Source: a virus
Lineage: Duplodnaviria; Heunggongvirae; Uroviricota; Caudoviricetes
DNA: 64,000 bases
Reading direction: 5' to 3' (one strand)
IMG/VR virus record: IMGVR_UViG_3300005758_000044
Location: 1-64,000 of that record
Part shown: positions 1-64,000 of the stretch, one piece after another
How the letters are laid out: each line of letters opens with the position of its first letter
How positions within the stretch are numbered: the first letter of the stretch is position 1
Made by a program: the position numbers and the translations under genes
The notes under the pieces: model-generated
Told to the model about the DNA's origin: nothing
Databases searched by the model: none
The model's input: the letters and a program-made list of their open reading frames with translations, nothing else

Positions 1-122
1 TCTCCATCAACATGCATCATTGCCAATGCATGTGGAATAGTATGACGTTTACAATAATCCTTAATGTCTTCAACATCAAGAGTTTGTAAAAAATCATGTA
101 CGTTTTTATACTTGACCTGCAT
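1..122 (-). CDS. hypothetical protein, partial (N-terminus only, continues beyond window start)
   Basis: Open frame on minus strand starting with ATG at 122 (MQVKYKNVHDFLQTLDVEDIKDYCKRH...) and no stop before position 1. Confidence 0.4.
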   Translation of the reverse strand, partial: MQVKYKNVHDFLQTLDVEDIKDYCKRHTIPHALAMMHVDG

Positions 123-244
123 ACTAATTCCTATTTCTGAAAATTGAACTGATACTGTCAACACAAACGTAAATTAGTTGTGATATGATCAGTACCAAGA
201 AAAAAGTTAAAACGGGGTGTGCCCTGCAAATGTAAAAAATTCTT

Positions 245-673
245 TCATAGTTTTCCTTCGTGTTTTAGTCTGCGATACTCTTCACTTTCAATTTGTGTAT
301 CACCAACACTGTAATGCCAAGGTTGGTGGCGACCAAACGTGAAAAACAATGTAGTCACTGGTCCGTTTGTAATTTCAAGTATTTTGTGGTAATAGTTTCT
401 ATCGCCACTCGCGTATGAAAAAGGTCGTCGAACGCGGGTGAACTCCTGTGGTTCACAGAACAAATCTTTTCCAAGATATTGTTCAATATAACATCCACTC
501 AAGACAACCGTCTTGAAGTTCCACGGATGACTGTGAAGATGTATATCACGATCATGTTCATAGATTCTATGGATATACAAAGCAAAATTCTTGGTTTCAA
601 TGATGGCAAATCGTTTGAAATGCAATCGACCTGTTTTGCTTCGAATTTCTTTTACCCACTGTAGAAGTTTCAT
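245..673 (-). CDS. hypothetical protein (His-rich HxH motifs)
   Basis: 142-aa ORF in track, co-oriented with neighbours, coding-like composition. Confidence 0.55.
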   Translation of the reverse strand: MKLLQWVKEIRSKTGRLHFKRFAIIETKNFALYIHRIYEHDRDIHLHSHPWNFKTVVLSGCYIEQYLGKDLFCEPQEFTRVRRPFSYASGDRNYYHKILEITNGPVTTLFFTFGRHQPWHYSVGDTQIESEEYRRLKHEGKL

Positions 674-674
674 A

Positions 675-953
675 CTAGATACTATAATCTATGATTGGAG
701 GCTTGTCAAGATTAGCCAATAGAGTCTTGGTTCTCGTCAAGTTATATCTGGCTTTATGCAATGCCTTTTTGAATCCATCAATATTATCACGTTTGGTTAA
801 CCAGTGGTGTTCACTTAACTCTTCACGTCGAATCATGATTTGTAAACCTTTGACTTCGCCTTCGTATTTTACGATCTGATGTTCGTATAACTTGCGAAGT
901 CGATCTTTTTCACTAAGACCTTCGGTGTTTTTCCATAATTCGTATGCATTCAT
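675..953 (-). CDS. hypothetical protein
   Basis: 92-aa ORF tightly packed between neighbours. Confidence 0.5.
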   Translation of the reverse strand: MNAYELWKNTEGLSEKDRLRKLYEHQIVKYEGEVKGLQIMIRREELSEHHWLTKRDNIDGFKKALHKARYNLTRTKTLLANLDKPPIIDYSI

Positions 954-955
954 AC

Positions 956-2104
956 TTATCGATCACTCTTGAAACAATTATCAGGATCGACACGTCCATA
1001 ATTCGGTGTTCCAAGTCCGGTAAGTCCCATATAAAGGAACGTAACCTCCTTGCCGATCCACTTGTTCTTTTCCTTCAAGATTTGAGCACGCTTCTCATAA
1101 CTACCCTTAAACACAGCATCAAATGTAACGTTCTTCCACTTGAGAGTCACATTGGTAGCAGCACCCTTCCAGTTACCATCACCATCTGTGATGTCAAGAA
1201 TCGTACCCTCGTCATCATCTTCACTCTTGACCTTCACAAGATTCTTGGAACGCTTGTGCTCATAAGGAGCATCCATTTTACGAAGAATGCCACCCTCCTG
1301 TTGGTCATTGAGAAGATCCTGAAACAACTGGTTCATGTGGTCATTCGACTTGACAATCGTGGTTTCGACTTCAACAAAATACTTGGAAAGAGGAATCACA
1401 ACCTTGTCGATCCAATTCTTGCGTTCAGAGTATGGAGCTTCCTCGTCCAAAATATCCGATTTGCCACGGAAATTGTAACCGTCATAGATATAAAACTTGA
1501 CCTTCTTCTCACTTTCTGCCAAATCGGAAGGATCAATATTTTTCGTCTTACGAATCAACTTGCTGATTTCGTTCAGCTGTTGACGAAGATCATTATTGAA
1601 CAGCTCACCGTCGAGAACTGCATTGGGATATTCCTTGAAGAAAGGTTTGAGAGCGTTCTCAACGTGCGGTACACTGACATACTTCTCACCCTTTCTGGTA
1701 AACAACCCGTCCTTGGTAGCAATACAACGATTGCCATTGAATTTACACTGCATTGCCCACTTATCCTTGGCAAAGTCCGGTTGCTTGGTGAGCTTGTTAA
1801 GAGGTTGTGCCAACATAGGTTCCACATACGTAGAAACGTCAACGTCCTTGACACTTTTGTGGTATCCAGTCTTCAACTGTTTCTTGTACTTGGCTTCGAT
1901 TTCAGCCGTTGCCTGTTCGATTGCGGTGGTCTCATTTGACCGCCCAACATTCTTGGCTTCAGCATGACTCCACTCGGAAGTCACCTTTTCACCATCGGTG
2001 AGTCCAGCGACAGTACGATACTTGCTACCGTTCTGTTCCATGTACCAGACACGAATGTTTCCGAGTGAATCCTTGGTGTAGAGCGTAGAATAGGTCTTGA
2101 TCAT
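956..2104 (-). CDS. ATP-dependent DNA ligase-like nucleotidyltransferase
   Basis: 382 aa; covalent nucleotidyltransferase motifs: motif I CKFNGNR (KxNGxR variant of KxDGxR), motif IV VLDGELF, motif V EGGILRK, KVK motif VI. Confidence 0.7.
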   Translation of the reverse strand: MIKTYSTLYTKDSLGNIRVWYMEQNGSKYRTVAGLTDGEKVTSEWSHAEAKNVGRSNETTAIEQATAEIEAKYKKQLKTGYHKSVKDVDVSTYVEPMLAQPLNKLTKQPDFAKDKWAMQCKFNGNRCIATKDGLFTRKGEKYVSVPHVENALKPFFKEYPNAVLDGELFNNDLRQQLNEISKLIRKTKNIDPSDLAESEKKVKFYIYDGYNFRGKSDILDEEAPYSERKNWIDKVVIPLSKYFVEVETTIVKSNDHMNQLFQDLLNDQQEGGILRKMDAPYEHKRSKNLVKVKSEDDDEGTILDITDGDGNWKGAATNVTLKWKNVTFDAVFKGSYEKRAQILKEKNKWIGKEVTFLYMGLTGLGTPNYGRVDPDNCFKSDR

Positions 2105-2156
2105 GATAAGAATGTACCAGAGTTTTTTGAAAAGTCAATAGGTTTTTTGGACTTTT

Positions 2157-2366
2157 TTAATCCAATATATCATCCCTATGTAACTGGTTATACAGTTCTA
2201 TTGCTTCTTTTTCATTTCTGCAAATATGACCTTCAAGGAGATATGCTGTTGATCCCTGTGGTATTTCTTTTCCGGTTAGAAAAGATACCATGTCTTCTCC
2301 AGTAATAAATGGTCCGTTTGGTTTATGTTCCAATTGTGTTAACATTAACGTTCTTAGTTTTTTCAT
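2157..2366 (-). CDS. hypothetical protein
   Basis: 69-aa ORF abutting next gene. Confidence 0.4.
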   Translation of the reverse strand: MKKLRTLMLTQLEHKPNGPFITGEDMVSFLTGKEIPQGSTAYLLEGHICRNEKEAIELYNQLHRDDILD

Positions 2367-2896
2367 AACGAGGCGCAGTTTGAAACGATATCCAATATGG
2401 CTTTTCTATCTGAATAGTCAACATAATATACATGTTGATAGTGTTGATTTATAAAGTCTTTTACCACCTGATCAATCTTTTTTGCTTCTTCGTATGATTG
2501 ATATCGACCTTCTTGGTTGTAACGTTTGTCCTTACGTTCCAAGTAGATATTAACACACGGATACATTCGGTCGTATTCATTTAATACCGGCCAAAGTTTT
2601 TCTCCAATTTTCAATTTGGGATAATATACATCCGAGTATATACACGACAACACAAGAGGACTGTCTGTGACAATGTTTTTGATCCCGGCGTTCAAAAACC
2701 GATACTCGTACTGCATTTGTTTTCCAAACAAATATACCTGATCAAAAGGTGCAACTTTACGTTGTTGGGTCGCCCAGCTTTTGACGTATTCGGTTATTAG
2801 TTCAACCGAATAATGTTTGGTTTTCATTTCACTGAACAACCATGCTGCTGTGGTGCTTTTGCCCGCACCGGGGCCTGCCAAAAAATTGATTCTCAT
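2363..2896 (-). CDS. P-loop nucleotide/deoxynucleotide kinase-like protein
   Basis: Walker A FLAGPGAGKSTTAAW at N-terminus, 177 aa, size typical of dNMP kinase. Confidence 0.6.
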   Translation of the reverse strand: MRINFLAGPGAGKSTTAAWLFSEMKTKHYSVELITEYVKSWATQQRKVAPFDQVYLFGKQMQYEYRFLNAGIKNIVTDSPLVLSCIYSDVYYPKLKIGEKLWPVLNEYDRMYPCVNIYLERKDKRYNQEGRYQSYEEAKKIDQVVKDFINQHYQHVYYVDYSDRKAILDIVSNCASL

Positions 2897-2944
2897 AAAA
2901 GATATGTATCACGTATTTGTCAGTTGATCAATTTAATTTACGCA

Positions 2945-2975
2945 TGAAAAAACCCACCGGATTTCTCCGGTGGGC
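2945..2975 (-). terminator. rho-independent terminator for 2995-3906
   Basis: hairpin cccaccgga-tttct-ccggtggg followed by T-run on minus strand. Confidence 0.7.
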
Positions 2976-2994
2976 TTCACCTTCCTTGGCTTTG

Positions 2995-3906
2995 TTATCG
3001 GTTTGTCACCGACAGATTCATGAATGGCACAACTCCACCACCATTGTAAACAGGCAACTTACCATCCCATCGTTGTAGTGCCTCGTACTGTACCAACGTC
3101 GGGGTCAAAGACTGAGCCAACACAAGGTTAGCCTTTGCCTGAGCTTCAGCTTTCAAGGCGATACTCTTTGCCTCACCTTCGGCCTTAGCAATGTTACTCT
3201 CCTTTTCACCACGAGCCTTCTCAATTGCCTGATCAGCTTCAGCCTTAGACTGCTTCACCTTGGTCTCAGCCTCAATTGCCCTCTGACTTGCCTCAAGAAC
3301 AGCATTGATTCGGGACTGAACACTTTGATCTACACGTAGACCACCATGAAAACTAATCAATTCAAATTTGAATCCTTTCGGTCCCAATTGACTGTTCAAA
3401 TTGCTTCGAACACTATCAAGAAGATATTGTTTCCTCTCGCCAAAGATGTCACTTGCCTTCATGGTGGAAGCGACACGATTGAATGCGTTATTGATCTCGT
3501 TCCTCATAAATCCATGAGTGATTACTTCGGGACTCTGACGAAATTCAACAAAAATTTGAGGAACTTTGTCTGCCACAAAGGTGTATGCGAGAGCAATATC
3601 AGCATTCACTACTGCACCCTCAATGCTGTTGAAGGTAACACTATCATCACCGGGACTCTCTCGGGAGGGTTCCTTAGTCCAAACAGCATTCTGCATGAAC
3701 GTGGGAAACTTATAGATGTCTTCTGTAATGGGATTGTAGAAAACACCACCGGTAACCAAAGGAAAGTCATTGACACCCTTCTGACTACCCCACTGATTTA
3801 CCTTGATACCAACGTATCCCGGTTCGACTCGATCACATCCGGTAAGAGCAAAAATTGCAATAATACCGACCAACAGACTAATCAACTTTTTATTCATTTT
3901 CATCAT
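2995..3906 (-). CDS. SPFH/band-7 (prohibitin-like) lipoprotein
   Basis: signal peptide with lipobox LTGC; SPFH-like core; C-terminal Ala/Glu/Lys coiled coil (AEADQAIEKARGEKESNIAKAEGEAK). Confidence 0.7.
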   Translation of the reverse strand: MMKMNKKLISLLVGIIAIFALTGCDRVEPGYVGIKVNQWGSQKGVNDFPLVTGGVFYNPITEDIYKFPTFMQNAVWTKEPSRESPGDDSVTFNSIEGAVVNADIALAYTFVADKVPQIFVEFRQSPEVITHGFMRNEINNAFNRVASTMKASDIFGERKQYLLDSVRSNLNSQLGPKGFKFELISFHGGLRVDQSVQSRINAVLEASQRAIEAETKVKQSKAEADQAIEKARGEKESNIAKAEGEAKSIALKAEAQAKANLVLAQSLTPTLVQYEALQRWDGKLPVYNGGGVVPFMNLSVTNR

Positions 3907-4132
3907 TTTTCTTAGTTTTCGACTCGTTAAACGCTTTGATCACCTTGATCACGTCACTCCTAAATGTTAGGACAACTCCAAGAAAAAGTCCAGTACAAAG
4001 GGCAACTCCAATCAGATTTTGAATATCGCTTTTGGCAGTTATCAACACACCAGACCATTGCCAAATGCCAATAGTCGCTACGATCAGAGAAACATACTTG
4101 ACAACATACCAAATAATAGTTCTGTTTTTCAT
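3890..4132 (-). CDS. small membrane protein (2 TM)
   Basis: 80 aa, two hydrophobic helices. Confidence 0.5.
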   Translation of the reverse strand: MKNRTIIWYVVKYVSLIVATIGIWQWSGVLITAKSDIQNLIGVALCTGLFLGVVLTFRSDVIKVIKAFNESKTKKNDENE

Positions 4133-4135
4133 AGT

Positions 4136-4519
4136 TTAATCTTCTTTTACGTAAAATTCAGGAATGGTTGCATTCAAAGGAATTACAACATCATCCATAT
4201 GTTCATCGGTTTCAAACGTAGAATATCCACCGCTGCGTGTGCCGGGAATAGGAAGACTATACCACTCATCACGACACTTTTTGGCAGTCGCCTTGAGAGG
4301 TGGAAGTTCATTTCCATCCTTATCAAGAACAATTACGTATCTCGTTGAGTTGTCATATGTATTATCATTGTACTCGCTGTGAATGGAAATAACCATTGTT
4401 GCAGCGTTAGAAGGATAATACTTTTGTGCGAAAGCAATATGCTTTTCGTACTTGGTTTTGTTGGGAACATATCCAATAGCAGAAAGTTCCTCCAATGTGG
4501 CTTTGCGATATTTACTCAT
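4136..4519 (-). CDS. hypothetical protein
   Basis: 127-aa ORF. Confidence 0.5.
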   Translation of the reverse strand: MSKYRKATLEELSAIGYVPNKTKYEKHIAFAQKYYPSNAATMVISIHSEYNDNTYDNSTRYVIVLDKDGNELPPLKATAKKCRDEWYSLPIPGTRSGGYSTFETDEHMDDVVIPLNATIPEFYVKED

Positions 4520-4525
4520 GTTTGT

Positions 4526-4768
4526 TTACTTGTTAAAGTTAAGTCCTTCGGCGAGTCCAATGTAACCAGTCTTGGTTGAATAGACGTACACAGAACTACG
4601 ATGGGTTTTATGTTGTAGAGCAGCACGAATTGCATCATCCAGACTATCGTATTTTTTACGACAAGCACTGGTACACCGTTCGTTGTCGGCATGAAAACCT
4701 CCGTAGATTTTCTCATACCCACATCGCCATCCAAACTTTTCCTTTTTTGATTTAGTAGTCATACGCAT
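4526..4768 (-). CDS. hypothetical Cys-rich protein
   Basis: 80-aa ORF. Confidence 0.45.
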   Translation of the reverse strand: MRMTTKSKKEKFGWRCGYEKIYGGFHADNERCTSACRKKYDSLDDAIRAALQHKTHRSSVYVYSTKTGYIGLAEGLNFNK

Positions 4769-5213
4769 CTTCTTCGATCTTAACAGCGTTTTTGGAAATC
4801 ACAAGTTTAAAGTTTTTGCCAAAAACACCATGAATTTCGCCTTCAAATGGAGAAAATGTTTCCTCAATAGATTCAACAAGTTCAGAAAACTTATCAAGTG
4901 AATCAATGTTCACGTTCTTCTTGCAAAAATCATCATCCTCATCATCCAATTGCCACATATTGTATCCGTTGATTTCAATATCATCAGCAGAGATACGATA
5001 GTAGTATTCATATCCTTCATCATTATACTCGTATGATGCACCGAAAGCAATAGTTTTGATTTCCGGGTTCTTGCTGATGACTTCGTTTCCTACCGCAAGA
5101 ATCAGTTGAACAACAGCCTCACGGTGCGAATTATTGATATCAGTTAGAGCCTTTTTAATTTTACTCTTTGTCATATTGTTAGTTCTTTCGATTGAGAACA
5201 TCGTCCCGATCAA
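4752..5213 (-). CDS. hypothetical acidic protein
   Basis: 153 aa, D/E-rich. Confidence 0.5.
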   Translation of the reverse strand: MIGTMFSIERTNNMTKSKIKKALTDINNSHREAVVQLILAVGNEVISKNPEIKTIAFGASYEYNDEGYEYYYRISADDIEINGYNMWQLDDEDDDFCKKNVNIDSLDKFSELVESIEETFSPFEGEIHGVFGKNFKLVISKNAVKIEEDAYDY

Positions 5214-5571
5214 TCGTCATGTTTTCATATTCGCCACTAAACATGTCTTCATGAATGTCTTGTGTATTTTCAAACAGTTCAATCAAACTGTCAAGAGTAG
5301 GATTGGAAACATATTCCTTGGTTTTAGAATCCCACTCACGGCCGACCTCCTCATCATCGACAGTAATGGTCATATCATCGTACCCAAGATAAAACGTGGT
5401 TGCATCACCATCGTTGAATTCATGGTTGTTGACATACATACTGATGGATTCAAGCTTTGGATTATTATCGAAAATGTTCTTGAGTTCAATCCAAAACTCA
5501 TTTTCGAGTGCCTTTGTGGCATCACGCAACTGATTATTCAGTTCATTAATTCTTGCAATAGTATTCTTCAT
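5179..5571 (-). CDS. hypothetical protein
   Basis: 130-aa ORF. Confidence 0.5.
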   Translation of the reverse strand: MKNTIARINELNNQLRDATKALENEFWIELKNIFDNNPKLESISMYVNNHEFNDGDATTFYLGYDDMTITVDDEEVGREWDSKTKEYVSNPTLDSLIELFENTQDIHEDMFSGEYENMTIDRDDVLNRKN

Positions 5572-5575
5572 ATTT

Positions 5576-6034
5576 TTAATCTCCCATTACCGATTTGTTG
5601 TTAATGTTAATGTTTTTGATTTTGGTTTTTCTCTTTTCTGCAATTTTAGCAAAACTAGGAGGATCACCGATTCCATTTTGCATCCAACTCTTGTATTCCA
5701 TTTCAGCCAAATAATCTTGGGCTGATGGAATGAATTTGTTTGCAAAATCCTCCAAACAATGTTGTTCACCGATGTCACGAACACTTACGGCTCGCCCGTC
5801 ACTGTTAATAATCGTAGGAAAACGATGATCAGCAGTTTCGGGCCCACTATTAGCAAACTTGACTCGTTCAAGTACATTGCTCAAAAACCAACTGTTATGT
5901 GTCAATGTACGATGACGATTGTCAGCGATTGCACCCTTACTACAATCCATGAAGGCGTGAACAGGTTCATAATCTTCGGGTTTACCTCCGAATTTACGAG
6001 CAGAACTCTGAGCATGAATAATAGGTTTAGCCAT
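5576..6034 (-). CDS. hypothetical protein, paralogue of 38095-38457
   Basis: shared N-terminal motif H-A-x-SSARK-x-GG-x-P-x-DY with the ORF at 38095-38457. Confidence 0.55.
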   Translation of the reverse strand: MAKPIIHAQSSARKFGGKPEDYEPVHAFMDCSKGAIADNRHRTLTHNSWFLSNVLERVKFANSGPETADHRFPTIINSDGRAVSVRDIGEQHCLEDFANKFIPSAQDYLAEMEYKSWMQNGIGDPPSFAKIAEKRKTKIKNININNKSVMGD

Positions 6035-6046
6035 AAGTGTTTGTAT

Positions 6047-6619
6047 TTAATAGTAAAGTCCGTAACCAAACTGGACATTAAGATTTTTGTTCCAATATCC
6101 ATTAATTACAGGAATCTCATCTTTTACATCGACTTTTTCAATCACAGCGTCTTTGGGCAAGCTAAGCTTGACAAACCAAATCCACAGATTGACGTAAGAC
6201 TCCTCATATAGACAAATTTCACCGTCTTCACCCATCATATCCTCGGTATCGAAAGAATTCAAGAGCTTTTTTGTCAAACCAAACTTGGTCAATACCTTGA
6301 ACACAGTGTCGGAAAGTGTGTTATTCTCGTATTCCACACAAACCTGATATTCTCCACGATCTTCCCAACTGCGGTTGCTTTCGGTGTAATCGTCGTTATG
6401 ATTAAACGATACACCTGTCAACTTACAACTCTTTTTATAGGCATTTTGAATTTCGTTGACACTGACATTGCTTTGAAGCAACACTTTGTCATGTTTACCA
6501 TGACCGTCATCAGACCAGTCACCCAACACAAGATACATTTTGTTCATTCGTTTTACACAATAACACAAAACCCAGTGTATGTCCACTGGGTTTTGTTGGT
6601 TTTTACTTGTTCTTAGCAA
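6047..6619 (-). CDS. hypothetical protein
   Basis: 190-aa ORF; true start probably the internal MNKMYLVLGDW. Confidence 0.5.
   Translation of the reverse strand: MLRTSKNQQNPVDIHWVLCYCVKRMNKMYLVLGDWSDDGHGKHDKVLLQSNVSVNEIQNAYKKSCKLTGVSFNHNDDYTESNRSWEDRGEYQVCVEYENNTLSDTVFKVLTKFGLTKKLLNSFDTEDMMGEDGEICLYEESYVNLWIWFVKLSLPKDAVIEKVDVKDEIPVINGYWNKNLNVQFGYGLYY
6563..6600. terminator. bidirectional rho-independent terminator
   Basis: aaaacccagtg-tatgtc-cactgggtttt hairpin flanked by A-run and T-run. Confidence 0.7.
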
Positions 6620-7238
6620 CCTTCAACTTGGAAGGAACAAAGGTACCGTTGTTGGCAACAATGTTCTTCATGATTTCCTTGAGACGGTCATCGTCCTCGG
6701 GATACTTCTCAAAAAACGCGTCAACGTGTTTTTGATCCACCCCGTTAGACCTTCCGGTGTATCCATCCCTCCGAAACCACCCATCACCGTGTTCAAAATA
6801 GGTTTCAATGATCTCCAATTGCGTTTTGCTGAAGATTTGATTGAGACCATTAGACAACTTTTCTCCACCGTCAATCGATGCACCCAACCCATCCTGAGCC
6901 TCATCCGTAAGCTGTTTAACGGTGGTGTTGTTGTTGAGATTGGTACAACTCATAAACATACCTCCGAGAGCACAAACATTGCACGTATCAATGGCATTTT
7001 CGGCAAAAAGCTTCTGAACTGAATCAGTAACCCGGATTTGGCCACGATCAATCTTGTCTGACCAATTCGGCAGAACCCAGATTCCCGACGCGGCCACATA
7101 TCGCTTAGCCTTGATTTGAGCAAGAACATCTTGAGCAATAAGGACTCGCTTTTGCGCCTTGGTTGCCTTCTTGAACTCGGCGTTGGTCTTCTTAATTGCT
7201 GCTTTAATCTTTTCGGTCTTAGTCAGTTTGGCACTCAT
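6603..7238 (-). CDS. hypothetical protein
   Basis: 211-aa ORF. Confidence 0.55.
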   Translation of the reverse strand: MSAKLTKTEKIKAAIKKTNAEFKKATKAQKRVLIAQDVLAQIKAKRYVAASGIWVLPNWSDKIDRGQIRVTDSVQKLFAENAIDTCNVCALGGMFMSCTNLNNNTTVKQLTDEAQDGLGASIDGGEKLSNGLNQIFSKTQLEIIETYFEHGDGWFRRDGYTGRSNGVDQKHVDAFFEKYPEDDDRLKEIMKNIVANNGTFVPSKLKVAKNK

Positions 7239-7297
7239 ATTAAGTTTTTATTAGTGTTTCAGTTTACGATACCATCGTACCACGGTTTTCCAGAAAG

Positions 7298-7711
7298 TCA
7301 AGTGGATTCGTCAGAAAAGAGGTCATCAAACTGAACATCAAGTAGTTTTACCGTACTTTTATCTTTTTGTGTAACCTCTACCACAGCGTATTCGTCAGAT
7401 GTGGCATAAAGAAACTTGCAGTATACTTTGTTTTCGCCACGAAAACCACCCATGTAATACACTATTTGTCCATTCTTGAAATTCTTTTTTGGAGTGTCTT
7501 CACCAATGTCGATAGAATATGTACACTCCTTACACCAACCAATTCCATCTCCGGGTTTTGGATTTTTTACTTTTCTATCAACTTCAATGAAAGAGATTTT
7601 TCCTTTCTTTTCACGACAGTGTTCACAAATATACTTGGTGGGCTTATCATAAGTAACTTTGTAAAGGTTGTCTTCGCTGTATCTGACTTTTCCTATTAGT
7701 GTAACTTTCAT
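7298..7711 (-). CDS. hypothetical Zn-ribbon protein
   Basis: CxxC...CxxC pairs. Confidence 0.5.
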   Translation of the reverse strand: MKVTLIGKVRYSEDNLYKVTYDKPTKYICEHCREKKGKISFIEVDRKVKNPKPGDGIGWCKECTYSIDIGEDTPKKNFKNGQIVYYMGGFRGENKVYCKFLYATSDEYAVVEVTQKDKSTVKLLDVQFDDLFSDEST

Positions 7712-8208
7712 ACATCATATTCCTTTCCATCGAAGAACGCTTTACATCCTAACGAATGAGGTACAGCGAAAGCATTCACACCCGATTCACGAAACATGGC
7801 AAAAGTGGCATCATCATGACCTTTCCATTGTTCACGTTGTATGGAATTGCAGATGTCACTGAATTTTTGATGAACGTATACGCTGGTTATGCCACTCTGA
7901 ATGATACCTCGAGCACAATCTGCACAAGGAAGTGCATTGGTATAAAGAGTGGCACCATCAGTGCTTATTCCAAATTTTGCAGCAGCGTAAATGGCATTTC
8001 TTTCTGCATGTTCGTACCACTTGTACTTGTCAGGTCGTTCATTGCGAGCCTGTATGGTGTCATCTACGCCTATTGGCAGACCATTATAACCAGTAGAAAC
8101 AATACGTTTGTCTTTGACAATAATTGCTCCTATTTTAGTTTTTGGATCTTTGCTTTTACTTGCGACCCAATAAACTCCCTCCATGAACCACGAATTCCAA
8201 TCTTTCAT
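7708..8208 (-). CDS. dCMP deaminase
   Basis: cytidine/deoxycytidylate deaminase zinc motifs HAERNAI and PCADCAR, 166 aa. Confidence 0.85.
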   Translation of the reverse strand: MKDWNSWFMEGVYWVASKSKDPKTKIGAIIVKDKRIVSTGYNGLPIGVDDTIQARNERPDKYKWYEHAERNAIYAAAKFGISTDGATLYTNALPCADCARGIIQSGITSVYVHQKFSDICNSIQREQWKGHDDATFAMFRESGVNAFAVPHSLGCKAFFDGKEYDV

Positions 8209-8257
8209 ATGTTGTTGATATTGACATATGAAAAACGATCTGTCTAGTTATATTAAG

Positions 8258-8863
8258 TTATTCAACTTTTTTGATTATATCGATTTTTCCGATATATCCA
8301 AACTCATCACTGATTGTGGCAGTAGATTCCACTTCGTAGACATCACCGTCTTTGGAAACGATACGATATGATATACGAGAATTTCGTTTTTCTTTTACCG
8401 CCGATTGCCACTCAGTTGTTACTCGTTCACGGTCATCTTCGTGTATAACATTTTTCCACCCGTTGTTGAAAAAGTCTTTTAGAGGTACATTCATCAGTCT
8501 GCAATATTCTTCGCTGACCCATGTACAATTACCTTTTTTGTCACATTCAAATATGAGTTCTTGTTTTGAATTTAGAATCCATCGTTGTCGGTTACAAATT
8601 TGTTTGGTTAAATATGTATTTTCTTTGACATCGCTTTCGATACGATTGATTTTGTCGGTGAGACTAGATCCATGATTTGGTTTGAGTTCACTACATATAA
8701 ACTCAATCATGTCGTGTACTTTTACTATCTTTTCGTATTCTTTTTTAAGTTTACCACTTATCCAAGAAATCACTTTGTACAATATACCAAATGCTGCTGC
8801 ACCTGTTATAATGATTTGAAACAGGTGCTCAACGGTAGTTAAATCATATCCAAATAGATTCAT
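8258..8863 (-). CDS. membrane-anchored PAS-domain protein
   Basis: N-terminal TM helix then PAS-like fold (FECDKKGNCTWVSEEY...NVIHEDDRERV...YRIVSKDGDVYEVES). Confidence 0.5.
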   Translation of the reverse strand: MNLFGYDLTTVEHLFQIIITGAAAFGILYKVISWISGKLKKEYEKIVKVHDMIEFICSELKPNHGSSLTDKINRIESDVKENTYLTKQICNRQRWILNSKQELIFECDKKGNCTWVSEEYCRLMNVPLKDFFNNGWKNVIHEDDRERVTTEWQSAVKEKRNSRISYRIVSKDGDVYEVESTATISDEFGYIGKIDIIKKVE

Positions 8864-8924
8864 AATATGTCGTCAGAATAAATATAAAATATACTGGCGA
8901 CAATTAGGATTTTGTTTAATTTGT

Positions 8925-9110
8925 CTATTCGCCTTTGATAAAGGATGATTTTAAGTCTTGTATTGTTACTTTTATTTCATCAAGACTACGCACACGGTCT
9001 CTGTAAAGTATTTCAGTTTTGACACGTTCCTCTTCGATACGTCGTAAAAGATCGTTGATCTTTTTCATTGTGACGACTGGTTTGGTTCTTTCAAATTCGT
9101 TTACATTCAT
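8925..9110 (-). CDS. hypothetical protein
   Basis: 61-aa ORF. Confidence 0.4.
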   Translation of the reverse strand: MNVNEFERTKPVVTMKKINDLLRRIEEERVKTEILYRDRVRSLDEIKVTIQDLKSSFIKGE

Positions 9111-9113
9111 ATT

Positions 9114-9407
9114 TCAACAACAATGTCCTTTCTTTTCTGTATCTTCTGGTTTTACACAATTGTATCTTATGTCTCTTAATCCGTACAAATCCATATACAT
9201 TTTCTGTATAATTGTATCTATTGATTTGACCGACTTGGATATTGTTTCGGTGTTGGCTTCGTTTTTGATTTGGTCACAATACGTCGTGATTATGTTTTTG
9301 ATTTGATCTTCCATTTTTTGAAATTTAATCCCAGAGGTTGTCAAAATGTTTAGCAAACAGTTGAAGTCCTTTGTTTTTACGTTCATTGAACTTTTCTGCT
9401 CTTTCAA
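9114..9407 (-). CDS. hypothetical protein
   Basis: 97-aa ORF. Confidence 0.45.
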   Translation of the reverse strand: MKEQKSSMNVKTKDFNCLLNILTTSGIKFQKMEDQIKNIITTYCDQIKNEANTETISKSVKSIDTIIQKMYMDLYGLRDIRYNCVKPEDTEKKGHCC

Positions 9408-9948
9408 AATAAATATCCCACTCTTTCATTTCATCTGGCGTTTTTTGTTTTTCAGAATCAAACAAACTACCCGTAGTTGGAATTGGATTAAACTTTTCGG
9501 AATCGATGATATATTCAAATGTCCAAATCATTTCGTCCAAAACTTCATTCCACTGAATTTCCGCTAATTCGATACCATATTTGTTTGTTGGATAGCTTGT
9601 TACAAACATACAAGATGGAACTCCAACTTTTTTCATTTTACGAAAATGTTTCAACCTTGGAAGAATATACTCAGCAAAAGTGTTTGATAAACTCCAACAT
9701 TCTTGATCACTTACTCCATACCGAAGTTTTTGATATGTAGACTTGATCCATAGTATGGTATTTCTGTATCCATCATAAATTCCCCACCCTAACCACCGTG
9801 GAACTCTATCACACCACCAATCTGCGTATTTGTTTATACGAAAATATTCTTCAGCTTCATATTTATCGATACATTGTTTGATCTCTAAATTTATTTCTTC
9901 TATTTCAGCTGGTGATCTAAAGTCGAATTCAAGTTGTTTACATTTCAT
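9325..9948 (-). CDS. hypothetical protein
   Basis: 207-aa ORF. Confidence 0.5.
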   Translation of the reverse strand: MKCKQLEFDFRSPAEIEEINLEIKQCIDKYEAEEYFRINKYADWWCDRVPRWLGWGIYDGYRNTILWIKSTYQKLRYGVSDQECWSLSNTFAEYILPRLKHFRKMKKVGVPSCMFVTSYPTNKYGIELAEIQWNEVLDEMIWTFEYIIDSEKFNPIPTTGSLFDSEKQKTPDEMKEWDIYFERAEKFNERKNKGLQLFAKHFDNLWD

Positions 9949-10055
9949 ATTCCGAACGTATCATCACATTTTATTAGCGTCAAGAACTATTTGGTCAAGA
10001 ATAAAAATGTGTCCAACTATATATTATTGACATTTCACAAAGATCAAATTAGATT

Positions 10056-10265
10056 TTGAATATGGATTACGAAAAACCATTTTACGTCAGAGGAATTAGA
10101 GTCGCAGTACGTAACGGTGGTAAATCAGTTGTTGTTTATCACAAACATACAGAGGTTTCGGAGGATCAGAGAATAATGATAGACAACGTGATTCAGTATT
10201 TGATGGACGAATACTTTGTGATAACAAAAAAGTGTAGAGTTGATATACACTGTGAAGAAAACTAA
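10056..10265 (+). CDS. hypothetical protein
   Basis: 69-aa ORF immediately upstream of the pyrophosphatase. Confidence 0.45.
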   Translation: MNMDYEKPFYVRGIRVAVRNGGKSVVVYHKHTEVSEDQRIMIDNVIQYLMDEYFVITKKCRVDIHCEEN

Positions 10266-10268
10266 GTT

Positions 10269-10793
10269 ATGAACAAACTAGATATTTTTATCGGTGAAAA
10301 AGCACCAGAAATAGTAAATGCAATAGTAGAAATACCAAAAGATAGTAGTGCAAAGTACGAATACGATCCAAAATATGACTGTTTTAGATTAGATCGTTGT
10401 TTGATTAGCAGCATGAGATATCCAGCTAGTTATGGATTTATACCACAAACAATCAGTGATGATGGTGATCCCTTGGATATTTTGGTTTATAACACTGTTC
10501 CGATTCAAACAGGAACACTAGTAGAATGTAGAATTGTCGGAGGATTAAAAACAATTGACAATGGTGTACCCGACTACAAAATCCTCGGAATACCACTGTA
10601 CAATCCAAATAACTATACTTATATCGATCAAATTGATGATGTGTTTTTGGAAGTTACCGCTGACTTTTTTACACACTACAAAAATTACAACAAATCAACC
10701 AAAACAGTATCAGTTGATAAATGGTACAGAAGAGAAACGATCTGGCAACTAATAAAAGATAAACACCAACTATACTTAAATCACAAATCGTAA
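10269..10793 (+). CDS. ppa: inorganic pyrophosphatase (family I)
   Basis: signature DGDPLDILV and overall PPase fold, 174 aa. Confidence 0.85.
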   Translation: MNKLDIFIGEKAPEIVNAIVEIPKDSSAKYEYDPKYDCFRLDRCLISSMRYPASYGFIPQTISDDGDPLDILVYNTVPIQTGTLVECRIVGGLKTIDNGVPDYKILGIPLYNPNNYTYIDQIDDVFLEVTADFFTHYKNYNKSTKTVSVDKWYRRETIWQLIKDKHQLYLNHKS

Positions 10794-11143
10794 ATTTTGA
10801 ATTTGGGATTATCGTATCCAAACTGTTTTACTAAAGATCCTGCTCTTGAGTTTGCTTCATCCTCAATATTTCCACCTACATCTTGATGTGGTTCGTTTAG
10901 ACGATTATCTTGGTTTTGTTTGTGATGAACAAATTCATGAGCTATGCTTCTAAGTATATCTGCAAGTCCACGATTTTTAACATATACCTTAGTTAGTCCA
11001 GTGGATGGATCATAAAAAGCATATGTCTTAAATGAAGGATCTCTGTCGGATACCAATTGAACTTTGAACGAATTGGTAATTCCTAGTTGAGCCAACACAT
11101 ATTTGACAAACTTGGCAATGATTAACTTCTTTTGTTTATTCAC
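10781..11143 (-). CDS. HExxH-motif protein (putative metallopeptidase-like)
   Basis: IAHEFVHH motif; loosely related to the ORF at 55551-56039. Confidence 0.45.
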   Translation of the reverse strand: MNKQKKLIIAKFVKYVLAQLGITNSFKVQLVSDRDPSFKTYAFYDPSTGLTKVYVKNRGLADILRSIAHEFVHHKQNQDNRLNEPHQDVGGNIEDEANSRAGSLVKQFGYDNPKFKIYDL

Positions 11144-11159
11144 ATGTCATAAATATGAA

Positions 11160-11990
11160 TTATGACATAAATAACTCGATTTTTTCCATTATTAGATCTA
11201 CGTCAAGTTCATTTGCATACACGTTCAATCTATTTGTTCTTCTAAAGTCCCAATATTCTTCTGGAAAATCATGTCGGTTTGCCGATTCTTCAAATATCAT
11301 ATTCTTTTTCAATGCTTCAGCACACGCTGATATGGACGTTGAATTTCCCATATGCAATTTTGCTCCGTTTATTACTTCACATATGGATAACATGTCCGTA
11401 CTGTCAAACCATTGTATTTTTTTACCACCTGCTTGTACGGTAAAAGCTTCATATTCGGATTTCGTTCCTAAAAAAACCATTTCATTTTTATACTTTTGTA
11501 CAACAGTTTTCCAAGGATAATTTGGTATTGTCCGATTGGCTCCATTGGTTCTTATGACACTTATAGGTGCTAGTGATTTTGCATCACATTCTATCCACGG
11601 TTTATATCCGTCATTAACATCTATATTAACATCACAGATCTCATAATATATGTCAGCATAACTAACCCGTGGACTGTAAAATACTGTTTTTCTAAAATAG
11701 TTCAGATTATAGTCAATATGATCTGGAACACCATATTCAAACTTGTTTATGTACGGTTGTCGTAACAGTAATCTTTTTACAAAGTTATAGGTTCTTTGAT
11801 CAAATGGTTTGTTTGGAAACACACACATTTCAACATTGGGGTTGAAATCTATATGAAGATCAATATGAGAATATAAATCACTTTTACCTACAGACTGAAT
11901 TACTTTTAATCCATATAGCAAATCGCCTATTTCTCCTGAATGATAAAAAGTAGGAAACATAAGTTTGGATGTGAAGTCGCTTGTCTTCAC
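11160..11990 (-). CDS. GT9 (heptosyltransferase-like) glycosyltransferase
   Basis: C-terminal GT-B pattern KIQWFDSTDMLSICEVINGAKLHMGNSTSISACAEAL. Confidence 0.5.
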   Translation of the reverse strand: MKTSDFTSKLMFPTFYHSGEIGDLLYGLKVIQSVGKSDLYSHIDLHIDFNPNVEMCVFPNKPFDQRTYNFVKRLLLRQPYINKFEYGVPDHIDYNLNYFRKTVFYSPRVSYADIYYEICDVNIDVNDGYKPWIECDAKSLAPISVIRTNGANRTIPNYPWKTVVQKYKNEMVFLGTKSEYEAFTVQAGGKKIQWFDSTDMLSICEVINGAKLHMGNSTSISACAEALKKNMIFEESANRHDFPEEYWDFRRTNRLNVYANELDVDLIMEKIELFMS

Positions 11991-12033
11991 TGGGTTTCAC
12001 GGAACTTACTCGTCAGCAATTACCATCCAAAAA

Positions 12034-12282
12034 TTACGACAACTGAATTTTATTCTGAAGTTCCTTCGGAACAAATTCTTCATTTACCGATCCGCATGAA
12101 ACACAATAGAATGTTGGAATTGGTAAATAACCGTCTCTTCCGTCTGGATTTATCAATGCGCTTACTTTACGGAGAAATACTCCCTGATTAAACACAGTGT
12201 TTCCACAGTTGGTGCAGTTAACTTCGGTTGTTTGTTTAACGTCGATGCCTCCGCGTGGAGCTTGTAGTGGTGTTTGATTCAT
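12034..12282 (-). CDS. hypothetical Zn-ribbon protein
   Basis: CTNCGN...CVSCGS. Confidence 0.45.
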   Translation of the reverse strand: MNQTPLQAPRGGIDVKQTTEVNCTNCGNTVFNQGVFLRKVSALINPDGRDGYLPIPTFYCVSCGSVNEEFVPKELQNKIQLS

Positions 12283-12295
12283 AACTTTGTTTTGT

Positions 12296-12661
12296 TTACT
12301 TAAGGTTTACGAGCTTATATTTAAGCTTGTTTAGAACCGCCAACATTTCATCTCTAATATTGAGAAGATCAGTGTCTTGTTCTTTAATCTCCTTTGGAAG
12401 ATCATTTGTCAAATACCCAATAGCAGAATCAATAAACGCAACTGGTTCTTGATCCGTTATATTTGATAATTTAATGTTGAATCCGCCTTTGGAGGAAATC
12501 TTTCCGTTTTTACCCATGAACACTTCAACGAATTGATCCATCAATCCATCAAGATCAGTATATGCTTCGCCTAAAGCCTCATGAGCGCTAAAACTATCAA
12601 CTTGCCAGTGATATACATGAAGTTGATGTGTCAATGTAAGAAGTGTGGTTACAAAATTCAT
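12296..12661 (-). CDS. hypothetical protein
   Basis: 121-aa ORF. Confidence 0.5.
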   Translation of the reverse strand: MNFVTTLLTLTHQLHVYHWQVDSFSAHEALGEAYTDLDGLMDQFVEVFMGKNGKISSKGGFNIKLSNITDQEPVAFIDSAIGYLTNDLPKEIKEQDTDLLNIRDEMLAVLNKLKYKLVNLK

Positions 12662-12693
12662 ATGTTAGATTACAATAAATATACATCTGGTTG

Positions 12694-12891
12694 TTATTTC
12701 TTTCTCAGAACAATATTAAATTTAGTCACCTTGGACTTACAAACAATATTGCCTTCACCGAGGATTGCATAAATGTCATCAAATATATGAAGCAAATCGC
12801 CCGGATCAATGTCCGATCCTTCTTTGAGTTTCGTATACTTTGTCATTTCTTTTTCTTCAACACGAACTAGATTGTCAGCAAATAATTTCAT
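12694..12891 (-). CDS. hypothetical protein
   Basis: 65-aa ORF. Confidence 0.4.
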   Translation of the reverse strand: MKLFADNLVRVEEKEMTKYTKLKEGSDIDPGDLLHIFDDIYAILGEGNIVCKSKVTKFNIVLRKK

Positions 12892-12900
12892 TTTGTAGTG

Positions 12901-13503
12901 TTAGTATATGTAGTTAAATGGTTTCCAAATACCAATTCCACCGCTATTATGTGGATACCCATATTTAACAGTTCCTTCTTTTTGTTTGGATATAATTTCC
13001 ATCTTGTGACCTATCAGTCCATCCCATACACGTCGAACACCATATGTGTCTTTATGAATGTGGTTTGGATTTATATCATGAAATGCTACTACACCTCTGG
13101 TCGATAACAGTTTGGAATAGATGTTGAAATCTTCCATAACCTTATCGAATGTGTGATCACCATCGATGAAAATCAAATCAAATTTAGAGTTGTCAGTCTG
13201 TTTCAATACTGTATTGACCGTATTTGGATTTTGTGAAGACGCGTTGATCAATACAACATCAGACGCAAACATTCTGTGTTTTTCCCGTTCTTCAGCATAT
13301 TCGGGTGGAACAATATCAATAGATACTTTGAATCCGCTACTGTATTGACACATAAGCCAAAATGTAACACCGGTATACGTTCCAATCTCAAGAATGTTGT
13401 TGGGTTTATATTCTCTCAAAAATGCTTCAAATGCACACAATTCATCATACACCTGTCGGCAATCTTCAAAATTGGTAAATACATGATCTACGTAACTTTT
13501 CAT
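12901..13503 (-). CDS. class I SAM-dependent methyltransferase
   Basis: motif I ILEIGTYTGVTF and LIFIDGDHTFDKV (macrocin-O-MTase/cephalosporin-hydroxylase-like MTase family). Confidence 0.6.
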   Translation of the reverse strand: MKSYVDHVFTNFEDCRQVYDELCAFEAFLREYKPNNILEIGTYTGVTFWLMCQYSSGFKVSIDIVPPEYAEEREKHRMFASDVVLINASSQNPNTVNTVLKQTDNSKFDLIFIDGDHTFDKVMEDFNIYSKLLSTRGVVAFHDINPNHIHKDTYGVRRVWDGLIGHKMEIISKQKEGTVKYGYPHNSGGIGIWKPFNYIY

Positions 13504-13607
13504 TTTGTTATACTTATAGTCTATATGTATTGTGTTGTCAATTTTATAACACCAAGACTGTTTAATTTATTTAGATAACATCACCCACTTGTGGATATTT
13601 ATAACAT

Positions 13608-15224
13608 ATGTCAATCATCAAAACTCAGTTAAAGTACGCAGAATTCACTGATACCAATAAGGTTTTAGCAAATAAAACTGTTGAGATTCAAGGTGCTAAT
13701 TTGTTGATGCGTACCGACAAAGACGGATATCCAGTTGGTGAAAACGTTAGTGCATCGCCTGTAAATGACTCAGATCCTTTTAGAGTCGTTGTTTTTCAAG
13801 ACGACAAATTCAAAATAATAGACAGTGATTTAGTAGGAAATCGCGGTGCTAAAGGTCCACAGGGTGATAAAGGCATTCAAGGTGACAAAGGTGAGCCAGG
13901 CGACAAAGGTGAACTGGGAGATCGTGGTCCACAAGGACTTCCGGGTGGTCCAGAAGGATATAGAGGACCGCAAGGTGACAAAGGCGAACCAGGCGACAAA
14001 GGCGAACGTGGTGACAAAGGCGAACCGGGAGATTTAGGTCCACAAGGATTGATAGGGCCACAAGGACTACCCGGTGGTCCAGAAGGATATAGAGGGCCAC
14101 AAGGTGACAAAGGTGAACCAGGCGACAAAGGTGAACGTGGTGACAAAGGTGAACAGGGTGATATTGGTCCGCAAGGTTTTATTGGTGCACAAGGTTTTAT
14201 TGGTGCACAAGGTTTGCCTGGTAAAGACGGCGTAGATGGTATTGATGGTGATAAAGGACCCATCGGCGACAAAGGAATTGATGGTGATAAAGGACCCGTT
14301 GGTGATAAAGGGCAAATTGGTGATAAAGGTCCACAAGGTGACCGTGGACCACAAGGGTTGCCAGGAGGAGCTCAAGGCGCACAGGGTGCTCAAGGTTTTC
14401 CCGGTATACCAAAAATCATATACAAACTGTCGCCAACAAACACTACTATAAGAAACCTAGTATTCGACGAAAAGGTTTTTTTCCAGAATGTTATTATCGG
14501 TAGATGTGAAAACGGTTCAACATCTGTTGATATAACAAAAAAAATCTGTTTTGCTGATTGTATATTTAATGCGAACGACACTCTGATTGATATTCAAAAT
14601 GATATTTTGAACGGAATAGTAAACGAAATTAGTTTTGAACGATGCCAGTTTAATGGATTGAAAGCTAATCAATCTATCATAAAATTTTCCAATAACTCAA
14701 AAATCAAAAGCATTTCATTTATCAATAACACATTTGAAGCTAGCGGTTTTGATGAATTGCCTAGATTTATAATATCAGGGTTGGGACGTGGTGCAAATAT
14801 AGAAAGATTTGTGTTTAACGACAACGATTTGTCCGACTTTGGTGTGGGTCAAAAGTTTGAAATCCCAGAACTGTTTCATCCTTCTGTTGAATCTTACATC
14901 GTAAGAAACAATCGTGGATTTGCTACAAAAATAACCAAAAAAGTATCAATCAACCCCGGATCAACAAACAGTGGATTTGTAACATTGTCATTAAGCGAAT
15001 TTCCATTTGGGTTTGCTGAAAATAACGAATTATCACTATCGTCAATCAAAGTAATTCCGGTATCACATCCTGGCAATTTTACTTCAGGCAATGGATGGTA
15101 TATTTCAAAACACACCAACTGGCCAACGGAAACTACTCCGGCAAAATTCATGCTAAACTCAATAATAGCACCATCTTCTATATGGTCATTCGTTGTTGAA
15201 ATTAACTGTGAAACAAAAAACTAA
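13608..15224 (+). CDS. collagen-like triple-helix repeat protein with non-collagenous C-terminal domain (fibre/tail-fibre candidate)
   Basis: ~190 residues of uninterrupted G-X-Y (GDKGEPGDKGERGDKGE...) then about 270-aa Asn/Ser-rich C-terminal domain. Confidence 0.8.
   Translation: MSIIKTQLKYAEFTDTNKVLANKTVEIQGANLLMRTDKDGYPVGENVSASPVNDSDPFRVVVFQDDKFKIIDSDLVGNRGAKGPQGDKGIQGDKGEPGDKGELGDRGPQGLPGGPEGYRGPQGDKGEPGDKGERGDKGEPGDLGPQGLIGPQGLPGGPEGYRGPQGDKGEPGDKGERGDKGEQGDIGPQGFIGAQGFIGAQGLPGKDGVDGIDGDKGPIGDKGIDGDKGPVGDKGQIGDKGPQGDRGPQGLPGGAQGAQGAQGFPGIPKIIYKLSPTNTTIRNLVFDEKVFFQNVIIGRCENGSTSVDITKKICFADCIFNANDTLIDIQNDILNGIVNEISFERCQFNGLKANQSIIKFSNNSKIKSISFINNTFEASGFDELPRFIISGLGRGANIERFVFNDNDLSDFGVGQKFEIPELFHPSVESYIVRNNRGFATKITKKVSINPGSTNSGFVTLSLSEFPFGFAENNELSLSSIKVIPVSHPGNFTSGNGWYISKHTNWPTETTPAKFMLNSIIAPSSIWSFVVEINCETKN
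13837..14410 (+). repeat. G-X-Y collagen coding repeats
   Basis: 9/18-nt periodic ggtgacaaaggcgaaccaggc units. Confidence 0.85.
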
Positions 15225-15225
15225 A

Positions 15226-15258
15226 TAAAAAAACCCACCTTTCGGTGGGTTTTTTGTT
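15226..15258. terminator. bidirectional rho-independent terminator
   Basis: aaaaaaacccacc-tttcg-gtgggttttttg. Confidence 0.8.
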
Positions 15259-15608
15259 TAGACTCTTTTCTTTTTATACAAACTCAACAGTATTGTATTT
15301 GCTTTTGTTTTATCTTTGTGGTTAACATACTCTTTCAATACCAACTGAATAGCTGGATCATCTTTAGCTTTGTTTAACCACTCACGAAATTCGTCTGGGT
15401 CATAGTCACCACCAGTAGGATCCGTTTCTCTTGGATCCATTTTGGCACCTACATCTGTTTCCCATCCACGTCCCGGTTCATCACCGTTATCATCGGTCTT
15501 TTTCACATCAGTAGGTTCAGAAGATTCCATCGAACACGCAGCACATGATTCATTTAATACTTCATCAATGGCTTCACGAATAAGTTGTCTAAGTTTTTCA
15601 GTGGTCAT
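15258..15608 (-). CDS. hypothetical acidic protein
   Basis: 116 aa D/E/P-rich. Confidence 0.5.
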   Translation of the reverse strand: MTTEKLRQLIREAIDEVLNESCAACSMESSEPTDVKKTDDNGDEPGRGWETDVGAKMDPRETDPTGGDYDPDEFREWLNKAKDDPAIQLVLKEYVNHKDKTKANTILLSLYKKKRV

Positions 15609-15634
15609 ACAAATAAATATAGGTAAATTACCGA

Positions 15635-15883
15635 TTATCTACTTTTTATACACTGAAAACTATCTACGGGTACTTCCAACAACACATCATTGTTGTCCAA
15701 TACCAAGTTGACAAACCTACTATCAATGCTTTCGATTTTGTCAACATTGTAAATGTCGTTACGATTAATATAACGAGGCCATACTTCTTTTAAGTTGGTC
15801 TTGTCAATATCTATATCCATGTTTTTTAAGAATCTAATCTTCATAGTGCTAATAATATAGTAGATACTAATGCTTTTTGTCAA
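15635..15883 (-). CDS. hypothetical protein
   Basis: 82-aa ORF. Confidence 0.45.
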   Translation of the reverse strand: MTKSISIYYIISTMKIRFLKNMDIDIDKTNLKEVWPRYINRNDIYNVDKIESIDSRFVNLVLDNNDVLLEVPVDSFQCIKSR

Positions 15884-15889
15884 CTATTT

Positions 15890-16510
15890 CTACTTTATTA
15901 TATACCACGAACGAACCCATTCTTCGTTTGTAGTATTTACTTTATAGTTGTTTTGTGTACAAAATTCATCAACGGCACTGATTACACCAAATACTCCATG
16001 GTAAAAAGAATACGATCCATCAGGGCGTTGTCCCGACCAAATATGTTTATCTTTACCATTCGAATTAAAATTTCCATCATACCAGTTCATTCTAAAATAA
16101 TCATGACCGGCAAATATTCCACCTTTTCTAACTTTTGGAAACCACATTTCCAAATCTCGTTTCACAAAATCATAACGATGATTGGCATCAATATAAACAA
16201 AATCTAAGGATTCATCATCGAAAAACTCAATAGCATCTTCGCTGAAACACCTTAACATATGACATCTACGTTCGTGTCCAGCAATACTATTAAAACAATT
16301 GGTGTACGTTGTAACCGGATTACAACTATTCAAAACATCTTGATACTCACCATCATCTAATTTTGCCCAAACATCAATCAAATACAACTTTCCAGACCAC
16401 CGTTGAAGAATTTGTTGAGCATATTCACCCTCAAATGCACCAACCTCAACGCCCCTTCCAGTTAGTTTGTGTTGTTCAAACAAATTTACCAAATCGTTTC
16501 TGTCATTCAT
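15890..16510 (-). CDS. class I SAM-dependent methyltransferase (same family as 12901-13503)
   Basis: GVEVGAFEGEYA motif I and FVYIDANHRYDFV. Confidence 0.6.
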   Translation of the reverse strand: MNDRNDLVNLFEQHKLTGRGVEVGAFEGEYAQQILQRWSGKLYLIDVWAKLDDGEYQDVLNSCNPVTTYTNCFNSIAGHERRCHMLRCFSEDAIEFFDDESLDFVYIDANHRYDFVKRDLEMWFPKVRKGGIFAGHDYFRMNWYDGNFNSNGKDKHIWSGQRPDGSYSFYHGVFGVISAVDEFCTQNNYKVNTTNEEWVRSWYIIK

Positions 16511-16515
16511 ATAAT

Positions 16516-16893
16516 TTACGAATGTGATTTATCATCATCATACATTGTACTTTCAAGTCTATTCAGTCTATCTAAAATAGAATTGATCACATCATCAGAT
16601 GATGGGTCTTTATCCTGTTGTTGTTTGATACGTCGATCATTTTCAATTTTTTCAATACGATCCAACACATCTCTAATACCTTGATCGTCAGATTCGCTAA
16701 GAATGTCACATGTCCAGTCTTCAACACCATCGCTGTTTTTACCAAGCAACGTCGGATACAGTTCCAACAACTCTTGTTCAATCATCTTTACAAATGGATC
16801 AATTTGTTCTGATTGAATTTTTCTAATTTTACGAGCGTAGAGAAGAATTGAATGAATAGAAATTGCTCTATTGGTCATTTGTTTTTTGTTCAT
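16516..16893 (-). CDS. hypothetical protein
   Basis: 125-aa ORF. Confidence 0.5.
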   Translation of the reverse strand: MNKKQMTNRAISIHSILLYARKIRKIQSEQIDPFVKMIEQELLELYPTLLGKNSDGVEDWTCDILSESDDQGIRDVLDRIEKIENDRRIKQQQDKDPSSDDVINSILDRLNRLESTMYDDDKSHS

Positions 16894-16928
16894 AAGTTAT
16901 AACGTATCTTATAGATATAGTTGGGTCA

Positions 16929-16962
16929 ATAAAAAACCCACAAGAACTCAATCTTGTGGGGA
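16929..16962 (-). terminator. rho-independent terminator for 16991-17839
   Basis: cccacaag-aactcaat-cttgtggg hairpin with flanking A-run on plus (T-run on minus). Confidence 0.7.
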
Positions 16963-16990
16963 TTATACTAATTAGATAACACTATTCTAA

Positions 16991-17839
16991 TTATTTCTCA
17001 TTCTCATTTTTTGTAATACCACCTTTGCTCTTGGCTCTAAGTGCAAAATTGTATTGTGCCATCTTTACTCTGTTTTGATGTGGAATTGGTTTTCCAGCTT
17101 TCTTCAAAGCATCATTTTGTTTTTCCAATGCTGCTTTCATCTTTTCAATCTCAGCTTTGGACTTGTCATCAAACATACCCTTTTTGCTAGGGTGAACTGC
17201 TGGTTTTCCACCTTTGCCTTTACCACTCAACCAACCACCCTTGCCTTTAGCAGACTCGTTTGTTGGTTCAAACGGTGATGGATGATTAGGAACAGAACCA
17301 CCAGCTTCAGCAACTGGTGACATAGCAAGTCTCGACAGTGCCTTGTTAGCCAAATCAATATCAATTTTTGCTTTTTCAATTCCAGCAAGATGTTCGCCCG
17401 GTACACCGTGATCTTCACGTATACCTTTGATACCAATAGATGATGCTACTTTGGTAACACCTTTAGTTGCTTCTACTGCCTCTTCCAATACACGACGAGT
17501 TGCTTCATTTACCTTGGTCAATGCCAACGCAAAGGCTTCTTTGTATTTGATGTTATCACGCGTATAACCCTTTCTGGTAATTTCAGCAATAAATTTCTCG
17601 GTAACCAATGTTTTGTCTTCTACTGATTCAAGCGATTCCAACAATGCTCGAATTTGTGATTCCATGGCAGTATGTTTAGCTTCCATTTCTTTCAATCGTT
17701 GTTTTTCACGATTCAATTCTTCGGTCAACATACCAAACTCATTGATCAATGATTGAGTTTGTGGATCGTCTGCTCTAACTTCGTTTACAATTTCTTGATA
17801 TACTTCTTGAATGATTTGTTTTAGGTCGTTTCGTGTCAT
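16991..17839 (-). CDS. coiled-coil protein (structural/scaffold candidate)
   Basis: 282 aa, heptad-rich, Lys/Gly-rich C-terminus. Confidence 0.5.
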   Translation of the reverse strand: MTRNDLKQIIQEVYQEIVNEVRADDPQTQSLINEFGMLTEELNREKQRLKEMEAKHTAMESQIRALLESLESVEDKTLVTEKFIAEITRKGYTRDNIKYKEAFALALTKVNEATRRVLEEAVEATKGVTKVASSIGIKGIREDHGVPGEHLAGIEKAKIDIDLANKALSRLAMSPVAEAGGSVPNHPSPFEPTNESAKGKGGWLSGKGKGGKPAVHPSKKGMFDDKSKAEIEKMKAALEKQNDALKKAGKPIPHQNRVKMAQYNFALRAKSKGGITKNENEK

Positions 17840-17888
17840 AGGAATAAAATGTTATATGCTGCATAGCATGATAACATAAATATATTCC

Positions 17889-18209
17889 TTATGCTGAAAC
17901 TATACCCTTTTTTATCAACGATTCGAACCACTGACGCCCAACATTTGTAAACCTATAATCCCATATGAGTCTGCCATATTTGCGACTCAATTCTTTTACC
18001 GTCAATGTTCCATAACCTTTTCTCTGAAACTCATCATTTATACTAATGTATTCGATACATACACCCTCATACTCTAGGGTGGGTTTATAATACTTACACC
18101 ACCCCACAACATTTTGTTGGTTATCACGAATGGTACAATAATATCGTTCCAAATCGTCTTGTTCCAAATAAATGTGATCAAAATAAACTCTATTCTTTAG
18201 TCCTACCAT
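17889..18209 (-). CDS. GNAT family N-acetyltransferase
   Basis: acetyl-CoA binding motif FQRKGYGTLTV. Confidence 0.55.
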   Translation of the reverse strand: MVGLKNRVYFDHIYLEQDDLERYYCTIRDNQQNVVGWCKYYKPTLEYEGVCIEYISINDEFQRKGYGTLTVKELSRKYGRLIWDYRFTNVGRQWFESLIKKGIVSA

Positions 18210-18215
18210 ATTGTG

Positions 18216-19244
18216 TCAATTCAAATAATCAAGAAGTCTATCCAAAACTTTTTTATATTCATCAAACCATGCTTTGTTTCCACATTGTGTTGTTGGTATT
18301 TTAGATAAATCAATTGTTTCATTGGTCTCTGCCAAACCATATGAATTTGCATCAGCACAATTTGCATGTTGTTCATAATGATTTGGCATAGGTACCATCA
18401 ACAATGGCTTGTTTTGATATATAGCTTCTGAACTGGTTTCAAAACCCCCACTACATACCACGGCTTTACAAACTTTCATTTTTTCCTGAAACAACTTAGA
18501 ATCTAAGTTGTACAAATGTAAGTTGGATGGAACGATGTGTTGTTTAGTCAATTTAGTAAAACATTGTATTTGAAGTTCTGGATGATTTTTTGACTCTTCA
18601 ATCAACTGTGGTAACATGTCTTCATTCATTAGATATACAAGAACAAAATCTTCCATCTTGTAATCTGCTATCTCATAACTTTCACGCCGAAGTATTGGTG
18701 GACTCACAATCATTTTTGAGTCAACAAATTTATAGTAACTCAACGCTACAATTTTTGCCCGAATACTTGTCACCCAATTTATGATGGCTAGAAATAGTTT
18801 TTGTACATAGTATCCATCTATACGAGGATACATGTGTGAATACATAGAATATTGATGACCAATACTAACATATTTGATGCGTGGGAAAAATATTGCAGTC
18901 AATCCAACCAACGGTTCGTAGTAATTAAATATAACGTCTGGTTTTTCTTTTCGTATTCGGTCACATATTTTTATGAATGAACTTGCAAGTCTTGGTAACT
19001 CATATATATTTTTCAAAAATGTTTTCCATATAATCACCCTCCCGTCTTTGCCAAATACAAAATCAAATCCTTCATATTCTATCACTTCGAATTCTTGTTT
19101 GAAATATTGTGACAAACCTTTTTTCTTTTTAGCAGCAAATGCGCAGCCGATCTTATATCCCTTGGATTCAAGATATTGTTTTACGGCAATCGATTGTGTT
19201 ATATGTCCGTTACCCTCTGTTTGAACTCCGAATAAAATCTTCAT
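18216..19244 (-). CDS. GT1-family (MGT/MurG-like) glycosyltransferase
   Basis: N-terminal GNGHITQS and C-terminal CSGGFETSSEAIYQNKPLLMVPM...EQHANCA donor-binding motif. Confidence 0.7.
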   Translation of the reverse strand: MKILFGVQTEGNGHITQSIAVKQYLESKGYKIGCAFAAKKKKGLSQYFKQEFEVIEYEGFDFVFGKDGRVIIWKTFLKNIYELPRLASSFIKICDRIRKEKPDVIFNYYEPLVGLTAIFFPRIKYVSIGHQYSMYSHMYPRIDGYYVQKLFLAIINWVTSIRAKIVALSYYKFVDSKMIVSPPILRRESYEIADYKMEDFVLVYLMNEDMLPQLIEESKNHPELQIQCFTKLTKQHIVPSNLHLYNLDSKLFQEKMKVCKAVVCSGGFETSSEAIYQNKPLLMVPMPNHYEQHANCADANSYGLAETNETIDLSKIPTTQCGNKAWFDEYKKVLDRLLDYLN

Positions 19245-19944
19245 ACGTTAATAATTTAATATCACCATCTAATGTTTCAACAACAAAAGTGTTGTTCTCA
19301 ACCCAATCACCTGTATTGTAATAGTTTACACCTTCTATATTTTTCAATTCAGGTTTGTGTATGTGACCACATAGTACAGAGTCATACCCATGATTAATAC
19401 AGTACATAATCATTGTGTCCTCATAACTAGAAATATATTTTACAGCTTCTTTTGCTTTTTGTTTTAGAAAGTTGCTAAAGCTGAACTTAAATACACGAAA
19501 AAGTTTATTCAAATGTAAACTGTAATCATATATTACAGCTCCTATTTTTTGTATCCACTTGTTTTTTGTAACAATTCCATCAAATTGATCACCGTGAAGT
19601 ATAAGTATACGTTCATTTTTTAGTGTAATGTGTACCGTCTCACGAACTATAGAAATATTACTTCCAAAATAAGCACCATCAAATGGTTCCAGAAAATCAT
19701 CGTGGTTGCCCCATAAATACACAACATTAACACCTTTACGACTCATTCTTAGTATTTTTTGAATTACAGTGTTATAGTTAGAATGCCATTTCATTCTCCG
19801 TTTCAACACCCAACCATCAATAAAATCACCAACAATATACAGGTTTTCACACTCAATTACACTTATCAACTCAAGCAATTTTTCGTGGTTACAATAATCA
19901 CCACCCAAATGTACGTCACTTAAAAATAATGATCTTACTTTCAT
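19210..19944 (-). CDS. calcineurin-like metallophosphoesterase (LpxH-like)
   Basis: LSDVHLG, GDFIDGW, WGNHDD motifs. Confidence 0.75.
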   Translation of the reverse strand: MKVRSLFLSDVHLGGDYCNHEKLLELISVIECENLYIVGDFIDGWVLKRRMKWHSNYNTVIQKILRMSRKGVNVVYLWGNHDDFLEPFDGAYFGSNISIVRETVHITLKNERILILHGDQFDGIVTKNKWIQKIGAVIYDYSLHLNKLFRVFKFSFSNFLKQKAKEAVKYISSYEDTMIMYCINHGYDSVLCGHIHKPELKNIEGVNYYNTGDWVENNTFVVETLDGDIKLLTYEDFIRSSNRG

Positions 19945-19989
19945 AGATATAAGTATAAAAAAGAGTGTTACGGATATGAAACACTACAC

Positions 19990-20391
19990 TTATAGTTTTT
20001 CCCAACCGTTGCTCCAATAACCATCTCCATAGTGAATATACAACTCTTCGCCAGCTTGTATTTTTCGCCTGGTATAAATGTAAATACCTTCATCCACAGT
20101 TGACCACACACAGTTGTTGTCGTCATCGTGATTGTATAAACTCAAATATCCCAATCCAATAACATAACTGTCACTGCCTATAGGATGAGCAAATACAATC
20201 TTTCTCAGAGGTTCTGGCACATCCTTCCATGCATATCTAATAAAACTACTAAATGGATTGTATTCTACAATTATGTTCTGATCCAAGTCATTTGACGTAA
20301 ATACTCCCAATCCCCCTTTGTGACTTTTACGCACAAACAATCCATCGTTTATAAAATACTTCTCAAAATGATGCGGTTGAAACATAGACAA
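19990..20391 (-). CDS. SET-domain protein (putative lysine methyltransferase)
   Basis: GLGVFT (GxG motif) near N-terminus and C-terminal ELYIHYGDGYW (ELxxDYG..YW) SET signature. Confidence 0.5.
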   Translation of the reverse strand: MSMFQPHHFEKYFINDGLFVRKSHKGGLGVFTSNDLDQNIIVEYNPFSSFIRYAWKDVPEPLRKIVFAHPIGSDSYVIGLGYLSLYNHDDDNNCVWSTVDEGIYIYTRRKIQAGEELYIHYGDGYWSNGWEKL

Positions 20392-20396
20392 TAAAC

Positions 20397-20672
20397 TTAT
20401 TTTTTGTTACGATATACCAAAATCATCACCGTAATAATCATATTCAATAATAATCCAATTCCACTATTGATATAGTTGAATATTCCAGTGACGTTGTTTT
20501 CGGTCAAATACAACAATACAAATATCTGACCTATGAAGCCCAATACCCACATGACAATACTAACATTGTAACTACTTTTATGTTTGAAAATTGCCCACAG
20601 TTGAAACAATGGACCAATATTAAACAATATTGTAAATATAATGCCGTAATACTCGGATTTGTTCATATCCAA
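20397..20672 (-). CDS. small membrane protein (3 TM)
   Basis: 91 aa hydrophobic. Confidence 0.5.
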   Translation of the reverse strand: MDMNKSEYYGIIFTILFNIGPLFQLWAIFKHKSSYNVSIVMWVLGFIGQIFVLLYLTENNVTGIFNYINSGIGLLLNMIITVMILVYRNKK

Positions 20673-20700
20673 TCAAACATACCACACACACTATAGAGGG

Positions 20701-21774
20701 TCAATTTTTTATACCCACCCGGCTAACAAATTCTCTCAACTGTTTCACCACTAACTTATCCAACGGTATTCCTCTAAATACATGCTTTATCTTAGCCAAA
20801 GGCATGTTTAATTGTTTTTCTAACGCAGCATACAAACTGTTAATATCCTTGGGTTTGCTCTGCAACGCATCCAATATAGCCTTATCTAACTGTGCTTTTT
20901 TCATGTGCAAGTCTCTGGCTATCTGTTGTTTCTGACGTTCGACATCACTAATTTCCGGTGGTTTGGTTCCAAAAAATTGATAGTAGTTTACAGTGTTTTC
21001 ACGATCAAATCTTTGAAACAATATTTTGTTTTTATCAATACCAACCCTATTAAAGAAATCATCCAACTTGTTTCGATCTTTGATAATCTCCGAATCTTCT
21101 TGCCAAAAACTAATAATATACTTGTCTTCACCCTTCACACCATATACACGACCATCACATTCAGCATACTCACGACTATCGTAACAACGTTTCAGTGTGC
21201 TCAATAATCCTATCAAATTATGATGTGTTGGTCTGTCCAACAGATCGTTAAAAACACTTGATATACTTCGATAAGAAAAATTCCCGTCACTACTTCTTTT
21301 TTCTATAGCAGTCAATACAGTATCATCCGTATGTAATATTTCATTTTCAACTTGTTTGTTTTCACACAATATGGTCTTTTTACTATAATCCCACGCAAAC
21401 CAATATCGCTGGTTGTCAACAATATCATTATATACTAAAAACGTATATAACCCATCATCATACCAACTATATTCGTTGTTTCCATAATATACACCATCAG
21501 GACTTTCACTCAACGATTTATACTTGTCTATGATCTTCCAAATTCTATCTTCATCCTCAAACGACAACTCTTCACCATATGTATTCAAATGTGAAGGGTT
21601 GCCAGGCATCCACCGCCACTTGCCATGTTTTGGTCCCGGCCAGATTTGATTGTGACTGTCTATAGAATCATCTTTACCAACAACTTTGTAATGAACCTTT
21701 CCATAGCTGTCTACATAGCCCAAAATCCATTTCAAATTGCTGCCCTCAACAAGTAAATTTTTAAGTTTAATCAT
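20701..21774 (-). CDS. paralogue family protein A (MIKLKNLL...FRGIPLDKLV)
   Basis: shares N-terminal MIKLKNLL and C-terminal GMP[IL]A[KQ]I[KR]xxFRG[IV]PLDxLV with the next two genes. Confidence 0.55.
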   Translation of the reverse strand: MIKLKNLLVEGSNLKWILGYVDSYGKVHYKVVGKDDSIDSHNQIWPGPKHGKWRWMPGNPSHLNTYGEELSFEDEDRIWKIIDKYKSLSESPDGVYYGNNEYSWYDDGLYTFLVYNDIVDNQRYWFAWDYSKKTILCENKQVENEILHTDDTVLTAIEKRSSDGNFSYRSISSVFNDLLDRPTHHNLIGLLSTLKRCYDSREYAECDGRVYGVKGEDKYIISFWQEDSEIIKDRNKLDDFFNRVGIDKNKILFQRFDRENTVNYYQFFGTKPPEISDVERQKQQIARDLHMKKAQLDKAILDALQSKPKDINSLYAALEKQLNMPLAKIKHVFRGIPLDKLVVKQLREFVSRVGIKN

Positions 21775-21781
21775 ACAATTA

Positions 21782-23227
21782 TCACAACATAATCTGTTGT
21801 TTCATCATTCTCTTATACAATGACTCTTTTTTAACCAACTGATCCAATGGTACTCCTCGAAACTTTTGACGTATTTGTGCTATAGGCATTCCATACTGCT
21901 TTTCAGCCTGAGCTATCAAACTATATCTATCCTTCTTTTCAGAATGCTTTTTAGCCATCTCATCCTTGACATATTGTTCCAATTCCTTCTTACGATCATC
22001 ATTCAATGTAGTAATACCACTGTCAATAAATGACTGCAACTTCTTGATCTCAAATTCCAACATATCAACTTCACGTTCCAAATTTTGCTTTTCTTGTGGA
22101 GTAAATCGCGCAGCCGTTGTATGTAATTGAGCACGTTTTTCAATAAATATATCCGTTTTATTATCCAATATCGGAGCAATAGGTTCCTCCGGTGTGGTAG
22201 AGGATGCTTTGTGAAACCCAGACAACTTATAATAAATCCGATCGCCTACACTCACATAAGGCGTTTGATTGGATGTACGCACTATTTCAACATACGCTTC
22301 ATCATCTTCAATAGACAATATCTTAGCATATAAATTCAAATACTTAAACTTTATAATATCACCAACTGAAAAATCTTTATTGGTCGTACTAGCCGGGTGT
22401 TCTGGTTTCGGAACCTCTACTGGTTTTGGTGTTTCTTTCCACACACCCAAATCTCTAGGATATATCTCAATAATGTTACCTTCAAAAAATCTTCCACCCG
22501 GATTGGTAACTAAGGTAAACTTAACAGTGACACGATCATTATCGATAATACTATCAATTACACCTCTTGGATTATATGGATCTGATGCATCAGACGAATT
22601 GTAATAATACACAACTCTATCCCCAACCTTAACTATGTCACCTTTGCTGATTTGTACCTTGTCGGGTCTAGATACATAGTTTGGATCAATAAACTGTTCA
22701 TATGTATACAAATTAATGTACGGTTCATACAATATCTCTTCGGGTTTGTATCCATTAAACTCTATGGCCTGTTTCCAAAAATCCATATATTCCAACGCAA
22801 CACTTTTGTTATCCCAAAAACTACATATTATAACCTTCTTGCCATCTTCACCGTCCACCTCAAATATACGAGCACGACTTATAGCGTCACCATCGAGACG
22901 CTTTATATCATACAATATACTCTCCAAATTGCTATGCCCACCGCCATTATTTCCTTTTCTCAAACGATTGATATTATACAACTTGTCATGATCACGATTA
23001 TCACCATCTTTCTGTTCCACCTCTTTTATCTCGGCCACAACACTGGGATCCGATGAAAAAAACTCCTTTTTGATATCACTATAACCAAATAACTCCGTTT
23101 TGTTTGTTTTTTTGTCACGATACACAAAAAACGCAGACCGATTCGCTGGAGTTGTATATCCATACCGTTTTCCACCATATTTGAGTGTATCGGGATTTTC
23201 TGCAAGAAGATTTTTCAATTTTATCAT
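21782..23227 (-). CDS. paralogue family protein B
   Basis: start taken at MIKLKNLL; same N/C-terminal motifs. Confidence 0.55.
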   Translation of the reverse strand: MIKLKNLLAENPDTLKYGGKRYGYTTPANRSAFFVYRDKKTNKTELFGYSDIKKEFFSSDPSVVAEIKEVEQKDGDNRDHDKLYNINRLRKGNNGGGHSNLESILYDIKRLDGDAISRARIFEVDGEDGKKVIICSFWDNKSVALEYMDFWKQAIEFNGYKPEEILYEPYINLYTYEQFIDPNYVSRPDKVQISKGDIVKVGDRVVYYYNSSDASDPYNPRGVIDSIIDNDRVTVKFTLVTNPGGRFFEGNIIEIYPRDLGVWKETPKPVEVPKPEHPASTTNKDFSVGDIIKFKYLNLYAKILSIEDDEAYVEIVRTSNQTPYVSVGDRIYYKLSGFHKASSTTPEEPIAPILDNKTDIFIEKRAQLHTTAARFTPQEKQNLEREVDMLEFEIKKLQSFIDSGITTLNDDRKKELEQYVKDEMAKKHSEKKDRYSLIAQAEKQYGMPIAQIRQKFRGVPLDQLVKKESLYKRMMKQQIML

Positions 23228-23241
23228 ATGTGTTATAAATA

Positions 23242-24606
23242 TCAAATACTTATTTTTGCAATCTTTTCTTTTTTAGCTTGTGCTATTTTTGGACTAACCA
23301 CTCCAATTGTACCCTTCTTCAAATCAGCCGCGGGTAAATTAGATGTAGAATATCTACCAATATTCAATACAAACTTAACAGACCCAGATTGACGTATCGC
23401 AGTCACACTCTGACTGTCTATTCCTATAGTCTGCTTCAATATAACACTATTACGACTCTTCGCTACCTTGGGTAACAACAAATAATACTGTATCCATTTT
23501 ATAAATGCCACTACATTACTCGCTATCTGACTACCCAAATATCTAAACTCTATGGTTCGCTTGCTTCTCATAGCAGCCACATTGGTACCCCAATATCGAC
23601 CCAAATCACTCAACAACACAAATAACCGCTCGTTGCTCAATACAAATGACTTTTCTTTGGTACTCTGATTCTCCGGCGTCTTTATCAACTTGTTTACTAT
23701 AGAATTATGCAACTTGTCTCTCAATTGTGCCCATGATGCCAAATCCCGCCCCGGCCCAACTTGATTCTTGATCGCTCGCTCATCCACCAATGTCGTTATC
23801 GCCAATAAATCAAACGCATCAAAATCATCAGGTAACCCAATATGCACATGAGCACTCGTTCCTCCACTAACATTCTGCTCAGATACATAATCACTTATCT
23901 GCTTCACCAACTCAAACTCACTCTGCTTCAAATGCTTGCTTCGTATCTCAATGTTGTCTCCATCAGGACCCACTCCCCATACATCCTTGCCACCATCACC
24001 ATACTGAACATTCTCACCCATATTATTCTGTATATATGACATAGCCTCCCTCACATTGTCTTCAATAGATGACTTGTCAGCCACACTGCTACGATCCACA
24101 TATCTCTCCCACTCACCACTTCGTATTATCCAACTAATATAATCATCACGGTAATCATAAAAATCCCGACCTAACCAATAATTATACTCATACTTAACAT
24201 CATCTCTACTGCTCTTCCACTGGTCATACGCCTTATCATACTCTTCATCAGTCTCAAAATCACGCGGTTCAGGCTCAGATACTAAACTGTCATACGTATC
24301 TGTATCTATAGGACCATAACTGTTATCCCATCTGCTCACATCATTATACATCCTACGATTAACATCTCGACGCTGCTCCTCCACCCACTCACTATAATTG
24401 CCATCTACTTCACTGTTGTTCTCTAACTCAAGTCGCAACTTGTTTTCATCCACCTCTTCACTGCTAGATGGCTCATATTCAAACTCTATTCCAAACGTAT
24501 AAGCATCCAACTCTCCCGTGCCATACTTCTTAACCAATCCAGCTTTTACCGCCGGTGCCTTATCAAATGGTATTATCTCATTCACCACATTCGCAAGTTT
24601 TATCAT
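23242..24606 (-). CDS. paralogue family protein C
   Basis: start taken at MIKLANVV (ATG 24606); divergent C-terminus. Confidence 0.5.
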   Translation of the reverse strand: MIKLANVVNEIIPFDKAPAVKAGLVKKYGTGELDAYTFGIEFEYEPSSSEEVDENKLRLELENNSEVDGNYSEWVEEQRRDVNRRMYNDVSRWDNSYGPIDTDTYDSLVSEPEPRDFETDEEYDKAYDQWKSSRDDVKYEYNYWLGRDFYDYRDDYISWIIRSGEWERYVDRSSVADKSSIEDNVREAMSYIQNNMGENVQYGDGGKDVWGVGPDGDNIEIRSKHLKQSEFELVKQISDYVSEQNVSGGTSAHVHIGLPDDFDAFDLLAITTLVDERAIKNQVGPGRDLASWAQLRDKLHNSIVNKLIKTPENQSTKEKSFVLSNERLFVLLSDLGRYWGTNVAAMRSKRTIEFRYLGSQIASNVVAFIKWIQYYLLLPKVAKSRNSVILKQTIGIDSQSVTAIRQSGSVKFVLNIGRYSTSNLPAADLKKGTIGVVSPKIAQAKKEKIAKISI

Positions 24607-24649
24607 ATGCAAAATAAATATACCCCATATACCCATAGTGCCTATATAT

Positions 24650-24668
24650 TTACGCTGCCCACCACCAA
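24650..24668 (-). promoter_or_regulatory. GGTGGGCAGCG-TAAATA upstream element
   Basis: minus-strand reading GGTGGTGGGCAGCGTAAATATATAGG ~50 nt upstream of ATG at 24606. Confidence 0.4.
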
Positions 24669-24708
24669 AAAAATACATATATATCTAACCATTTTGTATT
24701 TATATCAC

Positions 24709-25662
24709 ATGAAACATAGCCTTAGAACTGTAAAAATGCCGCCGGACAAAATTCAATCTACTTTGGATAAACATTTCTCAAAAACATATCCAGATGGATT
24801 TCACGGTTATAGAGGTGCAAAATATACAGAAAATAGTTTGTTTATTAACCCACAAAAACTTACACGCACCTCAAAAGACACAAACAACTTATACTACGTT
24901 CTGATGGATAATCTTCCAAGTTACAAAAATTATCCATCCAGAAGCAAAAGCATCATATTTTCCAACAACAAATCATACACAGAATTATACGGAACACACA
25001 CTTTTCAAGTTTTTCCTTCAAACTACGCAAAAATAGCAGTCGCGGAAATTAAAAACGATTTCATAAAATTTACATACGCATTTAGAGTTTTCGAATTATA
25101 CGATACAACATCACTCGTTTCAAATCTAGCACGGGGACTAAATGTACTATACACTACACATCCACACCTTAATGAACTGAAAAATATATATGACACCAAT
25201 AACATACCACAATTAAAAGAATGGATCGTCGATATGTCAAATTTACTAATGACTTCACTGCCTTCAAGCGACGGTTTCTACAAAGATGTGCCACGAACAT
25301 TAGAGTTTTTACAAAAAATCAACAACACTGATTATAAACAATATATACAACCTCTCTTGTATTTGTACGGAAACGACATTTCATATCGCCATCATATCGT
25401 TTTGCCATACACATTTGGTGAACAGTCTTTTATGTCCACCTTTTTGCTTTTGTTAGAAACTCAGGGACGCATACTCAATATCCTAGACGACTTGTTCAAT
25501 CCAACTAAAAATGATATTCAACTGATGGACGTGTCTCAAGCAAAAACACTCATGTCCGATCCAAAAATATACGAACTATGGACAGACTCTTTATGCTACC
25601 TTGTACGAACCAAACAAGATGACATAAACGAACGCGTCAATTATAAAGACTTCTACAAATAA
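24709..25662 (+). CDS. hypothetical protein
   Basis: ORF 24607-25662 trimmed to the first ATG clear of the divergent promoter region. Confidence 0.5.
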   Translation: MKHSLRTVKMPPDKIQSTLDKHFSKTYPDGFHGYRGAKYTENSLFINPQKLTRTSKDTNNLYYVLMDNLPSYKNYPSRSKSIIFSNNKSYTELYGTHTFQVFPSNYAKIAVAEIKNDFIKFTYAFRVFELYDTTSLVSNLARGLNVLYTTHPHLNELKNIYDTNNIPQLKEWIVDMSNLLMTSLPSSDGFYKDVPRTLEFLQKINNTDYKQYIQPLLYLYGNDISYRHHIVLPYTFGEQSFMSTFLLLLETQGRILNILDDLFNPTKNDIQLMDVSQAKTLMSDPKIYELWTDSLCYLVRTKQDDINERVNYKDFYK

Positions 25663-25667
25663 ACATT

Positions 25668-26402
25668 TTAGTTGTACCACCCACGAACAGCACGCACTAT
25701 AGAACTTATGTCTCTATACACAGACGGTACCAAATATCCATTCACCATCTTATTCTTGCTCTCAATGCCAATAGGATTCTGTATATCCGAACTATAAAAT
25801 CCTCTAACCTTTTTATACGCATCCATCACCACCTTGTCAGTCAATTCACCATCCGAATTCTTTACCTCCACAAAAAACTCAAAATGATTCTTATAATACT
25901 CACGGTTTTTACTCAATGACTCATATACCTTACGTATAAACTCCTCCGGTACCTTACGATCTCTCTCCTTACTCCTCTCTATAGCAACATCCAAATCAGT
26001 GTCAATATATACCATGCCAGTATCATAACCAAATGACTTCAATATTCCTTCTCTCTTAAATAAACTAGACGCACTATTGCTGGTTCCATCCACAAACAAC
26101 GGCAACGCACCGTTAACATACCCTGATAATTGATTGACCGTCACCTTCTTAATCATATCCACATGCACGTCAAACTCACCAGATATATCTCTGCCAAACT
26201 TCTTGCTCAAATACTCCGTATAAATATCCGTATTCACCACCCTAGGCATTATCCCTCCATCACTTATCTTGTTCAATACATAACTCTTGCCAGCACCCGG
26301 TATGCCCGCAAAAAATACAGCCTTAAATATACCTCGATCATTCACACTCTCCAAAAGATCGACGCTCATACTAGTCTCCTCAAAAAAATCACGATATCTC
26401 AT
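25668..26402 (-). CDS. P-loop kinase (polynucleotide kinase / zeta-toxin-like fold)
   Basis: Walker A GIPGAGKSYVLNK, then RVVNTD. Confidence 0.55.
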   Translation of the reverse strand: MRYRDFFEETSMSVDLLESVNDRGIFKAVFFAGIPGAGKSYVLNKISDGGIMPRVVNTDIYTEYLSKKFGRDISGEFDVHVDMIKKVTVNQLSGYVNGALPLFVDGTSNSASSLFKREGILKSFGYDTGMVYIDTDLDVAIERSKERDRKVPEEFIRKVYESLSKNREYYKNHFEFFVEVKNSDGELTDKVVMDAYKKVRGFYSSDIQNPIGIESKNKMVNGYLVPSVYRDISSIVRAVRGWYN

Positions 26403-26442
26403 ATTTTCTATAAATATACTCCTCTCCCTCTATAGATAGATT

Positions 26443-26460
26443 ATTTACGCTGCCCACCCC
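26443..26460 (-). promoter_or_regulatory. GGTGGGCAGCG-TAAATA upstream element
   Basis: minus reading GGTGGGGTGGGCAGCGTAAATAATCTATCTATAGAGG upstream of ATG 26402. Confidence 0.4.
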
Positions 26461-26498
26461 ACCAACAATATCCGCCCGGTATTCACACAATCACTCAT

Positions 26499-26963
26499 TT
26501 ACCTATTACCATACGTTCCAGCCAATATATCCAAACAATATACCATTCTGCCATGCACCGTCGTAGTCAATAACATAACATTATGCTTAATATCACTCAC
26601 CTCTCCCTTAACCTCATTGCCATAATACGTGTTCTTGTACACACTATCACTAAAATATCCCTCATATCCATGCTTACCCATATTGATACCACGCTCATAC
26701 GGAAATACCAAAAACTCCCGGTTCCATGGATCCATCATATACCTGCCCGCAACTATACCATTCACTCTCCTACTACTACGATACTCATATCCATACTCGT
26801 TACGCACATAATAATCCAATATGCCACTATACCTTATCAAATCTTTACTGCTATCCCGTATCCTTATATCCAAATAATTCGCCATGTAACTACATAACGT
26901 ATACGCACTATTATTCAATACCCACTCGTCATTCATTACCATATATTCTGTATGCTTATTCAT
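26499..26963 (-). CDS. hypothetical Tyr-rich protein
   Basis: ORF trimmed to MNKHTEYMVM; the longer N-terminal extension in the track reads through a tandem repeat and promoter motif. Confidence 0.5.
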   Translation of the reverse strand: MNKHTEYMVMNDEWVLNNSAYTLCSYMANYLDIRIRDSSKDLIRYSGILDYYVRNEYGYEYRSSRRVNGIVAGRYMMDPWNREFLVFPYERGINMGKHGYEGYFSDSVYKNTYYGNEVKGEVSDIKHNVMLLTTTVHGRMVYCLDILAGTYGNR

Positions 26964-27002
26964 AAATATATACAAAACCCTCCCTATCCCCATAGAGGTT
27001 AT

Positions 27003-27018
27003 TTGCGCTGCCCACCCC
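27003..27018 (-). promoter_or_regulatory. GGTGGGCAGCG-CAAATA upstream element
   Basis: minus reading GGGGGGTGGGCAGCGCAAATAACCTCTATGGGG upstream of ATG 26963. Confidence 0.4.
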
Positions 27019-27055
27019 CCACTCACTCCACTCACTCCACTCACTCCACTCACTC
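27019..27055. repeat. tandem 9-mer (CCACTCACT)x4
   Basis: ccactcactccactcactccactcactccactcact. Confidence 0.8.
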
Positions 27056-27076
27056 TCTTATACCTCATATATACAA

Positions 27077-27268
27077 TCAACCACATCTCTCCACCTCCGC
27101 ACGACGCATCACTATAACCTCATCATAATACTTATACACATCTTCTATTCGCACATCAACTCCCGATAACGCCATCAACGCAACTACTCCCTCACATTGC
27201 ATTCTTCTACGCATCTCAGGTCGCTCACCCCACAACTTCACATAATCAATTCGCCGCCACTTTTCCAT
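27077..27268 (-). CDS. hypothetical protein
   Basis: 63-aa ORF, weak. Confidence 0.3.
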   Translation of the reverse strand: MEKWRRIDYVKLWGERPEMRRRMQCEGVVALMALSGVDVRIEDVYKYYDEVIVMRRAEVERCG

Positions 27269-27597
27269 ATCACCATCTTACCACACTTCCACTTCCTCGT
27301 CAATAATTAACATATTTCACTAATACGTATTCAATTTATTCACATATGCTGTTTCTCACTTTTTGTAAAACTTATATATACGCAATATATACGGTCAGTC
27401 TTACACCCAACCAACGCATAATAGCGTTTTAGCTGCTGAAGCGCAATTTTATTTGCATAGCGTTGCGTATATATGAATCAGCGTATATATGGTTATTGTG
27501 ATAATGAGTATAAGTTAGCGTATAATAGCAACTAGTGTGTGTGTAAGTTGTTGATAATGGGTATAATGGTGGGGTTTACGGGGTGAAAAAAATGTGC

Positions 27598-27626
27598 TTG
27601 ACAAGTTGAAAAAAATGAAATAAAAT
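27598..27626 (+). promoter_or_regulatory. consensus sigma70 promoter (TTGACA-17-TAAAAT)
   Basis: exact -35 with 17-nt spacer; first of three tandem promoters. Confidence 0.6.
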
Positions 27627-27653
27627 CCCGAAAAAATGTGCTCAAGAAAGTTA

Positions 27654-27682
27654 TTGACAAGCTAAATGAGTTATGGTATAAG
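27654..27682 (+). promoter_or_regulatory. consensus sigma70 promoter (TTGACA-17-TATAAG)
   Basis: second tandem promoter. Confidence 0.55.
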
Positions 27683-27712
27683 CGACGCTTTTTTGGCGAC
27701 CCAAATGGGGTA

Positions 27713-27741
27713 TTGACAAACGATGTAAAAAGGTGTATGCT
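27713..27741 (+). promoter_or_regulatory. consensus sigma70 promoter (TTGACA-17-TGTATGCT, extended -10)
   Basis: third tandem promoter. Confidence 0.55.
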
Positions 27742-27935
27742 AATGGTGATGCGCTATAGTAAAAGCAATTTGCGCAGGGTTGGTACGCAGTTAGTATAAC
27801 ATGCAAACGCTGATTTGTCAAGGTTTTTATGGTTTTCCGCGTTATGGGTGGTTGGAGTTGGTTTCCGCGGCTGAAGGAACAAAGAGTATGTGGGTGCTTG
27901 ACTTTGTATAAAGGTATGGTAGAGTGTATGTAGAT

Positions 27936-28688
27936 ATGAGCGTATTGTTTTTCATCAAAGGAAATGCTAAGCTTGGTAAGGAGATTTACACGTTTTCGTT
28001 GCCTAGTGGTTTTACGTGTCCGGGAGCTGTGGAGTGTTTGAGTCGTGCTAATCGTGAGACTGGCAAGATTGTGGATGGAAAGCAGACATTGTTTCGGTGT
28101 TTTAGTGCTAGTCAGGAGACGTTGTATCCTGTTGTGAGGGTGCAGCGGTGGAAGAATTTTGATGCTTTGAGCAAGTTGAGTAGGAGTGAGATGGTTGTGT
28201 TGATAGCTAGTAATTTGCCAAAGAAGGCACGTATTGTTAGGGTGCATGTTGCTGGTGATTTTTTCAATGAGGACTATTTTTTGGCCTGGATGGATGTTGC
28301 TAGTATGTTTGGCAGTGTGGTATTTTATGCTTACACCAAGAGTGTTAATATGTGGGTAAAGCATATGGATAAGGTACCGCGTAACTTTGTATTGACGGCT
28401 AGTTTTGGTGGTCGGCATGACAATTTGATTGAGCAGCACAAGTTGAAGTATGCCAAGGTAGTTTACAGTGTTGAGCAAGCCAAAGAGCTTAATTTGGCTA
28501 TTGATCATGATGACACGCATGCTTATTTGACAAATGAGTCATTTGCATTGTTGTTGCATGGTACGCAACCCAAGCAAAGTGATGCTTCTGTTGCGTTGCA
28601 GAAGTTGAGAAAGCAGGGTATTGGTGGATATGGCAAGCAGAAGCAGAAGCGTATTGAAGCAAATACCGCGAACAAAACTGTTGAGTGA
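27936..28688 (+). CDS. phage GP88-like family protein (conserved CPG..C cysteines)
   Basis: MSVLFFIKGNAKLGKE...FTCPGAVEC; own early promoter TTGACTTTGTATAAAGG at 27895. Confidence 0.45.
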   Translation: MSVLFFIKGNAKLGKEIYTFSLPSGFTCPGAVECLSRANRETGKIVDGKQTLFRCFSASQETLYPVVRVQRWKNFDALSKLSRSEMVVLIASNLPKKARIVRVHVAGDFFNEDYFLAWMDVASMFGSVVFYAYTKSVNMWVKHMDKVPRNFVLTASFGGRHDNLIEQHKLKYAKVVYSVEQAKELNLAIDHDDTHAYLTNESFALLLHGTQPKQSDASVALQKLRKQGIGGYGKQKQKRIEANTANKTVE

Positions 28689-28691
28689 GGC

Positions 28692-28719
28692 TTGACTTTT
28701 TCTAAACATGGTATAAACT
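28692..28719 (+). promoter_or_regulatory. early promoter (TTGACT...TATAAACT) with CAA-rich leader
   Basis: cttgactttttctaaacatggtataaactg; near-identical copy at 29158. Confidence 0.6.
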
Positions 28720-28762
28720 GTATATACGGTAGCAACAACAACAACAACGAAAGAACGACGAT

Positions 28763-29107
28763 ATGAATATGAACGTCCGGGTTGAGACGAGTGAGGCTAA
28801 GAAGGTGACTGTGACGATTAGTCGTGAGGCGCTGTGGCATAACTTTGTGAACTGTTGGAGGGATTTGGCCTGGGATGAGTATCATGGTGTTGGACATTTG
28901 GAGGGTGTGGCCAAGGTGTTGCTGAGTGGTGAGAAGATGGATTTGTATACTCTGCGTAAGTTGTTTCGTGAGGGTAACACGATGTTGTTTATGGGTGACG
29001 CGATGGAGTTTCTGGATGTTCCTCGCAGTGTGAATCTGTGGCGTGAGATTGTGGTTGTGGATGGTGATGATCGGTATGTGATTAGTCACGAGCACATCAA
29101 CTTCTGA
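28763..29107 (+). CDS. hypothetical protein, paralogue of 35771-36109
   Basis: ~55% identity with the minus-strand ORF at 35771-36109 (VTVTISREALWHNFVNCWRDLAWDEY...). Confidence 0.6.
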   Translation: MNMNVRVETSEAKKVTVTISREALWHNFVNCWRDLAWDEYHGVGHLEGVAKVLLSGEKMDLYTLRKLFREGNTMLFMGDAMEFLDVPRSVNLWREIVVVDGDDRYVISHEHINF

Positions 29108-29116
29108 AGGATTTGG

Positions 29117-29147
29117 GGTTTGCGGTGATCCTGACTGACAAAACCGC
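29117..29147 (+). repeat. conserved upstream hairpin element (GGTTTGCGGTGATCC...AAAACCGC)
   Basis: stem GCGGT/ACCGC, loop begins GATCC, ends AAA; abuts -35. Confidence 0.6.
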
Positions 29148-29157
29148 TTGACTTTTT

Positions 29158-29185
29158 CTAAACTTGGTATAAACTGTATATACGG
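29158..29185 (+). promoter_or_regulatory. early promoter with CAA-rich leader
   Basis: duplicate of 28692 module. Confidence 0.6.
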
Positions 29186-29216
29186 TAGCAACAACAACAA
29201 CGAACAACGCATATAT

Positions 29217-29465
29217 ATGGGAACACGTAGCAACATTGGTATTCGTAATCTTGACAACACGATTACTGGTATTTACTGTCATTGGGATGGATATCCCGAG
29301 TGGAATGGAAAGATTTTGTTGGAGAATTACAATGATGTTGACAAGGTGAATGCTTTGATGGAGTTGGGTGATTTGTCGAGTTTGCGGATCAAGTTGAATC
29401 CTGAGCCTGGCAAGCCGCATACGTATGATGAGCAGCAGAACGATGTGTGTGGCATATGGACGTGA
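29217..29465 (+). CDS. hypothetical protein
   Basis: ATG after (CAA)n leader; possibly continues via frameshift into 29425-29640. Confidence 0.5.
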   Translation: MGTRSNIGIRNLDNTITGIYCHWDGYPEWNGKILLENYNDVDKVNALMELGDLSSLRIKLNPEPGKPHTYDEQQNDVCGIWT

Positions 29466-29640
29466 TCGAGGTGAGAAGGGAACGGAGAGCAAGTTGTTTA
29501 AGTCGTTGAGTCAGTTTGAGCGGTATATGGATAGTAATGGTGCTCAGTATCAGTATTTGTTTGACACTAATGTTGGCGAGTGGACGTATCGTGATTACAA
29601 GACTGACTGGAGGGTTTTGAAGTTGGAAGATTGTAAGTGA
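29425..29640 (+). CDS. hypothetical protein (overlaps previous in another frame; possible frameshifted continuation)
   Basis: 71-aa ORF with coding-like composition and no promoter of its own. Confidence 0.3.
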   Translation: MMSSRTMCVAYGRDRGEKGTESKLFKSLSQFERYMDSNGAQYQYLFDTNVGEWTYRDYKTDWRVLKLEDCK

Positions 29641-29695
29641 AGTCAAGGGTTTGTGGGCGACCGCGAACCCTTTTTTATGCATGTATATGGTTTTC

Positions 29696-29713
29696 CGCGG
29701 CTGGTTGGTGCAA
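29696..29713 (+). promoter_or_regulatory. ATGGTTTTCCGCGGCTGG motif
   Basis: one of ~15 copies of a conserved 18-mer containing CCGCGG. Confidence 0.5.
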
Positions 29714-29721
29714 ACGACTGC

Positions 29722-29749
29722 TTGACTTTGTATAAAGTCATGATAGGAT
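29722..29749 (+). promoter_or_regulatory. early promoter
   Basis: cttgactttgtataaagtcatgataggat. Confidence 0.55.
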
Positions 29750-29758
29750 GGTGGTCAG

Positions 29759-29941
29759 ATGGATGCTAAATTTTCGAGTGAAGGGTTACCGTTGTGTCCA
29801 CATTGTGAACAGCCTATGGATCATATGCGTCCCAAGGGGCGTGATACTGAGACGATGGGTGGATACAGTGTGGAGTATTTTATTTGTGAGTGTGATTGTG
29901 AATTTGAGCTAATTGATTCAAAAAGGTTGTATCCCGCTTGA
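29759..29941 (+). CDS. small Zn-ribbon protein
   Basis: CPHCEQP...CECDCEF. Confidence 0.5.
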   Translation: MDAKFSSEGLPLCPHCEQPMDHMRPKGRDTETMGGYSVEYFICECDCEFELIDSKRLYPA

Positions 29942-29966
29942 CTTTTTGTAAAAGGTTGGTAGAGTG
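29938..29966 (+). promoter_or_regulatory. early promoter
   Basis: cttgactttttgtaaaaggttggtagagt. Confidence 0.55.
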
Positions 29967-29974
29967 TATTGACG

Positions 29975-30151
29975 ATGAATCGAGACGATGAGCGTAAGGC
30001 GGTTGCTAGTTTGATTTACTTTTCGGATCATGTGACCAAGGATCGAGTGGAACAGTGGATTGAGAAGTTGAAGGAACAGGGTCATGTGGTTGCATCTGAT
30101 ACACGGGAATATGAACCTGCGTATGGCGAACCGTGTTGGTATATTCCTTGA
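29975..30151 (+). CDS. hypothetical protein
   Basis: 58 aa from first ATG. Confidence 0.45.
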   Translation: MNRDDERKAVASLIYFSDHVTKDRVEQWIEKLKEQGHVVASDTREYEPAYGEPCWYIP

Positions 30152-30176
30152 CTTTTTGTAAACCGGTGATATTCTG
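30148..30176 (+). promoter_or_regulatory. early promoter
   Basis: cttgactttttgtaaaccggtgatattct. Confidence 0.55.
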
Positions 30177-30185
30177 TATTTCACG

Positions 30186-30368
30186 ATGAAAACTTGGTTG
30201 GTTATGGATGTAAACGGGTGGGTGTTTCGTCACAATGAATATGGCGATGAACCCGAGTGGATTGGAACGATTGAAGGTGGAGAACATGGCACTCGTTGGT
30301 TTATGATGTATGGAGACAACCGAGTGTTGAATGTGGAAGAACTGCAACAAATCCTTGACTTTCTATGA
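30186..30368 (+). CDS. hypothetical protein
   Basis: 60-aa ORF. Confidence 0.45.
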   Translation: MKTWLVMDVNGWVFRHNEYGDEPEWIGTIEGGEHGTRWFMMYGDNRVLNVEELQQILDFL

Positions 30369-30613
30369 ACAAGCGTATATTGAATACTGCTATTAACAAG
30401 TGTAGTAGGTTTAGTGACACAAAGGAGTGGGTAGGGTATCTTACAGACATGGAAATTGTGACACTGATTGAAGCTGGTGTAACGCCGACAGAGTATTGTC
30501 AACGGCATGTTGAGCGTGCTAGAAGCAACATTAAGTATGGAATTTCCAGTCCTATTTGGTTTTATTTTCATCCCAATGGACTTGTGATGAAAGATTCGTT
30601 GAAAAAGCATTGA
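30365..30613 (+). CDS. hypothetical protein
   Basis: 82-aa ORF. Confidence 0.45.
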   Translation: MNKRILNTAINKCSRFSDTKEWVGYLTDMEIVTLIEAGVTPTEYCQRHVERARSNIKYGISSPIWFYFHPNGLVMKDSLKKH

Positions 30614-30638
30614 TTTTTGGAAAACCCGCTGGTATTTT

Positions 30639-30821
30639 ATGAATGATCTAACAAAGTTGCAGAAAGAGGTTAATGACCTCAAGAACGAACTTCGCACGTC
30701 TAACAGTGAACGTGAACGGCTACAACGCATGGTAAACGACTTGAAGAGAGACAACGAGTTGTTGAGGATGCGTGCTGTTTATGTTCAAAACCAGTACAAT
30801 TCTTTTTGCGATTCTTTCTGA
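30639..30821 (+). CDS. small coiled-coil protein
   Basis: 60 aa heptad. Confidence 0.45.
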   Translation: MNDLTKLQKEVNDLKNELRTSNSERERLQRMVNDLKRDNELLRMRAVYVQNQYNSFCDSF

Positions 30822-30827
30822 AATCGT

Positions 30828-30856
30828 TTGACTTTTTGTAAACCGCTGGTATAGTC
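30828..30856 (+). promoter_or_regulatory. early promoter
   Basis: tttgactttttgtaaaccgctggtatagt 8 nt before helicase ATG. Confidence 0.55.
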
Positions 30857-30864
30857 TTTGAACG

Positions 30865-32223
30865 ATGAAACTACTTGATCCTCAAATTCCTCATTCGGAG
30901 AACTTGCTCAACAGTCTTTATTTGAATGGCATTGCTGCTGATTTGAGTGAGACTGGATGTGGCAAGACGTATGTTGCTACGTATGTGGCAAAAACCATGA
31001 ATGTTCCTGTCGTGGTTATTTGTCCCAAGGCGGTGATTCCTGTTTGGAAGCGGGTTATGGCGAGTGCTGGTATTGGTGCCATGGTGTCGATCAACTATGA
31101 AAAGTTGATGCGTGGCAATACCAAGTATTTGACGTATGATGAAGCCAAGTTGAAGATTCCCAACACGCCGACGTGGCAGAGCATGATTGTGAATCTTCCC
31201 AAAAACTGTTTGATCATTTTGGATGAAGTTCACAAGTGTAAGGGTGCCAAGAGTTTGAATGGTGCTTTTCTTACAGCTTGTAAGTCATATGGCTACAAGT
31301 TGTTGGTGATGAGTGCTACTGCTGCTACCAATCCATTGGAGATGCGTCATTTTGGGTATGCTACCAATCTTCACAACTGGTTCAACTTCAACAAGTGGTG
31401 TGGCAATATTGGTGCTGAGTTTAATGCTCAGTATGGTGGCATGTCTATTGACATGAAGAGTCAGCGGGTGCAAGAAGGAATGAAGTGGATTCATGATCAA
31501 TTGTTCAATGTGCAGGGTATTGCCAGTCGATTGACGCGTGAACAGATGAAGGCTATGTTTCCGGACAATCGGGTGTTGGCCGAGTGTTTTGATATGGGAA
31601 CCAATACTGCCAAGATTCAGGCGGTATACGACCATATGGAGGCTGAGATTGCTCGATTGGATGAACGTTCCAAAGATTATCGTGCTCATGTGTTTGCGGA
31701 GATCATGAAGGCACGTCGTATGGCTGAAATCCTCAAGGTTCCTACTTTGGTCGAAATGATCGAAGATCTGTATGAAGAGGGTATCAGTCCGGTGGTGTTT
31801 GTGAACTTTGAAGACACCATGGCGGCATTGCAGAAGCGACTGGCGTCTTATGGAGACGTTGTTGGAGTGATCAAGGGTGGACAGAGTGCCAAGGAACGTC
31901 AGCTTCACATTGATGAATTTCAGGCCAATACCCGGCGAATTATGCTGGTGAACTTGGCTGCTGGCAATGCTGGTATCAGTCTTCATGATTTGGATGGCAA
32001 GTTTCCTCGACACAGCATTGTGTGTCCTTCGTTTAGTGCCATTAACTTGGTTCAAGCGTTGGGTCGAATTCATCGTGCTGAAGGCAAAAGTCCTTGTTTG
32101 CAGAAGATTGTGTTTGCTGCTGGAACGATTGAAGAGCGGTGCTGTCAACGTGTTCAATCAAAGCTTGACAATCTGGATATGTTGAATGACGGCGATTTGG
32201 TTGGTGACATCAAGATCTGGTGA
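30865..32223 (+). CDS. SF2 DNA helicase
   Basis: motif I LSETGCGKT, motif II ILDEVHK, motif VI QALGRIHRAEG. Confidence 0.8.
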   Translation: MKLLDPQIPHSENLLNSLYLNGIAADLSETGCGKTYVATYVAKTMNVPVVVICPKAVIPVWKRVMASAGIGAMVSINYEKLMRGNTKYLTYDEAKLKIPNTPTWQSMIVNLPKNCLIILDEVHKCKGAKSLNGAFLTACKSYGYKLLVMSATAATNPLEMRHFGYATNLHNWFNFNKWCGNIGAEFNAQYGGMSIDMKSQRVQEGMKWIHDQLFNVQGIASRLTREQMKAMFPDNRVLAECFDMGTNTAKIQAVYDHMEAEIARLDERSKDYRAHVFAEIMKARRMAEILKVPTLVEMIEDLYEEGISPVVFVNFEDTMAALQKRLASYGDVVGVIKGGQSAKERQLHIDEFQANTRRIMLVNLAAGNAGISLHDLDGKFPRHSIVCPSFSAINLVQALGRIHRAEGKSPCLQKIVFAAGTIEERCCQRVQSKLDNLDMLNDGDLVGDIKIW

Positions 32224-32243
32224 TGGTATAGTTTCTATAACCT

Positions 32244-32516
32244 ATGAGTTACAAGCTGGTTGGAATTCGATATCCGAGCTACTACGACGTTTCAAACAAA
32301 CGAGACGTTGCCCCGGTGATCGTTGAAACGGATGATTCAACGAAGTTGAGTGGCATGATTAATGAACTGTTGTTCAATGAACGTGAACAGGATCGAGTCA
32401 ATTATGTTTTGACTCGGTGGGGTGGCAAGATGTATATTTGTGAACCTGTTGACGTTGAGAACAAACGATATGACAAGGTTCAAATCAATTACCATCCGCA
32501 TCAAAGTCTGACTTGA
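32244..32516 (+). CDS. hypothetical protein
   Basis: 90-aa ORF. Confidence 0.5.
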   Translation: MSYKLVGIRYPSYYDVSNKRDVAPVIVETDDSTKLSGMINELLFNEREQDRVNYVLTRWGGKMYICEPVDVENKRYDKVQINYHPHQSLT

Positions 32517-32589
32517 CAAACGAGTGGGTATAGACTACCGTATATATGGTGGTTTATATACCACCCCGGACTATGATTTTCCGCGTAAT

Positions 32590-32666
32590 GGCCCCGTAGC
32601 TCAATTGGACTAGAGCGCACGGCTTCTATCCGTATGGTTGGGGGTTCAAGTCCCTCCGGGGCTACC
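32590..32666 (+). tRNA. tRNA-Arg (anticodon TCT)
   Basis: GGCCCCG acceptor, GCTCAATTGGACTAGAGC D-arm, loop CTTCTAT, GGTTCAAGTCC T-arm, encoded CCA. Confidence 0.7.
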
Positions 32667-32676
32667 AATTTATATT

Positions 32677-33108
32677 ATGACTACTACATCTACTTATATT
32701 GTTGAAAGCGGTAATTGGAAGATACGAATTGTCGCTGAAGACTATGGAGATGAGTATTCATATTTGGAAGCCGCTACACGTGCCATAGAGGGTGTATTTG
32801 GTAGTAGGCCCCTAGGTGAAAAGTGTGAGTTTGTATGTTTGATGGATGCTAAGGGTCAAGACTATTTTGATCTTGATACCAATGTAGAAGAGTTGCCACC
32901 GCCAATGTTTAGTGTGGTGACTGGTGTTCGTAAGGAAAACGAAACAACGTTGCGTGTGTATCTAACCAGCCTTTTGTTTGCCAATGCTGGTCAACCAGTC
33001 AACTTCAAATTGGCAATGCAAGCAGAAGCTTTGGAACCGGATAAAGTCAAGTCATTCAAAGAGTTAGCGGCAAAAAAGTCCAACAAATCTAAAAAGAAAA
33101 AGAGTTGA
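32677..33108 (+). CDS. hypothetical protein
   Basis: start at ATG after the tRNA; Lys-rich tail. Confidence 0.5.
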   Translation: MTTTSTYIVESGNWKIRIVAEDYGDEYSYLEAATRAIEGVFGSRPLGEKCEFVCLMDAKGQDYFDLDTNVEELPPPMFSVVTGVRKENETTLRVYLTSLLFANAGQPVNFKLAMQAEALEPDKVKSFKELAAKKSNKSKKKKS

Positions 33109-33140
33109 CAAACTGATGTGTTGGTGGTAACGTATATATC

Positions 33141-33329
33141 ATGAGTAACAAAGTTATCAGAGATATGAACAACAAGACGGTTGGAACACTTCGCACTCAA
33201 GGAAATGTTACACGTCTTACTGATGTCAACAATCGAACTGTTGGAACTTACAATAGCAAGACCAATGTGACTTACAGTGGTGGAAAGCCTATTGGTCAAG
33301 GTGATCAGTTGCTTCGAATTCGTCTTTAA
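33141..33329 (+). CDS. hypothetical protein (NKTVGT repeats)
   Basis: 62 aa; promoter TTGACAAACTGATG... upstream. Confidence 0.45.
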   Translation: MSNKVIRDMNNKTVGTLRTQGNVTRLTDVNNRTVGTYNSKTNVTYSGGKPIGQGDQLLRIRL

Positions 33330-33436
33330 TACAATGTGGTGTTGGTGTAAGTAGCACGCCTATCATCCCGATAGGAGGTCCAGTTCATAACTGTGGCACC
33401 ACTCCATTTTTATGCACCTATGCAGTGTTTTCCGCG

Positions 33437-33468
33437 CATAAAAAGACCCACCACATAGGGTGGGGTAT
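33437..33468 (-). terminator. rho-independent terminator
   Basis: cccacc-acatag-ggtggg with T-run on minus. Confidence 0.6.
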
Positions 33469-33478
33469 TTGTGGGATG

Positions 33479-33604
33479 TTACACGAAAAACCAAACAATG
33501 TGTAGACCAAAGCCTAATACTGCAAAAAATGCAGCAACAATTAGCAATTGCTTTTGTAGTGGCGTTTGTAGTCGCCAACGTTCTTTAAGTGTGTAATGGT
33601 TCAT
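33479..33604 (-). CDS. small hydrophobic protein (~41 aa)
   Basis: MNHYTLKERWRLQTPLQKQLLIVAAFFAVLGFGLHIVWFFV translated by hand; below ORF-track cutoff. Confidence 0.3.
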   Translation of the reverse strand: MNHYTLKERWRLQTPLQKQLLIVAAFFAVLGFGLHIVWFFV

Positions 33605-33610
33605 TGGATG

Positions 33611-33943
33611 TTACTCGTCTACGGACTTATAGATGGGATCGCCCGCGGGATTATATCCGATAATCTCAACCTTACCTTCTTCGATCAAATTGTCAAGTTC
33701 CTGTTGAATCATTTGCTGTTTGGCAAACTCAACCAATTGTTCTTGACTCATATCGTTTTCTTGCATGAACTGCTGAATTTCTTGTGGCAGTTCATGATCT
33801 TCTGGATAATCTTGGTCAAAAACATCCACGTCGAGTGATGCACAGTGAGTCAACAATGCATCAATGGTTCCTGTAAAACTTCCTGTAATTCGATTGGTTT
33901 CTTTCATTGTACACAGCATACCACATTTTGTATACTGTGTCAA
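33611..33943 (-). CDS. hypothetical acidic protein
   Basis: 110-aa ORF. Confidence 0.45.
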   Translation of the reverse strand: MTQYTKCGMLCTMKETNRITGSFTGTIDALLTHCASLDVDVFDQDYPEDHELPQEIQQFMQENDMSQEQLVEFAKQQMIQQELDNLIEEGKVEIIGYNPAGDPIYKSVDE

Positions 33944-33993
33944 CAGAGAAGTTGGGGATTGGACCCAACTTCATCTTGATGAATGCCAACTAC

Positions 33994-34389
33994 TTAGGCG
34001 ACGGCCTCGGTCTTCTCCACATCCTTGACGGCCATCGGATAGTTGGCGAGGTAGGTTTCCTTCTTGATGGTCTTGATGGGGGCGGTGCCACGATAGGCGT
34101 TGTAGGTGGAGCCGGTGCCGTAGACATTCACGTCGTAGGTAGCGTCAACAGGAATGTAAACGTAGGTGCGGTTCTTGATGGTTCCACGGGTGGGGCGACC
34201 ACGACCAACCGGCACACCGTCGATGAGCACCACCCGCTTCACCTTGATGCCGGTGCCATACTTGAGGCGGCGCTTCGACTTGGTTTCGGTGGCAGGATGA
34301 AGATCGACACCAGTCTCACCCACAGAAGCAACATCAGCGGTCGGGGTGACGGTGGAGGTGGCGGAGGCGTTCAGATAGGAGGGATTCAT
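33994..34389 (-). CDS. hypothetical protein
   Basis: trimmed to MNPSYLNAS; reverse-oriented early promoter at 34465. Confidence 0.45.
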   Translation of the reverse strand: MNPSYLNASATSTVTPTADVASVGETGVDLHPATETKSKRRLKYGTGIKVKRVVLIDGVPVGRGRPTRGTIKNRTYVYIPVDATYDVNVYGTGSTYNAYRGTAPIKTIKKETYLANYPMAVKDVEKTEAVA

Positions 34390-34508
34390 ATCTAGTGTAG
34401 TGTTACTGTTTTTGTTTTTGTTATCGGAAGAACTTGTGTCCTTCAACTGGAAATAGATTATCAGACATTTAGAGAAAGTCAAGCCTCGCTGTCATTTTCT
34501 GAAAGTTT

Positions 34509-34526
34509 ATGATTTTCCGCGGTTGG
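34509..34526 (+). promoter_or_regulatory. TGATTTTCCGCGGTTGG motif copy
   Basis: variant of conserved 18-mer. Confidence 0.45.
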
Positions 34527-35008
34527 TTGACATGAGTGCAAAGAAAAACGGAGACACCGGTTGGTTAGACCAATGTCTCCGTTTATTTTCAAAACCGACT
34601 TGCAAATCGGTTTCACAGGTAGTTTATCGGTTAGCTACACCAATATCAACTGTATGGATCTTTCTCCATTGTCATGAGCACGAACACTTCACTACTTTGA
34701 AGGTTAGGCCCATTCACGAACATGACCGGAGGTACGTTCACTACCTTGAAGTTTATCCGGTGTTACAACATGGCATATTTCTTCGCTACCTTGAAGACAT
34801 GTGCTGAACAACAATGGACGTGTCATTTTGGCTCTTACGGAGGCTCGGGAGTATTCAGTCTTTTCCACGTTCCGGAAAGTTTTAGTGTTACGCGTCACAC
34901 CATCACTTTCAAAATCTGAAACTACTTTATCACACTTTCTTGATTTGTCAAGCTACTCTCTTACATACCAGAGAGGGGCTTTTTGACCTGACCCCAAGGT
35001 GTTTGGCA

Positions 35009-35683
35009 TTAAGCCTCTACTTCATCGGTATATTCCTCATCCTCGGGATGATACCTGCCAAGACCTTCACGAAGAGTGATACCGTCGTCGCTGTGCCAGT
35101 CATACTCGTTGGTGTTGGTGATCTCACCATTCACGATGGTTTCGTCTCCCAAAAACCCACCACCCTCGTCAGCAAACTCATGGAAGAATTCAAGGGTGGG
35201 ATAATCCTTGGAAACCTTGAGCCACAACCGAGTCACAGGATTCCATGCGGTTTCGTAGTAAATAGTGGCACGACCGTGACCATTGCCGCCTTCGTCAATC
35301 GACCACTCTCCTACGTCATAGGCGTTCCACTTGGTGCCCCAGTTGGCATTAGCCCAGTTATACCAGTTGTTGAACCCATACTTGGCAAGAAGTTCGTCAC
35401 TCTTCTCTTGCGTGATACCAAGACCCCATGGCTTTCCTTCCTTCAACTGCCATTCATTGAGTTCACCAGCCTCCTTCTTCTTGTTCCAGTCAGCCCAGAT
35501 CTTGTCAATTTCATCTTGGGTTTGAATACGAACCGGACTGGTTGTATTCAGGATCTCATCGGGCATGGGAACCACACCATTGAAGTCGAGGTTGGTGTCC
35601 TTGGTCTTGACAGCTTCAACGAACCTGCGAACATCATTGAGGGGACCAGTGACGGTGAAGTTATTAGCAGTGTGATTTGGCAT
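35009..35683 (-). CDS. hypothetical Trp-rich protein (WGTKWNA / ETAWNP motifs)
   Basis: 224 aa; reverse early promoter at ~35705. Confidence 0.55.
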   Translation of the reverse strand: MPNHTANNFTVTGPLNDVRRFVEAVKTKDTNLDFNGVVPMPDEILNTTSPVRIQTQDEIDKIWADWNKKKEAGELNEWQLKEGKPWGLGITQEKSDELLAKYGFNNWYNWANANWGTKWNAYDVGEWSIDEGGNGHGRATIYYETAWNPVTRLWLKVSKDYPTLEFFHEFADEGGGFLGDETIVNGEITNTNEYDWHSDDGITLREGLGRYHPEDEEYTDEVEA

Positions 35684-35770
35684 ATGTAGTATCTATTACG
35701 GTTAAGAGTCTATCAGAGTTTTAGAGAAAGTCAATGGGTTTTTTAGGATTACCCACAACCTTTTGTTGGG

Positions 35771-36109
35771 TTAGAAATTGATGTCTTGGTGGCGAATCAC
35801 ATGCTTTTCACCATCGTCGTCAACAATAATCTCACGATGAATTTCGGTTCCGATGTCCAGAAATTTCATGCCATCGTCCATGAGCATACAGGTCAGTCCG
35901 ACACGAAACAACCCGCGAAGCTTCTGAATGTCGAGTTTTTCACCGTTGAGCAACACCTTTGCAACGTCATCAACCATCGAAAGACCAGTGTATTCGTCCC
36001 ATGCGGTGTCTTTCCAACACGTCACAAAGTTGTCCCACAAAGCTCTGCGGGTGATAGTGACGCTAACCTTCTTGATGTCCGAAGAAACCACGCTGAAGTT
36101 CGTATTCAT
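35771..36109 (-). CDS. hypothetical protein, paralogue of 28763-29107
   Basis: VSVTITRRALWDNFVTCWKDTAWDEY...HQDINF. Confidence 0.6.
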   Translation of the reverse strand: MNTNFSVVSSDIKKVSVTITRRALWDNFVTCWKDTAWDEYTGLSMVDDVAKVLLNGEKLDIQKLRGLFRVGLTCMLMDDGMKFLDIGTEIHREIIVDDDGEKHVIRHQDINF

Positions 36110-36142
36110 TACACAATCAGATTATCAGAGTTTTAGAGAAAA

Positions 36143-36343
36143 TCAAGCCTTGTCTTCAATTTGAAGAAAATTAGCAATGTTGTTACGAATGATCTTGACA
36201 CACTCTTCCTGAGACAAACCTTCTTCAAATTGCATGTCACCGCTGATGTATCGGCCAAATTGTCCACCATCGGCAAACCAATTGGCGAACTTTTGAGACT
36301 CAAACAGCCACATCAACTTGGTGATCAACTCTTTGTTGTTCAT
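36143..36343 (-). CDS. hypothetical protein
   Basis: 66 aa with reverse early promoter at 36355. Confidence 0.45.
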   Translation of the reverse strand: MNNKELITKLMWLFESQKFANWFADGGQFGRYISGDMQFEEGLSQEECVKIIRNNIANFLQIEDKA

Positions 36344-36445
36344 TGTGGATATATCCTAACAGCTTTTTAGAGAAAGTCAAGCCTCACTTGATTTTCCGCG
36401 TATGAATGATTCACCAAAAAACCACCTTGTTACAGGTGGTTGAAA

Positions 36446-36521
<76 letters not shown>

Positions 36522-36527
36522 GAAAGA

Positions 36528-36803
36528 TTACCGGCCCGTGAATCGAACCACACGGCCCAGTCGAGTAAGATATGTGTCAAAGTCCTGAATATCTACCATA
36601 TTCAACTTGACTTGCTTGCCCTGTTGTTCAATCGCCTTGATGAAGGTGGGAGCATCACAATCTTCCTCAAGATAGGCATGACTTTGAGTGTAATAGCTGA
36701 AACCGCTAATTTCGCTGGTGATTCCAGATCCAATCAGATCCATCATGGGAACCTTGAGCCAACCGTGTCCGGGATCGCTAATGAAGTCGTAGGTAACGTT
36801 CAT
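36528..36803 (-). CDS. hypothetical protein
   Basis: 91 aa. Confidence 0.5.
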   Translation of the reverse strand: MNVTYDFISDPGHGWLKVPMMDLIGSGITSEISGFSYYTQSHAYLEEDCDAPTFIKAIEQQGKQVKLNMVDIQDFDTYLTRLGRVVRFTGR

Positions 36804-36836
36804 GTTGAAGATACTCTATCAGGGTTTTAGAGAAAG

Positions 36837-37355
36837 TCAAGCCGTCACCGCAACCATTGGAGTGATTTTCTGATAGCAGACGTTGCACCGATAGGTATGA
36901 GTTCCAGCCTGCATCCGACGAACACGGGTGACGGTGATTTGATGCTTTTTGCCTTGACAACCACACACATAGCCATAACGAGTAACGTTGCGAACACGTG
37001 CGTTGGTGACATCATAACTGTGACAACGAGTGGCAGGAACATTGAACCAACTCATTACTTGCTTCCAAACGTGGCCGTGACCCGTGCCTGGATTGTTCTT
37101 GAACACGGTGTATTGAACTACGTGTGCAAACTCATGAGGCACCGTTTGGTTGATCATGGTGTCAACATTTTCCATGAGCAACACTTTGTTGAGGCTGATG
37201 AACGGTTCTCCGAAACGAGTACCACCTCGACCAGCAGCCGTTCCTCGGAGGTTGTAGTCTAGCGTAGGAACCACTCGTTGACCAGTTTGTTGGAACACAA
37301 TGTCACTGCACTGGTTGATCTTGTCTTGAATCCGCTGATGAATCTCAATGTTCAT
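36837..37355 (-). CDS. SprT-like zinc metalloprotease
   Basis: HEFAHVV HExxH motif plus C-terminal Zn-ribbon CGCQG...CNVC. Confidence 0.6.
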   Translation of the reverse strand: MNIEIHQRIQDKINQCSDIVFQQTGQRVVPTLDYNLRGTAAGRGGTRFGEPFISLNKVLLMENVDTMINQTVPHEFAHVVQYTVFKNNPGTGHGHVWKQVMSWFNVPATRCHSYDVTNARVRNVTRYGYVCGCQGKKHQITVTRVRRMQAGTHTYRCNVCYQKITPMVAVTA

Positions 37356-37402
37356 GTTGAAGAAACAATATCAGAGTTTTAGAGAAAGTCAAGCCGTCAT
37401 TG

Positions 37403-37609
37403 TCAAAGCAGATCCAGTGGAGTGTCTCGACTTACATGCACCATGCCGATACGTTTGCCGTCTTTGTCCTTGATGGGTCTGCGAATCTCGGTGGTATTTT
37501 CGCTGTCAAGCACTGCTGCACGTGCGTTACGCAATGCTCTGGCAGTTTCGTTGATGAAGGTGTGATCGAAGGCGGGAGTCTCTGTGGTAAAGTAGATGTT
37601 TACATGCAT
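37403..37609 (-). CDS. hypothetical protein
   Basis: 68 aa; reverse promoter plus reverse-oriented hairpin element at 37625-37675. Confidence 0.45.
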   Translation of the reverse strand: MHVNIYFTTETPAFDHTFINETARALRNARAAVLDSENTTEIRRPIKDKDGKRIGMVHVSRDTPLDLL

Positions 37610-37643
37610 ATACAGATGTTATCACCTTTTTAGAGAAAGTCAA

Positions 37644-37675
37644 GCGGTTTTCTGCGAAGGATCACCGCAAACCTT
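37644..37675 (-). repeat. conserved upstream hairpin element (reverse orientation)
   Basis: revcomp GGTTTGCGGTGATCCTTCGCAGAAAACCGC. Confidence 0.55.
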
Positions 37676-37684
37676 GTAAATCAC

Positions 37685-38020
37685 TTACGACTCGTCTTCA
37701 ACTTGGAGCTCGACTTCCTCTTCATCACCCTCGGTGCGGGACATATACCAATCACTTGCGGTGACGGTGCCCTTTTCAAGGTCATACACAATGTCATCAC
37801 CGTAGTCGGAGCCGTCACCAGCACCGCTGTAACCATACGCTCCCCACGCCCAGTCTTCGACATCATTTGCAAAGTCGTCGTCGTCCTTGGGATGTGGAAC
37901 CAGATCGACGTTCAAAAATCCCTCATCGTTTCCACCAGAGAAATGAAGAGTGATCTTCTTGATACCCAACTGCTTGGCCCGGTCGTAAATGGCCTTGTTC
38001 AACGGCATCGGAGTTTCCAT
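37685..38020 (-). CDS. hypothetical highly acidic protein
   Basis: 111 aa D/E/G/Y-rich. Confidence 0.5.
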   Translation of the reverse strand: METPMPLNKAIYDRAKQLGIKKITLHFSGGNDEGFLNVDLVPHPKDDDDFANDVEDWAWGAYGYSGAGDGSDYGDDIVYDLEKGTVTASDWYMSRTEGDEEEVELQVEDES

Positions 38021-38044
38021 AGTTTTGTGTAGTATCTGTTGTTG

Positions 38045-38074
38045 TTACGTTTGTTACTGTTACGTTTGTTACTG
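38045..38074. repeat. tandem 15-mer in CAA-rich leader (minus strand)
   Basis: ttacgtttgttactg x2. Confidence 0.7.
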
Positions 38075-38094
38075 TATCAGAGTTTGTTTGAAAG

Positions 38095-38457
38095 TCAAGG
38101 GGCAAGTTCCAATCCGGTGGTGGTGCTACGTCTACCCACCTTGAGCATCCAATCTTCTGGATCGTTGTGAAGAAGCTTCAAATAGTCAGCGGGTGTAGGA
38201 ATCCAACCACAATCTTCTTCGACGTGTTGTTCAGCAATCATCTTGGTAGCAATGTGTTGACCTTTGCTGTTGACAACCGTGTGACCGAACTTTTCAATCG
38301 CCCACTGAATACCAGCACTATGATGACGAAGAGCACGATGTGTCCAATCGCCGGTATATTGCTTTGTTTCATCAAACCAATCGTGGATTGCAATGTAGTC
38401 CGAAGGTGAACCGCCCCACTTACGGGCAGAGGATTCTGCATGTTTCCAAGGTGTCAT
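38095..38457 (-). CDS. hypothetical protein, paralogue of 5576-6034
   Basis: HAESSARKWGGSPSDY motif. Confidence 0.55.
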   Translation of the reverse strand: MTPWKHAESSARKWGGSPSDYIAIHDWFDETKQYTGDWTHRALRHHSAGIQWAIEKFGHTVVNSKGQHIATKMIAEQHVEEDCGWIPTPADYLKLLHNDPEDWMLKVGRRSTTTGLELAP

Positions 38458-38486
38458 GTTGAAACTACTGTATCAGTGTTTTAGAA

Positions 38487-38660
38487 AAAGTAAAGACCCA
38501 TTTCAGAAAAACAGATAATAGACGAGATATGACACAGCGACAAAAAACAAAAGCATCGTGCCCTTGGAATATTCTTTGACATTGGTTAAGAAGCAACAAA
38601 TCAGGCTGACAATATAGACCGTGCAGTAAATTGATGCCAAGATCAGAAAAAACGGATGTT
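38487..38660 (-). CDS. small membrane protein (~57 aa, 2 TM)
   Basis: MKHPFFLILASIYCTVYIVSLICC...; preferred over the overlapping track ORF 38465-38704. Confidence 0.3.
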
Positions 38661-38891
38661 TCATAGTGGATACAGTTTATCACTGATTGACAGACATTCA
38701 ACAACTTTTGCTTCCGTTATCTTGTTGCGCCAGTATTCATTGGATCTCCTGCCCATTTCAGTTTCAATCTCATTTATATTCTGAATTTCTACTTCACGAT
38801 TTGCAACACGAAACCGCTTTACAGCATGATATGAATTCGCTTGAGCGTAAAATGTTGCCAATTCAATATCAGATAAATCAGAAATTTTCAT
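38661..38891 (-). CDS. hypothetical protein
   Basis: 76 aa. Confidence 0.45.
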   Translation of the reverse strand: MKISDLSDIELATFYAQANSYHAVKRFRVANREVEIQNINEIETEMGRRSNEYWRNKITEAKVVECLSISDKLYPL

Positions 38892-39029
38892 AGTAGATCA
38901 ACTAACTTTTGAATTGATTCGGTTGCATCACACCTAATGTATTCTGCAATGCTTTGGGACAGGTTTTCCGTCTTCCACCCACTAGGCTATGGGTTCTACC
39001 GAATCAACTGAAAATATCCTATCATGCTT

Positions 39030-39200
39030 TTATCGAAAGTCAACAGACAATTTTTTCCAACCTTTTAGGATTTCTTGCTGAGTTGTTGGGTCGTTTGAAC
39101 ACAACATTAACGCATTTTGCATTGATGTCAATGCAGTTTCTGCATCATTTTTTGATGAAAATCCCGATGCAATAACACACTTCTTGATTACAAGTTTCAT
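39030..39200 (-). CDS. hypothetical protein
   Basis: track ORF starts at TTG inside the promoter; trimmed to ATG (MKLVIKKC...). Confidence 0.4.
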   Translation of the reverse strand: MKLVIKKCVIASGFSSKNDAETALTSMQNALMLCSNDPTTQQEILKGWKKLSVDFR

Positions 39201-39236
39201 CTTCACATAGCATATCGACGTTTTGTAGAAAGTCAA

Positions 39237-39446
39237 TCACTTAAGTGAAACAAGTTCAATTTTCTGATCGTGGTGAAATCCAGTCTGTCGTGGCTGAATA
39301 TCCCATCCATCAATCAGATAACCGATTCTTACACTTTTACGAGTAACATCAACACTAACCACTTTACATTTGAACCCGTTCAATACGCTGATGTCTTTCA
39401 TGACAAAAACATCATCAATAGCGAGATCTTTGGCTCTAATAGTCAT
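39237..39446 (-). CDS. hypothetical protein
   Basis: 69 aa with reverse promoter at 39465. Confidence 0.45.
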   Translation of the reverse strand: MTIRAKDLAIDDVFVMKDISVLNGFKCKVVSVDVTRKSVRIGYLIDGWDIQPRQTGFHHDQKIELVSLK

Positions 39447-39521
39447 GTGTAAAATGCTATCAGAGTTTTAGATAAAATCAAGCCTTGGTTTCATCATTCA
39501 GCCGCGGAAAACCATACGGGT

Positions 39522-39552
39522 GCATAAAAAAATCCACCCGTTAGGATGGATT
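39522..39552 (-). terminator. rho-independent terminator
   Basis: atccacccg-ttag-gatggat with T-run on minus. Confidence 0.55.
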
Positions 39553-39572
39553 GTGATTGACACTCTATGGTA

Positions 39573-40085
39573 TTAGAGGGTGCGGTCGAGGGTGGCAAAC
39601 AGACCCGCCGTCTCAGGGAAGGTCTGAATCAGCCAGGCACGAGCCTTGTCAGCATCAGCAAACTGAAACTGATTGACAGGGCGACCACGGCCACTGGCAG
39701 ACGGAGCGGTGCCGACAAACGACAACTTGGTGAACTGGGCGACGGCGGGCAGAGTGTTGGTATACTCCCGCTGGACACGGGAAGGGGTCACACCCTGTGC
39801 CGCGTTCTTGAGCAGGGTAGCACCAGTGGCAGCGATGTGGAAATCCACCTCAGCGAGCTTGTTACGAATGTCGAGGAAGGTGAACGACTTGTCGAAGTAG
39901 GTGGCAGCGACCAGAACCGCCTTCCACCACGGGAGGGAGTTGCGAATCTTGGCCAGACCGTTCTTGAGACGAAACTCGTTCATCTCGTTGGTGAACTGAA
40001 TGTCCTGAGCCAGCGACCGAATACGAATGTCGGTGCGGCCGATGGTGATAGTGGAACCAATGACGGAGTTAGTGTTAGCGCTCAT
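39573..40085 (-). CDS. hypothetical protein (GC-rich island)
   Basis: 170 aa; local GC ~52%. Confidence 0.5.
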   Translation of the reverse strand: MSANTNSVIGSTITIGRTDIRIRSLAQDIQFTNEMNEFRLKNGLAKIRNSLPWWKAVLVAATYFDKSFTFLDIRNKLAEVDFHIAATGATLLKNAAQGVTPSRVQREYTNTLPAVAQFTKLSFVGTAPSASGRGRPVNQFQFADADKARAWLIQTFPETAGLFATLDRTL

Positions 40086-40212
40086 TTTTTTATTCTGTTA
40101 GTTGTTAGTTGTTAGTTCTTACTTAAATCTCAAACTTACGGTTTATACTTTATCAGAGTTTTGGAGAAAGTCAAGGGGCTTTTTAACCTAACCCCAAGGT
40201 TTTTTGATTCAA

Positions 40213-40722
40213 TCAGTGCCACTCACTGAAGAAGCAAGCCTCACCGCCCCAAGGATATGCGAACGAGTAACTGTTGATTCGGAAACTCACCTTGCCGGTG
40301 CCGTCAACCCGAATACGAGCAATCGACTCGTTGGTTCCCACACTGTTGAGATTGGGAGTGGTTTCGCCGCACATGGGGCCGGTATACTTGCGGTCAGCAC
40401 CAATCGAAACGTACTTGACACTTGCACCCGTGACAGCCGTGATCTTGTAGAAGTCGATGTTGGTCTGCTCGTAACCCCACGAGCACACAAAGATGTCACC
40501 AACCTTCACTTCCGCCCTGGGAGCAGCAACCTTGGTGGCCAGGTTTTTGTTGATGTGAAGCGACCCGTAATGTCCTTCGGGCGACACACTGAGCGTACCA
40601 TCACGCGATGCCTTCCAAACACGGCACTTGGTTCCGGCAGGAACACATTTGTTGCTGTATGCCATCTTCACGTCAGCGTTGAGGGTGATGAAGTCGTTAC
40701 GACGAATCGATGTGTTATTCAT
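40213..40722 (-). CDS. hypothetical protein (GC-rich island)
   Basis: 169 aa; sigma70 promoter TTGAAA-16-TATACT upstream on minus strand. Confidence 0.5.
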   Translation of the reverse strand: MNNTSIRRNDFITLNADVKMAYSNKCVPAGTKCRVWKASRDGTLSVSPEGHYGSLHINKNLATKVAAPRAEVKVGDIFVCSWGYEQTNIDFYKITAVTGASVKYVSIGADRKYTGPMCGETTPNLNSVGTNESIARIRVDGTGKVSFRINSYSFAYPWGGEACFFSEWH

Positions 40723-40894
40723 TACGAAAATGAGTATAGGCTAGACTGCGCAGTTTTCAACCACTTTTTAGAGAAATCTTTTTACTTGACATTTGATACA
40801 AATCAGCATGCGGCGTAGCAGTTGGATAGCCGCGGTAAATCAGAAAGTTTATTTTGGGGCTTGAAATATGCCACGATGCTACTAGACTGTCCAC

Positions 40895-41236
40895 ATGAAC
40901 AAGAACGTTGTTGCCTACATCAAGAACCAACTGGCCACCAACCCCGCTTGGGCTGCTAGGGCTATCGTCAAGTTGCACCAAATGCAGACCTTCGATGAGC
41001 AGAACAGCCAGACGACCAAAGAAAGCAACGGTGTTGGTTTCAACGGCACTGATGCTACTATCCTGAGCAGTTTTGCTGAACAAATCAATCGTGGTCGCAC
41101 GCTCAGTCCCAAGCAGTTGGCCATTGCTTTCAAGAAACTGCCCAAGTATAGCCGACAAGTGATTGGATTCATTCCTGCTGAGAAGTTGGCCGAGATTGAG
41201 GCTCAAGTTGTCAAGAGTGAAGTGGCGACGGCCTAA
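40895..41236 (+). CDS. hypothetical protein
   Basis: 113 aa; promoter cTTGAAAtatgccacgatgcTACTAGACT. Confidence 0.5.
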   Translation: MNKNVVAYIKNQLATNPAWAARAIVKLHQMQTFDEQNSQTTKESNGVGFNGTDATILSSFAEQINRGRTLSPKQLAIAFKKLPKYSRQVIGFIPAEKLAEIEAQVVKSEVATA

Positions 41237-41308
41237 CACAGTGGTTGACAAAAGTCAACCATTTTCTTCAGTGTTGACGTTTTCCGCGTTGGGTGATATA
41301 GTTGAATC

Positions 41309-41539
41309 ATGATATTACTAAATCTGAATGAATTGTTGAAGTTTGCTCTTGACAGTGTTGTCAACTATGTTAGTACCATATTCCTTTTGTTTTTGTTGGG
41401 AGTGCTTGCTGTAGGTCTGCTGACGCATCTTGCTGAAAAGATCGCCGGAGTTGTGGTGACCATCATCATGATTTCCCGCGGCCAAAGTGTGCAGGGTTTG
41501 CAGCAACAACAACAAGATGATGACAAAGATGAAGATTGA
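41309..41539 (+). CDS. small membrane protein with polyQ/acidic tail
   Basis: TTTTCCGCG motif lies in its promoter spacer (TTGACGTTTTCCGCGTTGGGTGATATAGT). Confidence 0.45.
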   Translation: MILLNLNELLKFALDSVVNYVSTIFLLFLLGVLAVGLLTHLAEKIAGVVVTIIMISRGQSVQGLQQQQQDDDKDED

Positions 41540-41579
41540 CCGTTGACTTTTTGGAAAACCGTGATAGAGTGTCTTTGTT

Positions 41580-41807
41580 ATGAACGACTACGAAGACGTT
41601 TGTTACGAGGACAGTGTGAGTTCCGAAACAGACGATTACCAGAGTCACGGATGGCCTGGTGACGGTAGCGGCGAGGATGACCTTGCTGACTACAATCAGA
41701 ACGAGGCAGACGACTATCGCCACGAAGGTGCTGAGGATAGTCACCTCGAAATGGAGTATGAGGACCGTAACGGTTGTGGGTATGAAGCCGACGGTTTCGA
41801 CTACTAA
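41580..41807 (+). CDS. highly acidic small protein (DNA-mimic candidate)
   Basis: 75 aa, about 40% D/E, aromatic residues interspersed. Confidence 0.5.
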   Translation: MNDYEDVCYEDSVSSETDDYQSHGWPGDGSGEDDLADYNQNEADDYRHEGAEDSHLEMEYEDRNGCGYEADGFDY

Positions 41808-41863
41808 CTCCAAACAATAAGGTTGGGTGTTATCCTTCTTCGAAAACACCACTCTATTTCTTT

Positions 41864-42064
41864 ATGAAGTGTCAACCTATTATCAGTGTTTTGCATCGTG
41901 AAAACGACGAACTGTTCGTTATTTTCCGCGTGGGTGGATTGATGTTCAACTGGTGGACCAGTGTTCATGCCAAAAACACCTATGGAAAGGTATACATGAA
42001 ACCATATGGCACGGTGTGGTTTGCACAACTTTACCGGCTGGAATTTGTTTATACCACGATTTGA
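41864..42064 (+). CDS. hypothetical protein
   Basis: weak; internal TTTTCCGCG motif; real start may be MFNWW. Confidence 0.3.
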   Translation: MKCQPIISVLHRENDELFVIFRVGGLMFNWWTSVHAKNTYGKVYMKPYGTVWFAQLYRLEFVYTTI

Positions 42065-42102
42065 CCTCTTGACAGTTTGTAGAAACCTGATATTCTCTAA
42101 CC

Positions 42103-42387
42103 ATGATTGAATCTACTGTAGCAACATCTAACATCGACGATCTTGATCTGGAAGCTCTTGATGATGAACAGTTTCATCGAGAATTGACTGATATGGTGGC
42201 AACTTTGCCGGGATCCTCGAGCGAGGACATGCAGCGGTATGCTGACAAGATGAAAATGCTGGATGACATTCATATTGAAGTGTTTGGACCTCCCAAGCCG
42301 ATTGAGTGGGATCATGATGACAGCATGGATTTCAAGTATGTTGAACCGTTTCAGGCATATCGATTGTCTGGTGGTTCTGCTTATTGA
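42103..42387 (+). CDS. acidic hypothetical protein
   Basis: 94 aa. Confidence 0.5.
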   Translation: MIESTVATSNIDDLDLEALDDEQFHRELTDMVATLPGSSSEDMQRYADKMKMLDDIHIEVFGPPKPIEWDHDDSMDFKYVEPFQAYRLSGGSAY

Positions 42388-42420
42388 CAACAACAACAAA
42401 ATACAATAAACTGATAGAGT

Positions 42421-42573
42421 ATGGGCAAGAGTTATCGACGCAACGACGAATACGGAAACAAGTATCGTGGTGCACGAAAGAGCAACAAGAAGATTGACAA
42501 GAATCGCAAGGTTCGGTCGTCATATGAAGTGAACGACGAAAACGATAATATGTGGATGCGAGCTGGACAATAC
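42421..42573 (+). CDS. small basic protein (~50 aa)
   Basis: TTGACA-17-TAAACT promoter then leaderless ATG. Confidence 0.3.
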
Positions 42574-42622
42574 GAAAACTAAGTATTGACTTTCTCTAAA
42601 ACCAAGATACACTGTCTTCACC

Positions 42623-42865
42623 ATGAAACTGAAGAAGATTAAGACCATCAGTGAGTTGGCGAATCTGGCACGAACCAACAAATACTATGAACAGCTTGCT
42701 ATTGTGGCTGCTTCCAATTTGGGTGGTGGCAATTTGAGTTTGAATGAAGCTATCGATTGGTTGAAAACCAATGCCATGGAAACCAACGCATCGGGTGAAG
42801 TTGCTGACAGCGAATCAGGAGTGGTTGATGAAATCAACTTTTGTCGAGATTTGGTGAAGGCTTGA
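42623..42865 (+). CDS. hypothetical protein
   Basis: 80 aa. Confidence 0.5.
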   Translation: MKLKKIKTISELANLARTNKYYEQLAIVAASNLGGGNLSLNEAIDWLKTNAMETNASGEVADSESGVVDEINFCRDLVKA

Positions 42866-42897
42866 CTTTCTCTAAAAGACTGATAAAGTTATTCGAC

Positions 42898-43149
42898 ATG
42901 AGACACAAGTGGATTCGAATGAATTCGTCGTTGCCCAACCTGAACGTGTTGATGGTTGATGGCAAGGAAGCTGGGTTTATTGAAAAGCCCAAGGATACCA
43001 AGACAGATCGTAACGCATGGCGTGTTCATCTTGGTGTGGGTGATCGCAACAAGTTTGTTGGTCATCGGTGGTCCAAAGCGGATGCCCAGCGATTGCTTGA
43101 GAGTTTTTGTGTTGGTGGTGTTCGTGGTTTGAATTACGGTGTGAGATGA
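42898..43149 (+). CDS. hypothetical protein
   Basis: trimmed to ATG 8 nt after -10. Confidence 0.5.
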   Translation: MRHKWIRMNSSLPNLNVLMVDGKEAGFIEKPKDTKTDRNAWRVHLGVGDRNKFVGHRWSKADAQRLLESFCVGGVRGLNYGVR

Positions 43150-43157
43150 AGGTTATA

Positions 43158-43185
43158 GGTTTGCGGTGATCCTAATCAAAACCGC
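43158..43185 (+). repeat. conserved upstream hairpin element
   Basis: AGGTTTGCGGTGATCCTAATCAAAACCGC. Confidence 0.6.
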
Positions 43186-43220
43186 TTGACTTTCTGTAAA
43201 ATGTGGATATTCTGTAACAC

Positions 43221-43487
43221 ATGGACATTTCAAGTAAGCAACCTGACTTTGTAAGCGATACGGGTGTGAAGTGGTACTTTGACACACATACCACAGAATA
43301 TGCTAGAAGCGATAGTTTGAAGAGTAGTGGCAAAGGAATTGCTACAATTCGTTGTTATGTGGTAGTGTTTCCCAGCGGTGAAACCACAAGAGTGGTACTG
43401 GATAACAACACCCCTATTTACGAAAGTACCAGTTTGGATGCAATTGGTTGTTTTTTGGATATGCTGAAACTTAGTTTACAGCATTGA
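43221..43487 (+). CDS. hypothetical protein
   Basis: 88 aa. Confidence 0.5.
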   Translation: MDISSKQPDFVSDTGVKWYFDTHTTEYARSDSLKSSGKGIATIRCYVVVFPSGETTRVVLDNNTPIYESTSLDAIGCFLDMLKLSLQH

Positions 43488-43627
43488 TTTGAATTGACTT
43501 TCAGTCAAGATGCCTAGTTCTGTCTGCGGGGCTAACCGCTTTCTAGTGTAAGAAAACACCGATCCCCTTAAGGTTCAAATAGAAATGCATCTTGACTTTT
43601 TCTAAAACTTCGATACACTTCTACGTA

Positions 43628-43915
43628 ATGGAAACTGAAACCAAGAAGAAACGCAACAAAGCAGGTGCAAGCATTGTTTTGCCTGCTGATACATGGACGA
43701 TGAAACAGGCACATGCACTGAATCCAAGTGTGTGTCATGCAAGTGTTTATCATCGTGTCAAGTATCTTCAGAGTGAAGGCAAGGTGATTGTTTGTGGTTC
43801 GGTGCAGATTGGACGTGGCAAGCCTAGTTTGATGTATCGCATGGCAACTGAATCGGATGTGGTTGTTGCACAGGAAGTTGCTGAATCAAAACTTCCAGCT
43901 GATTTGCCTTTCTGA
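43628..43915 (+). CDS. possible winged-helix DNA-binding protein
   Basis: trimmed to METETKKK; VYHRVKYLQSEGKV...GRGKP resembles wHTH recognition helix/wing. Confidence 0.4.
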   Translation: METETKKKRNKAGASIVLPADTWTMKQAHALNPSVCHASVYHRVKYLQSEGKVIVCGSVQIGRGKPSLMYRMATESDVVVAQEVAESKLPADLPF

Positions 43916-43956
43916 GGCTTGACTTTTTCTAAAGTTGTGAGATACTTATTTCAATA

Positions 43957-44076
43957 TGAAACCGCAGGTTAAGATTCGCAAGAGTTGGGGAGTTACCAAT
44001 CCAGTTACTCGGCGAGTTGAAAACAAGAAATCCTACAATCGCAAAGAGAAGTGGGGCAAAAACTGGGAAGACTAAC
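43957..44076 (+). CDS. small basic protein (~39 aa)
   Basis: MKPQVKIRKSWGVTNPVTRRVENKKSYNRKEKWGKNWED, own promoter, followed by terminator. Confidence 0.3.
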
Positions 44077-44082
44077 AACACA

Positions 44083-44111
44083 AGAGGAACGTCAGTTCCT
44101 CTTTTTTTTGT
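44083..44111 (+). terminator. rho-independent terminator
   Basis: agaggaac-gtca-gttcctct + TTTTTTTT. Confidence 0.8.
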
Positions 44112-44159
44112 ATGTCAATGGCGAATTAAAATTAAGCGCAAGGTTTTCTACTAAATATA

Positions 44160-44285
44160 TTTATTTGCCATAAGCAAAAGCAAGCTGCTGCAGCAAAAGC
44201 AAGCACCACAAGCAAAACAACCTCTTCAATATCAATAACAACCATAAGCAAAAGCAAGCGAAAACAAGCGCTGCAATATGGCAAA
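44160..44285. repeat. direct repeats AAGCAAAAGCAAGC (4 copies) plus related AAGCAAAACAA units
   Basis: ataagcaaaagcaagctgctgcagcaaaagcaagcacc...ataagcaaaagcaagcgaaaacaagcg. Confidence 0.75.
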
Positions 44286-44326
44286 AGTATAAAAAGTCGC
44301 TTGACGTTTTGTGAAAGTGTGGTAGA

Positions 44327-44584
44327 TTGATCTTCGTTATGACACTTCAACAGTTTCAAGATGCTTTCGCAATCGCCAAAGATTTCAACCGTGATTTGTC
44401 GGAGGTGGATAACAGCATTCTGTTTGGATATGGTTTGCCCGAGTTCAAGCCGGTGCATACGACGTTGGAAGCAGTTGCGAAGACCATCAGATGGCAAGCG
44501 CTTCAATTCAACGGGCAATGGGATTCTGAGGCTTTGAATGAGATTGCTGAACTGGGAAGACGCAACTTCTTGGTGTTGGGTTGA
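44327..44584 (+). CDS. hypothetical protein
   Basis: 85 aa. Confidence 0.5.
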   Translation: MIFVMTLQQFQDAFAIAKDFNRDLSEVDNSILFGYGLPEFKPVHTTLEAVAKTIRWQALQFNGQWDSEALNEIAELGRRNFLVLG

Positions 44585-44592
44585 AGTTGAAA

Positions 44593-44619
44593 AGGTTTGC
44601 GGTGATCCTATAAAACCGC
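44593..44619 (+). repeat. conserved upstream hairpin element
   Basis: AGGTTTGCGGTGATCCTATAAAACCGC. Confidence 0.6.
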
Positions 44620-44656
44620 TTGACTTTTTCAACAAATCGAATACAGTAGTTGAACA

Positions 44657-44860
44657 ATGATACTTTCCACAGCAAAGTACGAAGCAGAGTGCTGGGCGAC
44701 TGGTAAAACGAATGAGGAATTGCAAGAAGAAATCAACTACCTAGATTCGCTGTGGTCAATGAAACATCCTAATCCGTTTCCCAAAAACGCCCAGCACTCC
44801 TATTCACGACTGTATACTCTTCAAGAAATTCTCAAAAGCCGGTTGACTTCTTCTAAATAA
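44657..44860 (+). CDS. hypothetical protein
   Basis: 67 aa. Confidence 0.5.
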   Translation: MILSTAKYEAECWATGKTNEELQEEINYLDSLWSMKHPNPFPKNAQHSYSRLYTLQEILKSRLTSSK

Positions 44861-44891
44861 TCACTAGACTAACAACAACAATAATACATAA

Positions 44892-45116
44892 ATGAAAACA
44901 TTCGTTACCGCTATCGTTACCGTCTTCGGTGTCATCGCATTCGTCATTCTTCTTTCAGCACTGTTTGCTCTGCCAGTTATGTGGCTGTGGAACTATGTGG
45001 TTCCTCATCAGTTTGGTTTGAAAGAGATTGACTTTCTTCACGCATGGGGTCTTAACGTGCTGTGTGGATTCATCTTCAAGAGTTCCTCCTATTCCAACAA
45101 CAACAAGTCTAAGTAA
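44892..45116 (+). CDS. small membrane protein
   Basis: 2 TM helices. Confidence 0.5.
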   Translation: MKTFVTAIVTVFGVIAFVILLSALFALPVMWLWNYVVPHQFGLKEIDFLHAWGLNVLCGFIFKSSSYSNNNKSK

Positions 45117-45167
45117 CACTTGACTTTCTCTAAAACTCAGTTAGACTAACGTCCACAACAATAAATT

Positions 45168-45572
45168 ATGCCTAAGAACAAGAATCACAAGGAACGTATC
45201 ACCCTCGACGACAGTATGATGGATGTCGTCATGAAGATGGCTGACGGCAATCCGGGTGCACTCACAGTTATCACGCGGTTGATTTCTGACAAGAATGATC
45301 CCGACGATTGGGCTGGCGGATTTGGTAAACTGCTGAGTCTCGACTCCCACGGCATCTATGGTTCCAACATTTGGGTGTTGTTCAAGAACGTGTGTGACCA
45401 GAGCATCTTGAATGTGGTGACTGTGCTTCGGGCAGTTCAGCTGGGACTTTACTCTGAACGTGATCTGTGGAATTGTATTGACAACTGCACTCCATTGGAC
45501 TGTGAACGGCTGCTGTCAAGTGTTCGTAAGGAACTGCCTCGATTTGGTAATGCTGAATCACAGACCGCTTGA
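45168..45572 (+). CDS. hypothetical protein
   Basis: 134 aa. Confidence 0.5.
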   Translation: MPKNKNHKERITLDDSMMDVVMKMADGNPGALTVITRLISDKNDPDDWAGGFGKLLSLDSHGIYGSNIWVLFKNVCDQSILNVVTVLRAVQLGLYSERDLWNCIDNCTPLDCERLLSSVRKELPRFGNAESQTA

Positions 45573-45605
45573 CATTTCAAGAAAGTCTGATACTCTGTAT
45601 TCACA

Positions 45606-45836
45606 ATGAATATGTTTCTTGCTTACATTCACAACAACGTCCTTGGTACATGTATCGCTTGTGCAGACGAATCACACGCCTTGGAATTGGTCAAGGATCG
45701 ATTTAAGTTTGTCATTGGCCGTGACATGACGGAGAGTGAAGTTGCTGAGTTTGTAAACGATGGAACGATTTATAACGATGAAGACCACGATAATTTCCAC
45801 AGCTGGTCTATCGGACTGGTCGAAAATTGGGGTTGA
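45606..45836 (+). CDS. hypothetical protein
   Basis: 76 aa. Confidence 0.5.
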   Translation: MNMFLAYIHNNVLGTCIACADESHALELVKDRFKFVIGRDMTESEVAEFVNDGTIYNDEDHDNFHSWSIGLVENWG

Positions 45837-45901
45837 CTTTCTTCAAAACAACTAGTAAAGTAACAAAGTAATCGAAGTAACAACGTAATCGAACTAAAAT
45901 T

Positions 45902-46321
45902 ATGAATCGTATCAATCGAAAGTCGGGATTTACAATCGTTGAACTGTTGGTGGTGGTTGTCATCGTGTTTATTCTGTTTGGTATCATTGCTGGAACGGTA
46001 GGATCGTTGTTCGGAACCAGTGACGGCAAGCGTGTGGGTGTTCTAACCAAGTTTAGTCACCGGGGAGTGTTCATCAAGAGTTACGAAGGTGAACTGAACA
46101 TGGGTGGGGTTCGAAATCATACTGACAGTGAAGGTCGCAGTTCGATGGTTGCCAACACCTGGCAGTTTAGTTGTTCGGATGCCCGAATTGCCAGACAGCT
46201 TGAGGATTTGCTTGGCAAGGAAGTGGTTGTCAAGTATCACCAGAGTTTTCCCGGTCTGAGTCGAAGCACCAGTTACGATGTGGTGAGTGTGGAGGAAGTG
46301 AAGCCCGACAAGGGTAAGTGA
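45902..46321 (+). CDS. type IV prepilin/pseudopilin-like protein
   Basis: class III signal peptide KSGFTIVELLVVVVIVFILFGI (G-F-T-x-x-E motif) at N-terminus. Confidence 0.6.
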   Translation: MNRINRKSGFTIVELLVVVVIVFILFGIIAGTVGSLFGTSDGKRVGVLTKFSHRGVFIKSYEGELNMGGVRNHTDSEGRSSMVANTWQFSCSDARIARQLEDLLGKEVVVKYHQSFPGLSRSTSYDVVSVEEVKPDKGK

Positions 46322-46448
46322 TTACAAGACAACAAGATGCCCACATGGACGAAAGTCTGTGTGGGTTTTTTGTTTGCAGTCAACAACACCGCGGAAAAAA
46401 ACAAGTGGGGCTTGACTTTTGCCAAAAATGTGAGAAACTGTTTTCACA

Positions 46449-46580
46449 ATGAACGACGAAATCATGTTTCTTGCTACGGTGACGGTTGAAGAACTGGAAG
46501 GATATGATCAGTATCTTGCTGAGTTGGAAGCGAAGCAGGATTTGGACATGATGCTCAATCAAATGGCTGGTGAGGCTTGA
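46449..46580 (+). CDS. small acidic protein (~43 aa)
   Basis: hand-translated MNDEIMFLATVTVEELEGYDQYLAELEAK...; own promoter. Confidence 0.3.
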   Translation: MNDEIMFLATVTVEELEGYDQYLAELEAKQDLDMMLNQMAGEA

Positions 46581-46613
46581 CTTTCTGTAAAACTTTGATA
46601 AATTATTGACCAC

Positions 46614-46973
46614 ATGAAGAAGAACATCATTCACGTTATTTATCCTGCTCAGACGACGATTGCTTTTGTTCATGAGTGTGATGAAACGGTGGAAACGATT
46701 CTGGAGTTGGTGTTTGGAATGTTCAACCACGGTTCGTGTCAAGAGACTGAACTGTTTCTCAAGTCCAAGATTCGTTCGTTGAGTGTCAACGACATTGTGT
46801 GTGTGAACGGGCGTTATTTTCAATGTGCTCCGGTTGGTTGGAATGAAGTGTCACCCGAGTATGTGACTCAGTTGGAAAAGGATGTGGCTAACGCTCCTAT
46901 GACTTCGCTTCATGGTCCTTGGTTTGGATTGAGTGAAGTGATGTATGCTCGTCAAAAGGCTCAGTTGGTTTGA
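46614..46973 (+). CDS. hypothetical protein
   Basis: 119 aa. Confidence 0.5.
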   Translation: MKKNIIHVIYPAQTTIAFVHECDETVETILELVFGMFNHGSCQETELFLKSKIRSLSVNDIVCVNGRYFQCAPVGWNEVSPEYVTQLEKDVANAPMTSLHGPWFGLSEVMYARQKAQLV

Positions 46974-46981
46974 TGTTGACA

Positions 46982-47007
46982 AGGTTTACGGTAATCCTAA
47001 AAACCGT
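46982..47007 (+). repeat. upstream hairpin element variant with compensatory stem change (ACGGT/ACCGT)
   Basis: GGTTTACGGTAATCCTAAAAACCGT. Confidence 0.55.
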
Positions 47008-47015
47008 TTGAATCG

Positions 47016-47032
47016 TGGTTTTCCGCGGCTGA
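47016..47032 (+). promoter_or_regulatory. GTGGTTTTCCGCGGCTGA motif copy
   Basis: conserved 18-mer. Confidence 0.5.
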
Positions 47033-47085
47033 CGATGTATGATGGGGCTTGACTTTTTCTAAAAAAAGTGTAGATTATATACACA

Positions 47086-47307
47086 ATGACTCCCGCTGAA
47101 GAATTAAATTCGATCTACGAACGCATTGGTGATGGCGAACCAATCACCGATGAATTGAGCGAACGAATTGAACTGCTGGAGAACATTGTCAATCCGAAGG
47201 TTGTTTATCGGTGTGAACCAGTTGAACCGGAAGGTTGTGGTTGCGATCATCCAAGTTATTGTTGGGACTGTGCAGCAATCCGTGGTGGTTGTCCGGAAGA
47301 TGCTTGA
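47086..47307 (+). CDS. small Cys-rich protein
   Basis: CEPVEPEGCGCDHPSYCWDC. Confidence 0.5.
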   Translation: MTPAEELNSIYERIGDGEPITDELSERIELLENIVNPKVVYRCEPVEPEGCGCDHPSYCWDCAAIRGGCPEDA

Positions 47308-47340
47308 CTTTCTCTAAACTCCTGATAACCTTTACTCACA

Positions 47341-47730
47341 ATGAACGCTAACGATCTTGCTGTGTGTTTGATTCCTTCCAATTTGACGTGGTTCACCTTT
47401 AGTCAAAACAATAGCGGTGGACGGTTCACTGTGGATGACAAGGTGGATGCATATGTGATTATTCAGGCACCTGATGCTGATACCGCGAACCAATTGGCTG
47501 AACGTATCGGTATCTACTTCAACGGTGTGGACGAGGGATACGACTGTGAGTGCTGTGGCGACCGATGGAGTTCGATGTACAGTGATGACTACGGAACCGA
47601 TATGCCTAAGATTTACGGACATGAAGTTTCGTATTCGCCTGATGCTGTGATGACCAGTGTGTACCCGGGCGATACTTGGATAAAGATGGGTGTCAAGGTT
47701 TATCCTTACTCGGTGATCAGCAAGATGTAA
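47341..47730 (+). CDS. hypothetical protein
   Basis: 129 aa. Confidence 0.5.
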   Translation: MNANDLAVCLIPSNLTWFTFSQNNSGGRFTVDDKVDAYVIIQAPDADTANQLAERIGIYFNGVDEGYDCECCGDRWSSMYSDDYGTDMPKIYGHEVSYSPDAVMTSVYPGDTWIKMGVKVYPYSVISKM

Positions 47731-47738
47731 CAACTTAC

Positions 47739-47770
47739 AAGGTTTGCGGTGATCCTTCGCAGAAAACCGA
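47739..47770 (+). repeat. conserved upstream hairpin element
   Basis: GGTTTGCGGTGATCCTTCGCAGAAAACCGA. Confidence 0.55.
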
Positions 47771-47811
47771 TTGACTTTCTTCAATTGTCTGTTATCTTGA
47801 AATCACAACAT

Positions 47812-48189
47812 ATGACAAAGTACATCGTAACCGTAGACAGCAGTGGCGACCGGCGTTGGTACAACGAATTCGACCAACTTCACCGCACTGATGGTCCAGC
47901 TGTGGAATATGCTGATGGCACCAAGATTTGGTATCAAAATGACAAACGTCACCGCACTGATGGTCCAGCGGCGGAGTATGCCGATGGCACCAAGCGTTGG
48001 TATCTCAACGGCAAACGTCATCGTGACGATGGTCCTGCTATTGAGTATGTTAACGGAAACAAGTTTTGGTTCATTGAAGACCGTGAGCTGACAGAAGCTG
48101 AGTTTTTGAAGCGAACCAAGGCCAAGGCACCGTGTGAAGGCAGAACGGTTGAAGTGGATGGAGTGCGGTACAAGCTGGTTGCTGTGTAA
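47812..48189 (+). CDS. MORN-like repeat protein
   Basis: three tandem HRTDGPAxEYADGTKxWYxNxK repeats. Confidence 0.5.
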   Translation: MTKYIVTVDSSGDRRWYNEFDQLHRTDGPAVEYADGTKIWYQNDKRHRTDGPAAEYADGTKRWYLNGKRHRDDGPAIEYVNGNKFWFIEDRELTEAEFLKRTKAKAPCEGRTVEVDGVRYKLVAV

Positions 48190-48263
48190 CCGCTGAAGAA
48201 GCCTTGGGGTGAGGATAAAAAGCCCCTTGACTTTCTGTAAAGTTCTGACATACTGATTTCACG

Positions 48264-48452
48264 ATGAAACACGAAAAGTGGGTTGATGTCAACGGAGTTA
48301 CAGTCTACGAAACCGGCCGTCGCAGTTCCAAATTAGGTATCAACAAAGTGTTTCTCACCCGTGGTGAATTGATCGCCACAAAAGTGTTGTTGTCAGGCAC
48401 CGTAACCAAATACGGTACAACATTTATCGCTCCTTTCAAAAAGATTGTTTGA
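48264..48452 (+). CDS. hypothetical protein
   Basis: 62 aa. Confidence 0.5.
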   Translation: MKHEKWVDVNGVTVYETGRRSSKLGINKVFLTRGELIATKVLLSGTVTKYGTTFIAPFKKIV

Positions 48453-48485
48453 CTTTCTCTAAACTGCTGATAGGATAGTTCCACA

Positions 48486-48644
48486 ATGATTAAGATTACA
48501 TTCACTGATTCGTCAACTGTTGTTGTCAAGCGAGTTGTTTTTTATCTTGTATACGGACGACCGGTGATTGGTGTTATCTACAATGATGGTGATGAACCGA
48601 TTGTGCAATGTGTTGAAGAAGTGGAAAGTATTGAAGCTGCTTGA
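48486..48644 (+). CDS. small protein (~52 aa)
   Basis: hand-translated; own promoter. Confidence 0.3.
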   Translation: MIKITFTDSSTVVVKRVVFYLVYGRPVIGVIYNDGDEPIVQCVEEVESIEAA

Positions 48645-48677
48645 CATTCTCTAAATTGCTGATACACTGTATCCACA

Positions 48678-48905
48678 ATGAAAAACGAAGATGTGGTTCG
48701 TATCTGTCGGAACATCATCACCGGACAGTATTACTTGGTTCGTGGTGAATGTAAGGATTTGTTTGACGAATACGACTATGTGGTAATTCGAAGGGATGAT
48801 AAAGACGACTATAAAGACCACTATGTACGCAAACATCTGTTTGACAGTTTTGAGAATGTATCGTATCGGATGTTCAAGAAACTTAACAAAGAAGCTGGGT
48901 TCTAG
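48678..48905 (+). CDS. hypothetical protein
   Basis: 75 aa. Confidence 0.5.
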   Translation: MKNEDVVRICRNIITGQYYLVRGECKDLFDEYDYVVIRRDDKDDYKDHYVRKHLFDSFENVSYRMFKKLNKEAGF

Positions 48906-48946
48906 TTGACTTTCGATAAAACTGTGATACATTGATTTCAGATTTC

Positions 48947-49021
48947 GGGATCGTAGCTCAGTGGTAGAGCAGTGGTCTTTTAAACCATTGGTCGTGGGTT
49001 CAAGTCCCACCGGTCCCACCA
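48947..49021 (+). tRNA. tRNA-Lys (anticodon TTT), canonical
   Basis: GGGATCGTAGCTCAGTGGTAGAGCAGTGGTCTTTTAAACCATTGGTCGTGGGTTCAAGTCCCACCGGTCCCACCA; own early promoter at 48905. Confidence 0.8.
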
Positions 49022-49023
49022 CT

Positions 49024-49172
49024 TTTAGAATTCATCAGGTTGCCGAATACGAGGCTTAATCTGAAAGGACGATGAGTCTGATGAATTCTTGATTTACAGA
49101 TTGTTGTCCGCGTGGATATGGTACGAACGTGGACTCACGAAGCGAGGCGGCCCCAAATCGACAACAATCTGT
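49024..49172 (+). ncRNA. two consecutive long-stem hairpins downstream of tRNA-Lys
   Basis: 12-bp perfect stems AGAATTCATCAG/CTGATGAATTCT and CAGATTGTTGTC/GACAACAATCTG each enclosing 38-50 nt. Confidence 0.35.
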
Positions 49173-49174
49173 TA

Positions 49175-49203
49175 AGGTTTGCGGTGATCCTAATCAAAAC
49201 CGC
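49175..49203 (+). repeat. conserved upstream hairpin element
   Basis: AGGTTTGCGGTGATCCTAATCAAAACCGC. Confidence 0.6.
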
Positions 49204-49249
49204 TTGACTTTCTTCACAGAAGTTCTTTACAAGTCAGAAAAGTCTGATA

Positions 49250-49800
49250 AGATATTTTCAGTTGATGAGGCTATAGACAATCCGTTGGGAAATAAAGCAG
49301 AGAAATGACGGGACTCTGCCATCAACCTATAATTTTCAGTGGAAAATAACCGGAAGTAATGTACCGGGCCTCCACAAGGAGGTGAGATACGTAGTCATCG
49401 TGTATCCACTGACAGCTAACTCAGAGAGTGCCAGTCAATAGATGCCGAGCATGGGGCGACTGGTAATGCCGCTGAGGAAATGGAGAACCAGACCTGCTGT
49501 TCAAAGAATGAAAACTGGATCACTTTTAACCAAGCAATAGAGATTAGCTACTCGAAAACAGTCAAAAGTTGTACTGATAACAGCGTTGCAGGCGGCCTGT
49601 AAAATAATGTACGCAAACGGAAACAGATGAACAATGACTTTTTTGCTTGGTTGTATTTTTGAAAGCATAGCAAGATAACAGATAGACGCCGAACCTGTTG
49701 GTTGTAAAAGGTGACGCACACCGCCGTCGCGGGGGTCCACGTTCAATTCGTGGTAGGTTCGTAGGGAACATACGGCCATCCTTAAATGGAGAGTCGGTGA
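49250..49800 (+). ncRNA. promoter-driven ~550-nt non-coding transcript (unclassified structured RNA candidate)
   Basis: early promoter at 49204 followed by 560 nt with no plus-strand ORF >40 aa; local stems e.g. CCTCC-ACAA-GGAGG; ends at next promoter 49810. Confidence 0.4.
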
Positions 49801-49854
49801 AATCCTGAAACTTGCTATTGACTTTCTCTAAAACTCTGATAAGGTAGATTCACA

Positions 49855-50013
49855 ATGATTGAGATTATCCGTAATCCGTTGACAAAGTTGTCACTTCTCA
49901 GCAACATTTGGATTGAAGATGGTATGTTGTTTCACATCCTCATTCCACATGACACAGAACAAATCGAATTGTTGACTGACAATGAGATTGGTCAATATAT
50001 GGGCGGCAATTAA
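49855..50013 (+). CDS. small protein (~52 aa)
   Basis: hand-translated after promoter at 49810. Confidence 0.3.
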   Translation: MIEIIRNPLTKLSLLSNIWIEDGMLFHILIPHDTEQIELLTDNEIGQYMGGN

Positions 50014-50221
50014 AAAGTTGTTGACTTCATGATCTTTCGTTGGTACAGACAATGGAAATGTAGTCGTGGAAACCACGAATTGGTGTCTGGTTATGTGCCT
50101 ACCAACAACCCTTTGGCACTAGATCGTGAAGTCAAGTGTGTGCATTGTTCATTCAAAAAAATCGTTGGTAGACAATACTTCTTCGATTGACTTTCAGTAA
50201 ACCACTGATAGGATAATCATC

Positions 50222-50458
50222 ATGGCATACGATCCGGATCTTAGAAACTGTCAAAACATTCTTGAATCCAAGAGAACTTTTGTTGCCGATGACAGACAAC
50301 ATGCATATGAATCTGTTGTCAATGCCCTTAGCAAGGCAGGCTTTGGTGTGACCATGGTGGGTGATGTTCTCACTGTTCGTAACAAAGGATTTGATGCTAC
50401 GTTTATTCTTCACGAAGTAAGGCTTGACAGAGACCGCGTCGAACCTGATGGAAAATAA
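50222..50458 (+). CDS. hypothetical protein
   Basis: 78 aa. Confidence 0.5.
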   Translation: MAYDPDLRNCQNILESKRTFVADDRQHAYESVVNALSKAGFGVTMVGDVLTVRNKGFDATFILHEVRLDRDRVEPDGK

Positions 50459-50720
50459 AAGCGTGTATATGTCAAATACGAACTGGACAGATACACCGCC
50501 AAATACGCCGGGGTGGTATTGGGTAAGACGCAAGAAAGAATGTAGTGTGGAGTATTTTCCATACTATGGTCAATACCCCGAACACTGGTCTGTCATTCGT
50601 CAGAATACTTTGGACATGCTGATTGAAAGCGGTAACCAACAGCTAACAGATGAATTTGCCAATCTTGACCAGAAGACGTTCGTCGTAGAATACAACGGTC
50701 CAATCTTTCCACCAAACTAG
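50448..50720 (+). CDS. hypothetical protein
   Basis: start uncertain (MENKSVYM or MSNTNW). Confidence 0.4.
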   Translation: MENKSVYMSNTNWTDTPPNTPGWYWVRRKKECSVEYFPYYGQYPEHWSVIRQNTLDMLIESGNQQLTDEFANLDQKTFVVEYNGPIFPPN

Positions 50721-50758
50721 TTGACTTTCAGTAAACCACTGATAGGATATTCGCACAA

Positions 50759-50917
50759 TGAAAATCTTGGTGTATTATCCTGCTACGCAAAAAACCCAAA
50801 TCATTGAATGTGAAAGAATTGAGGCGGGTCCCGGCGGAATCATGTGGGTCAATCGCCGTGATTGTGGATTTGTTGGATTTTGCGAGGACTATACAATTAC
50901 CATAGTCGATCATTGAC
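50759..50917 (+). CDS. small protein (~52 aa)
   Basis: hand-translated after promoter at 50720. Confidence 0.3.
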
Positions 50918-51085
50918 TTTCAATTGACTGGTGGCGAAACGGCAAACGCACGGAGGCATCCGATTCTCCAATGTTGTATGTCGGCAGACAGAAGCATTGG
51001 CATTGCACGAATGAAGGTTCAAATCCTTCCCAGTCAACCATTTTCCGTTTGACATTTTCTAAAACCCTGATAACCTATTGTTGTT

Positions 51086-51433
51086 ATGAAAATCACATAC
51101 TCAATCGCAGAAGCACTCACCATCCTCACCGAACGTGCCAAGGCACTCAACCACATTCAAGATTTGTCGGTTGAAGTAACATACCCACAAAACCCCATTG
51201 GTGCACAAGACACCAATACCACCGATCAACATCCTTTGGAAGCTTACGCCGTAGTCGTCCGGGAATATGGCGGTTCTAGGCACAATACGAACAAGATTCC
51301 AGCCATCAAGGCGATTCGAGACCGAGTCCGGGGTTTGGGACTCGCTGACGCAAAGTGTGTCATTGAATCCGACCCCGCGTTGGTGCTCATTCACTTTTCT
51401 CGCTGCAATACGTTGAGCGGAATTTCCGAGTGA
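51086..51433 (+). CDS. ribosomal protein bL12 (L7/L12) C-terminal-domain homologue
   Basis: IKAIRDRVRGLGLADAKCVIESDPA aligns to bL12 CTD [24 protein letters not shown]; novel N-terminal half. Confidence 0.6.
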   Translation: MKITYSIAEALTILTERAKALNHIQDLSVEVTYPQNPIGAQDTNTTDQHPLEAYAVVVREYGGSRHNTNKIPAIKAIRDRVRGLGLADAKCVIESDPALVLIHFSRCNTLSGISE

Positions 51434-51474
51434 CCAGCCGATAATCAATTCACAAGGTTGTGGGTCATCCTTTC

Positions 51475-51508
51475 AACAAAACCCCACCCATATATACAGG
51501 GCATCTGC
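51475..51508 (+). repeat. upstream hairpin element variant (GTGGGT/ACCCCAC stem)
   Basis: GGTTGTGGGTCATCCTTTCAACAAAACCCCACCC. Confidence 0.5.
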
Positions 51509-51580
51509 GCTGCCCACCAGCCGCTTTTGTCGCCGGATGCCACTTGACTTTCTCTAAAACCGATATACACTGTACCCACA

Positions 51581-51838
51581 ATGAATCCTACGAACTACAC
51601 GGTCGGTCAACGCATCATCCTCACCAAAGACAACTGGTTGACCATTCGCAACAGCAATCGCAGTATTCACGCATATCCAGACGATAACTACGTTAACATC
51701 GTTTATCAATTGATGACCAACAACGTCGCAGGCACCGTCACCAAGCGATTTACGCCCGGTTATGAGTTCAACGTTACCTTTGACAATGGTCAAGTGCTGC
51801 AAATGAAAGATCACTGGGTCACTCCCATTTCCAAGTAA
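51581..51838 (+). CDS. hypothetical protein
   Basis: 85 aa. Confidence 0.5.
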   Translation: MNPTNYTVGQRIILTKDNWLTIRNSNRSIHAYPDDNYVNIVYQLMTNNVAGTVTKRFTPGYEFNVTFDNGQVLQMKDHWVTPISK

Positions 51839-51893
51839 TTCAGTTCAAAAATCCGGTTGACTTTCTCTAAAACTTCGGTAACCTAGTCTCCTA

Positions 51894-52109
51894 ATGAATA
51901 ACGAACTGATCGCTAAGGCCCTCAAGAAGTTCCCCAAGGCCAAAAAGATCGCAGTCGAAAACTTCACCATGGGCTACAACGAACTGTCTATGGAAGCTTC
52001 CATGAACCTCGAAATGGATGCCTCACTCTACAAGTGGAACGCACACACCACCAACGCCATTCGTTACGTGCTACAACACAAACACGCATTCAAAACCATG
52101 GCAGACTAA
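51894..52109 (+). CDS. hypothetical protein
   Basis: 71 aa. Confidence 0.5.
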   Translation: MNNELIAKALKKFPKAKKIAVENFTMGYNELSMEASMNLEMDASLYKWNAHTTNAIRYVLQHKHAFKTMAD

Positions 52110-52136
52110 CACACAATCGGTTGTGGGTGATCCGTC
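52110..52136 (+). repeat. upstream hairpin element variant (GGGT/ACCC stem)
   Basis: GGTTGTGGGTGATCCGTCAAAACCC. Confidence 0.5.
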
Positions 52137-52307
52137 AAAACCCTCAACAACACCACTACAAATAGTAGTGTCGCGACAATAAGAACTGCTATTCAATCAA
52201 AAACACCTCGCTACGTCAACCACATAATGGTTTTCCGCGCCTGGTGTTGCTGCTTTTTATAGAAAGTTCTTGTGTTTGCCACTCTGCCGGTATAGAGTAT
52301 TGCCACG

Positions 52308-52625
52308 ATGAACGACACCGTGACACCCTTTGTTCCCACCCGCTTTGTTCCCACCCGTGACGATCTGATCGGCTACATCTCCGATATCTACAAGGAAATC
52401 AATGGGTTTCGTCCTCGCCCCGACTGGTCCATGCTCACTTACGAGGAGCTTGACAAGTGGGGTCGTGAGTTGTCCGCCGAAGCCATCCTCCACCGTAAGC
52501 AACAGGTGCAATGGGCCCGCCTGGCCCGCAAACTACGTCGTGCTCGTCAACGGGCTTGGGTGCAAAAGAAACGCACCTACTTCACACCCGTCACCTTCAC
52601 ACTGGGCATGCTAATGCCCACCTAA
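52308..52625 (+). CDS. hypothetical Arg-rich protein (GC-rich)
   Basis: 105 aa. Confidence 0.5.
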   Translation: MNDTVTPFVPTRFVPTRDDLIGYISDIYKEINGFRPRPDWSMLTYEELDKWGRELSAEAILHRKQQVQWARLARKLRRARQRAWVQKKRTYFTPVTFTLGMLMPT

Positions 52626-52664
52626 ACCACCGGGAGCTGTCAAGCTCCCTTTTTCACTATTGCC

Positions 52665-52682
52665 ATGGTTTTCCGCGGCTGG
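52665..52682 (+). promoter_or_regulatory. ATGGTTTTCCGCGGCTGG motif copy
   Basis: exact consensus. Confidence 0.5.
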
Positions 52683-52689
52683 TTGATGC

Positions 52690-52720
52690 ATAAAAAGACC
52701 CGGATTTTACTCCGGGTTGT
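52690..52720 (-). terminator. rho-independent terminator
   Basis: gacccgga-ttttac-tccgggt with T-run on minus. Confidence 0.65.
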
Positions 52721-52727
52721 CAATCTT

Positions 52728-53238
52728 TTACTTGGCAAAGTTCAACTTCCTGAACTTGATGGCACGAATCGAATCCATCTTGAGAGTGATAACCGGCTGC
52801 TTGAAGTCACCCCAATCCTTCTCAGGAATAAAGGCCTTCATCTTGGTAACTTCCTCCTCAGTCAGCTCCCGACCATTCAGAACATACTTGGTTCCCTTGG
52901 TCCGATGAGGAAAGAACTGAAGGTATTTCTGGTCCGGGTTCTTCTTGGAAAAACACAGCGGAGTGACCTTGCCATCGTTGGTGGTCTCATGCAGATACCA
53001 CGTCTCGCCACCCTCGTAGTTCGCCTCAACACCAGCCTCCTTCATCCGACGATTCACTCGAGCCTCATGGTTCACATTCACCAAACCATTGCGCCGGGTA
53101 ACCTTCACAGCACCCACAAAAGGATTGCCAGTCTTGCGCATCTTCACTTCGGTCTCAGTCTCGAGCGTCACAAACTGACACTCAGTGCCGAGAATACGGA
53201 GGAAGGTAACCAATTCGCTGTTGTCTTTGATAGTGATC
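52728..53238 (-). CDS. hypothetical protein
   Basis: track ORF trimmed; no in-frame ATG after the promoter region so GTG start assumed. Confidence 0.4.
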
Positions 53239-53463
53239 GTCTTCACGGGTAAAAGACTACCAGATGATGTCCATCTTTCAACAAATAAAAGCCGCCGGGT
53301 GCCACATAAATGCCTTGACATATACCACCACCCACCAATCCCCATACACATCCATATCACCTTGTCAATACCTTTCTTCAGTTTCCGCGTATGCTCAAAC
53401 ATACACTTTGTTCAAAATATGCCTTGTATATACGCCAACACCTGATACTCTGTTCTCCGACAT

Positions 53464-53638
53464 GAATAAGAACATCGTCCGCTACAACGTCACCAAAAAC
53501 CTCCAAACTCCCATGAACCTCCGCATCAGCCTCGACACTCGCCTTCGCCGCTCTCATGTCACCCGTGTCGCCCGTGACTACGCACATCTTCGTGAATCCA
53601 TGGGTGACCTCACTGTCAAGAACTGGGACAACCTCTAA
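53464..53638 (+). CDS. small protein (~58 aa)
   Basis: MNKNIVRYNV...; promoter with TGATACTCT -10. Confidence 0.35.
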
Positions 53639-53648
53639 CATCACAATC

Positions 53649-53676
53649 GGTTCGGGGTCATCCATAAACCCCACCA
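53649..53676 (+). repeat. upstream hairpin element variant (GGGGT/ACCCC stem)
   Basis: GGTTCGGGGTCATCCATAAACCCCACC. Confidence 0.5.
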
Positions 53677-53800
53677 CTTGTCAACTACATTGTGGTTCAC
53701 CATAGCCATATACACCCCACTCCACCCCACCCAAAACACTACCTTTTTGACCAGCATGCCTGGTACCCACCCCTACCCAAAATAACCCAAAAAACAAGGG

Positions 53801-53859
53801 GCAGGGTGGTATCCACCCCCCACCCTGCGCTACTTCTGAACAGGGGGTAGCGCTACCCC
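53801..53859. repeat. inverted repeat GCAGGGTGG...CCACCCTGC plus perfect 16-bp palindrome GGGGTAGCGCTACCCC
   Basis: 53801-53828 IR; 53844-53859 palindrome within C-rich non-coding region. Confidence 0.7.
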
Positions 53860-54052
53860 TCCCACCCGCGCAGAGTTGCGCAACACACAAGCAAAAAAAT
53901 ATCATGGGAAAAACCGTATATATGGTTAACATAATGGTGTGTTTTTGTGGCATAGATTTTTGATAAGAGGGTGAAAAAGTGATGCGCACGCGGTGGGTGC
54001 AGAAAAAGTTTGGGGAGTTTTGTATATATGGTTATAGTTATGATAAAAAGAT

Positions 54053-54964
54053 ATGAGTGAAACAGTTGCATTGGTTAGTGTATCTGACGACAGATATGGG
54101 CGAAAAGGAGGAGCGTATGGTATTACACAGAACAAGGTGCGTCGTATAATTGAAAACAATGATCAATTTGGCATAGGCAGGCTGATGTTTTGGAATTGGA
54201 GAGATATAGAGAGCAGTGATTTGTATAGTGGCAATAGGGTATTATTGAGCAATGCGGATCCTGCGGTGAATGGTCGGTGTTACAAGCCGTATGTTATAAT
54301 GAGGGCGTTGAGAGAGATGAATGATGGGGATTATGTTATATACAATGATGTATCGCCGGAGTGGTGGGAGGTTGGCGAGGATTTTGAGATAACGGATGGT
54401 TATCAGTTGGATGTTATCAAGCGGTTGTGTAGCAGCAATGGTGATATATTGAGTTGTAGGGTGAGTTGGCAGGCACCTGATGGGGTATTTGCGAATCATA
54501 CGCATGAGAATTTTACGAGTGAGAGGTGTATGAGGTATATGGAAATGGAGAGGTATCGGCATTGTTTGCAGCATGCTTCTGGAATGATGGTATTTAGAAA
54601 GAGTGTGCGTAGTATTGAGTATGTGGATAGGTGGATGAAGTATAATTTGGTGGATGAGTGTTGTGGGTTAAAGAATATAGATACTGGTGAGGATTATTGG
54701 GGAGAAGAGGCGAGTGTGCATGGCAAGATAGGGCATCGGCATGATCAGTCTATATCTGGGTTATTGGTGAATGATATTGGCAACCGGCTATTGAATATAC
54801 CTGATTATTGGAATCCTTATCCTACCAAGACCTATAATTTTTTGAGTTTTTGTATGACCGGGCACAAATATGAGTTTGTTGATTCTGTTATAGAGCCTAG
54901 CGGGGTGTACTATAAGAATGTATATATGAATGACCGTTGGAGTATTTTGAAAATGAGTCGGTGA
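54053..54964 (+). CDS. hypothetical protein (possible nucleotide-sugar transferase-like)
   Basis: 303 aa, G+T-rich coding strand. Confidence 0.5.
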   Translation: MSETVALVSVSDDRYGRKGGAYGITQNKVRRIIENNDQFGIGRLMFWNWRDIESSDLYSGNRVLLSNADPAVNGRCYKPYVIMRALREMNDGDYVIYNDVSPEWWEVGEDFEITDGYQLDVIKRLCSSNGDILSCRVSWQAPDGVFANHTHENFTSERCMRYMEMERYRHCLQHASGMMVFRKSVRSIEYVDRWMKYNLVDECCGLKNIDTGEDYWGEEASVHGKIGHRHDQSISGLLVNDIGNRLLNIPDYWNPYPTKTYNFLSFCMTGHKYEFVDSVIEPSGVYYKNVYMNDRWSILKMSR

Positions 54965-55000
54965 TATACGAGTTGTCGGTATATTTATTGTAACGTATAT

Positions 55001-55561
55001 ATGATATTATTGAAGCAACTGTTGAGCAGCATATTGAGTGAGGCAATGACATACAGTCAGTTATTGTCACAAACTGATGGTGTGCGTAGAAACAAGGGTG
55101 GGCGAATGAGAGTTCGTAGTTTGGCAGGCAGTGCTAATGAGGATAGTGAGCAGTGGAATTTTGGGTATAAGAGTGCTAGTGATCATAACACTACGAATGG
55201 ATCACATGAGGGTCGAATATCATTTGATAAGGATGCGTACAATCGTAACAAGGGCAAGCGTAGTATGAACGAGGTAGAGTGTAAGGTAGATTGTAGTTGT
55301 CCTGACTATATGTATCGATGGGCGTATGCCAATTATTATAGAGATGCGGGCAGTTTGGGCAAAGACAGTTTGAATAGGTGTAATGGCAGTGTACCTGGCA
55401 AGACCAATCCTCGATTGAAGCCAAGTTTATGTAAACATTTGGTTGCGTTGAGTGGATATTTGAAGACCAAATTGGATGAAAGTGTTTATGATGATATGGG
55501 TGAGAAGTTGAGTGATGTTGTTAGCAAGAACAAACAATTTGAAATAAAGTATGAAGAATAA
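55001..55561 (+). CDS. hypothetical Cys-rich protein
   Basis: 186 aa. Confidence 0.5.
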   Translation: MILLKQLLSSILSEAMTYSQLLSQTDGVRRNKGGRMRVRSLAGSANEDSEQWNFGYKSASDHNTTNGSHEGRISFDKDAYNRNKGKRSMNEVECKVDCSCPDYMYRWAYANYYRDAGSLGKDSLNRCNGSVPGKTNPRLKPSLCKHLVALSGYLKTKLDESVYDDMGEKLSDVVSKNKQFEIKYEE

Positions 55562-56039
55562 GATAGACACGATGTTGTGTGAGGGTGACGTTGACAAAAA
55601 CCGAATCAAGGTTGCGTTGGCGTTTTTCATCAAACTTTTGAAATTGACGAGTGCGTCTAATCGAATCAGTTTGAAGTATGGATATTTGGATGTTGATCCT
55701 GAGAGTCAACTACCTACACAGGCTAGTGTTAAGGTGAGTGAGAGCAAGCCACACAAGTATACTATTACGATGCGTAGCAACAATCCTATGAGTGTTGACG
55801 AGCAGATACGTCATTTGGCGCATGAGGTAAAGCATATTGAACAAGTTGAGAGTGGGCGATTTGATGTATATGGCAACAAGTGGGATGGAGTTACATATCC
55901 TACTGGGTATACGAGATCTGATTATATGAAGTATCCGTGGGAGCAAGATGCTCGTAGTGGTGCTGCTGAGATGTCGTTGGAGTTTACAAGATATATGCGT
56001 GACAGAGGCAGCAAAAAGAAGATTGTGAAGATACGTTGA
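55551..56039 (+). CDS. HExxH-motif protein
   Basis: LAHEVKHIEQ; loosely related to 10781-11143. Confidence 0.45.
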   Translation: MKNKIDTMLCEGDVDKNRIKVALAFFIKLLKLTSASNRISLKYGYLDVDPESQLPTQASVKVSESKPHKYTITMRSNNPMSVDEQIRHLAHEVKHIEQVESGRFDVYGNKWDGVTYPTGYTRSDYMKYPWEQDARSGAAEMSLEFTRYMRDRGSKKKIVKIR

Positions 56040-56098
56040 AATATAAAAAGTTGCACACAAAACTTGACAAGTAAATTTTTGTGTGGTAGATTATTATA

Positions 56099-56320
56099 AT
56101 GATTGATCAAATAGAAAATGTTTTGAAATCACATTATGGAGTTACTGAGTGTGTTGTTAATGAACGAAGTGACAATTGTACTGTTGAGGTATATTGTTTA
56201 GGAGGCGATGTTGATTACATCAAGCTTGCTTTGGTGCAGTTGTGTGAAGTTGATGATAGCGACGTAACGATTGAAGGTGGTAGTGACGACCGTCAACTTT
56301 TTGTGATAAGTTTGAACTAA
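56099..56320 (+). CDS. hypothetical protein
   Basis: 73 aa. Confidence 0.45.
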   Translation: MIDQIENVLKSHYGVTECVVNERSDNCTVEVYCLGGDVDYIKLALVQLCEVDDSDVTIEGGSDDRQLFVISLN

Positions 56321-56586
56321 CGATCTCCGTAGAGATTTAGTTTTTTTGGAGGTTCTGGTTTTATTTCTTGTTCGATTTGTTTGATTGCGTAGAGTTTGCT
56401 TTCCAGAGGAGCGAGTCGATATTCGCCTTTGAATTGGCATACATTGAAATATGCTTCTAATGTTTCGGTGATACTTGCGTATATTACTTTACGTGGGTCG
56501 TTAACAAGAATCCATCTATCACCGGGTGGGACTCTGGTGGCGATTAGTTCGTTGTGTTCTGTGATTTTTGTGGTGGGTTCGTTCAT
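56317..56586 (-). CDS. hypothetical protein
   Basis: 89 aa. Confidence 0.45.
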   Translation of the reverse strand: MNEPTTKITEHNELIATRVPPGDRWILVNDPRKVIYASITETLEAYFNVCQFKGEYRLAPLESKLYAIKQIEQEIKPEPPKKLNLYGDR

Positions 56587-56594
56587 AGTATATG

Positions 56595-57437
56595 TTAATA
56601 GTCTTTGAGCAAGGCGAAGCAGTCTACTGATTGTGGGTTAAAGTCTGTTAAGTTATTGATTGCGTTGCCGAATGTAGTGAATTCGCCGAAGGTATCATCT
56701 ATCAAAAGTATTTTTTTGTTTTCTACGTATGTTTTGACGATTTCTTGAGTTTCTGGATCTGTGAATTTGAGAAACTTGAAATAGCGACGATAGCTGGCTG
56801 GAATTTTTTTGATACTGAAAGGTTTGTCTGGATGAGATCGTTGTATTGCAGCTAGCAATTTTTTTAAAGCGTCTTTTGTTTTTTCGCTTTTTTCTCGATC
56901 AATCATATCTTGGTTGATGGTTACGTCTTTTCTCAATTGTTTTACAAATGCGTCGTTTGATATGAACACGTCACGTTTTGCGTATTTTTTGAATTCGTTT
57001 ACCAAAACGGTGTTGAGTGTTGCTGAAGTTGGCATCGAGATGATGGCATCGTATTGATCTATTGGAAATTTGTTGTTGAATGTTTTGACTGTGTGTTCTA
57101 CGAGGAAGTCTATAATAATGCGTGATGATTGGTCTGAGTTTGGATTTTTCAACGCGGTTCTTACTGCGTCTCTGGATCTGTTTGCTATGACACGTTGTTC
57201 TTTTTGGCTATCAGCGTATTGTGAAAAAATCAAATCGATTTTGGATTGTTGCAATTGAAAGCCATAAAACACATGTACTGGTATGTTGTTTCTTGGATTT
57301 TTGCTAATGACTTTCATTGTGGTATTGCCAAACAGAGGGTGTATGACATCATATGGTCTTTCGTTGTTAACGTCCAAGTCCATTTGTTTGGTTTTTGGGT
57401 TTATGCCGATACCCTCTGTTGTGCCAATTTGATTCAT
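56595..57437 (-). CDS. phosphoribosyltransferase-like domain protein
   Basis: C-terminal KKILLIDDTFGEFTTFG resembles type I PRT PRPP-binding motif. Confidence 0.45.
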   Translation of the reverse strand: MNQIGTTEGIGINPKTKQMDLDVNNERPYDVIHPLFGNTTMKVISKNPRNNIPVHVFYGFQLQQSKIDLIFSQYADSQKEQRVIANRSRDAVRTALKNPNSDQSSRIIIDFLVEHTVKTFNNKFPIDQYDAIISMPTSATLNTVLVNEFKKYAKRDVFISNDAFVKQLRKDVTINQDMIDREKSEKTKDALKKLLAAIQRSHPDKPFSIKKIPASYRRYFKFLKFTDPETQEIVKTYVENKKILLIDDTFGEFTTFGNAINNLTDFNPQSVDCFALLKDY

Positions 57438-57605
57438 ATGATGATAAATATCAAAAAAAATTTGAGTTTTTCACAATTGTTAAATACTTATTGGTGTAAA
57501 TGATTAGATATACACACATTAAACGCTGGGATACCTTTACAAATTGTGAAGGGCGTTGGCGGCTGGTGTTGTGAAGTCTTGTATAGAAAATCTCAAACAA
57601 CATCG

Positions 57606-57640
57606 ACCGTCACCCAGAAATGAGTGACGGTTTTTTGTTT
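57606..57640 (+). terminator. rho-independent terminator
   Basis: ccgtcac-ccagaaatga-gtgacgg + TTTTTTGTTTTTT. Confidence 0.7.
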
Positions 57641-57645
57641 TTTGG

Positions 57646-57675
57646 CATTGACGAAACGAGATGGTGGTGATAGTG
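57646..57675 (+). promoter_or_regulatory. early-type promoter for tRNA cluster
   Basis: TTGACGaaacgagatggtggTGATAGTGT. Confidence 0.55.
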
Positions 57676-57732
57676 TAAGTGGACAGTAGACAACGAGTTT
57701 GAAAACTCGATCTACGAAAGATTTAAAAAGCA

Positions 57733-57762
57733 GTTGACGAAACGAAAGTTTCTGATATACTG
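57733..57762 (+). promoter_or_regulatory. second early-type promoter for tRNA cluster
   Basis: TTGACGaaacgaaagtttcTGATATACT. Confidence 0.55.
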
Positions 57763-57951
57763 AGTGAAGATTAAAGACGGTTTGAAACTCCATCTGTTGA
57801 ACCGCCGCCAGTGAGTCGATGAAAATCGACGATAGGTAAAGTCTGGAAAAATCAATTGATTGGTCCTTGGGTGTTATCCTCGTAGAGAACCCGTAGGGCG
57901 ATGACGGCATAACCGAGGTTATTGCTGTGAACATTGAAAAATAAATGTAAG

Positions 57952-58041
57952 TGCCAACATGACCCGAATGGCTAAGGGCCCTGTTTTGTAAACAGGTATG
58001 AGGTAAAACTCTTTGTCGGTTCAAGTCCGACTGTTGGCTCC
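57952..58041 (+). tRNA. tRNA-Tyr (GTA), canonical class II
   Basis: acceptor GCCAACA/TGTTGGC, loop TTGTAAA, long variable arm, T-arm GTCGGTTCAAGTCCGAC, CCA. Confidence 0.7.
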
Positions 58042-58050
58042 AATTTATAA

Positions 58051-58129
58051 TGGTGTATGTAGCATAATTGGTTTAATGCCCCAGATTGTGAGTCTGGCAG
58101 ATGCGGGTTCAAATCCCGTCGTACACCCC
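58051..58129 (+). tRNA. tRNA-His (GTG) with G-1
   Basis: extra 5' G pairing with C73, loop TTGTGAG, T-arm GCGGGTTCAAATCCCGT. Confidence 0.75.
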
Positions 58130-58190
58130 AAATTTCGAGAGTAACGGTTGATGACCGAAGTTGATGCGATCCATCAGAACTCTCACATTA

Positions 58191-58266
58191 TGGTCCCATC
58201 GTCTAATAGGAAAGGATTCTAGATTCTCAATCTGGAGAACTCGGTTCGACTCCGAGTGGGACTGCC
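58191..58266 (+). tRNA. tRNA-Glu (CTC), canonical T-arm
   Basis: acceptor GGTCCCA/TGGGACT, loop TTCTCAA, T-arm CTCGGTTCGACTCCGAG. Confidence 0.55.
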
Positions 58267-58275
58267 AATTTACAA

Positions 58276-58348
58276 TCACCTTATCGTCTAACATAGGACG
58301 CCCAGTGCTCGAGTGGGAAATTTTGGTTTGATACCAAGTAAGGTGGCC
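58276..58348 (+). tRNA. tRNA-like, degenerate (T-loop TTTGATA, no U33)
   Basis: acceptor CACCTTA/TAAGGTG + CCA but non-canonical anticodon arm. Confidence 0.3.
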
Positions 58349-58357
58349 AATTTACAA

Positions 58358-58432
58358 TGGTCTATTCGACTACCAGCTAGGTCGCTAGTTTTTCAAACTG
58401 GAGAAGTGGGGGCGGCACCCACATAGACTACC
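58358..58432 (+). tRNA. tRNA-Glu (TTC), non-canonical T-loop GGCGGCA
   Basis: GGTCTAT-TC-GACT..GGTC-G-CTAGT-TTTTCAA-ACTGG..GTGGG-GGCGGCA-CCCAC-ATAGACT-A-CCA. Confidence 0.5.
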
Positions 58433-58442
58433 AATTTACATA

Positions 58443-58516
58443 TATCCGCCCATGTACCAAGGCTGGCGACAGAGACTCCAAATCTCAGTGGGTAGGTTCG
58501 ATTCCTACGGTGGATG
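58443..58516 (+). tRNA. tRNA-Trp (CCA)-like, canonical T-arm
   Basis: loop CTCCAAA, T-arm GTAGGTTCGATTCCTAC, acceptor ATCCGCC/GGTGGAT, CCA. Confidence 0.45.
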
Positions 58517-58994
58517 CCATTTTTCTTTTGTTTTTACCAGCATAGGTATCCGATTGACTATGACAATTCGGACATAATATTCGAAGGTTTTCTATACGAT
58601 TATCGTTTCGGATTCCATTGATATGATCCAATTGTAATGATAATGGTTTGTCACACCACGATGTAATTTTACAAACAGAACATTCGTTTTTTAGATATTT
58701 TTCAGAAATTAGTCGGAGTTTAAGACGATTCATTGATTTGTATTGTGAATTCTGTATGAGAATCGTTTTCATATCTTGTCTTATAACGTTTTGCGCATTA
58801 AGTCTGTATTTTGAAGAATCAAAGTGTGATGTGGTCAAATTCAATTTTTTACATTTATCTTTGATATTTTTGTATTGAGCACCACACACATTTAGTTTAA
58901 GTTTGAATATGATATCATTAAATGAATTGCTAGAATAAAACAATTTGATAAAATCATCGTCGTTCATGTTTTTTATTATGTTTTTTTGGTTCAT
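58485..58994 (-). CDS. HNH homing endonuclease
   Basis: LQLDHINGIRNDNRIENLRILCPNCHSQ HNH motif; C-terminal codons are antisense to tRNA-Trp. Confidence 0.8.
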   Translation of the reverse strand: MNQKNIIKNMNDDDFIKLFYSSNSFNDIIFKLKLNVCGAQYKNIKDKCKKLNLTTSHFDSSKYRLNAQNVIRQDMKTILIQNSQYKSMNRLKLRLISEKYLKNECSVCKITSWCDKPLSLQLDHINGIRNDNRIENLRILCPNCHSQSDTYAGKNKRKMASTVGIEPTH

Positions 58995-59069
58995 AAGTAA
59001 TACAATCGTTGTGGTGTATAATCACACTACTTATAAATAGTAGATAATTTAGAAAATACACATTTTAAT

Positions 59070-59099
59070 TATGGGTGCGTTACCCACCGTCCATGCCAA
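59070..59099 (+). pseudogene. tRNA 3'-half remnant (T-arm TGGG-TGCGTTA-CCCA + acceptor + CCA)
   Basis: no matching 5' acceptor strand within 150 nt; abuts HNH gene start. Confidence 0.35.
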
Positions 59100-59108
59100 T
59101 TTACAAAT

Positions 59109-59183
59109 GCGATATAGGTGTTTATAGATACACGCGAGTTTTCCAAACTTGAGTAGGGGGTGCATTACCCTCATATCGCTCCA
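59109..59183 (+). tRNA. tRNA-Gly (TCC), non-canonical (T-loop TGCATTA, D-loop TTATAGAT)
   Basis: GCGATAT-AG-GTGT..ACAC-G-CGAGT-TTTCCAA-ACTTG..GGGGG-TGCATTA-CCCTC-ATATCGC-T-CCA. Confidence 0.5.
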
Positions 59184-59190
59184 ATTTTTT

Positions 59191-59256
59191 GGGGTATAAG
59201 AGGAACAGCAGACTCATTTCCCTGTCACGGAAAAGATAGTGGGGGCAGCACCCATA
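59191..59256 (+). tRNA. tRNA-Asp (GTC), non-canonical (T-loop GGCAGCA)
   Basis: perfect anticodon stem TTTCC/GGAAA, loop CTGTCAC, T-arm GTGGG-GGCAGCA-CCCAT, CCA. Confidence 0.5.
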
Positions 59257-59273
59257 TACCTCGCCATTTTAAT

Positions 59274-59348
59274 TGTGGAGTATCATAACAGTAATGAGAC
59301 TAGCTGTTAACTAGTAATATGTAGGGGCGGAACCTACCTCCACAGCCA
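59274..59348 (+). tRNA. tRNA-Asn (GTT), non-canonical (T-loop GGCGGAA)
   Basis: acceptor TGTGGAG/CTCCACA, anticodon arm ACTAG-CTGTTAA-CTAGT, T-arm GTAGG-GGCGGAA-CCTAC, CCA. Confidence 0.55.
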
Positions 59349-59349
59349 T

Positions 59350-59688
59350 TTTTTTACCATACAGATGAAGGCGACAAGCTAGTATATTTTGAGTGGTTCG
59401 CCCCAATCCTTTTACCCGGGCGGGGTTCTTGGTTCGACTCCAAGAGAGTGTATGATGCAACGAAGTAGTAACTGTGTGGGATCCTGAAAGACGACCATAG
59501 AATAAGTGAATCCGGAACATAGTTTCTATGATTGGAACAAACGTGAAATCCAGTAAACAATTTTTGAATAGCTGATAAGGTCTGAAGAAGCTAGCATAAG
59601 TAAGACACGAACCAACGGAGTATCTGTTGTGGAATAGTAAGCGATAAGTTAGTTGAATAGATTGATCACTATATCAACTGATTTTCAT
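59350..59688 (+). ncRNA. unassigned structured region with orphan canonical T-arm (CTTGGTTCGACTCCAAG) and local stems
   Basis: no ORF, no complete cloverleaf; GGCGA...TCGCC and CCCGGGCGGGG stems. Confidence 0.25.
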
Positions 59689-59762
59689 GGCCATATAAAG
59701 TAATAGTAACCTAACCCTCTGTCTAAGGGAAGTCCGGGGAGCGTAACCCCGTATGGCCGCCA
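59689..59762 (+). tRNA. tRNA-like (GTC?), non-canonical T-loop AGCGTAA
   Basis: acceptor GGCCATA/TATGGCC, T-arm CGGGG-AGCGTAA-CCCCG, CCA; weak D/anticodon stems. Confidence 0.35.
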
Positions 59763-59775
59763 ATTTCTAACTGTT

Positions 59776-60621
59776 ATGATTACAAAAATTGATGTTAACA
59801 ACAAGTCTTGTGGCATAGGTGATATTGTCAGTGTTTTGCCTTACGTTGAAATGTATCGTCAAATGACGAACAACGAAGTATGGTTCGACATGAAACACAA
59901 CATTTCACATCTGTTTAAAAATTCATATCCGAACATATTGTTTGGAGAGCCAACAAAGTGTGATGAAATAAAGACCATTGGGTTTAAGTGGGATCGTCCA
60001 ATGAGACAATCTGCTGCCGAATGTCTTGGATTGACATACGTTGAATTACATCCTAAGATTGACGTTGTTGTTGGTCCACGATATATCAAACAAAAGTATG
60101 TGACATTATCGATGCAATCTACGCACCAAGGGCGATATTGGAACTATAAAAATGGGTGGGATATTCTAATCAAAGAGTTGAAAACCAAACACAAGTTGAG
60201 CGTAGTTTGTATTGACAAGTACCGAGATTTTGGTGATGGTAAGTGGAGAAATTTTGTTCCAAAAAATGCTATAGATCGATGTGGAATTGAATTACAAGAT
60301 GCAATAAACTATATTCATCATGCTGAATTTCACATAGGATTGAGTAGTGGATTTTCGTGGATTTCACACGCGATGGACAAACCTGTCGTGGTAATGAAAA
60401 GTGTAACCGAAAATTGGTTTGAGTTTACAAAAAACATGATTTGTGTAAATAACGAATTTGTATGTCATGGATGTCTTAATCATATGGACACACAAGTGGC
60501 TGATCTAGATGATTGGGTATTTTGTCCACACCATAAAAATACAGATCGTATGTTTGAGTGTAGCAAAACAATTACTCCAAAAATGTTCCTTGAAAAAATG
60601 AAACCTTTGTTAGAACGATAA
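59776..60621 (+). CDS. GT9 (heptosyltransferase-like) glycosyltransferase
   Basis: HAEFHIGLSSGFSWISHAMDKPVVVM GT-B C-terminal pattern. Confidence 0.5.
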   Translation: MITKIDVNNKSCGIGDIVSVLPYVEMYRQMTNNEVWFDMKHNISHLFKNSYPNILFGEPTKCDEIKTIGFKWDRPMRQSAAECLGLTYVELHPKIDVVVGPRYIKQKYVTLSMQSTHQGRYWNYKNGWDILIKELKTKHKLSVVCIDKYRDFGDGKWRNFVPKNAIDRCGIELQDAINYIHHAEFHIGLSSGFSWISHAMDKPVVVMKSVTENWFEFTKNMICVNNEFVCHGCLNHMDTQVADLDDWVFCPHHKNTDRMFECSKTITPKMFLEKMKPLLER

Positions 60622-60717
60622 TTTAAGTGTATACAAAGAAAACTTGACTCGCTTCGGGGGTATCGGCGCCAGTCTAAAATAGGGGTACAAGTCCCAAGAA
60701 TGCCCCCACATTTTAAT

Positions 60718-60793
60718 TCCAGAGTAGCTCAATGGTAGATGCGTTCGGCTGTTAACCGAAATGTTGTAGGTTCAAGTCCTACCTCTGGAGCCA
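60718..60793 (+). tRNA. tRNA-Asn (GTT), canonical
   Basis: TCCAGAG-TA-GCTCAATGGTAGATGC..TTCGG-CTGTTAA-CCGAA..GTAGGTTCAAGTCCTAC-CTCTGGA-G-CCA. Confidence 0.75.
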
Positions 60794-60799
60794 ACTTAT

Positions 60800-61040
60800 A
60801 CATCTTCTGACGTGACTAAAGCGACATAACCAATGCGCAACGGTAAGGTACGCTAGAAATATGTTGTGAAAGAAGTACCCTCAGTCACCGTCATGTGGTG
60901 AAATAGACATATGACGTAAAACTTTTCAATAGGGATGAGTAATCGTAAAAAAACAAACTAGATAGATAAGCAAGTTCGAAATTGCTTGACCATTGTGAGA
61001 TCCTAGTGTATGTTTAGATGAAAGGCCCTGCCAATTTACG
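60800..61040 (+). ncRNA. unassigned structured spacer (long hairpin TGACGTGACT...AGTCACCGTCA; T-arm-like GCAAGTTCGAAATTGCTTG)
   Basis: no ORF, no complete tRNA. Confidence 0.25.
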
Positions 61041-61047
61041 GTGAGTG

Positions 61048-61128
61048 TTCCCTATGGCTGTCTGTAAAACAGTTGCCATCAATAAATAGGGCGGACGGCA
61101 AGTGGTTCAACTCCTCCACTCACCACCA
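61048..61128 (+). tRNA. tRNA-like (anticodon loop CTGTAAA, GTA?), aberrant D/T arms
   Basis: perfect 7-bp acceptor GGTGAGT/ACTCACC + CCA; extended anticodon hairpin ATGGC..GCCAT. Confidence 0.3.
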
Positions 61129-61212
61129 ATTTCTGAAACCGTATGTTCAGAGAGCCCCGTAGTTTTTCTTCGTTAGCTACGGTAAAGTATCAAAAAACGA
61201 TTTGATTTTTAT

Positions 61213-61371
61213 GGTCGGTGCTAGAGGAGCAACTGTTGACTCATTGGGTCGTGGCTCACCGCAAGGTGCGAACCCATTGGTAACAAACTAATAACCATAG
61301 TCAATGTTATCATGTATTGAGAAATGCCGATTTCGCACAGCGAGTTGGTTCGAATCCAACACCGACCACCA
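61213..61371 (+). tRNA. long tRNA-like (159 nt): canonical T-arm GTTGGTTCGAATCCAAC with acceptor GGTCGGT/ACCGACC + CCA; possible insert/intron
   Basis: acceptor halves are 150 nt apart; internal stems include a variable-arm-like TCGC-ACA-GCGA. Confidence 0.3.
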
Positions 61372-61378
61372 CTTTTTT

Positions 61379-61465
61379 GGGTGTGTCGCATAGCAGCAAT
61401 TGCAGGAGACTGTAAATCTCCCGGCCTAACGGCCTACGTAGGTGCGAGTCCTACCGTACCCACCA
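61379..61465 (+). tRNA. tRNA-Tyr (GTA) class II, non-canonical (T-loop TGCGAGT, D-loop TAGCAGCAAT)
   Basis: anticodon arm GGAGA-CTGTAAA-TCTCC, variable arm GGCC-TAAC-GGCC, T-stem GTAGG/CCTAC, CCA. Confidence 0.55.
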
Positions 61466-61469
61466 TTTT

Positions 61470-61560
61470 TGAATTGTGTTGAAATAAACTTGGAGCGAGT
61501 GAACTCGGTCAACATAGTAATGGCCAAGTGTAGTTGAGGCTACACCAATTCAAAGAGTTT
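61470..61560 (+). ncRNA. cloverleaf-like structured spacer without CCA
   Basis: outer stem GAATTG/CAATTC enclosing arms CTTGG..CCAAG (with CGAGT-GAA-CTCG) and GTGTAG-TTGAGG-CTACAC. Confidence 0.3.
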
Positions 61561-61563
61561 TAT

Positions 61564-61639
61564 CCGGACTAAGCTAACTTAGTAGAAGCGTCTGCCTGAA
61601 GAGCAGAATGAGTCGGAGCGTAACCGACAGTCCGGGCCA
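61564..61639 (+). tRNA. tRNA-Phe (GAA), non-canonical (T-loop AGCGTAA)
   Basis: CCGGACT..anticodon arm TCTGC-CTGAAGA-GCAGA..GTCGG-AGCGTAA-CCGAC-AGTCCGG-G-CCA. Confidence 0.55.
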
Positions 61640-61653
61640 TTTTAATACTAATT

Positions 61654-62556
61654 ATGAAGATTATAGTTACAGGAGGTTGTGGATTTATTGGGTCACACAT
61701 TGTTGATGAACTTGTCAATGGAAATCATGAAGTATTAGTGATTGACAATCAAAGTGCAAACAATGACGTGTTTTATATCAATTCTAATGCTAAGTATTTT
61801 AATTGTGATATAAACGATTATGATCATGTGTTTGAACTGACAAAAGGAGTGGAATGTATATTTCACCTGGCGGCAGAATCGAGAATTGGACCATGTATTG
61901 AAAATCCAATACTTGCTACAAAAACAAATGTGTTGGGCACGTGCAACTTGTTACAATCAGCAAAATTGAACGGTGTGAAGAGGTTCATATATTCTTCTAC
62001 ATCATCTGCTTATGGCAATAATACTTCGCCTCAAGTAGAAACGATGACAACTAATTGTTTGAATCCGTATTCGGTTACAAAAGTTGCGGGGGAAGAGTTG
62101 TGTAAGATGTACTATGATCTGTACAAATTACCCACGATATCATTTAGATATTTTAATGTCTATGGTGATAGACAACCTACTAAGGGACAATATGCTCCGG
62201 TGATCAGTATTTTTATGAGACAGTTGAAATCCAATCAACCACTTACAATAGTTGGTGATGGAGAGCAACGTAGAGATTTTGTAAATGTACACGACATAGT
62301 TTCTGCCAATATGTTGGCGATGAATACCACGGAGTCAGAATGTTTTGGAAAAATATTCAACATTGGGTCTGGTATCAATTATTCTGTACAACAGATTGCC
62401 GATTTGATTAGTTCTAACCAAGTATATTTACCTGCTAGAGACGGAGAGTCAAAAGGAACATTGGCAAATATTGATTTGGCAAAACGATTGCTCAAGTTTT
62501 ATCCACAACACGATGTTATAGAGTGGATTGACCAAAGGTTGTACAATGTGAAGTGA
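61654..62556 (+). CDS. NAD-dependent epimerase/dehydratase (SDR; UDP-sugar epimerase/decarboxylase-like)
   Basis: TGGCGFIGSH Rossmann motif, SSTSSAYG and YSVTKVAGE (YxxxK) catalytic motif. Confidence 0.85.
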   Translation: MKIIVTGGCGFIGSHIVDELVNGNHEVLVIDNQSANNDVFYINSNAKYFNCDINDYDHVFELTKGVECIFHLAAESRIGPCIENPILATKTNVLGTCNLLQSAKLNGVKRFIYSSTSSAYGNNTSPQVETMTTNCLNPYSVTKVAGEELCKMYYDLYKLPTISFRYFNVYGDRQPTKGQYAPVISIFMRQLKSNQPLTIVGDGEQRRDFVNVHDIVSANMLAMNTTESECFGKIFNIGSGINYSVQQIADLISSNQVYLPARDGESKGTLANIDLAKRLLKFYPQHDVIEWIDQRLYNVK

Positions 62557-62557
62557 T

Positions 62558-62758
62558 ATGAACACTTTAATAGACATACTGAACACCATGGATGTTCCTA
62601 TATTAAGGAAACATGATCTGGGATGGTTGAAGAGAAATCTTGCTGTAAGAAACAGAAATCACCCAGACTTTTATAGAGCAATGACAATCATTCATGATTT
62701 GACGAAGAAAAAAATTGACAAATCTGATGATGATGGTAATATGAGTACAGTTCATTGA
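62558..62758 (+). CDS. hypothetical protein
   Basis: 66 aa, translationally coupled to epimerase. Confidence 0.45.
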   Translation: MNTLIDILNTMDVPILRKHDLGWLKRNLAVRNRNHPDFYRAMTIIHDLTKKKIDKSDDDGNMSTVH

Positions 62759-62883
62759 AATATGACACAAAGTTTTTAAAAAGGTGACATCAATATTTGC
62801 GGTGCACCTGGCGGAACTAGATAGATCTTGGAGTAGGGCACGAAACAAGAGAACGAAGGTGAAATCCTAGGGAAACCATTTAT

Positions 62884-62962
62884 GCAAGTGAAGCCACAAT
62901 AGACGGGCACCCGGCTCTTAACCGGACGATTCGTGTGGGAGCATTACCCACCACTTGCACCA
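62884..62962 (+). tRNA. tRNA-Lys (CTT), non-canonical (T-loop AGCATTA)
   Basis: GCAAGTG..CCGG-CTCTTAA-CCGG..GTGGG-AGCATTA-CCCAC-CACTTGC-A-CCA. Confidence 0.5.
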
Positions 62963-62969
62963 ATTTTAT

Positions 62970-63044
62970 GGGATTCAAGCATTAAGAGTGATGCAGTAGG
63001 CTTTTAACCTTCAGAACACGGGGCAGTACCGTGGAGTCCCACCA
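62970..63044 (+). tRNA. tRNA-Lys (TTT), non-canonical (T-loop GGCAGTA)
   Basis: GGGATTC-AA-GCAT..ATGC..loop CTTTTAA..CACGG-GGCAGTA-CCGTG-GAGTCCC-A-CCA. Confidence 0.5.
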
Positions 63045-63054
63045 GATTTTCAAT

Positions 63055-63127
63055 GCTCCTATACGATAATGTAGTCCCTGTGCCTGATTAGCGCAGTGTC
63101 GTGGTTCAAGTCCACGTAGGAGTACCA
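63055..63127 (+). tRNA. tRNA-Ile (GAT), canonical T-arm, D-loop lacking GG
   Basis: 6-bp anticodon stem CTGTGC/GCGCAG, loop CTGATTA, T-arm CGTGGTTCAAGTCCACG, CCA. Confidence 0.55.
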
Positions 63128-63133
63128 ATTTAT

Positions 63134-63212
63134 GGAGTCGAAGCCACAATAGACGGGCACCCGGCTTTTAACCGGAATATTCGTGTGGGAGCATTACCCA
63201 CCGGCTCCACCA
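63134..63212 (+). tRNA. tRNA-Lys (TTT), non-canonical, near-duplicate of 62884 with loop CTTTTAA
   Basis: GGAGTCG..CCGG-CTTTTAA-CCGG..GTGGG-AGCATTA-CCCAC-CGGCTCC-A-CCA. Confidence 0.5.
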
Positions 63213-63297
63213 ATTTCAACGGGTAACTGGCCCCGAAAGTGACTGCCGACCGGTACATTCGGTAAAACACAGAGACAGCTTGGAGAGTACAGCACCA
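63213..63297 (+). ncRNA. structured spacer ending in CACCA (no cloverleaf found)
   Basis: hairpin ACCG-GTACATT-CGGT; no acceptor pairing. Confidence 0.2.
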
Positions 63298-63408
63298 ATT
63301 TTAATAGAGGGGTTTGGTAGTTAAAAACCGTCAAAGTCAGGGAAAACTACAAGTCGAGATAGATATAAATGAACGTATCGTGAAATCCTTAACGCAAACA
63401 ATTTTGAT

Positions 63409-63486
63409 GGTGTTATGGACTAGAACATTCGGGATAGTCGGGGGACGAAAATCTTCCTATTACGGGTTCGAATCCCGTTAACACCA
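63409..63486 (+). tRNA. tRNA-like (GAA?), canonical T-arm, no encoded CCA
   Basis: acceptor GGTGTTA/TAACACC, D-stem GACT/AGTC, T-arm ACGGGTTCGAATCCCGT; weak anticodon stem. Confidence 0.4.
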
Positions 63487-63617
63487 CTGATTTTTTGAAA
63501 TCATTGAGGGGTCAGTGCATAGATCAGTTCGGGTAGTGGAGTAATTACCATGAGCCAAAGATTAATACGAATAAGGTATTGGCTGATAGCGACCTGAGTT
63601 TCAAAATTAATTTCAAT

Positions 63618-63695
63618 TGTCCCGTAGCTCAGTTGGTTTAGAGCAATGTGTTGATAACGCATGGGTCGTCGGTTCAAGTCCGACCGGGACAACCA
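63618..63695 (+). tRNA. tRNA-Ile (GAT), canonical
   Basis: TGTCCCG-TA-GCTCAGTTGGTTTAGAGC..loop TTGATAA..GTCGGTTCAAGTCCGAC-CGGGACA-A-CCA. Confidence 0.8.
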
Positions 63696-63745
63696 AATTT
63701 TAATATAATGCTATACTTTTGAGCTATAACTTACTATTTATTCGT

Positions 63746-64000
63746 ATGGATAAATGTAAACTTGAAAATGAAATAAATAATGGACTTTCAATCAGTGAAA
63801 TTTCCAAAAAGTATAATTTGGGAAAAACAACAGTTAGATACTATCTTAAAAAGTATTTGCTTAAAACCAACAAAAAACGAAAATATTCAGTAATAGATTG
63901 GTCTGAATGTCAATCACTTTACGATGGTGGTTTGACTTGGCGGGATTTGCAAAAAAGATATCCGTCTAATTCTATAAACTGGGCTGTAAAAAATGGATTC
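63746..64000 (+). CDS. hypothetical protein, partial (possible homing-endonuclease-like N-terminus)
   Basis: open frame from ATG 63746 to window end; Lys-rich MDKCKLENEINNGLSISEISKKYNLGKTTVRYYLKKY resembles the N-terminus of the HNH protein at 58485. Confidence 0.35.
   Translation, partial: MDKCKLENEINNGLSISEISKKYNLGKTTVRYYLKKYLLKTNKKRKYSVIDWSECQSLYDGGLTWRDLQKRYPSNSINWAVKNGF

Follow-up and report, generated by a model that had tools for sequence, protein, structure and literature searches.

A dense array of near-identical extended -10 promoters ahead of Shine-Dalgarno-free genes with mostly leaderless predicted transcripts in a probable jumbo phage

Introduction

Thermus phages phiYS40 and Lalka27a rank among the closest precedents for a promoter-adjacent leaderless gene design: most of their transcripts are leaderless and arise at promoters of the sigmaA type, some of them TGx-extended (bioRxiv 10.64898/2026.04.20.719267). 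In Deinococcus-Thermus the -10 element sits 6-7 bp ahead of ORFs (PMC12340547), and true leaderless genes show a typical spacing of 6-7(8) nt (PMC12340547, PMC6028130). The PeSL cassettes of T4 are another of the closest precedents. Isolated examples, and a few Thermus phages of this kind, are already known, but the scale of the array described here, with ~50 near-identical promoters, is beyond those. The array was found in a 64-kb stretch of viral DNA (the window), which probably derives from an uncultured freshwater jumbo phage (~300 kb).

Results and Discussion

The window was scanned with a position-weight matrix (PWM) made from seed matches, using a cut-off of 10 bits. This revealed 52 copies of the consensus cTTGACTTTCTcTAAAAc-N2-TGaTAnnnT above 10 bits, whereas 20 shuffles yielded 0-2 copies each (~0.4 per shuffle), bearing out the motif array that an earlier note had proposed. 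Likewise, TTGACT-N13-TGnTAnnnT with at most one mismatch was matched 49 times versus 2.2 expected, a count equalled in 0 of 100 shuffles, and CTTGACTTT had 29 matches in the window versus 0.74 expected. The geometry was as previously described, with a near-consensus -35 TTGACT(TT), an inter-hexamer spacer of 16 nt and a TG-extended -10, TGaTAnnnT. Within 27,898-51,884, where 49 of the 52 PWM matches fall, the motif lies on the plus strand at 27.9-33.3 kb, on the minus strand at 33.4-40.2 kb and again on the plus strand at 40.9-51.9 kb, in line with the strands given before, and all 49 copies share the local coding strand. The earlier note had spoken of ~40 units reaching to 53.64 kb. The array is real, but its count is instead ~49 family promoters plus ~7 other sigma70-like promoters, and its end lies near 52.1-52.6 kb. 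No family promoter was found by the PWM scan in 52.7-54.0 kb, which reads as coding on the minus strand, judging by its ORFs, its GC skew and a terminator on that strand. The region 27.9-52.6 kb holds ~60 small genes, ~53 of them with a promoter directly upstream; 46 are preceded by family copies. Promoter coordinates below run from -35 to -10, bit scores are from the PWM scan, and the GP88-like and helicase assignments are from Pfam.

Family promoters in the array:
27898..27925, +, 30.6 bits, 10 nt to ATG 27936 (250 aa, GP88-like)
28692..28719, +, 26.0 bits, 43-nt CAA leader, ATG 28763 (114 aa)
29148..29175, +, 26.8 bits, 41-nt CAA leader, ATG 29217 (82 aa)
29722..29749, +, 29.1 bits, 9 nt to ATG 29759 (60 aa)
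29938..29965, +, 35.7 bits, 9 nt to ATG 29975 (58 aa), TGA is upstream gene stop
30148..30175, +, 34.4 bits, 10 nt to ATG 30186 (60 aa), TGA is upstream stop
30828..30855, +, 33.1 bits, 9 nt to ATG 30865 (452 aa, helicase)
34455..34482, -, 39.0 bits, 65-nt A/C-rich leader, ATG 34389 (131 aa)
34924..34951, -, 15.9 bits, no downstream ORF
35707..35734, -, 40.5 bits, 23-nt leader, ATG 35683 (224 aa)
36119..36146, -, 38.5 bits, 9 nt to ATG 36109 (112 aa)
36353..36380, -, 35.8 bits, 9 nt to ATG 36343 (66 aa)
36813..36840, -, 43.9 bits, 9 nt to ATG 36803 (91 aa)
37365..37392, -, 41.9 bits, 9 nt to ATG 37355 (172 aa, SprT-like)
37616..37643, -, 36.7 bits, 6 nt to ATG 37609 (68 aa)
38071..38098, -, 29.6 bits, 50-nt ACAA leader, ATG 38020 (111 aa)
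38467..38494, -, 32.4 bits, 9 nt to ATG 38457 (120 aa, DUF6915)
38674..38701, -, 21.0 bits, 9 nt to ATG 38664 (53 aa)
39016..39043, -, 28.3 bits, no downstream ORF
39209..39236, -, 30.3 bits, 8 nt to ATG 39200 (56 aa)
39454..39481, -, 33.0 bits, 7 nt to ATG 39446 (69 aa)
40147..40174, -, 39.5 bits, 61-nt A-rich leader, ATG 40085 (170 aa)
41543..41570, +, 31.9 bits, 9 nt to ATG 41580 (75 aa)
42069..42096, +, 23.5 bits, 6 nt to ATG 42103 (94 aa)
42586..42613, +, 31.5 bits, 9 nt to ATG 42623 (80 aa)
42862..42889, +, 40.7 bits, 8 nt to ATG 42898 (83 aa), TGA is upstream stop
43186..43213, +, 32.3 bits, 7 nt to ATG 43221 (88 aa)
43592..43619, +, 35.0 bits, 8 nt to ATG 43628 (95 aa)
43919..43946, +, 33.4 bits, 9 nt to ATG 43956 (39 aa)
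44301..44328, +, 28.4 bits, 10 nt to ATG 44339 (81 aa)
44620..44647, +, 18.9 bits, 9 nt to ATG 44657 (67 aa)
44843..44870, +, weak, 10.2 bits, 21-nt CAA leader, ATG 44892 (74 aa)
45120..45147, +, 34.5 bits, 20-nt leader, ATG 45168 (134 aa)
45569..45596, +, 25.6 bits, 9 nt to ATG 45606 (76 aa), TGA is upstream stop
46412..46439, +, 30.1 bits, 9 nt to ATG 46449 (43 aa)
46577..46604, +, 38.7 bits, 9 nt to ATG 46614 (119 aa), TGA is upstream stop
47049..47076, +, 19.9 bits, 9 nt to ATG 47086 (73 aa)
47304..47331, +, 38.8 bits, 9 nt to ATG 47341 (129 aa), TGA is upstream stop
47771..47798, +, 18.5 bits, 13 nt to ATG 47812 (125 aa)
48227..48254, +, 32.7 bits, 9 nt to ATG 48264 (62 aa)
48449..48476, +, 34.7 bits, 9 nt to ATG 48486 (52 aa), TGA is upstream stop
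48641..48668, +, 36.0 bits, 9 nt to ATG 48678 (75 aa), TGA is upstream stop
48906..48933, +, 29.9 bits, drives tRNA-Lys(UUU) 48947-49021, beginning 13 nt past -10
49818..49845, +, 38.0 bits, 9 nt to ATG 49855 (52 aa)
50187..50214, +, 32.2 bits, 7 nt to ATG 50222 (78 aa), TGA is upstream stop
50721..50748, +, 29.3 bits, 9 nt to ATG 50758 (52 aa)
51049..51076, +, 34.7 bits, 9 nt to ATG 51086 (115 aa)
51544..51571, +, 27.8 bits, 9 nt to ATG 51581 (85 aa)
51857..51884, +, 33.8 bits, 9 nt to ATG 51894 (71 aa), final array copy

Variant with a spacer one base longer:
45833..45861, +, 40-nt A-rich leader, ATG 45902 (139 aa)

Other sigma70-like promoters:
32204..32232, +, GTGACA-N17-TG-TATAGT, 11 nt to ATG 32244
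33105..33133, +, TTGACA, TGgTAACGT, 7 nt to ATG 33141
33915..33943, -, TTGACA, TGgTATGCT, 7 nt to ATG 33907
40861..40888, +, TTGAAA-N16-TAGACT, 6 nt to ATG 40895
41274..41302, +, TTGACG, TGaTATAGT, 6 nt to ATG 41309
42384..42412, +, TTGACA-N17-TAAACT, 8 nt to ATG 42421

Family promoters outside the array:
2111..2138, -, 24.3 bits, 6 nt to ATG 2104 (DNA ligase, 382 aa)
7274..7301, -, 29.1 bits, 35-nt A-rich leader (7239-7273), ATG 7238 (211 aa)

The sequence supports a reading of the family promoters as sigma70-type extended -10 promoters, and their information content is highest at the sigma70 contact positions (TTGAC, TG, TA...T). Three copies lack a downstream ORF; since one of these drives tRNA-Lys and the two others precede ORF-free DNA, the motif is a transcription signal rather than a translation signal. 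The same promoter and spacing were found in related metagenomic phage contigs with a helicase 50-58% identical, two of these contigs being about 296-304 kb, and the design recurs in 33 metagenomic stretches and IMG/VR contigs, with a 9-10 nt spacing in 105 of 188 matches. The spacer of the family promoter contains a conserved T-rich tract followed by AAAA, and this consensus persists when copies are selected on the -35, the -10 and the ATG alone. As a point against the explanation favoured below, conservation of TTCTcTAAAA, at ~0.4-1.4 bits per position, exceeds the known need of sigma70 alone; a co-factor from the phage or the host may be involved, or else a sigma factor encoded by the phage.

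The distance from -10 to ATG in the array copies is 9 nt in 26 cases, 10, 8 and 7 nt in three each, 6 nt in two and 13 nt in one. Altogether, an ATG lies 6-10 nt past the -10 in 37 of 49 array copies versus 3.4% of random positions (p=1.7e-44; mode 9 nt), and between the upstream stop and each promoter-linked ATG there is no other in-frame ATG. The window copies conserve C and A at positions 6 and 7 past the -10, respectively. In the spacing-9 class of other contigs (54 of 144 collected instances) these have frequencies of 0.78 and 0.63, and the 10-nt class has C-G one base later. The conserved C-A places the predicted start 3 nt ahead of the AUG, and the sequence supports the view that most transcripts should begin 0-4 nt before it. 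The tight spacing proposed earlier (ATG at 7-10 nt, starts at 0-3 nt) is here 6-10 nt and 0-4 nt. Of the 46 promoter-linked genes, 25 have AAN as their second codon versus 11% in the background (p=2e-12), and 37 have A at +4. Against a fully leaderless reading, the dominant 9-nt spacing is 2-3 nt longer than the 6-7(8) nt usual for true leaderless genes (PMC12340547, PMC6028130); most mRNAs would then carry a 3-nt leader, and their translatability would be host-dependent.

Shine-Dalgarno (SD) sequences were not enriched at the 126 ORF starts in the window, as the earlier note had stated: anti-SD pairing with dG<=-4.4 occurred at 9.5% versus 14.8% of random windows, and a core SD 4-mer at 5.6% versus 6.1%. 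The sequence thus supports translation signals without SD. Promoter-adjacent, SD-less starts occur across the whole window, beyond 27.9-53.6 kb, and the feature is therefore not confined to 27890-53640 as had been proposed. The sequence further supports unstructured A/C-rich leaders in a minority of genes. Nine array genes and one gene at 7.2 kb have G-poor leaders of 20-65 nt (pooled composition A 51%, G 12%; MFE 0 in 7 of 10). The CAA/ACAA leaders reported before were present, and four more were added: 34390-34454(-), 40086-40146(-), 35684-35706(-) and 7239-7273(-).

SD-less leaders:
28720..28762, +, CAA-repeat, MFE 0 for predicted transcribed part
29176..29216, +, CAA-repeat, MFE 0 for predicted transcribed part
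34390..34454, -, A/C-rich
38021..38070, -, ACAA-type, MFE 0 for predicted transcribed part
40086..40146, -, A-rich with CTAACAA repeats
45862..45901, +, A-rich

The array had also been described as single-gene transcription units. This was not borne out, as only ~8-10 convincing intrinsic terminators were present for ~60 genes. Moreover, the upstream stop lies within 10 nt of the next -35 at 23 of 47 junctions, and at 12 of those 23 it is the TGA within TTGACT. With few terminators and with stops at or inside the -35, read-through and nested transcripts with shared 3' ends are to be expected.

Intrinsic terminators and associated tRNA:
29645..29672, +, 12-bp stem, then T run
33447..33464, strand not assigned, hairpin at convergent junction, likely bidirectional terminator
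34546..34584, -, 16-bp stem
36420..36441, -, terminator past tRNA-Met
36446-36521, tRNA-Met, downstream of the 36813..36840 (-) promoter, ahead of the terminator
39531..39552, -, terminator
44082..44103, +, 9-bp stem, T8
46339..46366, +, 12-bp stem
52632..52649, +, terminator closing the plus-strand array

Other genes in the window have a second motif, gATATTTAT, 4-14 nt ahead of their ATG. This -10-like motif probably marks a late class requiring a phage factor.

Second-class motifs:
13595..13602, +, ATATTTAT, 5 nt to ATG 13608 (collagen-repeat protein, 538 aa)
15613..15620, -, 4 nt to ATG 15608 (116 aa)
23235..23242, -, 7 nt to ATG 23227 (481 aa)
26410..26417, -, 7 nt to ATG 26402 (244 aa)
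57444..57451, -, 6 nt to ATG 57437 (280 aa)

The region 27.9-52.6 kb is probably an early host-takeover region, "early" because its promoters are of this type, its ORFs are small and a second promoter class exists elsewhere. As an overall explanation we favour, with reasonable though incomplete confidence, repeated strong housekeeping-sigma promoters that direct leaderless, SD-free early genes on nested transcripts and within recombining cassettes. Transcription by host RNA polymerase carrying the primary sigma factor would start at the conserved purine 7-8 nt past the -10 and leave 0-4 nt ahead of the AUG, so that the commonest mRNA start would be 5'-ANN-AUG. Ribosome initiation would be set by the 5' end and not by an SD, as on leaderless mRNA, and the A-rich second codon would aid it. 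Since downstream cistrons on read-through RNA lack an SD, each gene would need its own promoter, which would explain the density of one promoter per gene; since terminators are few, the transcripts would be nested, with 3' ends in common. Some nine early genes would instead use SD-independent leadered initiation via their 20-65 nt A/C-rich, G-poor, unstructured leaders. The earlier proposal on the host gains support from sequence and comparison, in that the host, or the cell once infected, has to be able to translate mRNAs that are leaderless and mRNAs that lack an SD. Weighing against the overall explanation, no well-studied bacterial group pairs abundant leaderless mRNAs with leadered ones that lack an SD: in Actinobacteria and Deinococcota leadered genes carry an SD, and in cyanobacteria leaderless mRNAs are scarce (PMC6028130, PMC6091082, PMC3160421).

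The favoured explanation would also have the repeated promoters double as homology patches, through which recombination shuffles, inserts and deletes promoter-gene cassettes, with the initiation mode largely kept between orthologues. Leaderless versus leadered mode was concordant in 69 of 87 orthologue pairs, and gene order among related contigs was mosaic and shuffled. Comparison with a variant of 96% identity showed two indels, each of which takes out precisely one cassette of promoter (with leader) and gene, and direct repeats of promoter and leader flank one of the two.

An extended -10 promoter motif recurs before the small genes of a probable early region

Searching the window for TTGACT-N13-TGnTAnnnT with at most one mismatch returned 49 copies, against a mean of 2.2 in dinucleotide-preserving shuffles (0 of 100 shuffles reached 49), and CTTGACTTT matched 29 times where 0.74 matches were expected. 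A weight matrix (PWM) derived from 43 seed copies had the consensus aanaccGC-TTGACT-TTCTcTAAAActc-TGATAnacT-nttttcAnn-ATG-AAn. When its promoter part alone (-2 to +27) was scanned across the window at a cut-off of 10 bits, 52 matches were obtained, compared with 0-2 in each of 20 block shuffles. The recurrence of a motif before small genes, put forward in the earlier note together with the proposal of a position-weight scan, was thereby confirmed. Forty-nine of the 52 matches lay within 27,898-51,884, and every one of these 49 family promoters was oriented with the local genes, on the plus strand up to 33.3 kb, on the minus strand from 33.4 to 40.2 kb and on the plus strand again from 40.9 kb. 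The right end of the array had been placed too far downstream, at 53,640: the last copy serves the gene at 51894-52109, and a plus-strand terminator follows at 52632-52649. The stretch from 52.7 to 54.0 kb reads as minus-strand coding DNA, judging by its ORFs, its GC skew and a terminator on that strand (52717-52698).

Family promoters outside the array
2138, minus strand: family promoter before the DNA ligase gene
4804, minus strand: weak family promoter, from the PWM scan
7301, minus strand: family promoter, from the PWM scan

The -35 element (TTGACT, near TTGACA) had T, T, G, A and C each at a frequency of 0.90-0.97. The hexamers were 16 bp apart in all 49 family copies (17 bp in six other promoters), and in the extended -10 the frequencies were 0.83 and 0.97 for the TG, 0.90 and 0.97 for the TA and 0.97 for the last T. 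The family thus combines the features of a primary-sigma extended -10 promoter, namely a -35, a spacing of 17 +/- 1 bp, TG plus TAnnnT and a pyrimidine-purine start context. Information was highest at exactly the positions contacted by sigma regions 4, 3 and 2; variation was free at spacer positions 16-18 and at the three unspecified bases of the -10.

Unexpectedly, the spacer was conserved as well (TTCTcTAAAA, about 0.4-1.4 bits per position), and it was kept as TTGACTTT...AAAA in diverged relatives whose promoters had been picked by TTGAC, TGnTAnnnT and a nearby ATG only. Furthermore, when 50,697 phage records were searched by blastn for the 46-nt consensus, single matches at chance level were all that appeared; no cultured phage among them carries the motif, so that the host cannot be read from the promoter. 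These observations would suit a promoter read by a phage-modified polymerase, equipped with a phage sigma70-family factor or a spacer-binding accessory protein, as would the existence of a second promoter class, which implies that the phage reprograms transcription in any case; the motif would then tell less about the host's own sigma factor. We consider this unlikely, however, since the -35, TG, -10 and 16-nt spacing have textbook primary-sigma geometry, and since transcription of the first phage genes after infection depends on a polymerase present beforehand. In addition, no sigma-factor or RNA-polymerase family was among the Pfam matches listed for the window ORFs (top families of two pooled scans), and spacers that are T-rich and then carry an A-tract are common in strong phage promoters, such as those of SPO1 and T5.

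Two other assignments of the motif were rejected. An archaeal virus, with the conserved TCTAAAA ~25 nt before the AUG as TATA box, was rejected, as the TTGAC/TG/TA...T geometry and the Rfam and ARAGORN tRNA calls suit a bacterial system. A Bacteroidota-type promoter (-7 TAnnTTTG, -33 TTTG) was considered solely because A-rich starts lacking a Shine-Dalgarno (SD) sequence resemble that phylum. By eye, both the early motif and the second-class motif gATATTTAT misfit TAnnTTTG, and the classical sigma70 type of the promoters (-35, TG, -10) led us to reject a Bacteroidota host.

Most family promoters abut the start codon

The curated early region comprises 60 genes, about 75% of which are promoter-adjacent, while leaders serve about 15%.

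Start modes of the 60 curated early genes
38 genes: family promoter within 13 nt of the ATG
8 genes: family promoter plus leader
1 gene (ATG 45902): leader with a variant promoter, spacer one base longer
6 genes: other sigma70-like promoter, -10 at 6-11 nt
1 gene: TAnnnT alone
about 6 genes: no recognisable promoter, one of them overlapping its upstream neighbour by ATGA

Distances were counted between the final T of the -10 and the first following ATG that opens an ORF of at least 30 codons, ATG being the only start accepted.

Distance from -10 to ATG, family promoters
6 nt: 2 copies
7 nt: 3 copies
8 nt: 3 copies
9 nt: 26 copies
10 nt: 3 copies
13 nt: 1 copy
20-65 nt: 8 copies
no ORF downstream: 3 copies

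An ATG thus lay 6-10 nt after the -10 in 37 of 49 copies, compared with 3.4% of random positions in the region (p=1.7e-44). The distance was 6-8 nt in 8 of the 49 and 9-10 nt in 29, the latter predicting a leader of 2-4 nt. All 49 promoter-linked starts were ATG, which is partly by construction as the scan took ATG only. The linked ATG was always the first in-frame ATG after an upstream in-frame stop, and this stop was usually inside the promoter. The second codon was AAN in 25 of 46 genes, against 11% of internal codons (p=2e-12), with A at +4 in 37 of 46; because this context is non-random, the promoter-linked ATGs are taken as real starts.

In bacteria, transcription usually starts at a pyrimidine-purine pair 7-8 nt after the -10. 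The window copies had C (0.59) at position 6 and A (0.61) at position 7, and among 54 independent copies with 9-nt spacing on other contigs the frequencies were 0.78 and 0.63. In the 10-nt class of those contigs the conserved pair was C-G, one base later. Phage Lalka27a 5′ ends map 6 nt downstream of TAnnnT (bioRxiv 10.64898/2026.04.20.719267). With the conserved C-A/C-G pair at the bacterial start position, the predicted mRNA of most genes would begin 5′-(A/G)NN-AUG, and in the 6-nt class (2104, 37609, 42103, plus 40895 and 41309) the A of the AUG would itself be the first base. Starts 0-3 nt before the AUG had been expected initially, in agreement with this prediction. The modal 9-nt spacing exceeds the 6-7 bp of Deinococcus by 2-3 nt and also lies beyond the 6-8 nt of M. 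tuberculosis (PMC12340547, PMC6028130); transcripts with leaders of <=5 nt or <10 nt are often still called leaderless (PMC8244752: <10 nt). Transcript-derived contigs ending at start sites were looked for, and DNA contigs only were found.

Several copies argue for a promoter acting at the DNA level. One (48906-48933) sits 13 nt before tRNA-Lys, two family promoters and a related copy at 49226 precede ORF-free DNA, the leadered genes have intact family promoters 20-65 nt from the ATG, and the first gene after each divergent switch carries a family promoter (27898, plus; 40174, minus). These copies bear on another reading, in which the 45-nt element acts in the RNA as an SD-independent ribosome landing or standby site for each cistron of polycistronic RNAs made from few upstream promoters. 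Such an element would be in keeping with the scarcity of terminators and the tight junctions, which put the motif into read-through RNAs, with its U/A-rich, G-poor composition resembling S1-binding enhancers, and with the general absence of SD sequences. Its conserved positions, however, are sigma contacts in double-stranded DNA, and the motif also stands before tRNA-Lys and ORF-free stretches and at divergent switches, where no transcription from upstream in the same direction is expected. Moreover, in 9-10 units a leader of 20-65 nt separates the intact motif from the ATG, so that no fixed RNA distance to the AUG is required. We therefore hold an RNA element to be quite improbable and keep to a DNA promoter.

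The promoters before ORF-free DNA and the tRNA-Lys promoter have TTTCAG(A/T)T directly after the -10.

Promoters before ORF-free DNA
34924-34951, minus strand: family promoter
39016-39043, minus strand: family promoter
49226-49800, plus strand: related copy and the ORF-free DNA after it

For the ORF-free stretch of ~550 nt at 49255-49800, Rfam gave no match and the fold z-score was only -0.29. Such stretches may be phage non-coding RNAs or decayed genes.

Starts lack Shine-Dalgarno sequences and some carry A/C-rich leaders

Pairing of positions -20 to -1 with the anti-SD at dG<=-4.4 was seen for 9.5% of 126 non-overlapping ORF starts in the whole window, compared with 14.8% of random windows and 21% of sites upstream of internal ATGs. 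Likewise, GGAG, GAGG or AGGA occurred at 5.6% of ORF starts against a background of 6.1%. The ORF set includes some spurious ORFs, which dilute a signal but cannot produce depletion. The absence of SD sequences from the window, as originally noticed, was thus upheld. On the contig flanking the window on the left (L148), genes are tightly packed with 1-5 nt gaps or overlaps and, by eye, no clear SD, several having merely GGAA/AGGA-like stretches before the ATG; this packing suggests translational coupling.

Ten leaders of 20-65 nt consisted of 51% A, 19% C, 12% G and 18% T, and the predicted minimum free energy was 0 in 7 of the 10. The positions first given for six CAA leaders proved right to within about 10-30 nt, and four more were found.

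Further leaders
7239-7273, minus strand: leader
34390-34454, minus strand: leader
35684-35706, minus strand: leader
40086-40146, minus strand: leader

Few terminators separate the promoters

Terminators were sought with a consensus scan of the coding strand.

Terminators of the early region
29645-29672, plus strand: intrinsic terminator
33447-33464: hairpin at the convergent junction
34584-34546, minus strand: intrinsic terminator
36441-36420, minus strand: intrinsic terminator
38566-38548, minus strand: weak terminator
39552-39531, minus strand: intrinsic terminator
44082-44103, plus strand: intrinsic terminator
46339-46366, plus strand: intrinsic terminator
52632-52649, plus strand: intrinsic terminator

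Between 46,366 and 52,632, about 20 promoters have one terminator between them. At 12 junctions the stop of the upstream gene is the TGA of TTGACT, and at 11 more it lies 0-10 nt before the -35, giving 23 of 47 junctions at <=10 nt. Single-gene transcription units, as first proposed, are therefore not supported: with ~8-10 terminators and stops in or near the -35, read-through is expected, giving nested RNAs with common 3′ ends. Internal AUGs on such RNAs would be without SD, and initiation dependent on a 5′ end would need one promoter per gene. We infer that this requirement underlies the promoter density.

The promoter is kept in relatives whose genes are shuffled

The window corresponds to JGI contig Ga0102977_1006737 at 100% identity over the 21.4-kb locus compared, variants 95-99% identical occur in several other samples, and window proteins recur on contigs sized 0.2-1 Mb. 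No cultured phage matched in a megablast search with 8 kb, and tblastn of three large ORFs gave no match or matches at <=35% identity only. Helicase relatives 50-58% identical, on the IMG/VR contigs 3300037042_006844 and 3300023179_004209 (296-304 kb), have the same promoter type and spacing; those <=42% identical have neither the motif nor SD enrichment. The exact 24-nt form of the motif retrieved 33 metagenomic stretches and a 17-mer several IMG/VR contigs, and of 188 PWM matches in these sequences 72 were at 9 nt and 33 at 10 nt.

Genes common to relatives have 67-80% DNA identity in different order and orientation. Since differing spacings defeat ungapped upstream alignment, orthologues were compared by concordance of start-mode class, which was found in 69 of 87 pairs (mean protein identity 60%), 44 being promoter-adjacent in both members and 25 in neither. 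Leadered orthologues keep A/C-rich leaders of unrelated sequence. Relative to a 96%-identical variant contig (L002), the window has two extra cassettes.

Extra cassettes relative to L002
28763-29107: promoter, CAA leader and gene, flanked by direct repeats of promoter and leader
29759-29941: promoter and gene

The high uniformity of the copies within the genome, and the position of indel and gene-order-mosaic breakpoints at the repeats, could be taken to mean that the repeats are mainly a selfish or recombinogenic cassette, recently duplicated, whose promoter look is of little consequence. This can hardly be credited, though, as the motif is kept in relatives with coding DNA 67-80% identical, with proteins about 60% identical or with unrelated genes, its variation is position-specific (free at the nnn of the -10 and spacer 16-18), and orientation and ATG distance are strictly kept. 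Recombination and promoter function can, moreover, coexist.

Two local differences from L002 were also seen. At window 32586-32670 (L002 11722-12543), tRNA-Arg(UCU) is exchanged for a different tRNA-like sequence and an opposite-strand 248-aa gene; our guess is a homing-endonuclease-like insertion, the DUF559 and RAP Pfam matches being only faint. The overlapping plus-strand ORFs 29217-29465 and 29425-29640 appear to match one 141-aa gene of L002; the gene may be frameshifted or a pseudogene in the window, or the window may be misassembled here.

A probable second promoter class lies before genes outside the array

ATATTTAT occurs 17 times in the window, compared with 4.2 expected, and gATATTTAT lies 4-14 nt before ATGs of genes, mostly larger ones, outside the early array, as well as before one internal ATG.

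Second-class motifs
8878-8885, minus strand: before ATG 8863
12675-12682, minus strand: before ATG 12661
13595-13602, plus strand: before ATG 13608
15613-15620, minus strand: before ATG 15608
23235-23242, minus strand: before ATG 23227
24614-24621, minus strand: before internal ATG 24606
26410-26417, minus strand: before ATG 26402
54981-54988, plus strand: before ATG 55001
57444-57451, minus strand: before ATG 57437

Two relatives, L009 (32% GC) and the more distant L142, show the same arrangement. With its -10-like core and no -35, gATATTTAT is probably a late, -10-only promoter class that would also give leaderless or near-leaderless mRNAs; it resembles late promoters dependent on a phage factor. 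Perhaps by coincidence, the T4 late box TATAAATA reads as TATTTATA on the opposite strand. Other genes outside the array, at 9948, 16893, 20666 and 27268 (minus strand) and at 56099 (plus strand), have ordinary sigma70-like promoters located 6-9 nt ahead of the ATG.

A further element, (at)GGTTTTCCGCGGCTG(g), is found repeatedly between genes and has CCGCGG as its palindromic core.

Copies of the CCGCGG-core motif
27862, 29692, 34514, 47020 and 52670, plus strand: (at)GGTTTTCCGCGGCTG(g)
39510 and 46397, minus strand: (at)GGTTTTCCGCGGCTG(g)
27834, 32578, 33429, 36393, 41281, 41923 and 52232: looser copies

Several copies follow a terminator (often then TTTTTATGCA) and precede the -35 of the next promoter by about 15-40 nt; the motif is a possible candidate for a regulator-binding site. 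GC skew is very strong and tracks the coding strand (24000-30000, 52000-56000); at the divergent junction near 27.5 kb it changes from -0.40 to +0.38, and the coding strand is rich in G and T.

Comparison with known systems

According to Sevostyanova et al. 2007, as cited in bioRxiv 10.64898/2026.04.20.719267, most transcripts of phages phiYS40 and Lalka27a are leaderless and have host sigmaA-type promoters. The window shares with these Thermus phages sigmaA-type promoters (TTGACA, TAnnnT, some TGx-extended in the Thermus phages) directly before ORFs, and their separate late promoter consensus, suggesting a phage factor, has its counterpart in the second class. Their transcripts, however, begin with the A or G of the start codon itself, whereas our modal spacing predicts a 3-nt leader, and the Deinococcota hosts have SD on leadered genes, unlike the window. 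Promoter density is also much higher in the window (about one per 0.45 kb), and its phage, apparently a freshwater jumbo phage of roughly 300 kb, has no detectable relationship to phiYS40 or Lalka27a. In Deinococcus-Thermus and Actinobacteria, TAnnnT a few bp before the start is the promoter of leaderless mRNAs, and expression of such -10-adjacent genes rises when a -35 is added at 17 bp (PMC12340547; PMC6028130, GeneMarkS-2 group C; PMC3160421). There the motif is 6-8 bp upstream, usually without -35, in about 20-45% of genes, the others using SD, whereas the window has a full -35, TG and -10, a mode of 9 bp, about 75% of early genes and no SD class.

In the promoter-early stem-loop (PeSL) cassettes of T4-type phages, early-promoter repeats flank small ORFs of unknown function in hyperplastic regions, as in the window (PMC2839356, PMC4122927). 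In both, the breakpoints of indels and swaps among related phages coincide with the repeats, here in the two L002 cassette indels and the mosaic order. A PeSL is, however, a composite of terminator and promoter, while the window repeat has no stem-loop and abuts the start codon, with 8-10 terminators only, and T4 early mRNAs have leaders with SD, unlike those predicted here. Among the window genes, none was recognised as a T4-type structural or replication core gene, and the helicase has no close phage relative. More generally, small host-takeover genes of T4, T5 and SPO1 are preceded by strong primary-sigma promoters, which number in the tens and have an extended -10 or a -35 of the TTGACT(T) type. 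The mRNAs of those arrays have normal SD leaders, which sets them apart from the window.

SD-independent, S1-dependent initiation occurs in cyanobacteria (Mutsuda and Sugiura 2006, as cited in PMC6028130). Like known CA-rich SD-independent enhancers, the window leaders are A/C-rich, G-poor and structure-free before the AUG, and an enhancer function is putative here. The cultured freshwater cyanophage S-EIVl (L146, KJ410740.1) has its own repeated upstream motif, CCnAAGCATGACAnTAAACTGCT, followed by leaders of roughly 20-30 nt; these are C/A-rich, G-poor and SD-less like those of the window, but the promoter is different. Two jumbo phages with mapped starts were considered as precedents, and neither is leaderless: phiKZ has no leaderless transcripts, and AR9 has UTRs of 26-491 nt. 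Leaderless sigmaA phage transcripts, -10-adjacent ORFs and promoter-repeat gene shuffling are hence already known, from Thermus phages, from Deinococcus-Thermus and Actinobacteria, and from T4-type phages. New are how large and uniform the array is, the 3-nt leader that it predicts, the complete lack of an SD class, the stop within the -35, the conserved spacer and the widespread uncultured jumbo-phage family.

Host and gene content

As a possible reading, held with considerable reserve, we propose a freshwater family of ~300-kb jumbo phages whose whole expression would do without SD, through quasi-monocistronic 5′-ANN-AUG early mRNAs and later promoters abutting the AUG. Every functional step proposed for the array is deduced from the sequence. 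On the reading above, the host would be either a major lake bacterial lineage whose ribosomes prefer near-5′ and SD-less AUGs, a combination so far described for haloarchaea and for no bacterial group, or a cell that the phage switches to leaderless-type initiation as a takeover strategy, in which case one promoter per gene would be a necessity. If the start sites were confirmed, no natural set of promoter-adjacent SD-free genes in a bacterial virus would be larger or more uniform. Its about 50 near-isogenic promoter-AUG units, varying naturally in spacing (6-13 nt) and leader type, would form a ready allelic series for the AUG-to-5′-end distance needed for translation and would explain how 5′-end-dependent initiation can force per-gene promoters. 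In addition, motif and spacing would be a signature by which to recognise the phage family and narrow its host, SD-based gene callers would mis-start genes in such genomes, and PeSL-like promoter-mediated gene shuffling would extend beyond T4-type phages.

Indications of the host point in two directions. A nucleotide-sugar epimerase 57% identical to those of P-SSM2 and other cyanomyoviruses, a GP88-like protein 43% identical to that of freshwater Synechococcus phages and the C/A-rich SD-less leaders of S-EIVl point to cyanophages. The helicase, DUF6915 and GP88 families, found mostly in actinophages, point to actinophages, as do leaderless mRNAs, which Actinobacteria and Deinococcota make often and cyanobacteria rarely. 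We know of no well-described bacterial group that combines frequent leaderless mRNAs with SD-less leadered ones. A helicase scan of GTDB genomes found only relatives of 37-40% identity, binned in Verrucomicrobia/Opitutae MAGs and without the motif, and a search for homologues of the pyrophosphatase yielded no taxonomy. Several of the phage tRNAs read A-ending codons (AGA, AAA, ACA, possibly AUA), which is compatible with a host of higher GC content.

Twelve tRNA genes were observed, at 57953-63695 and at 32590, 36446 and 48947. The two that were read, the CAU and Lys tRNAs, encode CCA; the CAU tRNA has G1:C72 and is therefore an elongator Met or Ile2 tRNA, not an initiator. An early 115-aa protein (51086-51433, plus strand) contains 35 residues resembling the helices with which the C-terminal domain of ribosomal protein L7/L12 binds factors. 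The match is weak (Pfam E=8.6e-6; PDB chains E=0.01), but it is suggestive in a phage with unusual translation signals. Finally, window 1-27000 and the left flank carry cargo unusual for a phage: inorganic pyrophosphatase, PAS-domain, SET-domain, SPFH/Band-7 and collagen-repeat proteins, a SemiSWEET-like transporter, glycosyl- and methyltransferases, and NAMPT plus NUDIX.

Follow-up and report, generated by a model that had tools for sequence, protein, structure and literature searches.

What a short, repeated and apparently structured sequence does between the end of one gene and the start of the next is the question raised by the early region of this phage. A preliminary description of the window (the whole stretch of 64,000 nt that was analysed) had reported about ten copies of a stem-loop with compensatory base changes, placed immediately upstream of early promoters. 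The motif was present at all ten of those sites, most of them exact to within a few bases, although the copy placed at 51475 was about 20 nt off (true extent 51452-51493) and that at 52110 about 5-9 nt off (52115-52147).

Copies of the element in the window

A covariance model run over the 64 kb window with filters off returned 12 copies at a cut-off of E ≤ 0.01 and no further convincing match, adding 35732-35764(-) and the divergent 41817-41853(+) to the ten real copies already listed. The copies follow the consensus 5'-(A)AGG-UU-NNNGGU-NAU-CCU(U)-N0-10-AAAA-CCNNN, about 33 nt long, with two helices, S1 and S2, and three loops, L1 to L3. All 12 are intergenic and sense to the flanking genes, between 29.1 and 53.7 kb. 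Shuffles of the window predict 0.02 occurrences of the core GGTTNNNGGTNATCC; 11 were counted, a number that none of 100 shuffles reached. The copies cluster in the ORFan-rich early region of the phage. They are as follows.

Copy 1, 29113..29150, + strand: S1 GGG:CCU (with G.U), S2 GCGGU:ACCGC, L3 insert GACUGAC, 23.3 bits; 7 nt past the TGA of ORF 28763-29107, adjoining the -35 box TTGACT at 29148
Copy 2, 35732..35764, - strand: newly added; S1 AGG:CCU, S2 UGGGU:ACCCA, 40.4 bits; after the TAA of ORF 35771-36109(-), adjoining a -35 box at 35734
Copy 3, 37641..37677, - strand: S1 AAGG:CCUU, S2 GCGGU:ACCGC, L3 insert UCGCAG (as in copy 8), 30.1 bits; after the TAA of ORF 37685-38020(-), adjoining a -35 box at 37643
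Copy 4, 41817..41853, + strand: divergent, with a compensated UGU:ACA for the invariant GGU:ACC, 21.1 bits, E 0.0099; after the TAA of ORF 41580-41807, without promoter, the ATG of ORF 41864-42064 about 12 nt past the stem
Copy 5, 43154..43188, + strand: S1 UAGG:CCUA (outer pair compensatory), S2 GCGGU:ACCGC, L3 as in copy 9, 30.4 bits; after the TGA of ORF 42841-43149, adjoining the promoter 43186-43213
Copy 6, 44590..44622, + strand: closest to the family consensus, 46.5 bits; after the TGA of ORF 44327-44584, adjoining the promoter 44620-44647
Copy 7, 46979..47010, + strand: S2 ACGGU:ACCGU, 34.2 bits; after the TGA of ORF 46614-46973, with the promoter 47049-47076 39 nt downstream and a GGTTTTCCGCGGCTG motif between
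Copy 8, 47737..47773, + strand: S2 GCGGU:ACCGA with the last pair broken, L3 insert as in copy 3, 21.4 bits; after the TAA of ORF 47341-47730, adjoining the promoter 47771-47798
Copy 9, 49172..49206, + strand: identical to copy 5 from GGUUU through the -35 region, 30.9 bits; about 150 nt past tRNA-Lys (48947-49021), adjoining TTGACT at 49204-49209
Copy 10, 51452..51493, + strand: S1 AAGG:CCUU, S2 GUGGG(U):(A)CCCAC, one of several possible registers, 26.3 bits; after the TAA of ORF 51086-51433, with the promoter 51544-51571 51 nt downstream
Copy 11, 52115..52147, + strand: S1 CGG:CCG (compensatory), S2 GGGU:ACCC, 27.9 bits; after the TAA of ORF 51894-52109, without adjacent promoter
Copy 12, 53645..53675, + strand: S2 GGGGU:ACCCC, S1 only GG:CC, L3 AAA instead of AAAA, 21.2 bits; after the TAA of ORF 53264-53638, closing the rightward early block, with a C-rich non-coding stretch next

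Fold and strand of the element

The element is an H-type pseudoknot rather than the simple stem-loop first proposed. S2 (NNNGGU:ACCNNN) is the stem of the preliminary description, whose variants GCGGT/ACCGC, ACGGT/ACCGT, TGGGT/ACCCA and GGGGT/ACCCC and constant loop ends GATCC or CATCC...AAA were as reported, and it covaries. A second helix, S1, covaries too: the supposedly constant 5' AAGG flank pairs with the equally constant CCUU in the hairpin loop. These observations draw on more than 150 independent copies in IMG/VR viral contigs. Among 162 unique viral copies, the fourth S2 pair is paired in 95%, with all four Watson-Crick types, compared to 42% when shuffled, and the third S1 pair in 84% (136/162) compared to 61% (best shuffle 113/162). 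Pairing in the alignment designated A3 extends to 88.6% of cells (75.7% when shuffled, with none of 500 shuffles as high), with a covariation score of 0.364 compared to 0.121, and it falls to 34-57% when the partners are slid out of register. Preservation of pairing by compensatory change, already taken as the mark of a selected structure, supports selection on a folded single strand, and the excess of G.U over A.C at the three best pairs (30:8) points to sense-strand RNA as the functional molecule.

The invariant nucleotides lie at the helical junction: GG:CC, GGU:ACC, the UU of L1, the A of L2 and the last four A of L3. L1 is UU in 40 of 46 copies and the L2 A is kept in 40 of 46, at positions that the search had left free. 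On their own the nested stems have little stability (-4.7 to -9.8 kcal/mol, z -0.3 to -1.9, loops of 11-20 nt), which must therefore be supplied by the pseudoknot or tertiary core, or else by a partner. The element had no match in Rfam 15, and a pseudoknot of about 33 nt of this kind was not found in the literature as far as it could be searched.

Promoters, gene boundaries and distribution

The association with early promoters stands for only part of the set. Of the roughly 50 near-identical early promoters at 28-52 kb, only some ten have a copy of the element. The -35 box TTGACT directly adjoins seven copies (29113, 35732, 37641, 43154, 44590, 47737 and 49172), S2 there running into UUGACUUUYU; at 46979 and 51452 the promoter lies 39-51 nt further downstream, and none follows 41817, 52115 or 53645. 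One such promoter serves as example:

43186..43213, + strand: early promoter TTGACT-N16-TATTCT, joined with the pseudoknot in a composite cassette, with the ATG 7 nt past the -10 box (near-leaderless)

Equivalent promoters adjoin copies 1, 2, 3, 6 and 8, and TTGACT adjoins copy 9. Another small hairpin adjoins a -35 box likewise at 43906, and the phage also has ordinary terminators, GC-rich hairpins with a U-tract. In other phages and in Clostridia no promoter follows the element, and the promoter link is therefore a trait of this phage lineage and not of the element.

Its position at gene boundaries proved general. Viral copies are intergenic in 73% of cases, against about 18% of the sequence, with the upstream gene co-oriented in 86% and the downstream gene in 82%. 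For about 59% of copies the AAGG starts 5-11 nt past a stop codon, the distances setting in sharply at 5, and the distance to the next ATG is broad (4 to 190 nt); the consistent anchor across phages is the upstream stop codon. Convergent junctions (11-20 cases) imply that a downstream co-directional gene is not required. Furthermore, the genes upstream show no common relationship: their 106 proteins form 68 clusters, NAMPT and a major head protein among them, which speaks for a general role and not for one tied to particular genes. Sequence 5' of the element is rich in A, and that 3' of it is rich in A and U and poor in G.

Beyond the window, the element was found in many uncultivated phages, on hundreds of otherwise unrelated contigs, and once in the cultured Polaribacter phage P12002L. 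The phages that carry it span hosts from Flavobacteriia to Clostridia and include phages lacking Shine-Dalgarno (SD) sequences; in most of them a locus of ~10 kb contains one copy only, with no promoter. AT-rich Clostridia hold chromosomal copies in 5' UTRs and intercistronic spacers near gene starts. Orthologous junctions of close relatives differ in whether they have the element, and where it is absent nothing takes its place, indicating that it is dispensable.

Possible functions and known systems

The explanation that we favor, tentatively and with a probability of about 40%, is a compact RNA roadblock or insulator at gene boundaries that would stabilize or delimit transcripts and, in this phage, also attenuate read-through. 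The transcript of the upstream gene would have as its tail a cis-acting RNA of about 33 nt in which S1 (A)AGG:CCU(U) stacks on S2, and base triples among the invariant junction nucleotides may lend this very small fold unusual stability. Such a pseudoknot would fold just outside a ribosome with the stop codon in its A site, and translation would not melt it. It could then block exoribonucleases, defining and stabilizing the 3' end of the upstream message, whereas for copies located in 5' UTRs or between cistrons the protected message would be the downstream one. In the window phage, fusion of S2 to the U-rich -35 box and spacer (ACCGC-UUGACUUUYU) may attenuate read-through between near-leaderless monocistronic units; among copies in general, U is enriched just past S2 (3.6 of 8 against a background of 2.4). 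Precedent for this reading comes from REP elements near stop codons, which block exonucleases and stabilize the upstream mRNA segment (PMC12306157), and from the PeSL stem-loops of T4-like phages, which are terminators fused to early promoters (PMC2839356, PMC4122927).

Several observations count against a roadblock. The predicted stems are short, placement in Clostridia is set by the downstream SD and not by the stop codon, the element is dispensable at orthologous junctions, and the ordinary terminators of the window phage leave the need for a second device unexplained. Moreover, any stable hairpin could be a roadblock. The proposed function alone leaves the strong sequence conservation across phages of different host phyla unexplained, and a specific partner (protein, ribosome or ligand) would fit it at least as well.

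Such a partner is central to a possible but doubtful alternative, in which the junction core would be bound by a conserved protein or RNP (a phage early protein, an endoribonuclease, NusA, RNA polymerase or the ribosome), leading to the cutting of polycistronic or read-through RNA into units or to an altered transcription complex. GGUU, GGU, A(U), CC and AAAACC are near-invariant while the stems vary, beyond the needs of pairing, and the breadth of hosts, including phages without SD, fits a universal partner. The composition of the flanks resembles that of many RNase cleavage sites, and at some loci (L038, L071) copies lie directly before tRNA genes. However, neighbors both upstream and downstream are unrelated, no protein family is consistently beside the element (the sole shared neighbor noticed was an HNH endonuclease, 1.4-10 kb off), and no 3' CCA-like or other conserved cleavage motif was found past the stem.

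Less probable is a translational device that would stall the terminating ribosome or lower expression, or, as an insulator, a standby site or a replacement for the SD helix where the host uses no SD, influence initiation at the following cistron. A fold beginning 5-11 nt past the stop would sit at the mRNA entry channel, with the spacing seen for stimulators of frameshifting and read-through. In one sub-cluster the copies precede an SD-less ATG by 4-9 nt, in Clostridia the element precedes the SD of many unrelated genes by 9-14 nt, and in our reading of the sequence the AAGG:CCUU of S1 looks like an SD:anti-SD helix. REP elements less than 16 nt from a stop codon also affect or stall the terminating ribosome or lower expression (PMC12306157). 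In the window, however, the promoter lies between the element and the near-leaderless start, and the element cannot therefore be in the primary transcript of that gene. There is no bias toward leaky stops (TAA 65%, TGA 19%, TAG 16%), no slippery heptamer and, because the spacer length is unphased, no conserved extension frame, and distances to the following start vary widely overall.

It is improbable that the pseudoknot and promoter form a modular or selfish DNA unit, a mobile cassette like the PeSLs that would spread by recombination or gene conversion, the conserved sequence then serving as a substrate for recombination or mobility, maybe as a single-stranded DNA fold, with little RNA function. 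The PeSL precedent (PMC2839356, PMC4122927) and the gathering of copies among early ORFans favor it, as do the identical L3 inserts (UCGCAG) and flanks of 37641(-) and 47737(+) on opposite strands, the identical L3 and flanks of 43154 and 49172, presence or absence at orthologous junctions, where L035 holds a half-copy remnant, and the tolerance of single-stranded DNA for G.T pairs. Yet two interlocked covarying helices with constant loops would be hard to keep over hundreds of unrelated contigs without a structural function, orientation follows the direction of transcription, most phages carry the promoter-less single copy, and no association with a transposase or recombinase was seen.

We give the same low weight to an ordinary intrinsic (Rho-independent) terminator with an incidentally conserved hairpin. 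Copies lie past stop codons in the sense of the gene, a good U-tract follows some copies (e.g., ACCGCUUUUUUUAUAUG), and UUGACUUUYU follows S2 in the window. Nevertheless, at least five U in the next 8 nt occur in only about 30% of copies, with A-rich sequence after many others, and termination therefore cannot be the general function. The 11-20 nt loop and 5-6 bp stem are outside terminator norms, a scan of the region for terminator-like sites picked up other, canonical terminators but not one of the 12 copies, in Clostridia the element occurs within operons and 5' UTRs immediately ahead of an SD, and the S1 covariation and invariant loops would be left unexplained. The preliminary description had likewise set the element apart from classic terminators. 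A ligand-sensing aptamer of the preQ1-I/SAM-II/guanidine-III fold class, with a small molecule bound in the junction pocket, is very unlikely: size and topology match those of the smallest riboswitch aptamers, with invariant nucleotides gathered at the junction and an A-rich L3, but no Rfam riboswitch model matched an 81-nt query at E ≤ 10, the associated genes have no common theme, and an element upstream of promoters in the window has no expression platform.

Among known systems, type III antitoxin RNAs (ToxI-like), which are pseudoknot repeats of about 35 nt involved in phage-host conflict, are similar in size and fold. ToxI forms tandem arrays beside a toxin gene, whereas copies of this element are dispersed and stop-anchored, without toxin neighbor or Rfam match. 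Compact triplex H-type pseudoknots, such as luteovirus frameshift stimulators and the preQ1-I, SAM-II and guanidine-III aptamers, share its topology and size (two 4-6 bp stems, short L1, A-rich L3), and recoding stimulators typically lie 5-9 nt from the decoding site, like this element. Set beside them, the element has its conserved nucleotides at the helical junction, but lacks the slippery site, leaky-stop bias and extension ORF of the stimulators and the Rfam match and coherent regulon of the aptamers. Like the element, intrinsic terminators lie at gene 3' ends in sense orientation, and some copies resemble them in U enrichment past the 3' arm; they do not share its large loop, weak stem, second covarying helix, usual lack of a U-tract or Clostridial placement in operons and 5' UTRs.

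REP/BIME sequences are likewise repeated, structured, transcribed and intergenic, often no more than 15 nt past the upstream stop; they are long GC-rich imperfect palindromes, lineage-specific and linked to RAYT transposases, whereas this element is a short AU-rich pseudoknot in phages of several phyla, with no transposase link seen. PeSLs, in which a stem-loop is joined to a sigma70-like early promoter in T4-like phages, recur among the small ORFan early genes of plastic genome regions, with gains and losses from one close relative to another and homogenization among copies, the stem-loop being thought to stop read-through (Arbiol et al. 2010, PMC2839356; Comeau et al. 2014, PMC4122927). The same architecture is seen at 7-9 of the 12 window copies; the first 50 kb of the PeSL-bearing phage KVP40 held no copy of the element. 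PeSL stem-loops are plain G/C-run hairpins whose sequence varies by phage group, whereas the element described here, mostly without any promoter, is a pseudoknot with an invariant core common to unrelated phages and bacteria.

A sense-strand pseudoknot in the early region

The small-ORF region of the window (29-54 kb) carries a selected pseudoknot that lies on the sense strand at cistron boundaries, just past the stop codon of the upstream gene. The preliminary description had counted about ten stem-loops; the motif was present at all ten of those positions, and two copies had been overlooked, one at 35732(-) and a divergent one at 41817(+), giving a total of 12. The covariance-model search that it had proposed, run over the whole window with filters off, returned these 12 at E <= 0.01 (E-values from the model being rough) and no further convincing match in the 64 kb. 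The model (R1) was built from 36 equal-length 33-nt copies (alignment A2), chosen because MAFFT (A1) could not position the gap in loop L3; matches were re-aligned to the model to give alignment A3. For the core GGTTNNNGGTNATCC, shuffles that preserve dinucleotides predict 0.02 occurrences where the window has 11, while a looser motif pattern with two mismatches was uninformative (91 matches against 68 expected). All 12 copies are intergenic, on the same strand as the neighbouring genes, and dispersed at spacings of 0.6-8 kb.

Pseudoknot copies in the window (first coordinate, strand; covariance model)
29113, +, pseudoknot
35732, -, pseudoknot
37641, -, pseudoknot
41817, +, pseudoknot
43154, +, pseudoknot
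44590, +, pseudoknot
46979, +, pseudoknot
47737, +, pseudoknot
49172, +, pseudoknot
51452, +, pseudoknot
52115, +, pseudoknot
53645, +, pseudoknot

The stem first reported is real and constitutes helix S2 (NNNGGU:ACCNNN). The ends of its loop, described as constant, are conserved, but the 5' AAGG and the loop-start CCUU are complementary and thus form a second helix, S1, so that the element is an H-type pseudoknot and not a plain hairpin. Its layout is S1a (A)AGG, L1 UU, S2a NNNGGU, L2 NAU, S1b CCU(U), L3 N0-10 AAAA and S2b CCNNN. Within the window, S1 is compensated at 43154 (UAGG:CCUA) and 52115 (CGG:CCG), and the divergent copy at 41817 has a compensated change at an "invariant" S2 pair (GGU:ACC to UGU:ACA).

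Covariation was measured on copies from IMG/VR pattern scans, each yielding more than 100 loci. External copies were gathered with patterns fixing the "invariant" positions, and unbiased statistics come from free positions only, here from 162 unique copies among the matches listed with the tested positions left free. The S2 pair beside GGU:ACC was paired in 95% of these copies against 42% in shuffles (CG 67, GC 33, UA 30, AU 22), the following S2 pair in 73.5% against 49%, and the third S1 pair in 84% against 61.5% (AU 89, GC 20, GU 13, CG 8, UA 4), the last a count reached by none of 2000 shuffles. Longer, fully compensated S1 helices also occur (UGUGG:CCACA, GUCGG:CCGAC, GGCGG:CCGCC). Across the 61 distinct rows of A3, 88.6% of cells were paired against 75.7% after shuffling (0 of 500 shuffles reached this value), the covariation score was 0.364 against 0.121, and pairing fell to 34-57% when the 3' partners were slid by 1-3 columns. 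At the three best pairs G.U outnumbered A.C by 30 to 8, which identifies the folded strand as the sense strand, and most simply as RNA.

A further scan with L1 and L2 left free gave L1 as UU in 40 of 46 supported copies and L2 as N-A-(U 25, A 10). The conserved nucleotides (GG:CC, GGU:ACC, the UU of L1, the A of L2 and the final four A of L3) are all grouped at the two-helix junction, an arrangement that, by analogy with other minimal pseudoknots, suggests a junction-centred triplex core. Taken by themselves, the nested folds have little stability (-4.7 to -9.8 kcal/mol, z -0.3 to -1.9). A competing nested helix, GGUUU:AAACC, is predicted and is preferred in some copies; it gives no covariation signal because both of its sides are invariant.

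Gene boundaries, early promoters and neighbouring features

The element is enriched at gene boundaries: 73% of supported copies are intergenic, against about 18% of the sequence, a crude figure from a naive ORF caller. In 86% of cases the gene upstream has the same orientation as the element, as does the gene downstream in 82%; 11-20 copies are at convergent junctions. In about 59% of copies the element starts 5-11 nt past the stop codon, with a peak at 5-8 nt (12, 13, 11, 10, 7, 7 and 8 copies at 5, 6, 7, 8, 9, 10 and 11 nt) and almost none at 0-4 nt, whereas the next ATG-ORF lies anywhere from 4 to 190 nt away. Stop codon usage before the element is unremarkable (TAA 65%, TGA 19%, TAG 16%), and the upstream proteins are unrelated, falling into 68 clusters among 106 and including NAMPT and a major head protein. 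The element is generic as to the function of adjacent genes, and its carriers span host phyla. The approximately 10 nt 3' of S2 are U-enriched and G-poor (3.6 U of 8, against 2.4); at least five U follow S2 in only about 30% of copies, and many copies are A-rich there.

In the window phage, about 50 near-identical promoter-like sites, TTGACTTTCTCTAAAAC-N-CTGATAnnnT with an extended -10, occur on both strands between 27.9 and 52 kb.

Examples of promoter-like sites (TTGACTTTCTCTAAAAC-N-CTGATAnnnT)
42586-42613, promoter-like site
45120-45147, promoter-like site
49818-49845, promoter-like site

Each early promoter lies 6-10 nt before an ATG, and a check of the 24 larger ORFs along the window showed none preceded by a Shine-Dalgarno sequence; most genes of this phage therefore appear, from the sequence, to be leaderless or near-leaderless monocistronic units. 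The element had been placed immediately upstream of early promoters. This holds for seven copies, which abut one, and nearly so for two more at 39-51 nt before one, but these are the only cases among the roughly 50 promoters; at most other early junctions the upstream stop codon lies 3-5 nt before the -35 box with no pseudoknot between. The pseudoknot is thus not a promoter component. Where it does precede a promoter, S2b runs directly into UUGACUUUYU. A different small hairpin likewise adjoins the -35 box at 43906, and the early region also has canonical terminators with hairpin and U-tract.

Two pairs of copies share their variable L3 insert: UCGCAG at 37641-37677(-) and 47737-47773(+), on opposite strands, and UAAUC at 43154-43188 and 49172-49206. 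In both pairs about 45-50 nt of flank is identical through the -35 box, and these shared inserts and flanks indicate that the cassette was recently copied or gene-converted. At orthologous junctions of related contigs the element is absent in L016, L048 and L035 and kept in L170. This absence, together with the shared inserts, suggests that the element is dispensable, modular and recently copied. The L035 junction orthologous to 41580-41807 has only the 3' half (..GCAGAAAACCCTTGA..) before its promoter, which has the look of a degraded copy, similar to the "half PeSLs" of T4-like phages (PeSL, promoter-early stem-loop cassette).

A second repeat, GGTTTTCCGCGGCTG, was found in nine copies at no more than three mismatches, against 0.77 expected. 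It is usually intergenic near early promoters, twice just downstream of a pseudoknot copy. A protein, such as a repressor at an operator, may bind it.

Sites of the second repeat
27859, GGTTTTCCGCGGCTG
29689, GGTTTTCCGCGGCTG
34511, GGTTTTCCGCGGCTG
36390, GGTTTTCCGCGGCTG
39499, -, GGTTTTCCGCGGCTG
40827, -, GGTTTTCCGCGGCTG
47017, GGTTTTCCGCGGCTG
52229, GGTTTTCCGCGGCTG
52667, GGTTTTCCGCGGCTG

After the last pseudoknot, about 380 nt of non-coding sequence (53676-54052), very C-rich on the plus strand, contain CCCCACCC-type repeats and the palindrome GGGGTAGCGCTACCCC; GC skew changes sign here, between the early block and a tRNA-rich block, and this may be an origin or regulatory region. The accessory genes for the kinase, the SPFH/Band 7 protein and the epimerase/dehydratase, together with those for the ligase, dCMP deaminase and tail fibre of the window, have nearest cultured homologues at only about 35% identity.

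Other features of the window
956-2104, -, ligase
2995-3906, -, SPFH/Band 7 protein
5576-6034, -, small protein of PHROG 8143, late-strand block
7708-8208, -, dCMP deaminase
13608-15224, collagen-like tail fibre
25668-26402, -, Zeta-toxin/AAA-like kinase
38095-38457, -, small protein of PHROG 8143, early block, paralogous to that at 5576-6034
57953-63695, tRNA cluster, 9 of the window's 12 tRNAs (ARAGORN)
58485-58994, -, HNH endonuclease gene, inserted among the tRNAs
61654-62556, +, NAD-dependent sugar epimerase/dehydratase
63409-63486, extra tRNA-like match (Rfam)

Distribution outside the window

Six unrelated IMG/VR contigs have the exact window variant with its full 3' half. Of the carrier loci, many are distantly related to the window phage, with protein identities of 35-80%, and others have no detectable shared sequence. 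Megablast and blastn found no relatives of the window among 50,697 phage records, tblastn of its helicase and ligase gave distant matches only, and exact matches to its proteins came only from metagenome runs. Among 50,697 cultured-phage records, a BLAST search with concatenated variants identified a single carrier lineage, the Polaribacter phages P12002L and P12002S. In P12002L the copy separates gp81 from gp80, 5 nt past the stop of the former and 22 nt ahead of the latter, close to where the leftward early operon begins; this phage could serve as an experimental system.

Pseudoknot in a cultured phage
47449-47481, -, single unannotated copy in Polaribacter phage P12002L (NC_028924, L287), L2 = UAA

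Scanning 185,579 species genomes yielded 83 matches, mostly on MAG contigs from groups such as Clostridia and Flavobacteriales; S2 was paired in about 49, roughly the excess over the estimated 40-50 chance matches. One clearly chromosomal subfamily, AAGGUUAUAGGUAAUCC..AAAACCUAA, is near-invariant in about 14 AT-rich Clostridia species, so that the motif is not limited to phages. These copies occupy a 5' UTR or the spacer between two cistrons, and 9-14 nt separate them from the Shine-Dalgarno sequence of housekeeping genes that are not related to one another, among them ftsH, ftsY, rnc, hpt, pyrF and an RNase J-like gene. Several copies have promoter-like sequence 10-40 nt upstream.

Carriers of the chromosomal subfamily (GTDB MAG contigs)
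L201, L202, L205, L211, L225, L232, L238, AAGGUUAUAGGUAAUCC..AAAACCUAA
L253, L259, L261, L277, L278, L281, L282, AAGGUUAUAGGUAAUCC..AAAACCUAA

No Rfam 15 family matched the element at gathering score or at E <= 10, including with an 81-nt query, and only tRNAs reached gathering score. Neither concept-based nor literal-sequence searches of the literature turned up a description; a genome-language-model preprint that mentions phage pseudoknots concerns different RNAs.

Function and comparison with known systems

We consider that the element may act as a compact roadblock or insulator, a reading to which we give a probability of about 40%. The minimum of 4-5 nt between the stop codon and the first base pair corresponds to the length of mRNA kept single-stranded in the ribosomal entry channel with the stop in the A site; the ribosomal helicase site lies at about +11 from the P-site codon. 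This match suggests a fold placed as near the ORF as possible without being unwound at each termination. The fold could then stop 3'-to-5' exonucleases and stabilise the upstream message, as do the repetitive extragenic palindromes (REP) of bacteria (PMC12306157). It might also protect a ribosome-binding site or message lying downstream, both against 5'-to-3' decay and against interference by upstream sequence, which would fit the Clostridia context, and in the window phage the fold with its U-rich -35 and spacer could attenuate read-through, following the logic of PeSLs.

The main weakness of the roadblock model is that it needs no such degree of sequence conservation. For this reason the strongest rival, although rather unlikely, is that a specific partner (a protein, the ribosome, RNA polymerase/NusA or an RNase) recognises the element. 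An HNH endonuclease was rejected as partner; it is common to six motif-bearing loci, yet is not adjacent to the element. More broadly, the element could tentatively be viewed as an undescribed, phylogenetically widespread RNA class, a triplex pseudoknot of about 33 nt serving as a universal "full stop" at cistron boundaries in phages of several bacterial phyla and some Clostridia. Such a class may correspond, in bacteria, to the exoribonuclease-resistant RNAs of viruses, holding up RNase J, PNPase or RNase R and withstanding the ribosomal helicase; or else the invariant junction core may dock on a universally conserved machine, for example at the ribosome entry site or the exit channel of RNA polymerase/NusA. 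That the element forms a new class with either a specific molecular partner or an exonuclease-resistant fold is a real possibility, although less likely than not. Translational control is unlikely and, for the downstream gene, is contradicted in the window by the intervening promoter.

Other candidates were rejected. Complementarity to the 16S rRNA 3' end, or mimicry of it, was considered, AAGG..GGUGAUCC..AACCGC being similar to the reverse complement of that terminus, yet the matching N and stem positions vary freely among copies; part of the 16S rRNA partner is buried in helix 45. A Dam/GATC site fails on the free N position among copies, and no feature supports a CRISPR-repeat mimic, a nut/put antitermination site, a tRNA-like element, a small ribozyme or IRES-like tRNA mimicry.

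If fold and function hold, the element would rank, riboswitches aside, with the smallest RNA tertiary motifs that are widely conserved, and would represent a general phage punctuation of densely packed genes, including in hosts without Shine-Dalgarno sequences and at near-leaderless genes. It would add an Rfam family and improve gene-boundary annotation in viromes, and synthetic biology could use it as a small, portable part for insulating or stabilising transcripts. Studies of how such a fold is handled by a ribosome that terminates 5 nt away, by an exonuclease or by RNA polymerase would gain a tractable system; the sharp 5-nt lower limit can be compared directly with what is known of the geometry of the mRNA entry channel in the ribosome.

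By function, the nearest known systems are PeSL cassettes and REP elements. Like PeSLs, the element in the window combines a repeated structure with a sigma70-like early promoter in ORFan-rich intergenic spaces, seven copies adjoining TTGACT and two more lying 39-51 nt before the promoter. A dispensable, modular and copied character, suggested above for the element, is described for PeSL cassettes (PMC2839356, PMC4122927). PeSLs are associated with indels or replacements between close relatives, as recombination substrates; the corresponding observations for the element are its presence or absence at orthologous junctions and its identical inserts. However, the PeSL is a simple, lineage-specific hairpin of T4-like phages, whereas the element forms a pseudoknot whose core is shared by contigs that are otherwise unrelated, and the PeSL-bearing phage KVP40 has no copy in its first 50 kb. 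REP elements are similarly repeated, transcribed structures near upstream stops, as are the 12 window copies. They are, however, imperfect palindromes that a RAYT/TnpA-type transposase mobilises; for the element, no transposase was noticed in the loci examined. The copied flanks notwithstanding, a mobile cassette acting at the DNA level is improbable.

A plain terminator is just as improbable, and the earlier judgement that the element is not a classic one stands. Intrinsic terminators have a stable G+C-rich hairpin with a 3-8 nt loop and a U-tract directly 3', whereas here the loop is 11-20 nt, the stem is 5-6 bp with weak folding, and most copies lack a U-tract, which is interrupted (UUGACUUUYU) in the window; a terminator scan picked none of the 12 copies, though it found canonical sites nearby. 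A riboswitch is very improbable, as the element matches no covariance model of preQ1-I or other pseudoknot riboswitches, shows no expression platform, has unrelated neighbours that form no coherent regulon, and lies upstream of promoters in the window. Recoding stimulators resemble it in being structures 5-9 nt downstream of the recoding site, but they act with a slippery heptamer or leaky stop and a conserved extension frame, whereas here there is no leaky-stop bias, the pre-stop codons have no common slippery pattern, and spacer lengths are unphased. Type III antitoxin RNAs are tandem repeats beside a ToxN/AbiQ toxin, whereas the copies here are dispersed; no tandem arrays of the element were seen, and Rfam gave no ToxI match. 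By structure, luteoviral frameshifters and the preQ1-I class, both minimal triplex pseudoknots, come closest to it. The element fails defining features of each family compared and is best described as a gene-boundary structured RNA.
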